A program made the translations under genes and the position numbers. Positions 1-64,000 of a DNA stretch of 64,000 nt are shown here, piece after piece. The notes under the pieces were generated by a model that was not told the origin of the DNA, searched no databases, and saw only the letters and a list, made by a program, of their open reading frames with translations. Within the stretch, counting starts at the first letter, position 1, and each line of letters opens with the position of its first letter. This DNA comes from Laetmonice hystrix (taxonomy: Eukaryota). The stretch covers positions 19,034,001 through 19,098,000 of the forward strand of contig OZ249436.1 of assembly GCA_965235115.1 (NCBI GenBank), in the 5' to 3' direction.

Positions 1-171
1 CACCGTGCCAAATAGAGATTAACGTTCTGACATGAAGAACTCAACAGTTAACGCCATTAAAGCTTTCAAACTCAGTCATCTTGAATTGATGTCGCTGCTT
101 TGCCATCCGAAATCGACAAAAAGACTCGAAAAGCATGGTTACCTACCTGCTATGGCTAACTTTCTTCTTAT

Positions 172-230
172 GAAAATGTTGGAAACCATGCTGCGCCTGG
201 GAAAATGTTGGAAACCCTGCTGCGCCTTGG
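172..230. repeat. Tandem duplication, ~29 bp x2
   Basis: gaaaatgttggaaacc(a/c)tgctgcgcct(t)gg twice. Confidence 0.85.
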
Positions 231-3200
231 AAATGGTGAAGCAAGCCTCCAAGGTGGACGGACAGAAGATCGGTGTTTCATCGTCCTAGATAATCAGCTA
301 CGCTTAAAAAATATTTGGTGCTCGAAACGTCAACTAGGAATCGAGTTCAGACGTCCGCGTATTTATACTGGTGAACTTCTGGGCCACCGTAGCATAGTTA
401 CCGGTGTTCTGATGGTAACCACTTTTCGCCGTCCGTGGTTCGCGTTATTTGAGGGCGTTTTAACGTCAACAGTGCCCTATAGGCAGGGAACCTTTCTCGC
501 GCTTGCCGATTGCTGATACACTGACAGCATCACTGTGACCCCACAGAGTCAAACCAAACGTGTATGTATAGTGTATAGGCCTACAAACATATCGATTGAG
601 GTTCTGGTAGGCTGTTTGACTTATTTACTCAAAACGTAAACTGGTAATTTGTCATAATTATGAGACTTTACTTTGTAAAAAAGCAGACACTATGTTAAGG
701 CTTCATGCCGTACCGAACTGAGACAAAGCCAAATATCGGTGAATGTAAGTTAGCAAATACTGCAGAATTCCACATAACCCACGACAAGCGAATTTGTCTT
801 ACGAGTTACCATGTCAACTTCCTTTATACTTCTATAATAGCATGAAACTTCACAAACTCTAATGACACAATGACTGTGGGGAAGATGTTCCAAACATGGC
901 CTTAGTAGACGGGACTTTTTTTTACTTGAGGATGGATACAGTATCTATTCGTCGGCTTACTGCGCTAGGTCCTTATCTAATACAATTATATGGTGGTCAA
1001 CGTTAGATATTCGACTATTGCACGGCTGGGAATGAGATGTCTCAGATAATCAAATTTAGAACTAGCCGGTTCGCAGGTGGCCGTGAATGTTATAAGAATA
1101 ATGTACGGTGTACTCGACACGGGGTAGGGCAGACTTTACAGCATCACGGAAAGGAACGAGATCACGCGAGATCACGCGAGGTCACGCGAGAGGAGCCAGC
1201 CCTGTGCAAACACGTGCGCGCGCATTCACTTCTTTAGAGATTCTTAGACGAGACGACAGATTTTAACCGTGGACGCGAGGGCAGAAAACCTTGTTTTGTT
1301 TACTCCAAAAATGTTCAGGTGCTAAAATTGTGTAAAGAAAGTAAAGTTTGATAGTAGCAACAGTACATCAATGACTGAATTAGCCGGCAGAAGCCTCACT
1401 TTCGTCCTGAGGCCTATTCTAAACGTTAAGTGGATATTTACGCAACATTTTCTTGGTGTATGTGAACGATTTAGCAACTCAGTTGTCTTAATTAAATTTC
1501 CCTAAGAATCACTAACGATAATTATACATCAGTTATGCAAACCACTTCAGACAAGCCCGCAATCTTGGCACCCTTACATGGACCACACGGGGACCAACCA
1601 TCCAAGTAGACCTTCACTGCGTACCTTTCCAACAAGGTCGCGGGGTCACACATACGGGTCTTCATACACAGACACAGGGGCGGTCAGGTCGCTCTTAGAG
1701 AAAGGAGGTAGAAACATGACAGAGCCCGCTCCATTAGGCTTGTCCCCTCCCATCAACATTCCATCGCGGATTACATGCCCCCGATATTTGATCTTGCTCC
1801 CTCGTGGTGCAGCGACCGCTCACCTTGGTTTCAGTACGTAAAGAAGGGCGCATGCGCAACGTATAGACTAGTAGCAACATCCGGTTCTGTGCCCAACCCC
1901 CAGGGGGAGCCACGGTATCGCGGCGTACAACGTCCAAATCAGGACCACGTGAAATTCGACTTACTGTTACGTCACAAACACTTGGTCTTTTACCATAGAA
2001 ACATGATCAAAACGCAGTCATTTAGACGACGTCTGTAGTTTCGAAGATGTATCTGACTGACTTTAGGGGCGCCCACACGCGGCGGTGGAGGGGTGCTAAA
2101 TGTATTTCGTCTGCGAGATTTTCTACGCTCAGTGAATAAAGGGAAAGAAGAAGAAGAAGAAAACGAGGAAGAGGAAGAAGAGGAAGAAATAAAACGCCAT
2201 TACAAGGCCTACTCCTACTGTGGATGACCCATGTCAACCAACTTCTAGTTATTTCGTTCGGGCAAATAGACGCCAGTGATTGCCGTGAATGACCCTCATT
2301 GGGTGGGTGTACAATCTACGGCTGTGATCGCGAGGTTACCAAGTATATTTAGGAATGAAACTGCCCTGACATTAAACCATAATTAAATCAGTCCCCCACC
2401 AGCCTGCAATCTGGTTACATTGCACGTTGATTGCTACATACGTAATAATGTGTAACCTGCGCAACGTCACACGTTGGAAATCTGACGCGGAAATCAATAA
2501 AAAAAACGGCGCCGCACGGAACTGCAGGAACGGCTCTGGCTCATCGGTGAAGAGGAAATATATATTACATATGTAAGGAATCCGTTGGTTACCACTGATA
2601 CAAAGAACCAAATCAAACATGTATGGAATATCTAGGCCCTGTGTATCGAACGCTGGATATCAAACTCCAGGTGATTCGGTCTGATGTAAGTATACTACCT
2701 GAAGGGAGGATTATTAAAGAATGTCAATGTAGACACAATAACACTGCTGAGAGGAAACTGTTTAATCTCCTTTCAAAAGTGTTGTCCTTCTAAATGATGC
2801 CTATATTATTTTTCATTAAAAGAAAAACAAATGTAAGTCTACCGTCATCTTTTTTTTTTCACTTTACTCTAATATTTGCTTGTTTTAGTATTTAGAGACG
2901 AGGGACGAGAAAGAGGGCAATAATTATGTATGGTAAGAACAAGCAATAAAAAAACCCAACGACGTAGAATGTCCTCATCGTCATTCCAGATATCCACAAG
3001 TCCCCGAGGAAAAGCACACTCGCTTCTTTTTCTGTATTATTTTATGTGGACTTGAGGAGAGAGATTTATCCGATTCTCCTTGGCCTGGCTGCTAGCATGT
3101 GTATAATGTATGCTCCGTATTGGACATGCAGATATAATTGGACATAGAACACGGAAGGACTTTTTTTCGGAATGACTGTATACCGGATGTGGAGGTGTCT

Positions 3201-3840
3201 CATGCCGATAACGGCCTCACCAAACTCTCTAGGTCACCAGGAGGCCTGCGAGGTCGAGTTTGCGCGAAGCTGCACGTACAGGATTATGACGTCAATTAGG
3301 AAGGCGACAGCGAGGCGGTAAAAATCGATCTACGGTCGCTCATATGTACAAATTAGAGGATAACATCTATTGCTGTCCACTCCCCTCAGAGGTCGTATTG
3401 GAATGTGTGTATCTTGTTTGACGAAGGTACGGATAGACTTTGATCAATAAAGAGTTAATAAGTTACCAGCATATTTGAAAAAGGATGTTTGCGCAGCATG
3501 TGCGTCTTCAAATATGGTAAAACTGAAAACAATTTTTTTGTAGCAGATAACTTCAGATTTATTTTATGATACCATACCAAAGATTTATTTTATGAGACGT
3601 TTTGACATAGACTCGTATTTGTTTGTAACACCATCCAAGATGATCGCTACGAGAACCAAATCCAACCCCAGATCTATGAAATAACGAAAGGCTCACAGCA
3701 CACGGAAGTCAAATGGAGACACAGAAATGAATAGAACAGTAAGTATGATGCGACCAATCAGAGTGACGTGACGACAAAGGCCCAGTTACCAGAGTCAACA
3801 AGGGCTGCATGTGTCAAAGTGAGAGTGATGAGGTACTCAC

Positions 3841-4034
3841 GTATCTGCTCCACACGTTGGTCGTGAGCACTTGGTTCTTCTCGTCAAGGTCGAGGATTTG
3901 AATGAGAGCGAGGCCATAACTGACCCGCACTGTCTCGGAGGTATTATACACCGGCCGTCCCACGATTCCTACTCGCTCGTAGTTCTCTAACAAATGCTTG
4001 ATCAACCGCTTCTCGTCGGACATGGCGATACCAT
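3841..4034 (-). CDS. Internal exon of a nicotinic acetylcholine receptor (Cys-loop ligand-gated ion channel) subunit, start of the mature extracellular domain
   Basis: Translates as (D)GIAMSDEKRLIKHLLENYERVGIVGRPVYNTSETVRVSYGLALIQILDLDEKNQVLTTNVWSRY, with the nAChR hallmarks E-x-RL-x-x-x-L, RPV, L-x-QI-x-D-x-DEKNQ-x-LTTN-x-W. Acceptor ttacag|AT at 4035/4034 (phase 1, as expected after a signal-peptide exon); donor TAC|gtgagt at 3841/3840 (phase 0, the conserved intron position after TTNxWxxx). Length 194 = 2 + 64 codons. Confidence 0.95.
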
Positions 4035-4036
4035 CT

Positions 4037-4556
4037 GTAACGGTACAGGACACACATGACTGATACGTCTCGCTTAACGGAACAGGACATACATTACTGA
4101 TACGTCTCGCTTAACGGAACAGGAAACACATTACTGATACATCACGCTTAACGGAACAGGACACACACTACTGATACGTCTCGCTTAACGGAACAGGAAA
4201 CACACTACTGATACGTCTCGCTTAACGGAACAGGAAACACATTACTGATACGTCTCGCTAAACGGTACAGGACATACATTACTGATACGTCTCGCTTAAC
4301 GGAACAGGACACACATTACTGATACGTCCCGCTTAACGGTACAGGAGGACACACATTACTGATACGTCTCGCTTAACGGAACAGGAAACACATTACTGAT
4401 GCGTCTCGCTAAACGGTACAGGACACACATTACTGATACGTCTCGCTTAACGGAACAGGAAACACATTACTGATGCGTCTCGCTTAACGGAACAGGAAAC
4501 ACATTACTGATGCGTCTCGCTTAACGGAACAGGACACACATGACGATACGTCTCGC
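4037..4556. repeat. Minisatellite, 37-bp unit x ~14, abutting the nAChR splice acceptor
   Basis: Unit aacaggaaacacattactgatacgtctcgcttaacgg. Confidence 0.95.
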
Positions 4557-7500
4557 CTCAACACATTGACCGTGATACTTACAGAGATAGGAATAGAATC
4601 AATGTAAGATATCACGTAACTACGTCAGCCTTTACTATAAACCAATACCCTCATGTTTCAATTTGACGTTGGAGCAGCATGTAATGTGACAATTGTATCT
4701 CACTGGCTCTCAAAGTAAGACGCCCTCCACCAGTTCTACTCGATCGTCCAAATCACCCTTCCATAGCATGCTCAAACCATGGGCCCACTTTAGCGAGGAT
4801 TATTCTCACAGAATGGTCAAAGCATGGGTCCACTTTACCGAGGATTATCCGATGAAAACCCCGGCCTCTACTTGAGGCAGTTCTTGACCTTCTTGTGAAT
4901 CACACACATATATAAGCGGTTGTCACGAAGTCATTCGATAGATCTATCAACCCAGACACACCAAAACCTACCCATAACCACGAGACGGCCGCATCAACCG
5001 GCTCATGAGATCTTTGATATCTATTTTAACGTCAACTCTATTTTAGTACCTCTAATTGCTGTAGATTGAACCACCAGTAGAACCTATAGAAATCCTCTCC
5101 GATGCAAACAAAGCTATTTTATTTTCTCTAGTGTAGATTTCAACCAGCCGAACACTCGGTATTTTATAGCCTGTCTGATGAAACTACTGCCTGATCTTAG
5201 AAATGTTAGTAAACCCATGTAGCCGTTGTATCAGATCCTGTTCGTTAAAATTCCAATGAAATGCGTTGGAATTTTAATGAATGAAAAGTCGCTACCGCTT
5301 TTGATATTTGTGGAAAATTAAGACTAACTTCATTACTTCCTGTTTCAGTCTCAATCTGCCTCCCTCTGTGTGTCTCCTACCAGAGCTATGTGACAACTTA
5401 CCAATATTCATCAGTATTGTGCAAAGTAACATCTTATAAATAACAGCCATCAGGATCAATTGGCCTCTCCATAGCAACACTGCAACTTATGGCACACGGA
5501 ATCCACTGTAGTACATGGCAGTACACTGTAGTACACTGTAGTAGAACGTAAATCCAGCCAGACAAGGCATTGAATGCGGTTGTGGCTGGCTCTGTTAGAG
5601 AATCACCAAAAAAACGGAGAGTGAGTGCTGACAATGTCTATAACAACGGAACGTTGAAGTAATCCTTTCTAAACGTTCAGCTCAAAGTTCACAACAGTCT
5701 GGGGCGAGTGGGTGATCAATCGTACTGTGTCCCAGGCACGTAATCCACACCGTCATTTGGCTCCAACAAACACCGCCATGAGAAAACTTAATTATCGCTA
5801 AGTAATAAATTCGTCCAATAATTATTGTCCAATCTGAGTACCGTGTAGAGGGTGAGTCAGGAGGAGAAGGGGTGGAGAGGGGTGGGGTGGGCCAGTTCAC
5901 CCCTTGGTAGGGTACCGAGGGTGAGAAGGATGGAGGGCGAGGACTGCGAATGACCGAAACATTCTACAATTTTAGTCACAGAACTAAATTCTCTTAAAAG
6001 TGAATACATGTCCAGATAAAATACAAATCTTCCGCAGATAAACTTCGGGACAACTGGCATTTTCCTGGACTTCGTGGACACACACATTTCTCCGTATTGA
6101 GATTGACAAATCATTAGTGTACTGTACAGTGTATAATTATAATTCTACAGACTGCCCAGTCATGACGTACTTCAGTAGTTGAGAGCCGTAGATATATGTA
6201 CATTATTTGGATGAAGTCTGACACGCGTCACTACCAGCCTTGTACACCCCCAGTGTAAGGGAATGGGCTGGTCGGATTAAACTCCCCCGAGATGTTGCGG
6301 GGAGGGCAGGGTAACCCATGGTAACGAGCCCCTGTCAATCACTCCAGTCTGGAAACCGAAATGGAAAGTAAATCATATCTGTCCAGATAAGTAATGAACT
6401 CGCCATGGCGCTTGGCGCCTGACCGGGAGGTGGGCCCAACCCCCCAACCCCCCTACAGGGACCATCCCCGACACGTGGGTTGGACGGGGGCCCGGGAACA
6501 CAGAGTCAAGTGGCCACGTGGGGAACACACGTGGGGTACACACGCGGGGCCCGACTCCCTACCACCAGGGGTCAGCCCTATGGCGGTCAGCGTCCGTGAC
6601 CTTGGACTGAATGAATAATAGACACCAACCACAGAGACCTACGTGATTATACGGGGGGGGGGGGGGGGTAGTACTGCATATTAATATAATAATAATATGT
6701 GGTAAGAGTTAATTTGGGACGTCGATCTCTCTACATCACGTGGGACGTTACTGGAGCCTCACTATGACAGGATTGAATCACGTGACTTGTTTGGTTATAC
6801 GTAATAAGGGGACGTTAAGGAGATTGAATCTGAGAGCGAGGCTGAGCGGTGAATGGTTCACTAGTTCAACTACTGGCCACGGTTACTGGGGAGAGATTCA
6901 CTAACTTGGCAGCCGCAAACACACACACACATTGCACAGCCAAACCGCCTTTTGTTTACCTAGAATACCAGGTGTTACACATCGACATGTATAATAGGTA
7001 CCCGACAATGTTTATATTACTGCCTCAGCCACCACGTCATCGCTTCACAACGTAATTTCAGAGACAGATGCTCTGCAGGATTCGCATCCGCTGCCTTTAC
7101 CCAAAGGGAGAAAAAAAGGCGCGCCGACGTTGTAAGACGAATGGTGCTAGTGTTCGCAGACATACTTTAGAAGTAATTACAAACGTTAGACGTCATATCT
7201 GACATGAAACCCTCATGATATAGTGACAGTGACATTCACAATAAGCTTCGTTCCCTGAAAACAAAAATCAAAGACCGTACCTACCCAAACGGGCCTCATA
7301 AAAGAAAAAGAAAAGAAAAAAATACATGACTTTCCTTTCGGCAAGATTGGAGTTAATAACAAGCTCCATTTATTCTGAGATAAAACAAGTTAATTTATCA
7401 AATCCAGTATGGCATTCATCCAAAATTCTGGATGAGAAGAAGAAAGGTCACAATGATTGACTTTTTAAATGTGAATTTTGACCATAATGACGTCATTATA

Positions 7501-7909
7501 GACGGAAAGTGCTTCCAGCAGTAATCAGAGAGAGTACACAGTTATAACAGGGTCGGGTTATAATAAAAGCCTTGATAAGAACCGTATGCGGTAGAGGTTG
7601 GTGGAAAGACTGTTTACGATTACAGCCTGCTCGATTGTCATGAAGTTTTTAAGTTATACAGAAATACATTTCTCTCTCAGGCCTCACACAACGTTCTCGT
7701 ACTTGACTTTGACATTCACTTGTATCATTAGGACCTCACTCCGCCAACAGAAATGTTTTGAAAGATGTTATGTGGTCTCGGGTTACGGGAACGTTTGATA
7801 AAATGGTTCAAGATGTTGATTGGATGGAATCGATGCCTGCCCCCTGTCTGAGGGTCGAAGGGTATGCCCTATGGTAGGGCCTGGCCTAGGGTTAATGATA
7901 AGTTTCTAT

Positions 7910-8582
7910 GGAGGTCTGAGGATGTAGACGTTAGGAGTGGAGGTCTGGGGATGTAGACGTTAGGAGTGGAGGTCTGGGGATGTAGACGTTAGGAGTGGAG
8001 GTCTGGGGATGTAGACGTTAGGAGTGGTGGTCTGGGGATGGAGACGTTAGGAGTGGAGGTCTGGGGATGTAGACGTTAGGAGTGGTGGTCTGAGGATGGA
8101 GACGTTAGGAGTGGAGGTCTGGGGATGTAGACGTTAGGAGTGGAGGTCTGGGGATGTAGACGTTAGGAGTGGTGGTCTGGGGATGGAGACGTTAGGAGTG
8201 GTGGTCTGGGGATGTCTAGACGTTAGGAGTGGTGGTCTGGGGATGTAGACGTTAGGAGTGGAGGTCTGGGGATGTAGACGTTAGGAGTGGAGGTCTGGGG
8301 ATGTAGACGTTAGGAGTGGAGGTCTGGAGATGGAGACGTTAGGAGTGGAGGTTTGGGGATGTAGACGTTAGGAGTGGAGGTTTGGGAATGGAGACGTTAG
8401 GAGTGGTGGTCTGGGGATGTAGACGTTAGGAGTGGCGGTCTGGGGATGAAGACGTTAGGAGTGGAGGTCTGGGGATGGAGACGTTAGGAGTGGTGGTCTG
8501 GGGATGTAGACGTTAGGAGTGGTGGTCTGGGGACGTAGACGTTAGGAGTGGAGGTCTGGGGATCGAAACGTTAGGAGTGGTG
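7910..8582. repeat. Minisatellite, 29-bp unit x ~23
   Basis: Unit ggaggtctggggatgtagacgttaggagt. Confidence 0.95.
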
Positions 8583-10018
8583 ATAGATTAGTGTCGTCCT
8601 TTACCACCAGAGTTGGTGGAGGTTTACCATACAGATCTGGTCGAGTCGAGCCGATCAGTATGTGACCATGAATACCTGACCGTCTGACCACCCCACTCCA
8701 CCCCCTGCCAGTCCCCTACTATCCTACCCACTTCATTCCAGCACCCCACCATCCTCAAGCCCACCCTATCCTACTCCCCAGGCAGGACCCACGCTGACAC
8801 GGAGCCTCGGTCTAAGGTCTTATATCAAGATATCCGGATTGTGCACTTTATCTCTGAGCCCCGGGATCAAAGGTCAGACTAAGATTATCACAGAACCAAA
8901 CAAACTCCTCCACCGACCCCTGTTGGAGCCAGGAGCTAACAAGCCTCGTTTGAAGCGTCTCCATGGTAACCAAGAAAACCCGTAAACGAATTGTTATCCC
9001 CTGATTGCATACACGGTCGGTACCAGATGAAATCGCTGCTTCATGCCATGATTCATGGATATACGAATCAACAGTTTGACAACTGGACCTACTGAACCAT
9101 GACAGCACACCAACCCGTCCCGAAATACACCGCCTTCTTTGTCAGCACCGGATGTAGATCTACACAAGATCCATAGAAAGCAGGTCATTTTGCGAGTAGA
9201 ACTTTGTCGAGTGCGCTCCAATTGTTGAATAAGTAATGTAGTATTACAGTCACATGCCAATGTCTGGTTTTCGATCCACGATCCTGGGATTCACGACCGA
9301 AGTTGTATGCGAAGCGGAAGTCCCACGTGATAGTGGTCTGTACATACCCGGATGGACCCAATGCGTACAATGTGCCGTCATGCGCGCACTAACAGGACGG
9401 GGGTAACACGGGTGATTTATAACGGCCATGATTGGATGTCGGAATGGTCCCGATGCATTGTGGGTACCGCGGATGAGCGTACACCTATAACCCCGATAGA
9501 GGGCGCTGTTAGTAAGTCGGGATCGCAAGCTGCTCGTAAACTCCGGTCTTTTACATTCACAAGCCCTCCATACCTTAAAGATGGGATTACTCGGCGGCCT
9601 TCACGATAATCCTTCACCTTTTCCACGCGGGTAATTGGAAGGGAGTTCATGGCGTCTGGCCAAACCAATTAACGCCATCTAACGGTGAATTATGAGGACA
9701 GCTTACATGATTATGGGAATGGATGCACGGACGCGGGATGGCCAGGAGAAGGTAACATGGAGGGGGACGCGCTCTCACCTGTGTGAGGAACGTTGACCTC
9801 AGTGACCTCGTCACGACCCGTGATTCATTGACAACCAGAACATGCATGCACGCGGCGATAACATGTCCCGCCATGCACCGCGGGTGACAGTCGTGATTCG
9901 GTTTCATGGTTAGTAACCTAGAAACCTCTGATGGGAGATCGTCTCCTGTCTGTCATGGAGTCGTCTGCTTGACAGTGAAAAATCCTGTGACGTCACCAAG
10001 TGACCGAACCATTCAGAA

Positions 10019-10296
10019 CCGGTGCAACAGGTTCAAGTTACCCCCCCCCCTCCCCATTCAACATACCGCGGTCACCTGAACCTCGGTTCAAATTAACCCC
10101 CTCCAGTTCCAAATGACAAAATAACCCACCCTAACCCTAACCGTCACCCTAAACCTTTTTATTGAGTTATTTTGTCATTTGAAACTGGAGGGGGTCATTT
10201 GAACCCAGGAGGAGGCAATTCGAACCTATAGGTTCAGATGACTAGGGGTATGTTGAATGGGGGGGGGGGGGGGTTACATCAAACCTGATACACCGG
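10019..10296. mobile_element. Palindromic foldback element with central CCCTAA motifs
   Basis: CCGGTG...CACCGG ends; inverted arms (ccccattcaacatac / gtatgttgaatgggg; ccccctccagttccaaatgacaaaataac / gttattttgtcatttgaaactggaggggg); centre accctaaccctaaccgtcaccctaaacc. No clear TSD. Confidence 0.7.
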
Positions 10297-10735
10297 CGTC
10301 CGTAAACGCCACTAGCGGTCGCTTGACTACACCAGTATGTCAGGAGGAGAAGTAACACCTATTCTACATTGATACACACATCATTTTCAGCTTCTTATAC
10401 CTTAGAAAAGGGAGCCTCTGAGATCGATATGCAAGGAATGCCAACACGTTGCACGTTGTATAGTTATTCAACTCGTCTGAAGGGTAGGGGGCCGAGGCTT
10501 ACCGTGTGAACGTTATAGTGAGATCAATTATCGCAGCCACCACCTTATGCAAGGTCCAAGTAAAAGAAATGACATAACCCAGTCGGTACGACCTATTCCA
10601 ATGTAGAAACAGGCGTCATGGCATGTATGGCCTGCTGGGAAACAGTTAATGGGTACAGGCGTCAGACAGGGCCAGTGGGTGGGTTGGAGGCCAGACAGGA
10701 AGCTCGAGTAGCTTACCGAATGGAATCAACCAGTA

Positions 10736-10923
10736 TTACACGTAAACTCAGATATCTAGGAGTATCAACCTGAGATCGTTACACGTAAACTCAGATATCT
10801 AGCAGTTTCAACCCGAGATTATTACACGTAAACACAGATCTAGAAGTATCAACCCGAGATCGTTACACGTAAACTCAAATATCTAGGAGTATCAACCCGA
10901 GTATTGTTACACGTAAACTCAAT
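10736..10923. repeat. Imperfect minisatellite, ~43-bp unit x ~4.5
   Basis: Unit ttacacgtaaactcagatatctaggagtatcaacccgagatcg. Confidence 0.85.
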
Positions 10924-12507
10924 TTAACCCGGGTATGACAAACTCTAAAATGTTTCTCGATGACGTAACAGGCGTGACTGTCTTTACGTCACTCAAGATT
11001 CTATTTTGTGTTTTGTTGAGCAAAGTTTTGGGGCAGAACCAGAGATTGATGTGATCCTTGTAATCTACGAGCTGTTTGTTGGTTGTCAGGTAAAGCACAA
11101 GGTCGTTCTCCGTACCTGGCGGGGAGTAGGCTCACAGAGATTGAACATTCAGGGACACCGCGTCTGCTCCCACCCCTGCGCATGCGTACACCTGCGCCGT
11201 CCGTCCACGTGCCAGCCGACTACATTAGTACCGGGGTCTGTCGGGGGCGGCGCTGCTGTCGGCATGACGTCCAACCCGGGTCACAGGGTACAAAAATCGA
11301 TCACGTGACTTCTTGAAGAGACAGTGCCGGAAGGAAGACACGTATGACAGCGTTCCGCCAGCTTTCCACCGGGGCCGAGTGCACGTCAGGTAAGAACAGT
11401 CGGTGCCATACGTCTGGGTCTTTCATTATACAGCACCTGGTCCTTGTATTATTGACACAGACCCGCGCTTTACGATGTGTCCATTCCACGACACAGAGTC
11501 GAGCCCCTTACAAAACGCCTTATATCGATCTCGGGACTGGCTAAGGTATATTTGAGCGATTTACTTCGCCTTTGATTCGAGTAATATCTGATGTCGTATT
11601 GAATAAAGTCTTAGAATAGAAACAATTTTGCCTGCAGAATTTGTCTTGAGAATCTGCCATTTCTTGACTATCAATTGAAAGTAGTAATTCCAACATGCCA
11701 ACGGGCAGTCCACCCCGATCAGAACTATTGTTGGTCATTTTGTTCTATTTTTCTCAAGACGTTTCAGAAAAAAACCCATATTTCACTATTACTCTGGGTC
11801 TGAATTGAGAGAGTACACAAGTCCTGATTCAACCCAGTCAATCTACGTGTGCCAGCCACAGAGGTTGTCTGTGAGTTGTTTATAACCTGATATTTGGGAA
11901 CTCAAACTGAAATAATGTGTTTGAAATATTAAACCGGCCAGTATCCAGTCCTGACCCCGGACTCCCCCCTGGTGGTTAGGCAGAGAGTTACGGCTAGCGG
12001 TTCGCACTCAGTGATTGTTGTCAATCACAGCACACTTGGTAACGAAGGCTGTATCCCAGGTTGTCGCTGGATTTTGGCGGGAACTGAGTTCCCCGTTTTA
12101 CATACTCTTACATGCCTTTAAAAAAAGCAAGTTGATATATTGATACGCCCGTACCGGTGTTACGGAAAGGAAGAGCGGGTTGGGGGGGGGGGGGGGGGGG
12201 AGAAACTCCGCAACCAGCCCAGAAGTTGTAGTATTGTTTAAAATTGTTTTAAATATTGTCTAACTGGTTATGACATGCGATCAGTCCCAATTTGCCTTTG
12301 GCACATTAGTAATTCCCTCTCAAATTATTAATACTCCACGGTCCAAGTAGTAATTACACGTTGTCTCGGAGGCTTATCTGACGCTGCGCTGTTTTATAAA
12401 CTAGCAAATTCTGTTTTAACTTTTATGTACTACGGAATCGATTGAGTTAAGGCCTAAAACAAAGTCAGGATTTGGCCCGCGGAGTCGGCCTCTCGATGAA
12501 GTATTAA

Positions 12508-13045
12508 AGGGAGTCGTAAAATTCATTTTTTCGATTTATGGCAGTCTTAGAAACATAATATGATTCGCATACCTTAGACTCCCAGTAACATCATGTGAGA
12601 CTGTTATGGCCCAGCGACCAGTATTTAGTAAGGAAAATATGCCAAATCTCTCGCAAATACGTAGCTCAGAATTAGCGAGCGGCCCACAGGATATTTGAGT
12701 TGGCCGCGGTCGGGCCATGATGATGCGTGATCACGTGACTTCCGGGTGTGGAAGGGAATCAAGGGAATCTCCCTCTAGTCTAGCATTGACCTAAATACCG
12801 CATGTACACCCGGAAGTCACGTGATCACGCGTCATCATCGCCCGACCGCGGCCAACTCAAATATCCTGTGGGCCGCTCGCTAATTCTGAGCTACGTATTT
12901 GCGAGAGATTTGGCATATTTTCCTTACTAAATACTGGTCGCTGGGCCATAACAGTCTCACATGATGTTACTGGGAGTCCAAGGTATGCGAATCATATGTT
13001 TCTAAGACTGCCATAAATCGAAAAAAATGAATTTTACGACTCCCT
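12508..13045. mobile_element. Kolobok-type foldback MITE (538 bp) with TTAA target-site duplication
   Basis: TTAA at 12504-12507 and 13046-13049 flank AGGGAGTCG...CGACTCCCT termini; arms 12508-12749 and 12806-13045 are near-perfect inverted copies (a few substitutions and small indels) around a ~56-bp spacer. TTAA TSD with RR...YY (AGG) ends fits Kolobok rather than piggyBac (CCY ends). Confidence 0.85.
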
Positions 13046-16000
13046 TTAAGTTCTGACTGGCCAATTACTAAAATCTACATCTTGTATTGGCTACGATTCA
13101 TCGACTCGTTCCGTTGATATTCCAATATAACGGTTGAAGTGAACGGTTGGCCGCGCTCGGCGCCGAGGAAAGCCGAGAAGAGGAGCGGTAGGACTAATGA
13201 CCTGTTCCAGGCTCCGACAAGTGGACTCCGGCGGTACGACTTTATCGTTCGTCACGCCCTCTAGCGACAGCTGCGATACGCCCGTCAGCCCCACTTACCG
13301 CCGACATCAGTGGTGATGATCTACGAGCCCAGTATAGGTACCCAGAGCGCCATCTAACGGAGGGCGCCAATACTACAACGCCACTCCCCTGATTATAGGC
13401 GGGCACGAGTTGTAGAAATGAAACATTTTTACCCCTTCCAGAACTCGGCTTAATTTAATTTCTCCATTCTGTAAAAGCAGCACATCAAGTCCGCTTTCCC
13501 CGCCCATGACATCTTTATAAAGACGCCAATCCAACCTGTCCCTCAACCTTTGTCACAACCACAGCGTTTACAACGTAATTATTCGCGCACGACGGAAAGA
13601 TGGGGCTACTTTTTGTGGCCACGACTGAGGCAGAGACTTCCGATGGGAGTGGGCTGTAAACGTTCAGCGCATGCGCATGGACTATCTCTGATGTCATTAC
13701 CACATTATTACTTGTATATGCCAAACATTCTCACAGAATACCTTAAACTGTAGGATGACCAAAAACAATCATTCCTCCTTCACCTTTATGTAAATAACCT
13801 AAACTACCTGGTATGATGCCGTCAACAGTGTACCTTCTTCATTCCGTAACAGCACAGAAATACAAGGCTTTCTTTCCCATTTTTTCAGGACACATTCAGG
13901 ACCAACAGAGAAAAAAAACGGGCGCAGTACGTACCGCATCTCCTGTAAACACGCAGGAAATAATTCTTTCGGTGTGTGTCTTTGTTGTTAACTACGCCGC
14001 GAGGATTGGCCCCTTTCTTATGCAGCCGTCAACACAAGCTGACCCTGCCTTGTTTGCAGACAAGGTTCGTCTTGTATTTCGCCGTCGTTCGGCGTGGCCA
14101 GCGCGGGGCGCGCACCGCTGGTACATACATAACAGCGCCGCCTACCGGTACTGTAATTAACAACGAGGCAGCGCGGGAAGAGCCAACGTGTCGTCTGCTC
14201 CGCCGTGTCGTCATATCACGTCATGGTGCACTCCCGTGGAATGACTACATCATGCCGATCCGAGCTACACCGGCAGTAAGGTACATCGGGAACAGCACCT
14301 GTCCCTGAAGCTCGCTTTACTTAATCTTCTGGTTCGAATATGGGTAGATATATTTCCATAACGGATCAAGCTTACCAGGCATAGCACATTAGGATACCAT
14401 AATGGTTAACTGAGGGTCTAAGAAAGTCTATACAGTCCAGGGCATATCCAACCAAGCCATCTAGGCCTAAATCTTTTGAAAGCACTCCATTTAGGGGCGT
14501 GGTAATCAATGGCCTATGTGGCCAGGTAAAGAAAGTCAACTTTTTCGTTGTCTTGAAAAATGATGAGCTCGTATAAGTGTTGTCAGACAATATTGTCGAG
14601 AGAGGGCGCTGAGGAAGCACCCTCAAGTACACTGAGCGGGGATAGATGGCACTGCGATCGGAGATTTATGATTTAAACGGCAGGCTCCTGTCGCGGTACC
14701 TTGGCGTTTCATGGTAAGCGTATAGCACAAACAATACACAATGGTCCTGCTATGACGTCACATACGTCATCGCGGCAGGCGAACTTGACAATGGCGGCGT
14801 GCAAGTTTCAAACGCCGTTCAAATAACAAGGTTTCCCTCGAGGATGTCTTTAGGCGGTTTGGTAGGCCTATCCATCATCGATAAAACTCTATATAGATCG
14901 ACGCAGACAGAGACATATTGTGACAGCCATTGATGAGGAAACTCTCACTTTATGGGCCGGCAGTTGGTGAAAAAGTCCAAGAATGTGTGTTGAAACAGAA
15001 TACTTTACGTTTGGTTTGATTTGATAAAGTTACAAATGTTGAGAAGACGGACTAATAGGGGGTTCACACATTATCTACTTATAATATTATCATATATCAT
15101 GAATTTAAGTGGTATACGGTGGCATTGCGTTAATTTAAATGAAACTTTTAGGCAGGGCCTATAGGGCCTAATTGTGTCATTAGTGCACTTCACGAGCTAT
15201 CCCAACGGAATTTCCCATCAAATTGACGCCTTCCTTTTATCACAGTGACTGCCCAAAGGTATGGGTTCACCTAGAGAGTGTGAAACGTAAACCATCCTAG
15301 ATAAACTGGCTAACCTTGTATCCCTGACACAGTGGGCGCTGCATACATTATGTGTACATGCCAGGGTTATTGGACAGGTCTAACACCAGGCGACCAAGGC
15401 AAGGGGAGGCCAGGCCCGATTTCGACGCGTTGGGAGGTCTATAGCTGGTCTCTCCAAGTCTAATCTCGTCAAGACGGCCAGCTGAAGGATATTATGTTGA
15501 CCTTTGATTAGCGAACGGGATGTCATCACCGCGGCCCGGTCGTGTATGGACGGACGGGCAGACGGACGAGAACTACCTTGTGGGGGTCTGCATTGTGGGT
15601 TGACATCAACTGTACGTATGCATCATTGTGGGGTTACGTTTCTGAACGGACGGACGGACGTCTGGACCGACAGACCGGACCGGGCCTGTGGGCTGTCTTA
15701 CGAAGGTCTGCATGGTTATTAACCATTTATTATTAACCAGTTATTAACCATGGGGGCTCTAGCCCCCCCCAAGCCCCCCCCTTGTCTACGCCCTTGTATA
15801 GTTAAATTTACCTGGCCGTGAATGAGAGGCCTCTGGTTAATGGGATCGTTATTAACCAGAGACTCATGTATTGCTATTGAAGTTAAGACAGACCACTGCC
15901 CCTCACCCCCGGCATACCTCCATTGACATAAGACCAGCAGGAATGCACGCCAAATCTCCTTCAGCACTAACGGCACTTGGGACATGCAGGTTTTCGTGTC

Positions 16001-16403
16001 CCAATTGAATAATTTCTCTTTTGTCCGACTCACAATGGCTGTGCCCAGTTAACGAAGGCGATGGTCAGGAATTAGTGGCACCATGTGTTGGCAGTGTAGT
16101 CCCCGGCCCAGATTAGAAGAGCAATGTAAATTTGTCTCAGCTCGACTTAAGCCTACTTTGCTGCCTTCATTGGCAGAAATGAACATATCAGATGTCAACA
16201 TACTACCTTTGGAAAGAACGCGACCAACACAGACTCTACAAACATTATGTCGACACACTTGCGGCAAACACAATACATCACAAATAGTGATGCTTCGGAT
16301 AAGCGCATGGAAATTCATTTAAATAAACACCCCGAGGGGGCAGCGTGTACGTGTCGTTCGGCTTGGGTTGCGGTCCGCCCGGCGGCCGGTATATTGACTG
16401 TGC

Positions 16404-16417
16404 GCGCCACCTAGCGG
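16404..16417 (-). promoter_or_regulatory. CTCF-like consensus motif in a CpG-rich patch
   Basis: Reverse complement CCGCTAGGTGGCGC. Confidence 0.45.
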
Positions 16418-16576
16418 CAGCTCGGGCGACAGGAGCGCCGCGTTGACAGAGATGTGCGGAGGACGCGGACGCCGCGGCGTTGTGCGGCGTACCTTCCTCT
16501 CTCTCCTCTCACAGCGTCCCCCAGTCTCTGTGGCCAGTTTCACCAGCCTATACGCTGGCCAATAACTGACGGCGGA

Positions 16577-16657
16577 TTACACCTGTCAATCAATTACACC
16601 TGTCAATCAATTACACCTGTCAATCAATCACACCTGTGAATCAATCATGCACACCTG
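16577..16657. repeat. Short tandem repeat, 17-bp unit x ~4-5
   Basis: Unit ttacacctgtcaatcaa. Confidence 0.85.
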
Positions 16658-18254
16658 CTTTAAACAGTGTGAGATATTAGAGCGGGAAAGAGGCGCATCA
16701 AAATCACTCAATCTTTAATCTTCCTTGTGACTTGTGGATGCATGAATGGCGAAATTCACTGAATTCTATCCCGGGCAACCCTAGGGTAGGGATTATATAA
16801 ATGTATATTGAGCGGATAAAGTCAAAAACATGAATATTTGTGCTGTCAGGAGAAATGGATGGCCGTACCTTGTTTATTCCGTACTACACTGATTTGCTGA
16901 CACAAATGAAGACACAGGTCCCAGCATACATTTTGTGATGATCACCGCGATGTTTGGCCGTAAGGACTCCAAGCGCCGCTATATCCTAATATGGGTGTGT
17001 GTGGTACGACAAGATTCAATACAGAATAGAAAACACGTTCTAACAGTTCGCGAGGTGCCCACTGAATGCAATTAGCAACAAAACACAACGGCACTGCGCC
17101 CGTAAGAAACCGTACGTTACTAAACGAACTGCCGAACGTCGGACTTTAACGGACTTCAATCTGTGTCAAAAATTGAAATTTTATCCCGGTAACTCATGTT
17201 CCATTGGGAGACCCGCACACATTTCTATCACCTGGACAGTAAATCCAAGTCATTCTATATTTGTTAACGCCCGTGTGCAGTACACCAGGCGTCGTATCGT
17301 CGGTATTTCCGCGACCGCATTGAAAATCTATGCGCCAATCTCTGATTCGGAAACCTTCCTATACGGCGATAAGTATCGGGTTTCTTGATCTAGGCTGCCT
17401 TCCACATATCCCCGCCTTGGTCATGCTTGCTGCCGATACACACTACTTGAAACAGGACATCTCTCCTATCGATGTAGAGTTTCACTGTTTTCATGTGTTC
17501 AGTACGATTTATTAATTAATTAGTGTGTGTGCCTCCTGATGATATATACGGTGTTAACGAGCCCGGAGTATAGTTATATGTTATGGGGGTCTCGTGTATC
17601 ACCGGACAATAAAGCCATCAACTAATGCTAATTTCCATATACTACTCAGATTGTGTCGCCTTGGCGTTCAAACGTCGTCCTATTTTACAAGTGACGATTG
17701 TCTCCTCCAGGGACAGGAAAGATCAATCAGTGAGGTTGTGACCAAATCAGATACTGCCTAACTTAACACTTGGTGTTACTAATGACTGTCAACATGTTAA
17801 GTGGATAACTCGCTGACAGCAGTTTTAGCTGAGTGTGTGCTCTGACAGCAGCGCAGCATTAGGAGAACCAACCCCCCGAGCCACCGTCGGGGCGGCGGCA
17901 CCCACATCGACAATGTGCCTGATTTGATGCCCCTGCACACTCGAGACGCGCATGCGTTAGGCACACAGTGATGGCCGTTGCCATGTTGAGGATATTGTGA
18001 TAGAGCAGCGCTGGAACACAACGTTACGACCCTTTTCTCCTCCCTCTGCCCCCTCCATCTCGCCACCCCCCGCGGCGACACTGTGTGCGCTGGGTAAACT
18101 CGACACAAAGCCGTCATCTTGGCGAGGCTGTAACTCCTAACGGATTCAGGTGTAGTCGTCCACAATCTCAGCGGGCACTGTCTACCTGGGGACTGGGCGA
18201 GACAGCGCGCACCTGTACACAACATGGCCTGCCCCTCCCTCTCAACCTTTATGT

Positions 18255-18855
18255 CTGTCTGTCTCTAGGTACGTCTGTCTATGGCTGTGTCTGCCTGTCT
18301 GCCTCTGCCTGTCTCTGCCTGTCTGTCTATGTCTGTATCTGCCTCTCTGTCTCTGCCTGTCTGTCTCTACCTATCTATCCCTGCCTCTCTGTCTATGTCT
18401 GTATCTGCCTCTCTGTCTCTGTCTGCCTGTCTCTGCCTATCTATCTCTGCCTGTCTGTCTATGTCTGTGTCTGCCTGTCTGTCTCTGCCTGTTTGTGTCT
18501 GCCTGTCTGTATATGCCTGTGTTTGCCTGTCTGTCTCTTCCTGTCTGTGTCTGACTTTCTGTCTATGTCTGTGTCTGCCTGTCTGTCTGTCTAGACCTGT
18601 GTTTGCCGTTCTGTGTCTGCCTGTCTGTCTGTGTCTGTCTCTGCCTGTCTGTCTCTGACTATCTGTCTATGTCTGAGTCTGCCTGTCTGTGTCTGCCTGT
18701 CTGTCTCTGAGTGTCTGCTCTGCCTGTCTGTCTCTGCCTGTCGTCTATGTCTGTGTCTGCCTGTCTGTGTCTGCCTGTCTGTCTATGTCTGTGTCTGCCT
18801 GTCTGTGTCTGCCTATGTCTGTGTCTGCCTGTCTGTGTCTGCCTGAGTGTCTCTC
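18255..18855. repeat. Compound TGTC/TGCC/TATC microsatellite
   Basis: About 600 bp of ctgtctgtctctgcctgtctgtctatgt-type low-complexity sequence; explains the Cys/Leu/Val/Ser-rich ORFs. Confidence 0.95.
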
Positions 18856-19134
18856 TGGGGGCAGGACATTAGATCATCCTCCAGGTCAACACTGCGGTAA
18901 CCTCCAACCTGAATGGATTTCTTACCTGTCTCAATAGCAGGTCTCTACTAACGACAACAAATTTGTTACTGTGTTCCCATGTACATTTTTGAGATTTCTT
19001 TGATGCGAGCTTTATCTCAGATAGAGAATGATGGAGGACACTGCATCCCATTGACAGAGTAAACCAAGACGGTGGGGAAAAGTTTACAAACTGTACGAAA
19101 CATGTCCATAAACAGCATCTATTGTTACATGAAT

Positions 19135-19689
19135 GACTCTACAGCCGAATGGCGTGGGGACCCAGGCAGACCTGGGACTGACAGCCGAATGGTGTGGGGA
19201 CCCAGGCAGACCTGAGACTGACAGCCGAATGGAGTCGGGACCATGCAGGCAGACCTGAGACTGACAGTCGAATGGAGTGGGGACCCAGGCCGGCCTGAGA
19301 CTGACAGCCGAATGGAGTGGGGACCCAGGCAGACCTGGGACTGACAGCCAAATGGAGTGGGGACCCAGGCAGACCTGAGACTGACAGCCGAATGGCGTGG
19401 GGACCCAGGCAGACCTGGGACTGACAGCCGAATGGAGTGGGGACCCAGGCAGAACTGAGACTGACAGCCAAATGGAGTGGGGACCCAGGCAGACCTGGGA
19501 CTGACAGCCGAATGGAGTGGGGACCCAGGCAGACCTGAGACTGACAGCCGACTCGAGTGGGGGTCCAGGCAGACAGTAACATGAGACTGACAGCCGACTC
19601 GAGTGGGGATCCAGGCAGACATGAGACTGACAGCCGACTCGAGTGGGGGTCCAGGCAGACATGAGACTGACAGCCGAATGGAGTGGGGG
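19135..19689. repeat. Minisatellite, 40-bp unit x ~13-14
   Basis: Unit acagccgaatggagtggggacccaggcagacctgagactg. Confidence 0.95.
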
Positions 19690-20717
19690 TTTGATATATA
19701 GTTGCTAACCTCAAGTATGTCTGAACATTGGGGAACAGTCCGTCAAGAAGTCAGTTACCAGCAGCTATCCCACGACCGTTCTTACCAACCGATCACGGCA
19801 CACGGCTGGAAATAAACACCCTGGTGCCGGCCAACAGAATGATATCGACAGGAGGTACAACACAACACTAAATACCCGACACAGCAGTGAAATCGATGTG
19901 TGCCAATAACAACACGGATAGCATTCAACAGAAGGGATGTGGTGAAAACAAGCTGGAGTTGGTAATCCTATTATCTTTAACAATTACCTCATATACTTAT
20001 ATTTTTTTCCTATCCTGATTTTCCCCAATGTAGCCTACTTCATGAGGGCTTAGGACACAGAGGTGATAGACGCACGCACACAGCGCACACAACGCACACA
20101 TGCACGTCGGCTCTAAGCGTGTAGCTGTATTGTTGTACCATTCATCTCCACGTGTTGTCGTCGTGAATGCAAGGCAGTCGTTGAGTTTCCGTAATATTGT
20201 GGAAAACGGAAGTCTGCGTCATGTTTTCCGACCACAGTGGCCCCTATGGTCCTGACAGACCGTCAGCCCAGCTTGACCCCGGCATGACCCCGGCAGGGCC
20301 TGCGTCAGCAACGTTCCTTCCTTCATCTGACGTTTGGCCAATCAAACTTCAAAACACTTGTTTTATCCGAGCGTTCCGGCTCATATTGACAGCATCTATG
20401 GTGTACTCATGTTAAGCTATGAGTTTTGAATTACTTGGTTCTGTCGTTGAGTTTTTTGTTGACATCTAGAGACCCGACTCCCTGCAGAATGAGACATTAC
20501 GTCGTGTCGGTGTTACCAAACAACTATGACTTCACCGTCCCCAGCCAAAGCGAGCCGCTGCAGGACGTATCTCAAAATGTCACAGGAAATTAATTATCTT
20601 ATTATTCGACGACAGACTTCATGTATAGCCGCCACCAGGGATGTAATTGGATTGCCGCTACTAACTGGATTACCGTTGCCATGGAGATGCTCACGTCCAC
20701 CTGAGAACCAGAGTATG

Positions 20718-20783
20718 ATTGGTCCGCTGCCCTGACCACGTGACTGACCGCGCATGCCTTGTCTGTTGGTTACAAATGGCGGC
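20718..20783. promoter_or_regulatory. Compact promoter/enhancer-like motif cluster
   Basis: ATTGG (CCAAT box), CACGTGAC (E-box), GCGCATGC (NRF1-like) and AAATGGCGGC (YY1-like) within 66 bp. Confidence 0.35.
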
Positions 20784-21524
20784 CAGGTTTCGCTCAGGAC
20801 AAGCGCGCGAGGCTTGGCACCATCGTTTACAAATCAACAATCGGCGCTCAAGTCGGCGCCCATGCTGATGGTCACGTCGTTATAGCGCCTTCCCCCTACC
20901 AATAAACCTTGGACGCCCTCTTGCGGCCAACCTCTGTCAGACTAACAAGTATTTATAGCCACCAACCTCCAGCCTCACCGCCTTTAATCTGAGATTATGA
21001 TCTCAGTCTGAATACGCAGCATGAGCTGAATTATAACGCCGCCTAACCTGAGCTATACATTCTCACTAAGTTTTTGTTACTTGTACCCTATAAGAGGTCA
21101 CCTGACAAGGAACTGACTTACACAGGAGACGTCAAACTTATCTCCACCGTGCTACATGTCGGCCGGAGTCAGACCGAAGAGAAAGTTGTTCACAACTTCT
21201 ATCCTCCAGTAATCCGACATTTGTAACTGGCAGCTGCCGACCCTATAAACCCATAGCTAACCAAGAGGCCACCAAAACGTTATGTTCAGCAAAGGTTACA
21301 TCTCAAAAATGCTTAGTAAATGTTTGCTACAGCTGGAACTGTTCTACTTAGTTCTTGCGATCTCAGTAAAAGGGGCTAAAGGTTTACCCCGTATACAGAG
21401 TAAAAAGGGAAACATCTCTTTGAAACCAACTGTAAGGTAAAAGTTGGCGACAGTATACAAGTACCGGCGACAGAATTTTAACGTTCAATTACGGACTCCG
21501 TGTACGGGTGTACTACACCTGTCG

Positions 21525-21887
21525 CTACCCTCACGTCGGTTACTAACCCGCTCCTACCCTCACATCGGTTTGTTACTAACCCGCTCCTACCCTCACATCG
21601 GTTTGTTACTAACCCGCTCCTACCCTCACATCGGTTTGTTACACCCGCTCCTACCCTCACATCGGTTTGTTACTAACCCGCTCCTACCCTCACATCGGTT
21701 TGTTACTAACCCGCTCCTACCCTCACATCGGTTTGTTACTAACCCGCTCCTACCCTCACATCGGTTTGTTACTAACCCGCTCCTACCCTCACATCGGTTT
21801 GTTACTAACCCGCTCCTACCCTCACATCGGTTTGTTACTAACCCGCTCCTACCCTCACATCGGTTTGTTACTAACCCGCTCCTACCC
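21525..21887. repeat. Minisatellite, 33-bp unit x ~11
   Basis: Unit tactaacccgctcctaccctcacatcggtttgt. Confidence 0.95.
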
Positions 21888-22278
21888 GCAAGCCGGTTTA
21901 TTGGGGCCTCCGGTCGACAGGGGAAGTGATCTATTAGTAGTCGACTACACAGTGGAACAGATCAATCAAGGAAGCAATTGTCCGGTAATATTAGGCAGAA
22001 TAGGTCCCTCGGGCCACTGTAGAAGTGCTATACAGGTTCTACGGCTAATGCCTTGGCGTCGGTACAATTTCGTTTCATTTCCCGATAATTTCAACGTTCG
22101 GTACCAGGGTAATTCAAAATGGTGCATCGCTCTAAATGCTGGCTCTTCCAGTGCGGAGGAGTCAGTGCTGGTGATTCTACAGTTGGTACCTGCATATTCT
22201 AGTCACTTTACCGTTTTAAATTCTTCTACTCTCACGCATAGAAACCTCATCGTTTGAAAACAGTGTGAAAACAGCCTT

Positions 22279-22800
22279 GGGACGTTTTCTCCTAGTGTAC
22301 TTCACGGGACGTTTTCCTCTAGTGTACTTCACTTGAACGTTTTCCTCCAGTGTACTTCACGGGACGTTTTCCTCCAGTGTACTTCACGGGACGTTTTCCT
22401 CCAGTGTACTTCACGGGACGCTTTCCTCCAGTGTACTTCACGGGACGTTTTCCTCCAGTGTACTTCACGGGACGCTTTCCTCCAGTGTACTTCACGGGAC
22501 GTTTTTCTCCAGTGTACTTCACGGGACGCTTTCCTCCAGTGTACTTCACGGGACGCTTTCCTCCAGTGTACATCACGGGACGTTTTCCCCCAGTGTACTT
22601 CACGGGACGTTTTCCTCCAGTGTACCTCACGGGACGTTTTCCTCTAGTGTACTTCACTTGAACGTTTTCTTCCAGTGTACTTCATGGGACGTTTTCTTTT
22701 AGGGTACTAATTTACGGGAAATTTTCCTTTAGTGCACTCCAGGGGACGTTTTCCTCTGGTGTACTTCACAGGACGTTTTCCTCCAGTGTACCTCACGGGA
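22279..22800. repeat. Minisatellite, 27-bp unit x ~19
   Basis: Unit ccagtgtacttcacgggacgttttcct. Confidence 0.95.
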
Positions 22801-25800
22801 GGAAAATTATCCAGATCCCTTTTAGACCATGTATTCCCCGAGAAGCCGTGTTTTTTTCGGGGGAGGGGGGCGCCAAGGAACCGAATCAGCGCGAAGAGAC
22901 GGAATCTCCTCGAAGGTTATCGTATAATAAGGATAGCCCAGATCAATGATGTCATTGACCCACTTAAAGCTGTTAGAATCAATCAGCCGATCAGATCAAT
23001 TCTTTTCACAGTAACACAGATCTCTCACCGGGGGCTCAGTGGTGGCCCGGCCTAAATATTACATGGCGACAAGCCATCACTCTCCCCCGCGATCCTGTGG
23101 GTGTTGGGCGTGTGGGTGTGTGGGGGTGTGTGGGGGCGGGGTATACACCGAATCAGTGAAACGCGAGGGCGTTGCCAATGTCTTCCCTGTAGATAAAAAA
23201 TATCCAAAAAATCAAAGGATACTATCACGTTACAACGGTTAATGGAATATATACGTTATGAATAATAGAAGCTTCGCTTTGGCATTTCTAACCGTTCTCC
23301 TGTATTCACTAATACAAACTACAATCTGCTAACTACAATCCAGCATGAGTGGCATAGCCATCACAGACACAGCTCGTCTATATATTGTTACAAAGTAGTG
23401 CGGTATTTAATCATTCTATGATTATTCCCTAACAATCTGTCATATGATTTCATCAGAACACGTCGATAATTCAGTATCTTTCTCCCCTGCCGCCAGGTAG
23501 CGCTGGGAATACCTGTACACTACGCCACCGATTACAGGCTGACTGCCATCACGTGACCACCACGTCACTAGATATATATCTCGCCACAGCTCACGTTAGT
23601 GATGATAAAAGTCCGAGATTTCGAGGTCGTGTAATGGAGCCATTTGAGTGCGTTGTGACGTTTTGACGTCAGATGACTGTGGATGAACCAATCACAGCAG
23701 AGGCTAACATTGTGACGTTCTGACATGTATTTCCTGAACAATTCAAAATCTGAGAAATTCCAAAAGCATGCCGTTTAATGACATCTATACGCAGAAATAG
23801 AAAATCAGCTAGATAACTAGATAATGAAGTTATGACCGACTCTTCATTCTCTGGTATTTGTTGTCGTCATCACTCGACATGGAAACAATTCCTAAAGATA
23901 TATTTCCCTGGGAAGGATGGTAATAGCGAGCCGTGTATGTGGTCTTTGGACTCGCATTATTCACCCGTCAGGGGGCGCTGTCGGCTCACCTATACAATCT
24001 TACCACGCCCGCCACTCGTGCCGAATCACGTTGTCGATATTCCACGACTCGATGTCATTTTGCCACGCAAAAGTCACATTAGAAACCGTTTTTTCTTAAT
24101 CAAGTTGTGATGGAAAAATTGCCATCGGAATTAAATTCGGGAATCATTCTGGCCGTGCACGACTTGGCCGATTTACTGAGAGGATGTATCTTGGATGAGG
24201 GCAATGTGTGACCGGAGTGAGGGGAGGCCACCCACCGACAAACAGAGCTCACAACTTGGCTGCCAATAGATGATAAGCCTCGTTTCCAACCCAGGCGGCG
24301 CATGCGCAAGCGTTGTTCGAATTAAACTTGGCTGAGAGAGCCACAGCCGGAACAACTAATAAGGCAAACCCATCAGTGTCGCCTAGACGGCCAAGGGGGT
24401 CATACAGGCAAGTCAAGGCGGAATGTAAATTATACACGATTGTCGAGTACATACGTCTATCTACAAGCTTCCTGAAATCTTAGATTCAGGGCAAGTGTTG
24501 GAAGATCACAGCAGCACCGATCTGAGAGGACATGTTTTCACCAAACATCCCCTGACAATGCCCAGTACGGTAATGGCAAATAATGGAATAGATTTTCTTC
24601 CCCGACCAGGCGTGACCCAGATGAATAGATTAATAGAACGGAATTTATGCGTTTGCGCATGTCAGTAGAGTGGACGGAAATCCGGAGTTCAACTCTGCAA
24701 CTCAAGTATTGATCATGCGCAATGAACGTGTTGTGGCGTTCGACTGAACCAATCGATCGCCACAATAAAACTGGCGCTTGGCCAATCACAGGAGCTGTCA
24801 CCTGGCCGCGGCGGCTGGCGCAAAGGATGCCGGGCCATCGTCATACGTCAGCAGGCGGATGGTCTCTGTGATACTCGGCCGGCGAATAGGTCCGATCACA
24901 TTTCGTGAGGCAGACACCGACATTATATCGAGTAGGCAGCTACGTATCGACTGGTTCGGAGACAGCAGAAAGTAGCCAACTTTCTTTGGAATTCGTTTTC
25001 CCTCGCTATTGAAAAAAAATTCAATGAACCACTGATGTAGAAGCAAAGAAAAAGTCATGAACGTTTTAAATATAGTAGAAGGCGTCTTTATTCCTATGTG
25101 TATTCACGCCTCGGAGTCAAAATCCACGGACTGTCTTTCGGCTGTGTCGCGCACTGAGTGACTTTCTACCCACAATCCTTAGTGCCTTGTACATCAAGTG
25201 AACGTTTTTGCATGATCATCACAAAAACACGCCAGCATCCTCACAAAAAAACGTGTAATCACCAAAAGGACATTTCTCCATGCCTTGTGATAGACCACTT
25301 CCATTATACTATTCCACAAGTCGGCAAAACGACCAACTTACACAGAACTAAGTAATTGATTGAGTTCAGTACCACGACAAGGCGAGCACCGCTCCATTAT
25401 AGACAAAACAATGGAAATGATGATTGGCAATGATTGGTAATAATGATTGGTAATCACCGAACCGTGACAGGACGTGCACACAATTATCATCTCTTCTTGA
25501 TTGAAAGCGTTGGACTCACTGTTTGACTGACGCGACAATTAGTAATACTTCACGTCAAGTGCTTACTTTCCAATGACAGCGTCCGCCTGGAGGAGAAGGA
25601 GATTTCCCTTACCGGAGACTCCTAGTCTCTCTACTATCATTGCATTAATTACATAATCCACTGGAACGGATGACAGATAATAAGGTGTTTTAGCTCGGCT
25701 CCTGCATGACGAATTCAGAGTCAGACAGGGCTGTTAAGTTATAGTGACAGCCATTCAGGAGACGTGTTCTACAGGCGTGGATCCGGATATCTGACGAATG

Positions 25801-28162
25801 TTATCTCGAATACCATTGGATGCCCCCATTAAAATGTTTTCTACTTGCTATTCCCAAATGATGGTTCCTCTGGTAATAAAGTGAAAGATAAGAGACCTAT
25901 TACAATTGCGTCAGAGTAGCAAGTAGGACCCTTGCTTCATAATCACGCTATTGTCATTCACCGTCGCTGTGTAATTGGCGTAATTAGCCGCCTTGAGTCC
26001 GGGCTCTAGTCGCCACCCGCATGGCGCATGCGCTAAATGAGCAGACGACGGGGATGGTTCCGGTGAGCAGTACGAGCGTCCCGTCGGTGAGATCTTCTCC
26101 TGTACGGAGGGTAGTCAGGGAAGCCCTTCCCTCCACGACACGATTAACATTGGCGCCGCATGTAGATAGGTTAGAACTTAAGAGACTACTCAACATGGTA
26201 ATTTACACATTCATGACGTCATCTAGTAGACAGGACTATTTTAACAGGGCATTAACGTTCAATTTTCCTGGACGTGATTGCGAATTGCTCACAGAGGGCC
26301 AATCTTCAGAGGGTTGTGGGTTGGAAGGAGGGGCAGGATGGAAAAATAAGGGAGGAGCTACACTTAGAAATAAATGGTTGATTAAAGGTTTAATAAAGAA
26401 GTGATCTTTGTACGACTCATCTTTGTTCTCATTAAAAAGATACTGCCAAAAATAGGAAGGAGTTAACCGCCTGCATATAGAGGGTGTGTACCACTTTCGG
26501 GGGCATTCCCTCTGCTCTGGGATTTAACCTACATTAAGGACATGTCAGCCTCCTCAGGGTCGTCGAAAGGTCCTTGGTCAATCATAATCCTACCCCCACA
26601 GTCGTTTGATGTGTAACGCTGGCAAAAGAATCCTGATGAGCTTAATGACCGCCAGGGGTTTCATGTGACCATATAAGGACAGGCTGGGTGTACGCATGCG
26701 TTCGGTGTGGACACGTGATCAGGAAGGCCAGCTGATCGGGCCCCAGGTGGGTAAGGATCCAGTAATACAGGGTCAACTCCTCCAGGTCATCCGAGCCGGC
26801 ATTAATTGGATACCTCGAATACACCTTCACCTCAGGGCCAAGAAATTAGAATAATTTGCAGGAGATGAGAAACCACTCCTAACAGGTGGCCGCCCATGTA
26901 GATTAGATGAAGAGAGTTCAGAGACAATCTTGATTCGGTCGATGCCTATAGAAAGTTCTGTGGATTCCCACGGGAGGGCGCTGAAGAATCGGACATCTTG
27001 AGAGAAACAGCGTAATTATTTCTTTGTTGGCGAGAGGGAAAATTTGCGATAAACGTCTTTGCAGCAATCAGTGGAATCGTGTAGATTGGAAGCAAGAGGA
27101 CTTTGAAATTATTCTCCAATCGGGAGAGAAAATTGTGGGGTGCCAGATATTATTTACAAGAGAAATTCCTCTTTTGTTAATACCCAGCGACAGGGCGTAA
27201 ATATTTGAAGAGCAATTCTTTCTTAATCTCTGGATTACCCCGCGCCGTACAACCTACTAGAAGATTCCCCCTACAACCCCCCTGGTCTTTATTCACGTGA
27301 CCTTGCAGCCCTAAAGGTCACACCGAGCACACCCCGATCCTCTCACCCTGTCTGTCATCCCAGCATGCTCTGCGCGAAACGGCCGACCTCTTACAGGAAG
27401 CGGAAGTCTGGCGAGTTCAGGCTCGACCTTCGCCCATCGCCTTCCGGTCGGGCAGACTAAAGAGCTACTGGCTAATTTGATAAGTTTGACACGCAGTTTT
27501 CGGCCGTGCGTAAAATCATTCTTAGCTAGACGGTTAAATGGACGAGAGAGATGGGCCGGGCCGGCGAATAGCGTGACCAATCGAAGTTCATTAGCGTATG
27601 CTGGTCCCAATTTGTCCTCATATATATTACGTGGCAGACGGGGAGCCGCGCACATGTAGAAACATTCCGGGGTAGAGATCTGGCAGACAATGCCATTTCC
27701 GAGCGTCCCATTGTTGGCTGAAGTAAGGCGGAAACCAACGTCATGCCAATATTGACAGGAAGCACTTATTTATTAGATGTTTTCTCAGCGACAGAACACA
27801 TTCTGACGTGTTCCTGGAGCCCAAACAGTTTACATCTCCGCAGACATTTCCTGACCATAATGTGAGGCAAGGAAGGAGGTCTTGGCCTTCTGTATCGCCA
27901 AGGAAATCCCATGATCGGGTAGATACCCGACGGTAACAGATCCACGAAATGTCTTTGGTCAGAGTAGATTCTTGGACGGACCAAGTTAGCACAATTCTCC
28001 ATGGTTTTGGCAAAGATAGTATAGATAAAATAACAAAGATGACGCCTTATCTTCGAGGGGAGCTGATTTAAAGAAATAATTAAAGGCCACTGCCAGACTT
28101 TTCAGAACCCCATTAGTCCGGTTCTTACGTGGGCGGGTGTACACCCCTTTCTCCGCGCGGGG

Positions 28163-28212
28163 GCGGGTAGGGTGGGGGTGGGGGGTGGGGTGGGGGTGGG
28201 GGTGGGGGTGGA
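28163..28212 (+). repeat. G-run tract (potential G-quadruplex on + strand)
   Basis: gggcgggtagggtgggggtgggggtggggtgggggtgggggtgggggtgg. Confidence 0.7.
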
Positions 28213-29256
28213 AGTACAAAGTGAATTGTACTGCTGGTACGGGTTAGAAGTGTAATTTTGTAATTCGTCACATAGGTAGTAAATTGAATGAGAAAAAACA
28301 TTTTGTTTACGTACTGACCAGCTAACTAATGATATTCCCGACATGCATCAGACAGGAAGACGTTTCAAGGAGAACAGCGTTTGACTGACCTGACCTGACC
28401 TGATATAACCCCATTGCTCACCGATCAGAAAACCTGTCGGGCTCCGTAAACTGATTGGTCGTCAGTTAGTGTCTCTGATCCCCGGAGGCGGGCCAGGGGC
28501 CGGGGTCACGTTATCAGGTCAAAGGTTACACCGCCATGGCAACCTCTACATCGTCAAGTCGACACTTACGGGTTGCCGTGAGGGTTCTCTCCTGGTCCAG
28601 TGTACTAATGTGGTCCGGGCCATACTCTCGGCGTCCCAATGCATTAACAGGGCCCTAGGAACGAGGACGGGTGCAGGCTGCTGCTATTGTTCCCGATTTT
28701 CTATACGAAAAATGACATTTTCCTCCTGATGAGATCCTTGCCTCAGGTGCCACTACTGCTAGCGCCCTCTATGATGATATTAGCGAACTGTTTCGACGGC
28801 CCAGCAGGAAACGAGAAATCTATTTGAGGCTTAGTCTCCTCTTGACGTTAGATCAAAGCATACCTACTGCAATGTAACCGAATGAGAAAAATAAGGGTGA
28901 CGAATGAAAAGAAGAAAAGGTGAAAAAGAAGAAAGACGAAAAGGGAGGACCGCAAACGCAGTGGTATTCCTATTATGTCGGTGGTGGTACAACATTAGTA
29001 TTTGAGGTAGCAGCAGACGTTCTCGTAGTAGTCATAGCAACAGGAGGCAGCAACGTCACACTGCTGTGCATGAGCGTCGCTCTTACTGCAGTTAGGTCGG
29101 AGAGACGCAGGAGGAGACACCTGGACAGCGTCTCGCCAGGAGGAAGAAAGAAGTGGGACAGAACCAGAACACATCCCCTTCAGTAGCACCTGTTAATTAT
29201 ACCTTGTGATAATAAGAGATCTAAAGTCAGCTTCCGCCTGAGTTTGACAACACAGC

Positions 29257-29817
29257 CAGGGGAGGTCTGCTCCAGAGGTAGGGGAGGTCTGCTCCAGGGG
29301 CCGGGTAGGTCTGCTCCAGGGCCGGAGAGGTCTCCTGTAGAGGCCGGGTAGGCCTGCTCCAGGGGCCGGGGAGGTCTGCTCCAGGGCCGGGAGGTCTCCT
29401 GCAGAGCCCGGGTCGGTCTGCGCCAGGGGCCGTGTAGGTCTGCTCCAGGGCCAGGGATGTCTCCTGCAGAGGCCGGGTAGGTCTGCTCCAGGGGCCGGGG
29501 AGGTCTGCTTCAGGGGCCGGGGAGGTATGTTGCAGGGGCCGGGGAGGTCTCTTTTAGAGGCCGGGGAGGTCTGTTTCATGGGCCGGCGAGGTCTGCTCCA
29601 GGGGCCGGGGAGGTCTGCCCCAGGGGCCGCGTAGGTCTGCCCCAGGGGCCGCGTAGGTCTGCTCCAGGGGCCGGGTAGGTCTGCCCCAGGGGCCGCGTAG
29701 GTCTGCTCCAGGGGCCGGGTAGGTCTGCTCCAGGGGCCGGGGAGGTCTGCCCCAGGGGCCAGGGAGGTCTGCTCCAGGGGCCGGGAGGTGTGTTCCAGGC
29801 CCGGGCAGGTCTCCTCC
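29257..29817. repeat. GC-rich minisatellite, ~21-bp unit x ~27
   Basis: Unit aggtctgctccaggggccggg with variants. Confidence 0.9.
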
Positions 29818-31755
29818 ATGACCCGGCGGAGTGCAGCAGTCTCCGGGCGGCGGGGTTCTCCCTCCAGTAAGAAACCTCCGTGGTGGATGTCGACCTAGGT
29901 CGGAGCGCTGAGCATATCTTTATGACGGATTCCTACGCGCTCCAATATCCCTTCCCACTCCCAACCGTATGATCACATTATCAAGGGCTCTCAGCGCCAT
30001 CACCACAAAAAACTGACTGCTCTTTTCAAACACTGACAGTCATCCTGCGAAGGATGACACAGAGCTTGCTACATCTTGATCCCCTTCCACAGCATTAGCC
30101 AACTTACAGGCCGAGACCCTTCAGCCAGTTTGTTCCTTTGGTACATCCGAGATGCCCTCACATATAGGACAGTGTTATCATGTTGATATGACTGGGCGTT
30201 GAGGCAGGTAAATCTCTACACAGACCGGGCACTAATGACTCGTCTATAGTACCTGTGGGCACCGCCAGAGGGCCTGCCCCTGCTACTTCAAAGGCCTGGT
30301 TGTGTTAGCCAATCAGCGCTCGCCCTTCCAGCCCAAGCCCGCAGTCTAAGATTACGGATCTTTTTACTGTGTTTAAGCCCGCCGACCGGCAAAGATGGGG
30401 ATAATTACAAGCCGTATTAATTTTCCCCGTCGTCAGATAAGCCCAACGACTGCGGATTGATTCCGGAGATTTCTCGGACACTCTCGGAACGCCTCGCGAG
30501 ACGAAACGAACGCGCTTCCATCAACTTCCGGTTTAATTACGGCAATATCTCTGGCCGAGAAATAAATACACACACACACATATATATAACAACTCTTAGG
30601 GGCATGGAGTAAGATACGGTCAGGGCCACTTTCCTAATATTTCACATAATATTGGCAGATGTCTGCTATTGTAAAAATATTAAGGGCAATGGAGTGCATT
30701 TCCTGTTTCATTTTTCAGATATTAGATCCGAACTAAAGGCCCAGGAATATTGCTGGGCCACGTGCGTTACTGCCTGTATTTTGTATCCATAGATAGATAA
30801 TGTATGGATTATTCGTGCTGGTCGTGGTCTGTTTGTTAATATGGATTCTAGTCGCCATGAATGGCCCGCTGGTAGACAGCGAAAGGTGTACTAACCTTTC
30901 TCGCGATATAAGATCTGCCACACAATGAGATGCCGTGATGGCGTCCTTTTGTTACCAAAAAGTGTGTGGAAGAAATTCGATTAATGTACGTGTTCTTCCC
31001 AAGGGGACATTATTCCTCTCATAAAGCGGCATGTTCATGAATGATAGACTTTAAAACCCAGCAATATTCACGCGGGCATTTTGTTTACGAGTCGGATTCA
31101 TCGCCGGAAGTACGCGTGCAACCGTTCTCGTCTGCTTCAAGCGTGGACATCGTAACTAGGGAAACTGCCTTGAAACCCGTAACTATCGTTTACCATAACG
31201 ACCCGGATGTTCTCTGATATGGCAAGCTGTAAATATTTTAAGAGACATACGACGATACGGCGGGAGTGCAGTTAACGATCATCCCACGAGAGAAGTAAAG
31301 ACATATTAAAGCAATCAATGAACAGCCAATGAAATTTATCGGGCGGTGAACCATCGAACGATCGCTTCATAGCGACAACAGGCAACTGGAATGTTGAATT
31401 TCCTGAGATATCTCCGTTTCTGTGGGTATACATTTATTGATTTATGTAGTTTAAGGCCTTAACTAACTTTAACAGCCCATGTCTTCATTTTGAAGTCAAT
31501 GAAACGACAGATACTCGGTGGGTGATTGCTTTAAAATGATGATTTCTGACTACAATCACACGACTGTAAGAGACTGACTCTCACTATTCAACCATCGTAT
31601 TTGGTGGATACTTGGCAAATAGATAGGAAAAAATAGCAGGGTAGCATTATGACTAATCTAATCTAATTAATCACCGCAACATCATCGGTCCGATTAATAA
31701 AGGAATTGCCGTTGACTTTAATTTGTCATGGTACATCTGGGCATGAGTAGATTGA

Positions 31756-32054
31756 CATACTTCACCCCCCCCCCCCCCCACTTACCTGTCCTATACCCTA
31801 GCGCATAACATTTCAAAGTCTAGACATCCCTATAATACTGAACGGGTCGGGGAGCAATGGATGGAACAGCCATGGGACCGTCTGAAATACTGACGCAACA
31901 GCTCAACATGTCCCATGTGACAGATACATGGCCTGGTTTTGATAGGGCTGTTCTGTTATCGGTTGTTACTCCCGACCAATGTAGTACCTTTTCGGACTTA
32001 GACAATTTTCGGCCACTTCGGGAATAGGACAGGTTAGTGGGGGATTAAGGTATG
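31756..32054. mobile_element. Older degenerate foldback MITE
   Basis: Terminal inverted repeats catacttcacc(c)nacttacctgtcctat / ataggacaggttagtgggggattaaggtatg; internal inverted pairs (ggtcggggagcaa / ttactcccgacc; catgggac / gtcccatg); TA on the right flank, GA on the left. Confidence 0.65.
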
Positions 32055-32097
32055 TACAGTATACAGAAGTTGTCTCTGGTCTAGCGTGCTGTACTGG

Positions 32098-34386
32098 CCG
32101 TGGTACTGATCAAGTGTGTAGTTGTATGTCACCGATCTAACAATGCTTTCACCCCCAGACCTGGTACTGATCAAGTGTGTAGTTGTATGTCACCGATCTA
32201 ACAATGCTCTCACCCCCAGACCTGGTACTGATCAAGTGTGTAGTTGTATGCCACCGATCTAACAATGCTCTCACCCCGAGACGTGGTACTGATCAAGTTG
32301 TATGTCACCGATCTAACAATGCTCTCACCCCGAGACGTGGTACTGATCAAGTTGTATGTCACCGATCTAACAATGCTCTCACCCCCAGACCTGGCACTGA
32401 TCAAGTGTGTAGTTGTATGTCACCGATCTAACAATGCTCTCACCCCGAGACGTGGTACTGATCAAGGGTGTAGTTGTATGTCACCGATCTAACAATGCTC
32501 TCACCCCCAGACCTGGTACTGATCAAGTGTGTAGTTGTATGTCACCGATCTAACAATGCTCTCATCCCCAGACGTGGTACTGATCAAGTGTGTAGTTGTA
32601 TGTCACCGATCTAACAATTCTCTCACCCCCAGACCTGGTACTGATCAAGTGTGTAGTTGTATGTCACCGATCTAACAATGCTCTCACCCCGAGACGTGGT
32701 ACTGATCAAGTTGTATGTCACCGATCTAACAATGCTCTCACCCCGAGACGTGGTACTGATCAAGTTGTATGTCACCGATCTAACAATGCTCTCACCCCCA
32801 GACATGGTACTGATCAAGTGTGTAGTTGTATGTCACCGATCTAACAATGCTCTCACCGCCAGACCTGGTACTGATCAAGTGTGTAGTTGTATGTCACCGA
32901 TCTAACAATGCTCTCACCCCCAGACCTGGTACTGATCAAGTGTGTAGTTGTATGTCACCGATCTAACAATGCTCTCACCCCGAGACGTGGTACTGATCAA
33001 GTGTGTAGTTGTATGTCACCGATCTAACAATTCTCTCACCCCCAGACCTGGTACTGATCAAGTGTGTAGTTGTATGTCACCGATCTAACAATGCTCTCAC
33101 CCCTAGACCTGGTACTGATCAAGTTGTATGTCACCGATCTAACAATGCTCTCATCCCCAGACGTGGCACTGATCAAGTGTGTAGTTGTATGTCACCGATC
33201 TAACAATGCTGTCATCCCCAGACGTGGCACTGATCAAGTGTGTAGTTGTATGTCACCGATCTAACAATGCTGTCATCCCCAGACGTGGTACTGATCAAGT
33301 TGTATGTCACCGATCTAACAATGCTCTCACCCCCAGACCTGGTACTGATCAAGTTGTATGTCACCGATCTAACAATGCTCTCACCCCCAGACCTGGTACT
33401 GATCAAGTTGTATGTCACCGATCTAACAATGCTCTCACCCCGAGACGTGGTACTGATCAAGGGTGTAGTTGTATGTCACCGATCTAACAATGCTCTCATC
33501 CCCAGACGTGGCACTGATCAAGTGTGTAGTTGTATGTCACCGATCTAACAATTCTCTCACCCCCAGACCTGGTACTGATCAAGTGTGTAGTTGTATGTCA
33601 CCGATCTAACAATGCTCTCACCCCGAGACGTGGTACTGATCAAGTTGTATGTCACCGATCTAACAATGCTCTCACCCCCAGACGTGGTACTGATCAAGTT
33701 GTATGTCACCGATCTAACAATGCTCTCATCCCCAGACCTGGTACTGATCAAGGGTGTAGTTGTATGTCACCGATCTAACAATGCTCTCACCCCCAGACCT
33801 GGTACTGATCAAGTGTGTAGTTGTATGTCACCGATCTAACAATGCTCTCACCCCCAGACCTGGTACTGATCAAGTTGTATGTCACCGATCTAACAATGCT
33901 CTCACCCCCAGACGTGGTACTGATCAAGTGTGTAGTTGTATGTCACCGATCTAACAATGCTCTCACCCCCAGACCTGGTACTGATCAAGTTGTATGTCAC
34001 CGATCTAACAATGCTCTCACCCCCAGACATGGTACTGATCAAGGGTGTAGTTGTATGTCACCGATCTAACAATGCTCTCACCCCCAGACCTGGTACTGAT
34101 CAAGGGTGTAGTTGTATGTCACCGATCTAACAATGCTCTCACCCCCAGACCTGGTACTGATCAAGGGTGTAGTTGTATGTCACCGATCTAACAATGCTCT
34201 CACCCCCAGACCTGGTACTGATCAAGGGTGTAGTTGTATGTCACCGATCTAACAATGCTCTCACCCCCAGACGTGGCACTGATCAAGTGTGTAGTTGTAT
34301 GTCACCGATCTAACAATGGTCTCACCCCCAGACCTGGTACTGATCAAGTGTGTAGTTGTATGTCACCGATCTAACAATGCCTTCAC
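32098..34386. repeat. Satellite array, 61-bp and 54-bp units x ~39, with a local higher-order period of 413 bp
   Basis: Unit tggtactgatcaag(tgtgtag)ttgtatgtcaccgatctaacaatgctctcacccccagacc; the short form lacks 7 nt. Confidence 0.95.
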
Positions 34387-34618
34387 CACCACCCTATATC
34401 ACCCTATTTGACAACAATCACACGACATGCTCTGTACTATATGTTCATGAGACGTCAATCAATTTCGAAAGTAACGCCCCGTTTGGTTCTTTGTATGTCA
34501 CATAAAATGTTTCTTTTGACATCTGCATGTCAATACTCGCTATTTCCGGATGTTTCACGTAAAGATCGACCTTAAGGATACTACGGCATACACGTGCAAT
34601 TCTTCAAAGATACCTCAC

Positions 34619-34700
34619 CTGCAGTTTTTCTATGAGATCAGACTCACCAACATCATGAGGAGATACTCACCTGAAATGAAACAAACATAGTATAAGTTTA
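34619..34700 (-). promoter_or_regulatory. Candidate recursive splice site with 23- or 52-nt cryptic exon
   Basis: Minus strand: aaaCTTATactatgtttgtttcatttcAG|GTGAGTatctcctcatgatgttg|GTGAGTctgatctcatagaaaaactgcag|GTGAGG. AG at 34672-34671; donors start at 34670, 34647 and 34618; no other AG for about 55 nt upstream. Confidence 0.6.
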
Positions 34701-34740
34701 TGACATTTTATCCAATATGGTACATATATTCTTAAGGTGG

Positions 34741-34860
34741 ATGAGAGAGAGACAGGCAGACAGACAGGTAGAGAGAGGGGGGAGACAGGGAGACAGACAG
34801 ACAGATAGATAGAGAGAGGGAGAGAGAGAGAGGGGGGGGGGGGGGGAAGACAGAGAAAGC
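34741..34860. repeat. GA/GACA-rich tract (pyrimidine-rich on the gene's sense strand)
   Basis: gagagagacaggcagacagac...gagagagagaggggg; lies 70-190 nt upstream (minus strand) of the 34670 site. Confidence 0.8.
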
Positions 34861-35754
34861 CAGAGAGGTTTTATTGCTCTACTTTACTATACTATGTCAA
34901 ATATTCATTATCTGCTTGAGCTCAAAATATAATTTTAAGTCGGAGAAATGGATGCAAAATCACAGGGAAAGAATAGAGGTCTACGCTTCTATATCTTAAG
35001 TTCTCTCCTTTGCAGCATTATTCATGTGGTTCTGCATTACATGCATGTTTCTCTGTGTGTCAACCACTGTTTCCCTCTCTGAATCTTTATCTGTTTCTCT
35101 CAATGCTCTGAAAGTGATCCATATTCAAACCAGCGGTGGTGCAGGCCATTGCCTGGCTTCCATCGACCGCCCTCCCCATACCACGACCGGCTAATAGAGG
35201 TCTGGGCTGTATACGGTCGATCCTCCCGGCTTGTCGCCAGGATCTACTACCTGTTGTGGGCACGGTGGAGGCATGAGACGCCATTTGTGAGGGACAGCTG
35301 GGTTTACGGACACTTCGGTAAGGTGTCCTCGCCTGGCTATCACAGGACACAGCTGGTGCTACCTGCTGCCGCGTTCCTTGTGAAGACAGTGGGACCTGAC
35401 GGAAGGATGAGTACAGAGAGGTGGGGTGGGGGTGGGTGGGGCTTGGATGTGCTCCGAACCGGAGCCACAGGGAGCCTGGCCTCATGGTACAATATTGATG
35501 ACACATCATTAGGAATGCTGTCGGTATACGGGGTGTCGATGTCCTAGCATTGACCGGCACCGCAGGCCTTACGTCACCGGCGGCAGGCGGCGGGCAGCCC
35601 GGTCGGCAGGCAGCCACACCTTTTTCTAACTGTAGGTATGAATTGATAATCACTACCTGAAGGTAGCATCTCCACGGTAATCTCTCTACAAAACTGGAGG
35701 TTAAAAACTCAAAATCGATCACTAGTCCTAGTTCCAAATCTAAGCCCAGCCCAT

Positions 35755-35850
35755 GATCCCGGTTACTCGACCTCCCCCTAAAAATACCCCTATCCTAGTC
35801 TGCCCCTAACCCTAAACAACTCGACCTGTAATTCCGTGGGAACGTTACGA
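35755..35850. repeat. Short degenerate element with CCCTAA core, possibly related to the telomere-core foldbacks
   Basis: cccctaaaaatacccctatcctagtctgcccctaaccctaaac flanked by weakly inverted tcccggttactcga / tcgacctgtaattccgtggga. Confidence 0.35.
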
Positions 35851-36102
35851 TGGCGGAATAACCCTACCTGACATAGCAGCAGTTACTGTCAGCAATAAAC
35901 ACCATGTCTCAAAAACACGGCAAGGTCATTCCACCCGTTCTACTAGTTGAACACCAGGGCGTGCCAGAGAAAATGTGGAAACAAGATTGGGGAAACAAGT
36001 TTATCCCCCAAGGGAATTCTTCTAATCCTGAAGTTTGGAAAAACGCTCTTACAGTGGGGGTCTTCGCGTGGACTTTTTTCCTGGGACTCTCTGACATTTA
36101 AC

Positions 36103-36180
36103 TGTCCTCCATTTAATACAGGTTGAGCAGTCCTTTAATGATTGTCCTCCATTTAATACAGGTTGAGCAGTCCTTTATTG
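36103..36180. repeat. Tandem duplication, 40 bp x2
   Basis: tgtcctccatttaatacaggttgagcagtcctttaatg twice. Confidence 0.9.
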
Positions 36181-37254
36181 TAGACATACATAGCAGGACA
36201 AGACACTGATTATTTACGTGTATCGGAGAATAAGGAAAACGTTTATTTTACCTATGTAAATTAAGGGTAGTCGACATACGAACTATAATGTACTCTCTCC
36301 ATGCCTTCAACAGAAAACCCATTGTTAATATTTACGATAAGCCCGCGCCAACGTTACCGGCCTTATATCTCAGTAGTCTGGAAATACAACTCGTCCTAGA
36401 ATGAACCTGATAAGATCTTTGTGGTCTTTTCTGCCGGTTCACCTTGCCAACAATCAAAGACAAGTAATCGATGTTGTCAGTTCCGTGCCAAGCAGGCGGC
36501 ACCGGCCTGATAGAAAACAAGCCTCACCGCAGCGCCACCTACGTATAGGGTCCAACTACCGAACTGTGCAACGGTTCGTGACACGGATATTCTCGTTTAG
36601 AGAACGAGAACGACCGCCGAGACCGACGACCACGTGACTGGTCATGTGACACTCTCCCCGGCCCCTACTTGATCATGCGCACTGCCGGCTGTCCCACCGG
36701 AAGTAAGCACGTCGCCAGTGGTGCCTGTTTTCTCATATTTTACGAGGTAATTTCAGTGCACCGAGTGAACCGAGTGCCTGTCTGTAAACGACCCGGACTT
36801 TCTGATCAGGCGTGGGAAGGAGCCATGTGACCGCACGCCCATCAAATGGCCCCCCGTTCGATAATATAATCTTACATGGTCACAACGAAATGGTCCTATC
36901 ACCCAAGGATTCTATCAAATATGTTCTTGTGGTGTCATAATGATTGTTGCCGCAACGTGCATGCATGAATAAATTAGAGCTATCGCCAAGAGAAAATAGA
37001 CCTCAGGGATCTAGCCGGTAAAAGAATAAGTCGTTTATCATCAAAGAACGCTGCAACTTCCACACCTGATTGATCTATTATATTCCTGAATCACCTTATC
37101 TAATAGTGGCGTCTTAACTACACAGCAGGAGGAACAACTCTCCACGACTCCAACATCATGCGACCGACTTTAGCCCATTTTCAGCGAATTGGTTAATAAG
37201 TAAATGCCATACCTCAACATATTCCACCTCTTTCACGCAGCCTTTGTAAAAAGA

Positions 37255-37518
37255 GAGCTCAGTGAAGGGCTGAACGACACTGCTGATGAGCTCAGTGAGG
37301 GTCTGAATGACACTGACACTGGTGAAGAGCTCAGTGAGGGTCTGACCAACACTGATGATGAGCTCAGTGAGGGTTTGAATGACACTGACACTGGCGAAGA
37401 GCTCAGTGATGGTCTGAATGACACTGGTGGAGAGCTCAGTGAGGGTCTGAACGACACTGGTGGAGAGCTCAGTGAGGGTCTGAACGACACTGCTGGACAC
37501 TGGTGGAGAGCTCAGTGA
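37255..37518. repeat. Minisatellite with 33/39-bp units x ~7
   Basis: Unit gagctcagtgagggtctgaa(c/t)gacact(gacact)ggtgga. Confidence 0.9.
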
Positions 37519-38512
37519 AGCTTGGTGTAGAAGGCTGAGATGATATAGCCCTGTTGTCACGTGTATACGGTCAGTGGTTGACAGACGCCATGCGGAGACA
37601 CGATCGCTGGCGCCGACAGGCAGGCAGGCTGCGCCCCCTTCCTCTGACACTCTCATGATTATGCAGTACCGACTTGTTAAAGGATCGGAGAAATAAGGCG
37701 TCTTCCGCTCAACAGAGGCCAACCCTGCTTTCTGTTACTTTCAACTCTGGCCTCACGGTCTGCCCAAAGCAAGGAGGCGGGGCCACTTCAAAAGGGCGTT
37801 AGAATGTTCCCATCTCTTTGTATATAGTTTGCTTTATGAGGCAGAAAATCTCATTAATTCAGGCGTTAGATCTGTTGACTGATCACCGGGTAGCAATACT
37901 GCATGTTATTTTAGGTTGGAATAATCCGACAAGTAGCGCGTTGATGTAATTATGAACAAACGCTGGGTGGGCATCATTTCATTAACAGGCAGCGTTCAGT
38001 GTGGCGGGGATATCTGTATCCCTCGTCCGACGCTCCTACAGCAGACGACATTGAACATGCCAAGGCTTATTGAAAGGCTCATGGGTAAAATTGACGCAAG
38101 CATGCAACCTGATTGGCCTATAATATCACGTGATCGCTGTTACTGTTGTTACCAGCGCCACCTTTGTTAGACCGACGAGTGTTTTCATTACGTGATGTTG
38201 AAACCAACAATGTACAGAAACTCAACTAACATGATACACGGGAATGAGAACTGAGTCCTAATAACTCGGCTCTCGCCTCGAGCACATACACATCTAGCTA
38301 TACTGTCCCGTCACTACCACAGTATATCAGGCCTACCTATAGTCAAAACATCACATATTCTCTTAAATTTTCCTGGAGTCAACTTACTGTCACTTACGTC
38401 ATTTATTATCTCCGGTACAAGATCTAGTTCTAATTTTCCATATTTGAGGACGACTGTATATACTTCCTGTTCTAAACGTAAGGAATGATCGTGATGACTA
38501 GATAACGAAAAG

Positions 38513-38780
38513 AAATGTTCAGAGATAAGACGACCCTCTGTTTAAATGTTCAGAGAGAAGACAACCCTCTGTTTAAATGTTCAGAGATAAGACGACCCTC
38601 TGTTTAAATGTTCAAAGATAAGACGACCCTCTGTTTAAATGTTCAGAGATAAGACGACCCTCTGTTTAAATGTTCAGAGATAAGACGACCCTCTGTTTAA
38701 ATGTTCAGAGGTAAGACGACCCTCTGTTTAAATGTTCAGAGATAGAACAACCCTCTATTAAAATGCTCAGAGATAAGAGA
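38513..38780. repeat. Minisatellite, 31-bp unit x ~8
   Basis: Unit aaatgttcagagataagacgaccctctgttt. Confidence 0.95.
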
Positions 38781-39403
38781 TACCTCAGTTGAACAGACCT
38801 TGAGAACGAGTTTGATTCCTTCCTTCAGACTTTTTCCAGAATCCCCAGCTCTTGTCAATAGCATTTTACCTGAGCATGAAACATTTGTCTGTCTCAACAT
38901 AATTTTGTCAAAGCGTTAGGTTGGTATAAGAGAAACGTGTAACTGTCTACCTTATGGATTATTTAATGAAGCACGCCACTTATCCACGGTCTCGTATGGA
39001 TGACACGCACACCAAGGCGGACGGTTACATTAAAGTAAAGCGATGAACATTTTGATAAAAATAGTCACAATGTGTCTTTGCATAATGAAATCCACGCTGA
39101 TGACCGAATGAAAAGTGGGAACATGAAACGATCTACGACCGACGGTAGGAGGCAGACTGCCGACAGAACTCTTAGGCTCATTCTTTATGATAAGCTATCA
39201 CTGAGATTACCCTCCTAATCCGCTTGGCAAGAATTCGAATTTAAAGAAAAAAAAAGTACGAAATTAACCCTTCAGCGACGGAGTGTCTACAACTGTAATG
39301 AGATTTTAATGTTTTTAAACATTTAAAATACTATGTTAACTGAAAAGATGTTAATATGCTTTAAGCTGGGGCCTAGCACCACAGTGGTGCGCCTTTTATT
39401 GTG

Positions 39404-39471
39404 ATTGGACAGGAACGCGCAATGCTCTGATTGCGATTGGTTGAGCACAGTCACGTGAACTCGTGACGTCA
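39404..39471. promoter_or_regulatory. Promoter/enhancer-like motif cluster
   Basis: Two ATTGG boxes 32 bp apart, GTCACGTGA and TGACGTCA (CRE). Confidence 0.3.
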
Positions 39472-40529
39472 CCGTGAACGTCGAAACGCCGTTATAAGAC
39501 CATGTATGACCTGACACCGAGGGGATGTGGAGTAGATTCAACCATCCACGGTGGCTACAGCCTCGCCATGCACCCTCTTCATAGGCCTACTGCTCCTTTT
39601 TTCCCGGAACCACGTTCGGGTCCATATTTTTAAAGTTAATGGTCCTTTTGACGTTGTATATCCGGGCTGTTCATGTGTGGTGTACGAACGCAATGACGTC
39701 ACGCAAGGCAGACGCCCGACCGCGGTGTTGGTGAAGACATTAGCGCCAAGATTCCCCTGGCGGTCAGCACGACTGGCGGAAGTTAATCAGCAGCCAATCA
39801 GGTGGTCCGCCTCAGTGACACTCCAGAGAGACGATCGGGCCATCTTCCAATTTACACGATCACATCGTCTTTCCAGCCTGACATCTCCGGCTGAGCGCCG
39901 TGGGAACCGGGACAAGATGGCGTACACCACTCGCATGGTGAGGTCGACAGCGTTTTTCACTTATCAACGCCAGCATCTCAGCATCCTAACCGTAGATCTA
40001 TCCTGCCTTTTGTCTAAGCGTCCCTCCGATTGTACTCTAACACGGGTCGATGTACCCGGCCGGGATAGATGGCGCCACATGTCGGTATCAGCCACCATCC
40101 AAGGTGTCCGTCAAACATAGCAGACTGCGGACAGTCGCGGCTGGAGATGGGCAGGTGATACGAACAACGAACCGTGTCATTACAGGCCTGACGTACATTA
40201 TCATCTCAAAGAGATCCAGCTGGTCATCCTGCTCCTTCCGGTTCCCATAGGGACCAGCCAACCAGAGCTGCGGATAGATTACCTCCTTCTAACGGCGCAT
40301 ATTACTGGTTGGTCGAGGCGTCAGCAAGATGGATGGGTGGCGCGAGATTCTCCGAGAGAGGCCGCGAGAGGATGGCGCGAGGCCGTGTTCTGTGTCGATT
40401 AGGAAGAAACGGACACAAATCTCCCCTCTTTACAACCAACGTCCTCGCTGTCGTCCAAATTGGCATGGGCGGCCGGCCGGGCTTTATAACCTGATCCTCT
40501 TCTCACGGCACTCCGCCTCCCGGCCGGAC

Positions 40530-41040
40530 CGCCGCCTGCCCCCTCACGGGCGGACCCCCGCCTGCCCCCGGCCGGACCTCCGCCTGCCCCGGCCGAACCT
40601 CCGCCTGCCCCTCACGGGCGGACCCCCGCCTGCCCCCGGCCGGACCTCCGCCTGCCCCGGCCGGACCTCCGCCTGCCCCCTCACGGTCGGACCCCCGCCT
40701 GCCCCCGGCCGGACCTCCGCCTGCCCCGGCCGAACCTCCGCCTGCCCCCTCACGGTCGGACCCCCGCCTGCCCCCGGCCGGACCTCCGCCTGCCCCGGCC
40801 GGACCTCCGCCTGCCCCCTCACGGTCGGACCCCCGCCTGCCCCCGGCCGGACCTCCGCCTGCCCCGGCCGAACCTCCGCCTGCCCCCTCACGGTCGGACC
40901 CCCGCCTGCCCCCGGCCGGACCTCCGCCTGCCCCCTCACGGTCGGACCTCCGCCTGCCCCCTCACCTTCGGACTCCGCCTGCCCCCTCACGGCCGGACCT
41001 CCGCCTGCCCCCTCACGGTCGGACCTTCGCCTGCCCTCCG
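40530..41040. repeat. GC-rich minisatellite with 69-bp trimeric higher-order unit
   Basis: Subunits of about 26+22+21 bp sharing cgcctgcccc and ggacc(t/c)c. Confidence 0.9.
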
Positions 41041-41173
41041 ACTAGCCTCTTCAAGAACTTGTTCCCACCGCGCTGATCTACTAAATCTGCCTCCCTATAC
41101 CAAGGTCATTGCGCATGCCCCATAACGTAGTCAAGTTTGGCCTGAGCAAGGGGCTTTTGAAAAATTAGATACC

Positions 41174-41227
41174 CGACGCTAACAAGTAGATAGCCGACGC
41201 TAACAAGTAGATAGCCGACGCTAACAA
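41174..41227. repeat. 21-bp unit x ~2.5
   Basis: ccgacgctaacaagtagatag. Confidence 0.85.
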
Positions 41228-44200
41228 TTATCGTTATTCCGAAGGGGCTCGTGGAGTTTAGATCAATACAAGATGGGGCGGGCAGTCTGTGACAGGACTG
41301 AGAATGGCTGGCCGCAGCAGGCCGAGCACGGACTGAGAGTGGTTGGCCGAGGCAGACCGAGTACGGTCACCGAATACCATACGGTACTCCTCCTCGATCA
41401 AACAAACACGGCTAGGCTTTCCTTAACCACAGCCTCATGTAAATTACAACCTGTAAGCACTCGCTTTGTTATTTCGACTGACGTATAATGCATGCCTGTT
41501 TAGTCCAATGATCGGGCGCGAAAAGCGTTGTACGTGTTGTTGAAATGGCTGCTTCATGCCGTTCCGAAGCTTGGGAATCCAGTGCCGGTGTGTTGGACAG
41601 GTTGACGATAAATGTTCCTGCAGTTCTGGAGTGTAGGATTTGTACGCGCATATTCGTGGGCATATTCTGACAGTAACGGCCACTGTAGGTGAGAAAGGAT
41701 GGGTAGTCTGCCAAGGAAACGGAGACAACAGTTGATTGGTGTAAAGAGTGGGGATTTAGTCGTGCGACTTGAGGTCAGTGCCGAGCTGAGCGGTGCCGAG
41801 CCATACCGGGGAGGGCCGAGCCCAGTCGCCCCTCCGCCTACGATCGCTGAAGCGTGGTTTGCTTGGTTACCCAGGAGACCAATACAGCAGGAAATGATGG
41901 CGACCCAATTGCACGTGGCTCAATGGTTGTCCTTGTAAACATCCTCAGACCCGCCCATGTAATCTAAACGGGATGGTTCCAGCATGGTCAACCTCCTCGC
42001 CACCCAACCAAGTCATTACACGACTTCAACACCACGTTTCAATTGGTGTTACAACCTCTAAATATATCTGAACTTTACCGACTGATTGCAGGGTTGGTTC
42101 AGGTGATATATCTCCGGGAACAAGAGGCTCACGATAAAAAAACCACACTTCCACACCCACAGCGAACAATACTCCCGGGACACCAACATAACAATATGAT
42201 GATTAATTAATGAACCGTATGTAAGACGAACCAATCTCAAGGCCAAATATCATCCTATTGTATTTCCTCATGTGAAGGAGCCAAACTCTACTTCAAGGGG
42301 AATGTGCCCGCTGGCCAGTCCGTAGGCCTACGATTGTCAAGTAACATCCCTCACGGTCGACAAGCATCCATATAGACGTCAACAAAAAGAGCGCGCCCAC
42401 GTCCCCCACTACGGAACCATGGGAAGCCAGTGCCCGCCAAGATAACGCCTGCTGCCCATGCCGATACCAAATCTGAATTCAATAGGAAACAGGCCGCGCA
42501 GCCAAGTTTATGAGGCACCATAACGGAAGGCCTAACACGTGCCGCACCGCCGCCGCCTTTAAGTGCTGAATTCGCCACGTCGAAAACCTGCCTTACATGT
42601 TTACATTGCAAGCGGCGTTAGATTATTTGGCCTGTTTACGTCCGTCGCACAGCGCGCCGATTCCATTAAGTCGACATCCATAAGATATCAACTGTTTGTA
42701 ATGGAGACGACGGGGCTGCTCAGGAGACGACTTGCTTTGGCTTAGGATTAGGAATTTCTTTGAGCTCTATCCGTTGAAATGACGACATTCGATCGAATCC
42801 TGAGGCAGCGCGAGGAAGGTTACCGGCGCTGACGTCATAGGTTACGTCATAATCGTGCTAGTTTTGCACATCGGATGGCCTAGTTACGCCTTGATCGCGC
42901 CAACCGAGAGATCTATTCTGATGTGACAATTCTCATTTAACGTAGAAATAACTTCCCACTTACAGCCCCGGGAAGCAAAGTTAAACAGAAAATGTTAAGG
43001 AGACTTTCCCGGAAAATGAATCCGCTCATCAGGACAGGTTAAAATATGGCATCATAAAATGGTATGATGAGCGTGTTTCAATGTTTACATGACGTCCGGG
43101 AAAAATATCTTGCTTATCAGAGAATATGGCGATTCTAAACCATCCTAGGATAAAACGCTAATCATTGTGACTCTGTGTCTTGGCCGATCGGGCCTCCTGT
43201 CTGCCAGAATTAGTCACATTTGGCAGTTCCATTTCATTTTATGGTTTATCTGGCGTGTTCACTTGGCTGACGAGTCTTGGAATCAGACACCGTGAACATC
43301 CCGCAGTGACGACCAATAAGAAGTCAGACAAGTGTCACGTCACTATCAGGGAGGGTTGCTCAAAATGAAAAAAAGATCTAAAAGTTCACCTTGGTGCTCT
43401 AATATACGCAATCAACAACGGTGAGAACCTGCTAAAATCTGCTGGAAGGTCTTGTAAAGGTCAACAGGATGAAGGGATGTCATATTTGGTGTGCGCGGAG
43501 GGGGAGGGGGGGGCTCAATACTTGGTGGGGAGGCCCCCACTGTAGAGACGCCGTGGTGGCACACCTCACGTAAACCTTGTAAACCCAAAGGGTCACGTTC
43601 CCCTAACGTAATCAACCCACCGTTGCCATAGCGATATTGGAATGGCGTCGAGGAAGCTTGCATATTTGCGATAAATTGAGGTCGTACGAATTTTACCAAA
43701 TCGGTTCGGATTCCAGCCATTTGGGTAATAGGACTGGCCTTGGTCGGCGCGATAGCCTTATTGATTGTGAACGTTCAGTGACGCGGCGCCCACGGAGCCA
43801 CGCCGCCGTAGTGGCCACACTTGGTTGGTTACCATAGAGCCGCAGAGGTCAGCCCGAATCTCCCTCGGGAAGGCTTCTTGCCGGACCGCTGACCCGGAAG
43901 TAGATGGACGTAGCGGCGCTGTCCTTGTAAGAAGCCTCGAGTGAGTGATCAATGCCGAACGTAGCCTGACAACAGGCGAGTCACGTGACATGGCCAAACG
44001 ACAGGATGCGCAGGACAAACCTGTGGTGTAATCGTAGAGACTTGCACGCCTCCAGATCTGCGCCGACACTAAAATGGTTTATCCCACACATGGGGGCGAT
44101 ATAATGACAATGTGTGTGTTAGGGGAGGGGGGGGGGGGGTGAATCTCACGGGTGTGAAACATCACGAGGGGTTGATCACTGTAATGGCTTCCTCACAATT

Positions 44201-45739
44201 TCTTCTCGGCCGGACTAGTGACGGCTGAATGGTGTTGTAAACAGAAGGAGAATTCCAAAGTCAGGTATTGTACGTCAAGCAATCGATGTCGATTACAGGA
44301 CCATTAACGACCCCTTTACCAATTGCTTATGTTAGGATGGATGAGCGGTTGATAAGGGTGACCTCCATAAAGTCATATAGATGGACTGTTGCTTATTCTT
44401 TACAGCGGCGGCGAAGGAACTTTTATGACAACGTTTAGCGTCCCCTCGACTTTGGCAGAGACGCAAGCGGCCCCTTGACGTGAAATCATGAGGGTGGCAA
44501 GCGGCCCTATGATGCATTATCACGGTTGATTTAAGCGACCTCGTGATGTATTATCACTGTGGTGGCACATGGCACCAACACCTCTGATAATTTATCATTT
44601 ATCTTTGGAGGACTGCCTCTGTTACCTCACTGTACAAACCGCATCCATCATGTCAGTTTAATGTAGAAAGCACATTCCTAGACAGTATGTGTGTGCCGGG
44701 TGTCGGGTGGCAGAGAGAGGGGTTAATGAAAACACAATCTCCCGAACCTCCTCCTCCGTACCATTCCATTTTCCCCCTAACAATCGCCAGTTAATCTTAT
44801 CTTGGACCCAGCCCACGTCTCGTATCGACTCCTTCCGCTGTTTTCTAACCTAGAATTATATTGTAATTCCCTGGGAGAACCTAGATTAGCCAGCGGCCTC
44901 TGTCGAGATCTTAGTTTTGACAAATCGGGGCACACGCCACTGAATCGATGGTTGTTTTATCCACGGCCCCCCACTCCCCTCATCCCAACTCCGACCAGGA
45001 GATCAGCCCATCTAGTATTTCATTGTTATTGTTTTCGGGGTCTGTCAGGAGAAGGGCCCGCTGGTCATTTCTTATTCCATTTCAGGAATATCAAGTCATG
45101 GTTCTCCACCAATCATGTGGGTGTGTTTTCTGGCCCTTGGTGCCATCAGTTCGACCTGCCGACCGCTTAAAGGGCGTGGGAACCCTTGGTAGGGCCATGA
45201 TACTAACCTGGACTAGACCGTGGAGGAGACTGCAGCAGGTAGTAGAGACGATCTGTTCAGAGTTCTCTCCAGGGTCTCTGACCTGAGTCTCCTGATCTCT
45301 GCATGTCACGTGACCAGTCAAAGATCAAGGGTCATGGTCACGTCTTCCTGTCTCCTAAAGATTCATAACTGTGTAGTTTCACACTTTTAACATATCTGTG
45401 AAATACCGATACAAGCCACAGAACGACAAAAGGAGCTAATGAAGTATGAGAACTAGGCCATGGTCTGACGATATGTTCAACGTACGGTCATTGGGCTCGA
45501 CAATCCTATATCCGGGTATGCGGCGAGATGAAGGTCACACAGAGGTTACAACAATGATCGACTTTTAAACAACCGCTTCACAACCAGATTTAAATAAGGT
45601 ACGACACATTGTGTCAATTCTGAAGGTGTAAAAATATCGTTCATACTATTGCAATATAACATATAGCCTGAAACTTGTCCATATTTTCATATACTACTTA
45701 TATGTCTTTCTAACTAAAGACAGATATTATGAGCAAGCA

Positions 45740-45890
45740 TTGCTCTTGCTCTCTCTCCCTCCCTCTCGCGCTCTCTCTCCCTCTCTGTCCCTCTCTCTCC
45801 CTCCCCTCCCCCTCCCTCTCCCTATCTCTCTCCCCTCCCCTCTCTCTCCCTTTCTCTCCTGTCTTGTCCCCCTTTCTCCTCTCTCTGTGT
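45740..45890. repeat. CT-rich low-complexity tract
   Basis: ctctctccctccctctcgcgctctctctccctctctgtccc... Confidence 0.85.
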
Positions 45891-45980
45891 TGCCGTTAGA
45901 ATGTCCGTGATGTCCGTATATGTTTAGTGGGGGGCAGACTACAGTCTAACTAGTAGAATATACTCCTCGACAAGCCTGAT

Positions 45981-46112
45981 TTCAGTTTTAGCAGTCCGAT
46001 GCTTCCTGAAGGCTTCAGTTTTAGCAGTCCGATGCTTCCTGAAGGCTTCAGTTTTAGCAGTCCGATGCTTCCTGAAGGCTTCAGTTTTAGCAGTCCGATG
46101 CTTCCTGAAGGC
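45981..46112. repeat. Minisatellite, 33-bp unit x4 (perfect)
   Basis: Unit ttcagttttagcagtccgatgcttcctgaaggc at 45981, 46014, 46047 and 46080. Confidence 0.95.
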
Positions 46113-47387
46113 TTTTTACTTGGGGACTTTTACAGCCTGTAGCACAAAGCGAGGCATGCAAAGATGCACTCGTATCAACTGGTTGGACAATATTCAATTG
46201 GATTTTGTTCGTCAGTAATATGCCGCAACATTTAATTATGCAATTCGATAAATGAAATCATCCACCATCGTGTAGCGGCCACCACTGAAGTCTGTAATAG
46301 GAAGACACCAGAAATATGCCATACTGAGTGCGGTAAGCTAAATGAGTCGGAGGATCCATTTAAAGATTCCAAATGTCAGTAGTGACGATACCTAACGGTG
46401 GGCGACCGTCTGGCAGTGTGAGGACCTGTGTGCTTGGCCCGTCGCCATGGAAAGGTCATCTGATACACACATCGCGTATTCACTACCCTGGCTACTTCTG
46501 CCAGATAAAATTGGTTTCCGATGGGAGGGCGATGTACTATTAAATAAACCATATAACGTTTAGGGCCAATACGGAAGAGATACGCTGCTAGTTACTGGAG
46601 CCGAAGCCCTGTGGAAGGAACTGTCGTATAGAAGTCAATATTTGACAGAGCCTAGAACCTATGGTTAAACCGTCACTACACAACATGACCATCGATTTGA
46701 TGGGTGTTCATTTAAAACCTCAGGCTGCAAGCATGCTTTGTAATCCGTCCCCCACAGCAAAGACACATGTAAATTACAGCATCACTTTTATAATGAATAG
46801 ACTGATGCTATTTCCTTTATTGGAACAAGAACATTACAAGTTATCAAATGTTGTGTCCTTTAAAGAATCCGAACCACTTAATTATGGCGGCCAAGTAATA
46901 ATAAATGGACGACCAATGATGGCAGTCACATGGGACATGAAGAAGGTTGCCATGGTACCGCGAGTCTTTCAGCACCCGACATCTGCCTGACAACAGACTC
47001 TATGCTCACTCTATACCCATCACTACTACCAATATTACCACTAGGCTTGGGTCAGTTCATCTCGCTCAGCATGGCTTCATGCCATACTCAGGTCGTGAGA
47101 TTGCTATACAGCATCCCGGGAAATCTCAACCCTTCTGGTTCCATGAAACCTTCCAGTTTACCACTGTATAAAGATGACCTCCAAAATAAATGTGTATTCA
47201 TAAAAATATTGTCCCTGCGAATGGATATAGAATCTATGCCTTGATACCTGAGATTTTCTGTGTGATTTTCTTAGTTGTCTACTTTAAAAAATAATATCTG
47301 GATCCGACCCCCGACTACAACAAATTTACAAAATGTTCTTGGAACTGCTGCCACTCGGATCTTCAGACCCTCATGATCGTGCATGGA

Positions 47388-47470
47388 GGCTCTCTCTCTC
47401 GCGCGCTCTCTCTCTGTCTCTGTCTCTCTCTGTCTCTGTCTCTCTCTTTATCTCCCTCTCTGTCCTCTCT
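47388..47470. repeat. CT/CTGT microsatellite
   Basis: ctctctctctcgcgcgctctctctctgtctctgtctc... Confidence 0.85.
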
Positions 47471-49334
47471 CGGCTGTATTTGGGAGATCGTCGTTTCTCG
47501 CCCTGTAGCACCAAGAACCCTCCAATGTTTCAACTTTCGACCTATCACACCCTTGTGCTAAAAACAAAAAACAAACGTTTGGCTTTGACGCAGAAATAGC
47601 ATACTTTGTCTACCCGTTGGCCAGATGTTCGTCATCGTTTGCTCAGGCGTTGGCCAGACATTTGCCGGACATTTGCCAGGCAGCGGCCAGGCCCGGCAGT
47701 GAGGGAATAATTAGGCGCTTGCAGTGACGGTTCCTTGCGGCTGGAGTCCACCCTCTCGCCCTCCTCAAAGCAAACCGTCTCCAATCAGACATGCCCTCCA
47801 AATGACTGCAGCTTCCAGCCGCGTGAGGGCGCTGCCAATCACGTGGCCGCCACACAAAGCTGACGTCCCAATGTCCAGCCAGCGACGCTTGCGTCCGACG
47901 GTAGCCACTGATTGCAGCTTGGCCAGGCGGCCCGACTTGATGTGGCCGTACGTATGCAAAGGCAGACTTTCACGGGTATGCATTCATACATTGGTAAAGT
48001 CCAGAAATCTGTGCAGCCAAGCGGGCTTAACTTGCTCGATCGATTGGAGCTCCGAGCCCAGTCAGATCGAAGGGACTGCATAATTTAGAAAATATATCTC
48101 CCCACGGAAAGGACAATAGTACTGCCGAAATACATGGTCACTCATTAGGGGTCCGCCTATCCTCTGATATTGGGAGGGTGACTTACGATGGCTGAATGGC
48201 TGGGCAGTAATATAGACAAGCCATCTGGCTTGTTGGAAGGTCACTCGGGGTCAGTCGATCTCCCAGAGTTCCTCATTCCCCCGGGTGTAATCAGCGTCCG
48301 GTTCCCGCACGTGCAGGCCCTCAAAGTCTCGCCCAGTCTCTCAAAGTCTCGCCCACGACAGGAGCTCGGGCTAGAGCTTTGTCATCACTCACGTGAGCCG
48401 CTTACGTGAGCCAGTGGGGGGTGAGGGTGTTGGGTGTTGGGGTAGGATGGGCAGGTTGAAGGTGGGGGTGGACAGTCTGACATTGAGGCGCACCAAGGAG
48501 GTCATCATTAACTGGCCCCACCTGCAAACACCTTACCCTTACTCTATAAGACATTTCACTGCCATTACCTATATTCAAACCAGGACGGCTGCTTCTTGTG
48601 ACGTCATGACGTTGTAATTTCGACGACTTCACGTTCTATATACTGGTTCTGATGCACGAAGCGGTATTTTCCTTACGATAGCCACACTGAGTTTAAAGGA
48701 TGAAACACACTTTGTATTATTGGCCTGTTATCTAACTTTGCATCTGAAAATGGATTCTAGCCTTTTAAAAAAGAAACGAAGCGATAGTAAAAATTACAAG
48801 GGAATCTTGAAGGAAATCGTCCCTATATGGATAAAGGGATGAAGGCCTTTACTTTCGCACAATAAGCCATGCTGGCCGTACATCACGTCCACAAGTTATC
48901 TCAGGCCTCCGTTAGAAACAGCCCATGATAGCCACAACTTGACCGGAATGTAGAAACATAATCATTTAGCAGATCCCACGGAAAGCCTGTCGGACGGTAC
49001 GGACGGTTCTAGTCGGAGATGAGGGTTGAAGGTCCAGGATTCCGGGACGGGCGGGGTTACGTTGGGTTGAATGGTTTCAGGGTGGGTTAGGGTGGTGGGG
49101 TACCGGTCGTCGATCGAGGTCGTCACCATTTCCTGCAGTCCCGTTCAACGCCTGCTGTCTGTTAAATATTTTACCATCTCTAACGTCCTAGAGCAGAGGA
49201 TGGGGCGTGTGATGAAGGGGCATCATCTCCTAGATCAGTCATCCACGGAAAGTGGTACTGTCTCAGAACGGAAGATCTGCGTGATTCCGATTTCATCATT
49301 CCCATTCATCAACGTCATGGTCGCCTGTAGACGT

Positions 49335-49690
49335 GGTGTCAATGTCCAGCCTATCCTGAAGGCCGTGGTGTCAATGTCCAGCCTATCCTGCAGGCCTGTA
49401 CTCAGGGCTGTACTCAGGGCTTGTGGAGTGTCAATGTCCAGCCTATCCTATACCCAGGGGTGGCGGAGTGTCAATGTCCAGCCTATCCTGCAGGCCTGTA
49501 TCCGGGGTTTCGGAGTGTCAATGTCCAGCCTATCCTGCAGGCCTGTATCCGGGGTTTCGGAGTGTCAATGTCCAGCCTATCCTGCAGGCCTGTATCCGGG
49601 GTTTCGGAGTGTCAATGTCCAGCCTATCCTGCAGGCCTGTATCCGGGGTTTCGGAGTGTCAATGTCCAGCCTATCCTGCAGGCCGGTACC
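49335..49690. repeat. Minisatellite, 47-bp unit x ~7
   Basis: Unit ggagtgtcaatgtccagcctatcctgcaggcctgtatccggggtttc. Confidence 0.9.
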
Positions 49691-50223
49691 CAGGGGTTGC
49701 GGAACTTGGGTGGGAAGGCTGAAGGATCTAGGTTTTCAGATGCTATTGATAAAAAGGTGGATTGTCAATAGTATGTTTGACTTGATCAATGTAATGGTTC
49801 AATTTATGGCCAAGGCTCCACGTGACGGCCCACCGCTGGGGGTCACAGGGGTCACAGAAGTTACAGGGGTCACGTGTATCTTGGTCAAAGCAGGATCCCG
49901 TGTGGTCACGTGTTCACATGGGGCAGAACGAGGCTGAAAGATCGTCCTTGACCTCAGGGGTGACCCCAGCCCTCCTTCCGACGCGGCGTCCCTTGGAACG
50001 ATCCCCAATTATCTTGATGGAAGTCTAAGGGCAGAAAAATCTCTGGCACCACCTCTACCACCCCTACCACCACACACTACCTCCACTCCCAGCAACACCC
50101 GGGTGGGCTGATCGAGCGGCCGCGGACACAGGGGCAGCGGACGGCCATCCCCGACCCTTCCGTGGGGCGGTACGGCCTGACCGCCGGGCCCGTACTCAGG
50201 GGCTTACCACCGGGTCATGACAG

Positions 50224-50367
50224 NNNNNNNNNNNNNNNNNNNNNNNNNNNNNNNNNNNNNNNNNNNNNNNNNNNNNNNNNNNNNNNNNNNNNNNNNNNNN
50301 NNNNNNNNNNNNNNNNNNNNNNNNNNNNNNNNNNNNNNNNNNNNNNNNNNNNNNNNNNNNNNNNNNN
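50224..50367. other. Assembly gap (144 N)
   Basis: Run of N. Confidence 1.
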
Positions 50368-50590
50368 GGCCCCCGGGCCCCGGTCCTCGACCCCCGGCCC
50401 CCGGCCCCCGGCCCCCGGCCCCCGCCCCCCGGCTCCTGCATGGCCCCCGGTCCCCGGTCCCCAGCCCTGGTCCCCGGCCCCGGTCCCCAGCCCCGACCCC
50501 CGACCCCAGGTCCCCCGGCCCCGACCCCGGTCCCGGTCCCCGGCCCCCGGCCCCCGGTCCTCGGCCCCCGGTCCTCGGCCCCCGGCCCAC
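50368..50590. repeat. GC-rich 6-7-mer repeat (CCCCGGY) next to the gap
   Basis: ccccggcccccggcccccggc...ccccggtccccggt; GGGGCC-like on the minus strand. Confidence 0.9.
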
Positions 50591-51007
50591 CTAACCCACA
50601 TCCTGCCACCACACATCCTCCCATGCTCGGGGTTGAACCGCTTCGAGCGATTCCCTCACGATAGCCAGCCTTTTTTCAATGGAGAAAAGATCGCAGCGCC
50701 ATCTGCTTACGACCTAATAATTCTCCTTGCGGCCTTGCAGTACCGCAAGCACCAATCAGATTGCTCACATTCAGGCACACCAATCCAACCAGCACGGCCA
50801 TTGTTTAGAAACCAACCTCCCGTGTCACTGACACTTCAGTTGATACTATATACAGTGTTTGTCCTAGAAACGAGGCCCTCCTCGTATCCAAACGTGTGCG
50901 GAACGACTTGACTTGTGATAAACCAGGATTGTTTTAATCAAGTTACCACACACCTACACGGACTTCAATCAGCCATAGCTTTGAGTGAGCAGGGATCGAT
51001 GGAAGAC

Positions 51008-51080
51008 CTCCCCGCCCGCCCGGCCCCGTCCTCCCGCCCGGTCCCGTCCTCCCGCCCGGTCACCTCCTCCCGCACGGCCG
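51008..51080. repeat. 18-bp unit x ~3-4
   Basis: cccgcccggtcccgtcct. Confidence 0.8.
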
Positions 51081-51098
51081 GTATAAGGTAATGTAAGT

Positions 51099-52630
51099 AA
51101 TACCGTCCGCAATGCTCACATTGACTCGCCCAGCGCTAGCGTACGTACCACATCACTAATACCGTCCGCAATGCTCACATTGACTCGCCCACCGCTAGCG
51201 TACGTACCACATCACTAATACCGCCCGCAATGCTCACATTGACTCGCCCACCGCTAGCGTACGTACCACATCACTAATACCGTCCGCAATGCTCACATTG
51301 ACTCGCCCACCGCTAGCGTACGTACCACATCACTAATACCGTCCGCAATGCTCACATTGACTCGCCCACCGCTAGCGTACGTACCACATCACTAATACCG
51401 TCCGCAATGCTCACATTGACTCGCCCACCGCTAGCGTACGTACCACATCACTAATACCGTCCGCAATGCTCACATTGACTCGCCCACCGCTAGCGTACGT
51501 ACCACATCACTAATACCGTCCGCAATGCTCACATTGACTCGCCCACCGGTAGCGTACGTACCACATCACTAATACCGTCCGCAATGCTCACATTGACTCG
51601 CCCACCGCTATATACGTACCACATCACTAATACCGTCCGCAATGCTCACATTGACTCGCCCACCGCTAGCGTACGTACCACATCACTAATACCGTCCGCA
51701 ATGCTCACATTGACTCGCCCACCGCTAGTGTACGTACCACATCACTAATACCGCCCGCAATGCTCACATTGACTCGCCCACCGCTAGCGTACGTACCACA
51801 TCACTAATACCGTCCGCAATGCTCACATTGACTCGCCCACCGCTAGCGTACGTACCACATCACTAATACCGTCCGCAATGCTCACATTGACTCGCCCACC
51901 GCTAGCGTACGTACCACATCACTAATACCGTCCGCAATGCTCACATTGACTCGCCCAGCGCTAGCGTACGTACCACATCACTAATACCGTCCGCAATGCT
52001 CACATTGACTCGCCCAGCGCTAGCGTACGTACCACATCACTAATACCGCCCGCAATGCTCACATTGACTCGCCCACCGCTAGCGTACGTACCACATCACT
52101 AATACCGCCTGCAATGCTCACATTGACTCGCCCACCGCTAGCGAACTACGTACCACATCACTAATACCGTCCGCAATGCTCACATTGACTCGCCCACCGC
52201 TAGCGTACGTACCACATCACTAATACCGTCCGCAATGCTCACATTGACTCGCCCACCGCTAGCGTACGTACCACATCACTAATACCGTCCGCAATGCTCA
52301 CATTGACTCGCCCACCGCTAGCGTACGTACCACATCACTAATACCGTCCGCAATGCTCACATTGACTCGCCCACCGCTAGCGTACGTACCACATCACTAA
52401 TACCGTCCGCAATGCTCACATTGACTCGCCCACCGCTAGCGTACGTACCACATCACTAATACCGTCCGCAATGCTCACATTGACTCGCCCACCGCTAGCG
52501 TACGTACCACATCACTAATACCGTCCGCAATGCTCACATTGACTCGCCCACCGCTAGTGTACGTACCACATCACTAATACCGTCCGCAATGCTCACATTG
52601 ACTCGCCCACCGCTAGCGTACGTACCACAT
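51099..52630. repeat. Highly homogeneous satellite, 59-bp unit x26
   Basis: Unit aataccgtccgcaatgctcacattgactcgcccaccgctagcgtacgtaccacatcact. Confidence 0.95.
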
Positions 52631-52677
52631 GACTGAGGATAGGTTGCTTCCTGCCGAAACCTTGTGACGGTCGTGAT
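52628..52677 (+). ncRNA. Degenerate type I hammerhead-ribozyme-like motif (Penelope-like terminal repeat relic?)
   Basis: CTGAGGA (52633-39), AGG ttgctt CCT stem, GAAA (52656-59), CC ttgtgac GG stem III, GTC triplet (52670-72), then GTGAT. Stems I and II are imperfect. Confidence 0.3.
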
Positions 52678-52938
52678 AACTCAGACCTGACACTCGGATT
52701 TCATTACTACTGTCACTAAACCTTGTTACATCACTCTACGAGACGACACGACCACCAAACCTGGCTAATTCCATAACACAAATAGAAATTATGCTGCAGT
52801 CAATTCGATTGTCCATGCCATCAGGAAGATTAAAGCTACGAGACGATAGGAGAACGCCACCGAAGGATGACCTTGAGATGACCTACAAGTGATTGAAAAA
52901 TCATTGGACGCAAGCCGAGCCATTCTGAGACACGAACT

Positions 52939-53507
52939 GTTGTGACGCTGAGACGGACCGATTGGTTATCACGCAGGGACCGGAGCCGTTGTGACGGACC
53001 GAGCTGGTGTCACGCAGGGACTCGAGCCGTTGTGACGGACCGAGCCGGTGTCACGCAGGGACTCGAGCCGTTGTGACGGACCGAGCGGTTGTCACGCAGG
53101 GACTCGAGCCGTTGTGATGGACCGAGCGGTTGTCACGCAGGGACCGGAGCCGTTGTGATGGACCGAGCGGTTGTCACACAGGGACTCGAGCCGTTGTGAC
53201 GGACCGATCGGTTGTCACGCAGGGATGCGACCCGTTGTGACGGACCGAGCGGTTGTCACACAGGGACGCAAGCCGTTGTGACGGACCGAGCGGTTGTCAC
53301 GCAGGGACTCGAGCCGTTGTGACGGACCGAGCGGTTGTCACACAGGGATGCGACCCGTTGTGACGGACCGAGCGGTTGTCACACAGGGACGCAAGCCGTT
53401 GTGACGGACTGAGCGGTTGTCACGCAGGGATGCGAGCCGTTGTGACGGACCGATCGGTTGTCACACAGGGACTCGAGCCGTTGTGACGGACCGAGCGGTT
53501 GTCACGG
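52939..53507. repeat. Minisatellite, 41-bp self-complementary unit x ~14
   Basis: Unit gagccgttgtgacggaccgagcggttgtcacgcagggactc. Confidence 0.95.
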
Positions 53508-53924
53508 CCTGAAGTCGAGCCTCTCTATCTCCTGGGTCACATGGTATGAGCAGTTGGCGCCAGGGTAAATGGAAGCCGACAGGTGGCGCTCTGACTCATG
53601 AATGTATAACGACCCAGACAGCTTTTAGCCGTCAACGTTCCTATTGGGTATTGGAAGAAGTGTGAGACGTCCACACGTTCTCCCCGCTCGTCCACACGGA
53701 TACACAGATTCCCTTTCTAAAACCCCCGCAGGATAGCTACGGCTTTTACGTGTAATTGTCCTGTTCTCCTGCTTCGGGCCTCTGGTACATACTGGGTGAT
53801 TCGACCAGAAACCTCTTACTGGAGAAAGCCACACACTGGAGAAGACGACCTCTGACTGTCTTCAGCTTGGGGGCGTGAGAAGATCATCTTCTATCTGCTT
53901 GGAAAACGAGAAAGGCGGCACAGC

Positions 53925-54345
53925 CCTTGTCTTGAGCACAAACCCTTGTCTACAGCACAACCCCTTGTCTACAGCACCACCCCTTGTCTACAGCACCACC
54001 CCTTGTCTACAGCACAAACCCTTGTCTACAGCACAACCCCTTGTCTACAGCACCACCCCTTGTCTACAGCACCACCCCTTGTCTACAGCACAAACCCTTG
54101 TCTACAGCACAACCCCTTGTCTACAGCACAAACGCTTGTCTACAGCACCACCCCTTGTCTACAGCACCACCCCTTGTCTACAGCACAAACCCTTGTCTAC
54201 AGCACCACCCCTTGTCTACAGCACAACCCCTTGTCTACAGCACAACCCCTTGTCTACAGCACCACCCCTTGTCTACAGCACCACCCCTTGTCTACAGAAC
54301 GACTCCTTGTCTATAGCATCCCTTATTTACAGCACAACGACAGAA
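53925..54345. repeat. Minisatellite, 21-bp unit x ~18-20
   Basis: Unit cccttgtctacagcac(aaa/aac/cac)c. Confidence 0.95.
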
Positions 54346-54778
54346 CGACCTTTGCGTACGATAAAATACAGCTAGGTTTTAGGCCGGTTACTGCAATCTA
54401 AGCGAAAGGCACGGTTAGATTTTAATTTATGTTATAACAACCTAATTATTATTGATTCCCCACACAGCTGTGGGACTGGCCTTTTCCTCCCTTGGCTTGT
54501 TATTTACCGTATACTTCTTCAACCTCTTCCTTGGCACTTCTTTATCAGCGGTCTGATTTCCTAACCAGAGAGTTTGAACTTATTAATCCTGTACAAGTGT
54601 GGGAGGATAGAAAATTAGTGCTGATCAGTAAATACTCTATGATTCACGTCTGTGCACATTTCGTATGCCATGTGAATGCTACAGAGAATATGTGGGCGAT
54701 TTTAATTAGACTGACTCTGTGCCAGATCGCAACAAGTTGTTCTGTTCCCTGTACGTACAGTGTTTTCCACACGATCAG

Positions 54779-54795
54779 AAAGAGAGAGAGAGAGG

Positions 54796-54866
<71 letters not shown>
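54779..54866. repeat. (GA)n microsatellite
   Basis: About 40 GA units with one interruption. Confidence 0.95.
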
Positions 54867-54868
<2 letters not shown>

Positions 54869-55324
54869 GCCTGTCCCCGGTAGATATATAATATAGGATC
54901 TACGCCTGCATTCAGAACTGTTTGTAGCGTCTAACGTTCATTGACGGGTTAGAATTAGGAGGTATAACAAAACTTTTAGTTCCAGCATCCCCTGCCGTGG
55001 AGGGTGGGCGGCACCGGATTGGCCATCTCCATTGACAACACACCGTTCGTACTCAGCCAATCAGCCTTACGAGACCGGTTATAATACAGCTTCTTACGTA
55101 AGTCCCTGCAGATTCGGCCCCTTCTGAAAGCCGATTGTCTCAGAACTACACTCCCCGTCTCACGTCTGGGCTTCTCAGCTCTTCTCTTAGGCGAGGAGCA
55201 CTGCAGAAACAATCGACAGTACGATCTGCTCTGGAGAATATTTACGGATTATGTTTCTGGAGTGGGCTATAAATAAACAAGATGGAAACCTTGTCGATCA
55301 ATGCCTGACTGCATGTAGCTCACG

Positions 55325-55398
55325 TCACGTGCAGTCTGTCGTCTTGGCTCAAAAAATGGCTCCGCGCTGGGACAAAGAGGAACGCTCTAACCGGAAGT
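55325..55398. promoter_or_regulatory. Promoter-like motif cluster
   Basis: TCACGTG, AAAATGGCT (YY1-like) and CCGGAAGT (ETS). Confidence 0.3.
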
Positions 55399-55846
55399 TG
55401 TTCTCTATCAGTTCTATCAGTTTAATTTCAAATTTAATGCAAGTTATCCGAAGAGTTTTAACTGCAACGTATCTTTCAAACGGAAATGGGCTATCGTTGT
55501 GTTGCTAAACGTTTGTAAGCAGTTTTCTAGGAAACTCCCAACAGGCGTTATGATTCCTTGACCCTCTGAGGCCAAATGAGCATAAGCACCGTCACTCGCT
55601 TTTAGGAAAACAGGTTTTCAAGGCATAGCATCTAGCTGGATGGAGTTTGGGTGAGACGGTTTATCTCCCTGTCCACGAACAGGTGCGGTCAGGTACAGTA
55701 CTACATCCGTGAACTCTTACTGGATTGTTTTACAGGATTGTATTACGTACTACCACGCAATGATTTGACCTTGTCTACCGTTTCGTTGACCTCGCTGACC
55801 TTGTATACATCCCCTAAGGCCGGGTGGTTATTGACCTCGAGCCTCG

Positions 55847-55860
55847 CCACCAGAGGGCAG
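55847..55860 (+). promoter_or_regulatory. CTCF consensus motif
   Basis: CCACCAGAGGGCAG matches CCASYAGRKGGCRS; motif match only. Confidence 0.5.
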
Positions 55861-57175
55861 TGTAGACATGAGCAGGGAGCGGCACACAATGAAAGTTGGA
55901 GGACAATAAGTGAGGGGGGTTTCCCCCTGATTACAGAGACCTGTCGTCTCAAACAGACGTATCCCGCTCTCCGTGCTGGGGAAATAGACCCGCAGAAAAT
56001 CTACCATGCGAGGAGAGAGAAAAAAGTACGAATGTACACGGTAAAGGATCCGTATATGCGTGGTGTCGGGCCGTCGTGAATTTAGAAAGGGTTATTGATA
56101 ATAAGTATTGAACCGCTAGGTTTCCAATATATGGCCTTGGCTAGTCGCGGATTGTCGGGGGGGGGGGGGGGGGGGGGCTGCCGCGCCGCTGGACGCCACG
56201 CCCGGACACCACGTCCAATCGGACGCCATTATCAGTGTCACGCATGCGCCGTGGGTGCCGGTTGGTGAGGCCGACGCTGACGTTGTCGTGATGAGGCCGG
56301 CGCACACACCGCGACCGTGTCGTCAACCTCTACCCCGTTCATAATTCGCGAGGATACGACAGTGGCGGGCCTGTTGAAAGGCTGCCACCCCCCCTGTTGG
56401 GTGGGCAGGCGCCGGGCGAGGTCTCCCTCCATCGCAGGATGTCCAGACATATTATCCTTCCTAACCAGGGCGTGGAGATAAGAGCCAGAGATCGGGGTGT
56501 CAGAAACCGGGCCGTTTGGTTAATGCCGAATTGTGATGAGGGAAATCCCCAGTAGGCGGCGTCCCAAGGGCGTTAAGAGTGAGACACAATGATTGAACGC
56601 GCCCCCCCCCCCCCGCGTCACGTCACGTGACCCTCTTACCACATCGAGGCCGATATCTGAGATCGTGCCACCGCCTTTTTACGTCGCCGAAACAACGGGA
56701 AGTTATCGTCATAAAAATCCGCATAAAAACCAAATAAAAATCGCCCGACTAAATCAGGTCACCTTAACTGAAATAGATAACAGGAAACTGAGGGTAAAAC
56801 ATGCTTCAGTGAGAATAGCGGGAGGATGAGAGCATTATCTTGTGGTTATAGATAGGCCATGGCGGAGGTTGACTTCACTCGGACAACCTTGTAGCCGGCA
56901 GACCCCTATCCAAGACGGAAGTTGTATAATATGCCATTGATCATGCGCAATGATGAGCCAAATCGAGGCAGCCATCTTATCGGCTCTGATTTATGTCGAC
57001 AATGAAGCCACATTAGTATCAGAAGCCACATTAGTATCAGACAGAGAGGTCCCATGGGGGCGAAGCCATAATTGGGGTCACGAAGGGCGGTCTGATATTT
57101 TAGTTCTAATGCGCGGCAGTTGAAAGGCCAGCACCGCCAGCATCTGTATAACGTTTAAATGAATCAGTACTGGGG

Positions 57176-57347
57176 GAGGGGTGAGGAGGTGGAGGTAGGG
57201 GTGGAGGTGGGGTGGGGGTGCGGGTGGGGGGGGTGGAGGTGGGTGGTGGGGGGTGTGGGTGTGGGTGTGGGGGGTGTGGGTGTGGGGGGTGTGGGTGGGT
57301 GTGTGGGCGGGTGTGTGTGGGTGGGGGGGTGGGGGTGGGGGTGGAGG
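57176..57347 (+). repeat. G/GT-rich low-complexity tract (G-quadruplex potential)
   Basis: ggggtggaggtggggtgggggtgcgggtggggggg... Confidence 0.85.
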
Positions 57348-58987
57348 GACCTCATCGCCTGAATAACTAGACATATCGAATTTATTACCTTTGATAACTA
57401 CGTTTTTCTCCGACACTCCGACACCGTATTTCTTGAGGAAAGCAGGGGCAGTACTTTAATAAAAACATTCTTGTTTGGCGAACTCTCAATGCAAAGAAGC
57501 GTTACGGATGACCTGTAATCGCCAAATGCTGGTCCGTTGGACCTGCATTCCTATATCATTATATTAATATATCGTGCCAATCCTCTAAACGTTATAAATG
57601 ATCTCCTTAATTATAACGGCTTGTGTCACGATTAGGGGGGGGGGGGCGGGGCGGGGCGAAGGACCGGCTTACCTAGGGAATCCTGGTCCGGCGGACCTGC
57701 ATGCTGCCAGACTTCTCTCTAAAGATTCCCTTCACACCCCCCCCCCCCCCCGCATCCCGCCCCTCCCCTGGAGGTGAGGGTTTAGAACACACCCACAGGC
57801 AGTCTGCCAACTTGCCGATAACTGGGTGCGAATTATTGTCATGCCTAAAAGGTTAGGTAAGGTGGTAGGACACAACAACACGAAACGTTCATCTCACCGT
57901 GCAGTGACCCGTAAGTTTTCATGGCTGGATCCAGACGTCTCTACTTGGCCCCTGCATGTCCACCCCCCCTTATGGTGTCTTTTCCCCCAAATTCTCGATC
58001 CACCTGTTATTGAACGGCCTGCTTTGAAGGGGCGTTTAAACGATGTCCTTAGGGCATTTTAGTTTCAGCTCTAAAATATGTGTGAATGTGTTTATTGGAG
58101 GCGTGGAGGCGAGGTGTGGGTGCATGGTACGTGGGGGTCGTTGTAGTTGTTGTAGGCCGCGCACTATTACTAACGCAGGTTGTCTACCTGTCCAAACATC
58201 AGTCATATACGAGCGTACATGGTGGTGCAGAGAATTCAAAAACGATTTCCAATAAGCTAGCATGTCTCAAGAGCAATTATAAGATCCTCCAAACCCAACA
58301 CAGCAATAACAGTCTTGAGTTGCCCGGCCGAAGCTTAATGTGTTCGTGACAAATACGTGTATGATATTGATCGACAAAGCATCTAGGCCCAGTATGATTA
58401 CAAGTCAAGAAACCGGCTCCAGCCCCAACGAGGTGATAAATATAGAGATCGCTCAGACATAGTTTCAATTCCTACTTCAAATTATCTCAAACTATGGCGT
58501 TTCTTCACGCTAATCTTGTCTTCATCTGGTTTTTATTGTAGGTTTAAAAATAACCATCGAGGTCACGTGTCGTCAGGCCGCTAAGTGACGCATTCGTGTT
58601 GACGTTCGGGTACTGACGCCCATGCGCAAACGGCTCACGGGAAGTTGTGAGAAAACTGATTTCCGGTAATCTTGTCCCAGGAAGTCCAAGCACTTCCTGA
58701 CGCGGTCGGCTGACTTGTGGCTTGCTTCCATACACAATTTTCTACCCCGAGCCAAGATATGTTTGAAGGGGGTTCGACAACAGAATTCCCCTGCCTTCCT
58801 CTTCTAGACATATACAGTGTTCCTGCACTAGTTAGGCCAACCACACTGTAAAAGATCGCGATGTTATTCCGCCTAAAGTAGGTGACTTTTCCACATGAGA
58901 AGCTATGGAAGCCAATCAGAGAATTATTCTACTCCAAGTAATCCTCGTTTCATCATAACATTTTATTTAGGACTGATCCTAACCAAG

Positions 58988-59140
58988 NNNNNNNNNNNNN
59001 NNNNNNNNNNNNNNNNNNNNNNNNNNNNNNNNNNNNNNNNNNNNNNNNNNNNNNNNNNNNNNNNNNNNNNNNNNNNNNNNNNNNNNNNNNNNNNNNNNNN
59101 NNNNNNNNNNNNNNNNNNNNNNNNNNNNNNNNNNNNNNNA
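58988..59140. other. Assembly gap (153 N)
   Basis: Run of N. Confidence 1.
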
Positions 59141-59812
59141 ATTGCAGTGGCGGTGAGGAATCATAGTACCTCCAGGAAATGCCTAGGAATGTGAACCTTT
59201 ACTTTAGACGGAGGTCGATATCGTCGGAATTAATTCTGTAGAAGTGTTGTGGACACTGCCACCCGCCGATACAAAACCACCATATCTCTGTGAAGTAGCC
59301 AGTGAGAAACCTAATCGATGACATTGGAATGACTTACTGGTGTGAAGGGCTAGTGTAAATAGAGGTCTCTCTGACACACCATGGTGATGTGACTGTAACT
59401 CGATGAATGCTGTGAATGGTCGAATGTTGACAATACGCTGTCTATTATTAATGGGTGTAATGTGGCTTATCAACGGTATAGGAAACGGGCGGACGGGAGC
59501 AATACGGATCTCAATCAGGCCTAATTCCGGGCCTTTCAATAACGAATGAGGATATTTCTTGTCACCACGAATGATATCAATTAGCAGTCTAGGTTATGGG
59601 ACAAAACCTGAAAGCCCAAAATCAACATTTGACCGAATTCCTATCTTGTCAGCATGACAGCCAGCATGCATGACACGGCGTGGTCGTACAGACGAGTGTG
59701 ACGATATGATGGCCCTCACTGACAGGGGGCGGTATGGTCGACAGGATCGGGCCACGCATGCTCCCGTGAAATGTGAATCAAGAACACGCTCCGTTATTTT
59801 TCTGAGGTAATA

Positions 59813-60071
59813 CGGTGTCCCAAAAGTACACCACGGATCGGCTAAAACACTAACATCTCATCTCGGTTAACACAAATTCTCGGCTCGGGCTAGCGAAAAA
59901 CGCGAAAAGCTCGGTTCGACTAGCGCACACCTAAGGGTTAGGGCTAGTTAGGGTTAGGTGAGTTGAGGTTTTGAGTTACAAAGTAGGTAATCGAGCTGAG
60001 AATTCACGTTTGTCGCTCGCCGAGCCGAAGTTTTGTGTTTTAGCCGAGCCATGATGTACTTTGGACCACCG
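59813..60071. mobile_element. TA-flanked palindromic MITE (Tc1/mariner-like ends) with central telomere-like TTAGGG motifs
   Basis: TA|CGGTGTCCCAAAAGTACAC... and ...GTACTTTGGACCACCG|TA; imperfect inverted arms (tcggctaaaacac / gtgttttagccga); centre ctaagggttagggctagttagggttagg. Confidence 0.7.
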
Positions 60072-60477
60072 TAGTGGTAAACGCCTGTGCCCCCGTCCCA
60101 TGCCCCTGATGGACACGAAAGGACGAGACACACGGGACCAATCGCAGCGCTTCACGTGGTTCAAATACACGTGGTTAGTGGTTGCGAATGACACTCACTG
60201 ACTGCCACTAAATCTGAACGATACAAGATCTAAAAACGAGCTACACTGGCCTGCTTGGTTTCAGGGCGAGGTGACTGATTGCTAACGCTCGCCTCACATC
60301 CAAGCTGCATAAGGAGATAATCCAGGGTTTGGAAACAACCAATGAACTGTATCACTGAGAAATCTAAATCGTGGTTAACGCCTGAGGTGGTCTTACCACA
60401 GAGTACCCTACACCTGTGGTCTTACCAAGGAAAGTATCCGTCTAATGAGGAGACGCTGTGCGGTGGGTACTCGGCTG

Positions 60478-60955
60478 GACGACCTGCTTACTGACGGCTA
60501 GCGGGATGACCTGCTTACTGACGGCTAGCGGGATGACCTGCTTACTGACGGTAGGCGGGATGACCTACTTACTGTCGGTAGGCGGGATGACCTGCTTACT
60601 GACGACAGGCGGGATGACCTGCTAACTGGCAGCGGGCGGGATGACCTGCTAACTGACGGCAGGCGGGATGACCTGCTAACTGGCAGCGGGCGGGATGACC
60701 TGCTAACTGACGGCAGGCGGGATGACCTGCTAACTGGCAGCGGGCGGGATGACCTGCTAACTGACGGCAGGCGGGATGACCTGCTAACTGACGGCAGGCG
60801 GGATGACCTGCTAACTGGCAGCGGGCGGGATGACCTGCTAACTGACGACAGGCGTTATGACCTGCTAACTGACGGCTAGCGGGATGACCTGCTAACTGAC
60901 GGCAGGCGTTATGAACTGCTAACTGACGGCAGGCGTCATGGCCTGCTTACTGACG
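60478..60955. repeat. Minisatellite, 27-bp unit x ~17 with two alternating variants
   Basis: ggcgggatgacctgctaact(gacggca/ggcagcg). Confidence 0.95.
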
Positions 60956-61037
60956 GGATATAACGTGTACTGTACGTACATCTGATGTTGTCGTCCAGAC
61001 ACACACTGCCCGCACATACACAAATGGAGGTTTCCCA

Positions 61038-61330
61038 TTGGTTAATTTGCCGGCCAGCCGGCACGAGGCAGCTCGACCCACGGGAATCTCGCCTCCCGCG
61101 AGATGTCCTTGGTGCCATGGCCAATCAACCTGCTGGCCTGGCGCCTGCTATCACGCTAATACTGAACACTGCCTTCAATCCCCGCTCTCCCGCCCCCGGC
61201 CACGTGTACGGGCTTCTGTCACAGCAAAGGAAATCTGGAACAAGCACTGTCCCGGAATAAGGCGTCCCATAATGACCGAGAATACGGGATGCTCAAAGGA
61301 CCTTTACGGGACGCCGCTTGCACTGTGAAA
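61038..61330 (+). pseudogene. Decayed non-LTR retrotransposon (CR1/L2-like) reverse-transcriptase-region fragment
   Basis: Across frameshifts reads LVNLPASRHEAARPTGISP / PRDVLGAMANQPAGLAPAITLILNTAF / KEIWNKHCPGIRRPIMTENTGCSK. This is collinear with the typical LINE ORF2 motif order KAAGPDGISPRxL...LAPxLTLIFNxS...KKGxKxxPxNYRPISLTSVxSK (recalled from memory, not aligned). Confidence 0.5.
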
Positions 61331-61369
61331 ATCAGCTTCAGCGACGGCAGTCTACAGATAAATGAGATT

Positions 61370-61482
61370 GGGAGAGGTGGAGGAGCTGGAGGAGGAGGAG
61401 GAGGAGGAGGAGGGGTAGGAGGAGGAGGGGAGTGGGAGAAGGGGATAAGGAGGAGGAAAGGGAGGTGGAGGAGGAGGAGGTG
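61370..61482. repeat. GGA-rich microsatellite
   Basis: ggaggaggaggaggaggagg... Confidence 0.9.
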
Positions 61483-61746
61483 TTAATTTGTTGTCTAGAG
61501 GCGCTGGCTTTATGAGCTTAACGACCATACCATGGATTCCTCCTAAAGCGTCTCATTCTTGGCACATAATCCTTTACTGCCCTTTTGCCTCACAATGGTT
61601 AGCAAACCCACTTCTGACGTCAGCAAGATGGACAATGGAGAACACTGTCCCAGAGTCTAACGTATCCAGAAACCAGACCCGAACATAAAGCAAGCCTGTT
61701 GGAAGGAGGCAGATCCTGAACGAGTAGAGTAAAAATGGTCACTTAC

Positions 61747-61815
61747 AGAACATCGTTCCACGAATGTACAACAAGGGAGCTCACTTACCTGAAACAAAGA
61801 AAATCATCATTAAGG
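61747..61815 (-). promoter_or_regulatory. Candidate recursive splice site (ratchet point) with 42-nt cryptic exon
   Basis: Minus strand: ccTTAATgatgattttctttgtttcAG|GTAAGTgagctcc...gatgttct|GTAAGT. AG at 61790-61789, first donor 61788-61783, second donor 61746-61741; branch-like A at about -22; no other AG for about 45 nt upstream. Confidence 0.6.
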
Positions 61816-64000
61816 ATCAAACATGATAAGCATTACTTCGTTTACAAATATACAAAAATAAAACTTGGAAACAATTATGTCTCAACATACTGCAATATTT
61901 TCTTCTAAACTGTGAAGATGTGTTTTATTCCACATTATCTAATTGTCATTATACACCATCAGTAAAAGATGTCGAGGACGGAATATCCCCCACCCACCCC
62001 CTCCAGGTGTACACCTAGCCCGGTCGGGGAGCCTCACCTGTCCGCCTATTGTATCCCAAGCTAATACATCTCCATAATAAACCCACCTGCTCCCCCCCCC
62101 GTGTTTTACCAGGTAACCAAGGAAACAATCCGTGTTCTACTGTCCGGATCAGGCCACGAACAGTAACCCCCTAAAATAGCCACATCTTATTCCCGATACT
62201 GGCTGCGGAGCGCCACCTATCGGCCCCATTTACCGATCAGTTTAGTCAGTTTCCTTTCTCTGTGCTAACTTACAGCATGCTCGCCTGCCAGTGGCCTCGG
62301 TCAGTCTGTCATAGTGGTGAACTACAGGCTTTGTTTGGGCGCGGTTTGCCTAGATCTGGCTTTACCGGGGGGGGGGGGGACATATTACACTCGCCGAATA
62401 CGAGCTTGTCGGCATGTATAGGTAGGTAGGTCAATATGTCCTCTCTATACATGTATATGTCCTCTCTATCGGAAAGAGACGTTTGTATGTGGGTCAAACA
62501 AACTCTCGATTTCATGACTAATTTGGCGTTAAACATGTCGAACTTGTTCAGGCGGCTTCAGTGGACATTGCGGATTATCACCTGACACCAATTAAATAAG
62601 TCATTAGCCTCCAGAGGAGAGGACGCATGGACGTTTTTTTTTTTAATTGATGTGGGGAACTATCTTCTGTGCGAATGTACACAACAGCGCGGGCCAACAC
62701 GGTATTCAAAGGAATAACCGAAGAACCGCCATATCTGTGTAGAAGGTATCGCCTTTTATAAAGAAGAACGGTTGTGTCATACTAAGAGGTCAAACAGTCG
62801 TAGCAATTGTTTGTACTGCACGGAAACTGTGACTTTTCCTGAGCAGACTCAATTTTCAGTCACGTTTTGCGCAATGACGCCGAGATTCAAATATCTAAAT
62901 GGAATTAAATGGATTTTAAATGGAAATTTCATCGTATCAAACTCCCAAACATCTGTCCTTGGTAAGCTTTTACTGATTTAAGAGGAATATACAGCTATTT
63001 TACCATCTTAATAGTAGGCTAGTTTGAGTTTAAATGATGAAAACAAAAACTTTACGGACTATAATCCCATGATAATGTACAAAACACAATATACATGTTT
63101 ATCTGAAAGAAATGTGTGTATTCTGTTTAGTACACTTAAAGACCTGTTTTAACCTACATGTAGATACCCATCATTCCCTTCATATCACTTTTCGGAGCCA
63201 GACCATATAGCAGGATGCCTTAGTGACCCATACAACTGAAAAGGGATCGTACTAATAATTTCTTATGTTAGATACATAGAAAGAGTCCTATGCACACGAA
63301 AGGATTTAATTTTATTCCATTATTTATTTATTACCCACTATTATGACCAGTTGACGACGTTTCGTGAGAATCGACCATATATTCACCCATATAAGTGTTG
63401 AATGGAGAAAGACTGTCGTGATTAATCACCGTGGCTGTAGAAGAAAACCTCCAGAATTATCTTCCCTGAGTATGACCGCAATAAACTATACCATGACTGC
63501 AATTATATTCAATTTCCATCAATCTAGGCGCATTAGTTTGTGTGACAGAGAACCGAGCCTTGATGGTGAAGAACACGGCCCCACGGGCGCAGACGACGGG
63601 ATTCTATCAGCACTGAAAGAAGTGAACCTCAACCTAGCGGTCTTCATCTATCAACGATTAGATCTCCATGGCGACAGTTCCGGAAACACGTGACGTCTGA
63701 GGTCCGCCATCGACTACAAATACCATCCTGGCCCGCCATATAGAGGCCAATACAGTAAGACACATCAAAGCCCCCAATGTTGGCAGTCACTCCTTGGTTC
63801 CTATATATAGACAAACATATTTTGAGTCATGAGACATCAGTTGGAACTGATATAGTTTATAAGAGCTAGAATTTATCAAATAATCCACCAGCTAGCGCGG
63901 TGTAGGCCTACAACTATGACGTATGTTAACATCGTCTTGGTTTCTAACGTAAAAAAAGACGCTGGTAACCATCAACATGAAACGTCACGTCCGACGTGTG

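What the first reader, a model, noticed from the sequence alone, without database searches (positions are those of the whole stretch)
4034..61815. Candidate recursive-splicing system stepping through a giant nAChR intron
Seen: the two best pyrimidine-tract + AG|GTRAGT sites I found by eye (61788, 34670) are both on the nAChR sense strand. Each has a branch-point match at about -22/-23, an AG-free zone and a partner GTRAGT donor 23-52 nt downstream. I saw no equally strong site on the antisense strand. They lie 27,118 nt apart, and the second is 30,636 nt from the coding exon acceptor. Established: Drosophila ratchet points and vertebrate RS-sites are a 3' splice site fused to a 5' splice site, defined through a short cryptic exon with its own downstream donor, and are enriched in very long introns of neuronal genes. 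Inference: this intron is removed in ~30 kb steps. I am not aware of recursive splicing being characterised in a lophotrochozoan, but I cannot check the literature.
Basis: partly seen in the sequence, partly recalled or inferred. Interest (0 to 1): 0.8.

Follow-up and report, generated by a model that had tools for sequence, protein, structure and literature searches.

The report
Candidate recursive splice sites, nAChR intron
Two acceptor-plus-donor sites cut the 89-kb first intron of a nicotinic receptor gene into three roughly 30-kb pieces, and a distant relative has two matching sites, so stepwise (recursive) intron removal is likely here, although no RNA intermediate has been seen.

Summary
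On the minus (gene) strand, cag|GTAAGT at 61788 and cag|GTGAGT at 34670 are the two best composite AG|GT sites among 752 on both strands of the intron.

New evidence:
- An RNA contig from run X4 joins exon 2 (3841-4034) directly to a signal-peptide exon 1 at window-equivalent 93481-93571. Intron 1 is therefore 89,446 nt and holds both sites in sense orientation.
- The sites cut the intron into 31.7, 27.1 and 30.6 kb (P about 0.008 for such evenness).
- Each site opens a short out-of-frame cryptic exon closed by a second donor.
- A relative species has unalignable introns. Its orthologous intron still has two outlier sense-strand sites, 35,251 and 70,571 nt upstream of exon 2.
- Genome-wide, TTTCAG|GTRAGT occurs 378 times against 155 for the reversed control. 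The matches cluster on the same strand and often carry a downstream donor.

Not shown: no junction, lariat or saw-tooth evidence. The only RNA run holds nothing at site 61788.

Verdict: probable Drosophila- and vertebrate-style recursive splice sites with cryptic RS-exons, in an animal that is probably a spiralian. This is a new member of a known kind.

The scan's first readers noted similar unchecked series elsewhere in this genome.

The parts
3841..4034 (-). nAChR exon 2 (194 nt). It has a phase-1 acceptor (AG at 4036-4035), a donor GTGAGT starting at 3840, and encodes the start of the mature ligand-binding domain.
   Evidence: RNA contig X4 record 25 lies on 3935-4035 and runs on into exon 1.
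4035..64000 (-). The part of intron 1 inside the window. The whole intron runs from window-equivalent 93480 down to 4035, 89,446 nt nominal. Exon 1 lies outside the window at L004:9481-9571 (93481-93571): ATG, signal peptide, then donor CAGG|GTAAGA.
   Evidence: The long ORFs inside are all tandem-repeat artefacts with no Pfam family at or above its curated cutoff (one weak sub-threshold DUF7217 match).
61789..61815 (-). Site A acceptor half: branch-point-like TTAAT (A at -22), pyrimidine tract, TT at -5/-6, and CAG.
61747..61788 (-). Site A regenerated donor GTAAGT, which is also the start of a 42-nt cryptic RS-exon. If included, it gives a stop at the third codon.
61741..61746 (-). Donor GTAAGT that closes RS-exon A.
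34671..34700 (-). Site B acceptor half: CTTAT (A at -23), pyrimidine tract, TT at -5/-6, and CAG.
34619..34670 (-). Site B regenerated donor GTGAGT and cryptic RS-exon, either 23 nt (to 34648) or 52 nt (to 34619). Both forms shift the frame and lead to early stops.
34613..34647 (-). The two alternative donors that close RS-exon B: GTGAGT at 34647-34642 and CAG|GTGAGG at 34618-34613.
50224..50367 (.). Assembly gap inside segment 2. Its right flank is a (GGCCCCC)n simple repeat.
   Evidence: Continuity was not tested.
58988..59139 (.). Assembly gap inside segment 2.
   Evidence: Continuity was not tested.

Best explanation
The two sites are recursive splice sites (ratchet points) of the RS-exon type in the 89.4-kb first intron of a nicotinic acetylcholine receptor subunit gene. 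Proposed course, inferred: as transcription proceeds, the strong acceptor at 61789 and the donor 42 nt downstream define a cryptic exon. Exon 1 (ending ...GACAGG) is spliced to it, which removes 31.7 kb and creates a new donor AGG|GTAAGT. That donor outcompetes the cryptic exon's own donor and is spliced to the acceptor at 34671, removing 27.1 kb. This recreates AGG|GTGAGT, which is finally spliced to exon 2 at 4034, removing 30.6 kb. The cryptic exons never reach the mRNA. If they did, they would introduce stop codons. Shown: the anatomy of the sites, their place inside the real intron, the direct exon 1-exon 2 junction in RNA, the even spacing, and the matching sites in a relative. Inferred: that the steps actually occur.
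For: 1. Site anatomy and outlier scores.
2. RNA contig X4 record 25 joins exon 2 to a sequence found at L004:9482-9511. That locus encodes ATG plus a signal peptide and ends in a phase-1 donor. So both sites lie in intron 1 in sense orientation, and the mature junction skips the cryptic exons.
3. The segments are 31,692, 27,118 and 30,636 nt, with the sites at 35% and 66% of the intron. P about 0.008 for two random points. In flies, the first site of two-site introns sits about 33% from the 5' end, and recursive introns are enriched among first introns and introns over 40 kb (PMC6110457).
4. Both sites have TT at -5/-6, as do 99.5% of fly ratchet points (10.1101/006163).
5. The cryptic exons are 42 and 23/52 nt and carry stops or frameshifts. 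This matches the roughly 50-nt, out-of-frame, poorly conserved fly RS-exons (PMC8605326).
6. A relative species (exon 2 protein identical, exons about 82% identical in DNA, introns unalignable) was scanned over 83.9 kb upstream of exon 2. Two outliers among 627 AG|GT sites (scores 17.7 and 16.2, next best 9.5) are both on the sense strand, 70,571 and 35,251 nt upstream of exon 2. The nearer site is within 0.05% of the midpoint (P about 0.001). Each has TT at -5/-6, a downstream donor and an in-frame stop.
7. Genome-wide, TTTCAG|GTRAGT has 378 matches against 155 for the reversed control. By a hand tally, adjacent pairs within 50 kb are about 25 on the same strand and 3 on opposite strands, against about 5 each expected. 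Of 72 non-repeated sampled sites, 30 have a strong acceptor context, and 43% of those have a good donor at +20 to +90, against 3-13% in control windows.
Against: There is no direct RNA evidence of recursion. The only RNA data are assembled contigs of one run, with depth 3 on this gene, and that run holds none of the sampled words at site 61788. The motif used for the genome-wide counts was chosen after seeing the sites. The composite pattern without a pyrimidine tract is not enriched (1979 against 2533 for the control) because minisatellites dominate it. The splice scores use generic weights, not species-trained ones. In the relative, exon 1 was not reached, so it is not proven that both of its sites lie in the same intron, and the cryptic exon bodies show no sequence homology. 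Segment 2 contains two gaps of estimated size. The donor closing RS-exon A has the same intronic hexamer as the regenerated donor, so the competition argument rests on the exonic bases only.
Confidence: 0.7

Rival explanations
1. The sites are ordinary cryptic or regulated poison cassette exons (42 nt and 23/52 nt). They would be occasionally included to trigger nonsense-mediated decay, and the GTRAGT at their 5' ends would never be used as a donor.
For: Each has a good acceptor and a good downstream donor, and inclusion gives premature stops. The two models share this anatomy.
Against: A poison exon does not need a consensus donor as its first six bases (chance about 2/4096 per site). Yet all four sites in the two species have GTAAGT or GTGAGT exactly there, while the rest of the exon is not conserved. 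Even spacing is not expected for poison exons. The one RNA contig shows no inclusion.
Confidence: 0.13
2. The sites are chance occurrences of splice-like motifs in a long, repeat-rich intron and have no function.
For: About two AGGTRAGT octamers per strand are expected by chance in 64 kb, and three plus one are seen. The motif and statistics were partly chosen after the fact. Some genomic copies of the motif are transposon copies, minisatellite units or ordinary exon starts.
Against: Both sites are single copy. They are joint outliers on the sense strand only. The spacing is even (P about 0.008). Second donors lie within 23-52 nt. The same pattern appears independently in a relative with unalignable introns.
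Confidence: 0.07
3. The sites take part in some other multi-step removal, such as nested or intra-splicing of internal intron segments or exon-definition anchors that improve accuracy, without the strict exon 1 to site A to site B to exon 2 order.
For: Several strong donors lie close together at each site (three at site B), which would allow other pairings. The order of events cannot be read from DNA.
Against: No specific feature favours this over the simple ratchet. The regenerated donors AGG|GTAAGT and AGG|GTGAGT are good.
Confidence: 0.1

Closest known systems
Drosophila intronic ratchet points with cryptic RS-exons (Ubx, kuz, luna, Bx; Hatton 1998, Burnette 2005, Duff 2015, Joseph 2018, Pai 2018)
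   Same: Both have a juxtaposed strong acceptor and consensus donor around AG|GT, and TT at -5/-6. Both have a short, out-of-frame, poorly conserved cryptic exon of about 50 nt closed by a second donor. Both occur in a long first intron of a neuronal gene, with sites placed at about one third and two thirds of the intron. The cryptic exon is absent from the mRNA.
   Different: The segments are about 30-35 kb, against a fly mean of about 9-18 kb, although within the fly range of 2.6-63.6 kb. The host is a different, probably spiralian, animal. Conservation is seen only as position and motif in a distant relative, not as an alignable ultraconserved block. There is no RNA proof.
Vertebrate recursive splice sites defined through RS-exons (Sibley 2015; Blazquez 2018, PMC6224609)
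   Same: Both use RS-exon definition, competition between the regenerated donor and the RS-exon donor, poison consequences of inclusion, and very long introns of neuronal genes.
   Different: Only a handful of fully suppressed intronic sites are established in vertebrates. Here the genome-wide motif excess suggests a fly-like abundance, with on the order of 140 strong sites for the narrow motif alone (an extrapolation).
Poison cassette exons coupled to nonsense-mediated decay
   Same: A short exon with a premature stop lies inside a coding-region intron.
   Different: Poison exons do not need a consensus donor at their first base and are not expected to be evenly spaced.

Membership tests
Recursive splice site / ratchet point | A 3' splice site (branch point, pyrimidine tract, YAG) fused directly to a consensus 5' splice site (GTRAGT) | tested here: met
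   Top two of 752 AG|GT sites in the intron.
Recursive splice site / ratchet point | Lies in sense orientation inside a long intron of an expressed gene | tested here: met
   The RNA contig joins exon 1 (window-equivalent 93481) to exon 2 (4034). The intron is 89,446 nt.
Recursive splice site / ratchet point | TT at positions -5 and -6 (99.5% of fly ratchet points) | tested here: met
   Both sites, and both sites of the relative. The criterion comes from 10.1101/006163.
Recursive splice site / ratchet point | A downstream donor defines a short cryptic RS-exon (about 50 nt) that is out of frame or carries a stop | tested here: met
   Exons of 42 nt, and 23 or 52 nt. All inclusion products have early stops. 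The criterion comes from PMC8605326.
Recursive splice site / ratchet point | The regenerated donor is at least as strong as the RS-exon donor | tested here: inconclusive
   AGG|GTAAGT against TCT|GTAAGT, and AGG|GTGAGT against TTG|GTGAGT and CAG|GTGAGG. I compared them by consensus only, with no species-trained model.
Recursive splice site / ratchet point | The cryptic exon is absent from mature mRNA | tested here: inconclusive
   A single 188-nt contig at depth 3 joins exon 1 directly to exon 2. Contigs drop rare isoforms.
Recursive splice site / ratchet point | The site is conserved in evolution | tested here: inconclusive
   The relative species has two sense-strand outlier sites at 35,251 and 70,571 nt upstream of the orthologous exon 2. 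The flanks are not alignable and its exon 1 was not reached.
Recursive splice site / ratchet point | Sites are placed so that they divide the intron evenly | tested here: met
   The sites sit at 35.4% and 65.7% of the intron. Compare PMC6110457.
Recursive splice site / ratchet point | RNA intermediates: upstream-exon-to-site junction reads, segment lariats, saw-tooth coverage | not testable with these tools
   Only one RNA run was served, and it exists as contigs.

The most novel reading that the evidence does not exclude
Recursive splicing through cryptic RS-exons is a genome-wide, selectively maintained system in this probably spiralian animal. Well over a hundred sites would act as a ruler that cuts long introns into equal pieces of about 30-35 kb. 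Their positions would be kept in related species while the surrounding sequence turns over completely. That would place the mechanism at or before the common ancestor of flies, spiralians and vertebrates.
Probability: 0.45. Interest if true: 0.75.

Novelty: new member of a known kind. Interest (0 to 1): 0.62.

Why it matters
In the papers I searched, recursive splicing is described mainly in Drosophila and vertebrates. Four full-text searches pairing the term with mollusc, lophotrochozoan, annelid or cephalopod words found no relevant paper. A clear, testable case in a third major animal branch would show that the RS-exon mechanism is ancient. The same layout in a relative and a genome-wide motif signal strengthen that case. 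It would also give a second invertebrate system in which to ask why long neuronal introns are cut into even pieces. The exact junction sequences to look for are now known.

Tried and rejected
**Exon 1 by homology.** The N-terminus of P0001, a spliced relative from a JGI metatranscriptome, gave no hit in 264 kb or in the whole genome (best E 0.53). Exon 1 was found through the RNA contig instead.

**Composite pattern without a pyrimidine tract.** YAGGTRAGT-N15-45-GTRAGT is not enriched (1979 against 2533 for the control) and is swamped by minisatellites. I do not use it as support.

**Taxon identification.** The protein atlas gave no usable phylum. The notes of other readers name no taxon. Cluster names give only flatworm and octopus relatives at about 57-62% identity.

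**Sequencing-run search at site 61788.** Only the three DNA runs of the source sample hold it, each with 0.55 of the words. No RNA run and no relative holds it.

**Exon-1-like match in the relative.** A match 31.5 kb upstream of its exon 2 (WFSVWLLCIKLQ, E about 0.07) has no in-frame ATG after a stop, and its only ATG gives the wrong phase. I rejected it as exon 1.

**Coding content of the intron.** All ORFs of 150 aa or more are tandem-repeat artefacts, and none matches a Pfam family at or above its curated cutoff (one weak sub-threshold DUF7217 match).

**Repeat origin of the two sites.** Rejected. Both are single copy.
Full report
**The observation**

The nAChR gene runs on the minus strand. 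Reading that strand shows the following:
- tttctttgtttcag|GTAAGTGA, with the G of GT at 61788 and a second GTAAGT 42 nt downstream.
- tgtttgtttcatttcag|GTGAGTAT at 34670, with GTGAGT at +23 and CAG|GTGAGG at +52.

A census of the window finds only four AGGTRAGT octamers, three on the minus strand and one on the plus strand. The two named sites are the only ones with a strong pyrimidine tract (14 and 15 of 20) and a long AG-free zone (45 and 58 nt).

The coding exon is 3841-4034. It has a phase-1 acceptor and matches nAChR N-termini in the PDB at E 1.7e-12. Both sites are single copy in the 627-Mb assembly.

Both N gaps lie between the two sites, so 27,118 nt is a nominal length. I did not test continuity across the gaps. 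They are intronic, so no reading frame depends on them.

**Where the intron really begins**

Homology searches for the signal-peptide exon failed. Three of the runs are genomic.

The fourth, X4 (58 Mb of contigs, same sample), gives a 188-nt contig that lies on 3935-4035 and then runs on for 87 letters unlike the window. The first 30 of those letters match L004:9482-9511 exactly. That is window-equivalent 93482-93511.

The minus strand there reads ATG, a hydrophobic signal peptide (MSYHGGLCVWLSVWLATVCYQG...) and a phase-1 donor CAGG|GTAAGA. Joined to exon 2, it gives an open frame.

It follows that:
- X4 is RNA.
- Exon 1 ends at window-equivalent 93481.
- Intron 1 is 89,446 nt.
- Both sites lie inside it in sense orientation.
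- The one mature junction observed skips the cryptic exons.

**How unusual the sites are**

I scored every AG|GT on both strands with a simple generic acceptor-plus-donor log-odds score.
- In intron 1 there are 377 sense and 375 antisense sites, with mean -9.1 and SD 5.7.
- The two sites score 11.2 and 10.7.
- The next best is 7.1, antisense and inside a tandem repeat. The next sense site is 3.6.

The sites divide the intron into 31,692, 27,118 and 30,636 nt, at 35.4% and 65.7% of its length. Two random points leave a smallest segment this large with P about 0.008.

In flies, recursive sites favour first introns and introns over 40 kb. The first site of two-site introns sits about 33% of the way along (PMC6110457).

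Both sites have TT at -5/-6, as do 99.5% of fly ratchet points (10.1101/006163).

If either cryptic exon (42 nt, or 23 or 52 nt) were included, a premature stop would follow. Fly RS-exons are likewise about 50 nt, out of frame and poorly conserved (PMC8605326).

**A relative species**

The representative-protein search found P0002, which is identical to exon 2 over 61 residues. It is encoded on a 5.45-Mb contig of ENA assembly ERZ25767047.

Only exons align to our locus: exon 2 at 81.6% and exon 4 at 82.1%. The downstream paralog aligns at 70.7%, so this is the ortholog in a well-diverged relative.

I walked upstream by hopping from one called ORF to the next and assembled 83.9 kb upstream of its exon 2. 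Apart from one weak 71-nt match, nothing there aligns to our intron.

Among 627 AG|GT sites on both strands (mean -7.9, SD 5.6), two stand out, and both are on the sense strand:
- Score 17.7, at 70,571 nt upstream of exon 2.
- Score 16.2, at 35,251 nt upstream of exon 2.
- The next best scores 9.5 and is antisense.

The nearer site lies within 0.05% of the midpoint between the farther site and exon 2 (P about 0.001). Each has TT at -5/-6, a branch-point-like motif, a downstream donor at about +47 or +56, and an in-frame stop in phase 1.

The cryptic exon bodies are not homologous to ours. This is conservation of layout, not of sequence. Its exon 1 was not reached, so the third segment is unknown. 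An exon-1-like match 31.5 kb upstream was rejected.

**The genome as a whole**

- The 12-mer shared by both sites, TTTCAG|GTRAGT, has 378 matches against 155 for the reversed control.
- From the position lists (26 matches were not listed and tandem arrays were collapsed), I tallied adjacent pairs by hand. Within 50 kb there are about 25 pairs on the same strand and 3 on opposite strands, where uniform placement predicts about 5 of each. Within 150 kb there are about 38 against 12.
- I fetched 80 of these sites and added our two.
  - Ten belong to a repeat family, a duplicated aldehyde-dehydrogenase exon or a short shared match.
  - Of the 72 others, 30 have at least 14 of 20 pyrimidines and an AG-free zone of at least 25 nt. 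My rough expectation is 3 to 4.
  - 43% of those 30 have a good donor at +20 to +90, against 3-13% in three control windows.
  - Seven of the eleven same-strand pairs on contigs C1-C3 are pairs of strong, non-homologous sites.
- One test gave no support. The composite pattern without a pyrimidine tract is not enriched, because minisatellites dominate it.
- First readers of this scan noted many similar series in other windows of this genome. Those notes are unchecked and are not independent evidence.

**What is not shown**

No junction read, lariat or saw-tooth coverage was obtained. Run X4 holds none of the sampled words at 61700-61860, and no other RNA run or relative's run was served.

The splice scores use generic weights. 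Part of the statistics was designed after seeing the sites.

The organism is coded. The nearest named full-length relatives of the protein are from flatworms and Octopus, so a spiralian origin is plausible but not proven.

**Verdict**

The most likely reading (about 0.7) is that these are genuine recursive splice sites of the RS-exon type, removing the intron in three steps of about 30 kb.

The rivals are:
- Poison cassette exons without recursion. The consensus donor at the first base of all four sites argues against this.
- Some other multi-step order of removal.
- Chance.

The mechanism is known from flies and vertebrates, so this is a new member of a known kind. Four full-text searches found no report of it in molluscs, annelids, cephalopods or lophotrochozoans generally.

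Noticed in passing
L007, genome C1:19017252-19018029 (window-equivalent -16748 to -15971), minus strand: A minisatellite (units of about 36 and 58 nt) carries 18 copies of a strong composite site, cccccttatag|GTAAGTTA. It is on the sense strand and lies inside an intron of the downstream nAChR exon set. Other first-reader notes describe similar tandem arrays of ratchet-like sites elsewhere in this genome.
   Followed up: partly
L015, L007, L016 (window-equivalent -1790 to -7919 and -14079 to -20874), minus strand: Exons 3 to last of this nAChR gene lie just below the window. A second, about 70-80% similar set of nAChR exons (from the exon 3 equivalent onward) follows 6 kb further on. It could be a tandem paralog lacking obvious 5' exons of its own, or an alternative 3' exon set.
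   Followed up: no
L020:1691 (genome C1:19189691, window-equivalent 155691), minus strand: This is the highest-scoring composite site in the 264 kb examined: ctctttgcag|GTAAGTGT, with CAG|GTGAGT 50 nt downstream. It lies 62 kb upstream of exon 1 on the same strand. It is not shown to belong to this transcript. No coding ORFs were seen between it and exon 1.
   Followed up: partly
window 4038-4556: A 37-nt tandem repeat (14 copies) starts 4 nt upstream of exon 2, so the branch point and pyrimidine region of the exon 2 acceptor lie in the first repeat unit. That acceptor looks much weaker than those of the two candidate sites.
   Followed up: no
whole window (for example 7909-8580, 32101-34391, 51098-52634): The intron is packed with minisatellites: 41 Tandem Repeats Finder rows with periods of 7-291 nt. 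All ORFs of 150 aa or more are translations of these arrays.
   Followed up: partly
L025, L057, L062, L089, L095, L100: An interspersed repeat family (74-88% identical copies) carries ...gataagttttcag|GTAAGTACTGG with a poor pyrimidine tract. It accounts for about 7% of the genomic TTTCAG|GTRAGT matches sampled.
   Followed up: partly
L034 and L035 (C1:15934598 and C1:15962319): These are 97% identical tandem duplicates in which a real coding exon, aldehyde-dehydrogenase-like by eye, begins with GTGAGT right after its acceptor. It is an expressed-exon type of composite site.
   Followed up: no
window 1-6000: The genomic contigs of the source sample differ from the assembly at about 84 positions plus several indels in 6 kb, or about 1.4%. 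This implies high heterozygosity. Only 0.55 of the sampled words at 61700-61860 are held by the DNA runs.
   Followed up: no
window 59930-59958, plus strand: A short degenerate TTAGGG-like run (ctaagggttagggctagttagggttag) lies inside the intron.
   Followed up: no

What the first reader, a model, noticed from the sequence alone, without database searches (positions are those of the whole stretch)
61741..61815. Strong AG|GTAAGT site with a 42-nt cryptic exon closed by a second GTAAGT
Minus strand TTAAT...ttttctttgtttcAG|GTAAGT, then 42 nt, then |GTAAGT. Two canonical GTAAGT donors and a strong acceptor fall within about 70 nt. The cryptic exon has stops in phases 1 and 2 (xGT AAG TGA; xxG TAA) and reads VSELPCCTFVERCS in phase 0. 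If the host intron is phase 1, inclusion would be a poison event, as is common for vertebrate RS-exons.
Basis: partly seen in the sequence, partly recalled or inferred. Interest (0 to 1): 0.7.

Follow-up and report, generated by a model that had tools for sequence, protein, structure and literature searches.

The report
Probable recursive splice site upstream of nAChR
Upstream of a worm's nicotinic receptor gene, an intron-end signal sits directly against an intron-start signal and is followed by a 42-base decoy exon; it is probably one of three stepping stones for removing a very long intron in pieces, as flies do, but no RNA data exist to prove it.

Summary
The motif is real. On the minus strand a TTAAT branch-point-like motif, a 13-nt pyrimidine tract and CAG abut GTAAGT at 61789|61788. 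Forty-two nt later comes a second GTAAGT (61746-61741). The stretch is single-copy.

Within the 64-kb window the sub-motifs are near chance. The composite is not:
- Of 52 non-satellite sites matching a strict Y8-N-CAG|GTAAGT pattern (ours, with one G in its tract, does not match it), 11 have a second GTRAGT 25-60 nt downstream, against 1 at 61-90 nt, 0 at 91-120 nt and about 0.9 expected per bin.
- The looser pattern containing this site is about 5-fold above matched controls.
- In 233 kb around the window only three sites reach this strength (34671, 61789 and window-equivalent 155692). All are on the minus strand and all are followed by a donor 23-52 nt downstream.

They lie upstream of, and on the same strand as, a nicotinic acetylcholine receptor gene (exon 2 at 4034-3841).

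Best reading (about 0.68): a fly-type ratchet point with a cryptic RS-exon in a long 5' intron of an annelid-like worm.

The vertebrate "poison exon" reading is unproven, because a probable start-codon exon at 5450-5402 would put the site in a 5'-UTR intron.

No RNA runs, annotation or relatives were available. This scan found the same kind of site before in other introns of this genome. It is a new member of a known kind.

The parts
61809..61813 (-). Branch-point-like TTAAT (fits yUnAy); its branch A lies 21 nt before the last G of the acceptor AG
   Evidence: Read directly from the sequence. Unchanged in the DNA contigs of runs X1-X3.
61791..61803 (-). Pyrimidine tract ttttctttgtttc (12 of 13 Y), with TT at positions -5/-6
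   Evidence: TT at -5/-6 is reported for 99.5% of Drosophila ratchet points (10.1101/006163).
61783..61790 (-). Juxtaposed acceptor and donor, AG|GTAAGT, with the junction between 61789 and 61788. With the preceding C it is CAGGTAAGT, the full 9-nt U1-complementary consensus (from my own knowledge).
   Evidence: Second-highest combined 3'ss+5'ss score (8.05) in 233 kb on both strands.
61747..61788 (-). 42-nt putative cryptic RS-exon. It has stops in phases 1 and 2, is open in phase 0, and contains one ATG.
   Evidence: Its length falls within the 38-60 nt range of the 11 strict-pattern sites genome-wide that have a second donor.
61741..61746 (-). Second donor, TCT|GTAAGTGA, which would define the RS-exon. 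Its intronic part GTAAGTGA is identical to that of the ratchet donor; its exonic part TCT does not match CAG.
   Evidence: A second GTRAGT is enriched specifically at spacers of 25-60 nt: 11 against 1 and 0 in the further bins.
34613..34700 (-). Second ratchet-like site of the same series: tgtttgtttcatttcag|GTGAGT, with the G of AG at 34671 and donors at +23 and +52
   Evidence: score 7.1. It lies 27.1 kb downstream of the 61789 site on the minus strand.
5402..5450 (-). Candidate start-codon/signal-peptide exon of the receptor gene (MAVIYKMLLCTILMNI plus 1 base), with donor TTG|GTAAGT in phase 1
   Evidence: It joins in frame to exon 2, giving MAVIYKMLLCTILMNIDGIAMSDEKRLIK... This is an inference from a heuristic scan; it was the best donor among 19 candidates in 160 kb.
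3841..4034 (-). Exon 2 of a nicotinic acetylcholine receptor subunit gene, with a phase-1 acceptor ttacag|AT. It is the first recognisable coding exon downstream of the site on the same strand.
   Evidence: tblastn of full-length homologues gave 46-58% identity here; sequence. Further exons of the gene lie below the window start.

Best explanation
The site is a fly-type intronic recursive splice site (ratchet point) with a cryptic 42-nt RS-exon. It is the middle one of three such sites on the minus strand, at window-equivalent 155692, 61789 and 34671. These would subdivide a very long 5' intron of a transcript that runs into the nicotinic acetylcholine receptor gene, whose start-codon exon is probably at 5450-5402 and whose exon 2 is at 4034-3841.

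The proposed mechanism is inferred from the Drosophila model (Joseph et al. 2018 as described in PMC8605326).
1. The acceptor at 61789 and the downstream donor at 61746 define the 42-nt exon.
2. The upstream exon, or the previous ratchet product, is spliced to 61788. This regenerates a strong donor, xxx|GTAAGTGA.
3. The regenerated donor out-competes the RS-exon's own donor (TCT|GTAAGTGA).
4. The 42 nt and the next 27 kb are then removed together by splicing to the acceptor at 34671. There the cycle repeats, until the last step reaches the receptor gene's coding exons.

Shown here: the sequence anatomy, the genome-wide and local excess of this architecture, and the strand agreement with the receptor gene.

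Inferred: transcription across the site, use of the site, and the identity of the host transcript.
For: 1. Anatomy. All signals are present and strong: a branch-like TTAAT, 12 of 13 Y in the tract with TT at -5/-6, CAG|GTAAGT, and a second GTAAGT at +42.

2. The architecture is a real feature of this genome. The strict pattern Y8-N-CAG|GTAAGT (which this site, with a G at -7, does not itself match) occurs 67 times, 52 of them outside one satellite, against 26 for the reversed control. Of the 52, 11 have GTRAGT at a spacer of 25-60 nt, 1 at 61-90 nt and 0 at 91-120 nt, against about 0.9 expected per bin.

3. The looser pattern that contains this site has about 22-26 unique hits. Two matched controls give 4-5 each: second donor reversed and purine tract in place of pyrimidine. 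See for the pattern itself.

4. Strict sites cluster on one strand. Three pairs lie within 100 kb of each other, all same-strand, against 0.42 pairs expected (my count).

5. Local series. In 233 kb, the three best combined acceptor+donor scores (8.4, 8.05, 7.1; next 5.75) are all on the minus strand. Each has a donor 23-52 nt downstream. Simulations give 0.25 such sites and none with a donor.

6. The three sites share only the signals, so they are not copies of a repeat.

7. Context. They lie on the same strand as, and 30-150 kb upstream of, a neuronal-type receptor gene. No ORF of 70 aa or more between 4.2 and 64 kb looked coding by eye. Ten long ORFs between 93 and 160 kb gave no Pfam hit. 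The segment lengths of 27 and 29 kb fall inside the Drosophila range of 2.6-63.6 kb.
Against: No RNA evidence of any kind: no RNA run holds the stretch.

The genome has no annotation on record, and no own-genome protein was found; the best hit was 79.6% identical.

No related genome could be compared, so conservation is untested.

The transcription start and upstream exon are unknown. A probable start-codon exon at 5450 could itself be a first exon, which would leave the three sites outside that gene's main transcript.

The 94-kb gap between 155692 and 61789 is longer than any Drosophila recursive segment.

Strand-asymmetry tests (AT skew, poly(A) signals, U1-like sites) were uninformative.

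About one in five sites of this class is expected by chance. My local score threshold was set after seeing the data.
Confidence: 0.68

Rival explanations
1. It is a conventional or 'expressed' RS-exon. The 42 nt would be a real, at least sometimes included, alternative exon of the receptor gene's 5' region or of an unannotated minus-strand transcript. That could be a 5'-UTR cassette adding an upstream ATG or, if the host intron is the phase-1 intron before exon 2, a premature-stop 'poison' cassette.
For: The same anatomy serves expressed RS-exons in flies and mammals (PMC8605326; PMC6224609). The two donors have identical intronic parts (GTAAGTGA), so the outcome depends on exonic context and the unknown upstream exon. 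The exon 2 acceptor is phase 1, and phase 1 gives xGT AAG TGA. The 42 nt contains an ATG.
Against: The RS-exon donor has a non-consensus exonic side (TCT). In flies, cryptic RS-exons at intronic ratchet points are inevitably skipped. A probable start-codon exon lies between the site and exon 2, which would make phase irrelevant. The phase-0 peptide has no recognisable meaning. No transcript data exist.
Confidence: 0.15
2. It is a chance juxtaposition of splice-like signals in untranscribed intergenic DNA or in an intron, and is never used.
For: Sub-motifs in the window are near chance. Matched genome-wide controls still give 4-5 composite sites against about 22-26 real ones, so roughly a fifth of the class is chance. 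The scan read many windows, so one chance composite could be met. Host transcription is unproven.
Against: Three outlier sites lie on one strand within 121 kb, each with a short downstream donor, against 0.25 expected and 0 with a donor. The second donor is enriched at a specific distance genome-wide. The strand agrees with the only nearby gene.
Confidence: 0.12
3. The signals belong to a repeat or mobile element that happens to carry an acceptor-donor-like unit, as several satellites in this genome do.
For: Satellites with CAGGTAAGT or TAG|GTAAGT units exist at C12:26.31 Mb, C1:0.25 Mb, window 31780, and the array at window-equivalent -16.7 to -16.0 kb.
Against: The 800-nt context of the site is single-copy. 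No tandem repeat covers it. The three local sites share only the signals.
Confidence: 0.02

Closest known systems
Drosophila intronic ratchet points with cryptic RS-exons (Ubx, kuz, Bx, luna; Duff et al., bioRxiv 10.1101/006163; Joseph et al. 2018 as described in PMC8605326; Pai et al., PMC6110457)
   Same: It has the (Y)n-CAG|GTAAGT juxtaposition and TT at -5/-6. A short cryptic exon is closed by a second donor. It has stops in two of three frames, in line with the general non-coding nature of fly cryptic RS-exons. Several same-strand sites lie tens of kb apart, in a large region with no recognisable coding sequence next to a neuronal-type gene.
   Different: The host is an annelid-like spiralian, not an insect. 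The host intron, its upstream exon and use of the site are not demonstrated. Conservation is untested. One inter-site gap (94 kb) exceeds the fly maximum of 63.6 kb. The two competing donors are identical in their intronic halves.
Vertebrate recursive splice sites with RS-exons in long neuronal genes (Sibley et al. 2015 as cited in PMC8605326; Blazquez et al., PMC6224609)
   Same: The logic is exon definition through a downstream donor, followed by competition between the regenerated donor and the RS-exon donor. Inclusion could introduce a premature stop if the intron is coding and phase 1.
   Different: The animal is not a vertebrate. The phase of the host intron is unknown and it is probably a 5'-UTR intron. 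Nothing shows promoter-dependent inclusion or decay of the included form.
Other predicted ratchet points found by this scan in the same genome (ephrin, Eph, dachsous, PLC-beta, srGAP, TCF and RBMS/shep introns)
   Same: The architecture is the same, in the same genome, in sense-strand series within very long introns. RNA proof is equally lacking.
   Different: In those cases the host intron is bounded by recognised coding exons. Here only the downstream gene is recognised and the upstream exon is unknown.

Membership tests
Intronic recursive splice site / ratchet point with cryptic RS-exon (Drosophila type) | A 3' splice site directly abutting a 5' splice site: pyrimidine tract, YAG|GTRAGT | tested here: met
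   ttttctttgtttcag|GTAAGT at 61803-61783 on the minus strand. Combined score 8.05, the second of all AG|GT sites in 233 kb.
Intronic recursive splice site / ratchet point with cryptic RS-exon (Drosophila type) | A prominent pyrimidine tract with TT at -5/-6 (99.5% of fly ratchet points) | tested here: met
   Positions -6 and -5 are T, T. Twelve of the 13 bases before AG are pyrimidines. The two sister sites also have TT at -5/-6.
Intronic recursive splice site / ratchet point with cryptic RS-exon (Drosophila type) | A downstream donor that defines a short cryptic RS-exon | tested here: met
   GTAAGT at +42. Genome-wide, a second GTRAGT follows 11 of 52 strict sites at a spacer of 25-60 nt, against 1 at 61-90 nt and 0 at 91-120 nt.
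Intronic recursive splice site / ratchet point with cryptic RS-exon (Drosophila type) | Location inside a long intron (over about 10 kb), on the sense strand of the host gene | tested here: inconclusive
   The site is on the same strand as the receptor gene, 56-58 kb upstream of its first recognisable exons. No coding-looking ORF lies between them. No upstream exon, annotation or RNA is available.
Intronic recursive splice site / ratchet point with cryptic RS-exon (Drosophila type) | The regenerated ratchet donor is stronger than the RS-exon donor, so that the cryptic exon is skipped | tested here: inconclusive
   The intronic halves are identical (GTAAGTGA). The RS-exon donor's exonic half is TCT, 0 of 3 matches to CAG. 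The regenerated donor's exonic half depends on the unknown upstream exon.
Intronic recursive splice site / ratchet point with cryptic RS-exon (Drosophila type) | RNA intermediates: exon-to-ratchet junction reads, sawtooth read density, recursive lariats | not testable with these tools
   No RNA run holds the stretch. The three holders are DNA-like contig sets from one sample, with even depth and no joints.
Intronic recursive splice site / ratchet point with cryptic RS-exon (Drosophila type) | The core is conserved across species while the flanks decay | not testable with these tools
   The genome has no relatives in the searchable collections (header). In the one sample's DNA-run contigs, which differ from the assembly, the core is unchanged while 61807 and 61820 differ; this has no statistical power.
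Vertebrate poison RS-exon (inclusion triggers nonsense-mediated decay) | Inclusion puts a premature stop into the reading frame of the host mRNA | tested here: inconclusive
   The stops in phases 1 and 2 are confirmed, and the exon 2 acceptor is phase 1. But a probable start-codon exon at 5450-5402 lies downstream of the site, so the host intron is probably non-coding.
Vertebrate poison RS-exon (inclusion triggers nonsense-mediated decay) | A vertebrate host with a long neuronal gene | tested here: not met
   The neighbouring receptor gene's closest proteins come from annelids, a nemertean and molluscs, at 68-80% identity in the large exon. Earlier notes of the scan also call the genome a marine worm.

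The most novel reading that the evidence does not exclude
Zero-nucleotide recursive splicing through short cryptic RS-exons operates in annelids. Together with flies and vertebrates, that would make this way of removing long introns ancestral to bilaterians. Here it would cut a 5' intron of 150 kb or more in a nicotinic receptor gene into at least four pieces. The RS-exon length in this genome would be tightly set at about 40-60 nt.
Probability: 0.6. Interest if true: 0.55.

Novelty: new member of a known kind. Interest (0 to 1): 0.4.

Why it matters
Recursive splicing has been shown experimentally in insects and vertebrates. The paper library held no meaningful report for annelids: the only paper with both terms is unrelated.

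If the sites are used, this locus and its sister sites show that the exon-definition form of recursive splicing exists in the third great branch of bilaterians. They also give a compact sequence rule for finding such sites: pyrimidine tract with TT at -5/-6, CAG|GTAAGT, and a second donor 25-60 nt on.

For annotation, the site predicts that the receptor gene has a distant upstream promoter and non-coding first exon that ordinary gene finders would miss. The 42-nt unit should not be annotated as a coding micro-exon.

On its own it is one more predicted site of a kind this scan has already met several times in this genome, so its individual weight is modest.

Tried and rejected
- **RNA evidence.** The look-up of sequencing runs returned only three DNA-like contig sets from one sample. 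Laying them confirmed the DNA but showed no joints and cannot speak to expression.
- **Annotation.** A profile-free search of 1.84 billion representatives, and a word-indexed search with the best full-length homologue, found no protein of this genome; the best was 79.6% identical, from Owenia. The Owenia orthologue's locus was withheld; only a 48,395-base figure was returned.
- **Upstream coding sequence.** Ten long ORFs between 93 and 160 kb gave no Pfam family. Rfam found nothing at 59.2-64 kb.
- **Transcription direction from composition.** AT/GC skew, poly(A) signal counts and U1-like site counts per strand were dominated by repeats and were uninformative.
- **CpG peaks as promoter marks.** The peak at 155-157 kb is a CG-rich tandem repeat, not an island.
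- **The other CAGGTAAGT, at 31780.** Rejected as a ratchet point: it has no pyrimidine tract and is a unit of a GGGGATAGGACAGGTAAGT satellite.
- **The bare pattern CAGGTAAGT-N25-60-GTAAGT.** Uninformative genome-wide (729 against 603 for the control), because satellites dominate it.
- **A repeat origin for the site.** Rejected.
- **Masked stretches.** The N runs at 50224-50367 and 58988-59139 were left alone.

Full report
**What is there**

On the minus strand the window reads, 5' to 3':
- a branch-point-like TTAAT at 61813-61809;
- a pyrimidine tract ttttctttgtttc at 61803-61791;
- AG at 61790-61789, directly followed by GTAAGT at 61788-61783;
- a second GTAAGT at 61746-61741, 42 nt after the junction.

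The 800-nt context is single-copy in the 627-Mb genome. Only a GAG-type simple repeat at 61374-61480 matches elsewhere. Contigs of three DNA runs from one sample carry the same core. They differ nearby only at 61807 (T>G on the plus strand, position -19 from the junction) and 61820, both outside every signal. Rfam finds nothing in 59.2-64 kb.

**Is it more than chance?**

Inside the 64-kb window the pieces taken singly are not remarkable.
- CAGGTAAGT occurs 2 times against 0.52 expected.
- Two GTAAGT 30-60 nt apart occur once against 0.27 expected.
- The other CAGGTAAGT, at 31780, is a satellite unit without a pyrimidine tract.

The composite had to be judged against the whole genome.

A strict pattern, eight pyrimidines-N-CAG|GTAAGT (which this site does not itself match, because of the G at -7), occurs 67 times. 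Fifty-two of these lie outside one satellite on contig 12. The same pattern read backwards occurs 26 times.

Of those 52, 11 have a GTRAGT at a spacer of 25-60 nt, 1 at 61-90 nt and none at 91-120 nt. Base composition predicts about 0.9 per bin. The implied cryptic exons are 38-60 nt long; this site's is 42.

A looser pattern that includes this site (YYYNYYYY-AG|GTAAGT, 25-60 nt, GTRAGT) has about 22-26 unique non-satellite hits. Two matched controls each give 4-5 unique hits: one with the second donor reversed and one with a purine tract in place of the pyrimidine tract. That is an excess of about five-fold, so roughly four in five sites of this class are not chance.

The 52 strict sites also cluster. 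Three pairs lie within 100 kb of each other, all on the same strand, against 0.42 pairs expected (my count).

My controls give a smaller figure in the same direction.

**The local picture**

I assembled 234 kb around the window. I scored every AG|GT on both strands for a combined acceptor and donor. After removing one satellite, three sites stand apart (scores 8.4, 8.05, 7.1; the next is 5.75):
- window-equivalent 155692 (L020:1692);
- 61789;
- 34671.

All three are on the minus strand. Each has a branch-like yUnAy motif and TT at -5/-6. Each, and only a few of the lower-ranked sites, is followed by a GTRAG donor 23-52 nt downstream.

Second-order Markov simulations of the same 233 kb give 0.25 sites of that strength per both strands, and none with such a donor in 60 runs. 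The reversed sequences give one, without a donor. The threshold was chosen after seeing the scores, but the gap is wide.

The three contexts share nothing beyond the signals, so they are independent sites and not copies.

**Host**

The only recognisable gene nearby is a nicotinic acetylcholine receptor subunit gene on the minus strand.
- Its exon 2 is at 4034-3841, with a phase-1 acceptor.
- Its remaining exons lie below the window start.
- A second paralogue lies further down.

The signal peptide is not in exon 2. A heuristic scan for ATG-hydrophobic-phase-1-donor units found its best candidate 1.4 kb upstream, at 5450-5402 (donor TTG|GTAAGT). Spliced to exon 2, it gives MAVIYKMLLCTILMNIDGIAMSDEKRLIK....

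No ORF of 70 aa or more between 4.2 and 64 kb looked coding by eye, and ten long ORFs between 93 and 160 kb have no Pfam hit.

So the three sites lie 29, 56 and 150 kb upstream of the probable start-codon exon, on its strand, in a region with no recognisable coding sequence. The simplest reading is a distant non-coding first exon and a 5'-UTR intron of 150 kb or more, removed in steps of ?, 94, 27 and 29 kb.

This part is inference. No RNA run holds the stretch. No protein of this genome is on record. The orthologue's locus in Owenia was withheld. Compositional strand tests were uninformative. More flanking sequence could not be fetched.

**Mechanism proposed**

The model follows Drosophila (Joseph et al. 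2018 as described in PMC8605326; Duff et al., 10.1101/006163).
1. The acceptor at 61789 and the donor at 61746 define the 42-nt exon.
2. The upstream exon is joined to 61788, which regenerates a donor with the intronic half GTAAGTGA.
3. That donor competes with the RS-exon's donor. The intronic halves are identical, but the RS-exon donor's exonic half (TCT) is poor.
4. The regenerated donor should therefore win. The 42 nt would leave with the next 27 kb, when splicing proceeds to the acceptor at 34671.

That holds only if the start-codon exon lies upstream of all three sites, which the candidate at 5450 argues against. In a 5'-UTR intron, inclusion would merely add 42 nt with one ATG.

**Comparison and novelty**

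The site meets the three sequence-level criteria of fly ratchet points: the juxtaposed signals, TT at -5/-6 with a strong tract, and a short cryptic exon with a second donor.

The criteria that make a ratchet point proven could not be tested or are inconclusive. These are location in a defined long intron, RNA intermediates and conservation.

The organism is an annelid-like spiralian, not a vertebrate. The library holds no meaningful report of recursive splicing in annelids.

This scan has already found the same architecture in other long introns of this genome: ephrin, Eph, dachsous, PLC-beta, srGAP, TCF and RBMS/shep. This is therefore a further member of a known kind, not a new kind.

**Verdict**

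- Best explanation: a fly-type ratchet point, second of a three-site minus-strand series upstream of a receptor gene. Confidence 0.68.
- Included or 'expressed' RS-exon: 0.15.
- Chance: 0.12.
- Repeat-borne: 0.02.
- Interest: 0.4.

Noticed in passing
window 34613-34700 (minus strand): A second ratchet-like site, tgtttgtttcatttcag|GTGAGT, with further donors at +23 and +52. Together with 61789 it forms an evenly spaced pair, 27.1 kb apart and 29 kb from the probable start-codon exon.
   Followed up: partly
L020:1636-1720 (window-equivalent about 155,636-155,720, minus strand): A third and strongest ratchet-like site, ctctattattctctttgcag|GTAAGT, with a 50-nt unit closed by CAG|GTGAGT and a CTAAT branch-like motif upstream. 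It lies 94 kb upstream of the 61789 site on the same strand.
   Followed up: partly
window 3841-4034 and 5402-5450 (minus strand): Exon 2 of a nicotinic acetylcholine receptor subunit gene, and a candidate start-codon/signal-peptide exon 1.4 kb upstream. The rest of the gene lies below the window start (L021).
   Followed up: partly
L021:4501-4590 and L021:4807-4896 (window-equivalent -5499..-5410 and -5193..-5104, minus strand): Two tandem versions of the same 30-codon receptor exon (homologue residues 267-296). They look like mutually exclusive alternative exons. The downstream paralogue has a similar pair at window-equivalent -17588..-17466 and -18602..-18468.
   Followed up: no
L012 and L021 (window-equivalent -20.9 to -14.1 kb): A second receptor paralogue lies in tandem on the same strand. 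No equivalent of exon 2 (homologue residues about 15-78) was detected for it between -8 and -14 kb. It may share upstream exons with the first gene, or its exon may have diverged.
   Followed up: no
L012:3253-4030 (window-equivalent -16747..-15970, minus strand): A tandem array of 36/58-nt units, each containing cccttatag|GTAAGTTA. It is a satellite that mimics recursive sites inside the paralogue's intron, and it must be masked in any motif count.
   Followed up: partly
G000:C12:26313499-26316377: A roughly 37-nt satellite with CTTCCCCCAG|GTAAGT units. It accounts for 15 of the 67 strict-pattern hits and most of the relaxed-pattern hits, so it confounds genome-wide counts of ratchet-like motifs.
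   Followed up: partly
window 60473-60956: A 27-nt tandem repeat of 17.9 copies with 87% matches, 0.8 kb downstream of the site on the minus strand. Contigs of the DNA runs break there.
   Followed up: no
window 61807 and 61820: All three DNA runs read G for T at 61807 and T for A at 61820 (plus strand). They also show several small indels at 62092-62418. The assembly and the run contigs therefore represent different haplotypes or individuals. The ratchet core itself is identical.
   Followed up: partly
window 62581-62741: The summed contig depth in the DNA runs jumps from about 50 to 1700-3100, which indicates a high-copy repeat about 0.8 kb upstream of the site.
   Followed up: no
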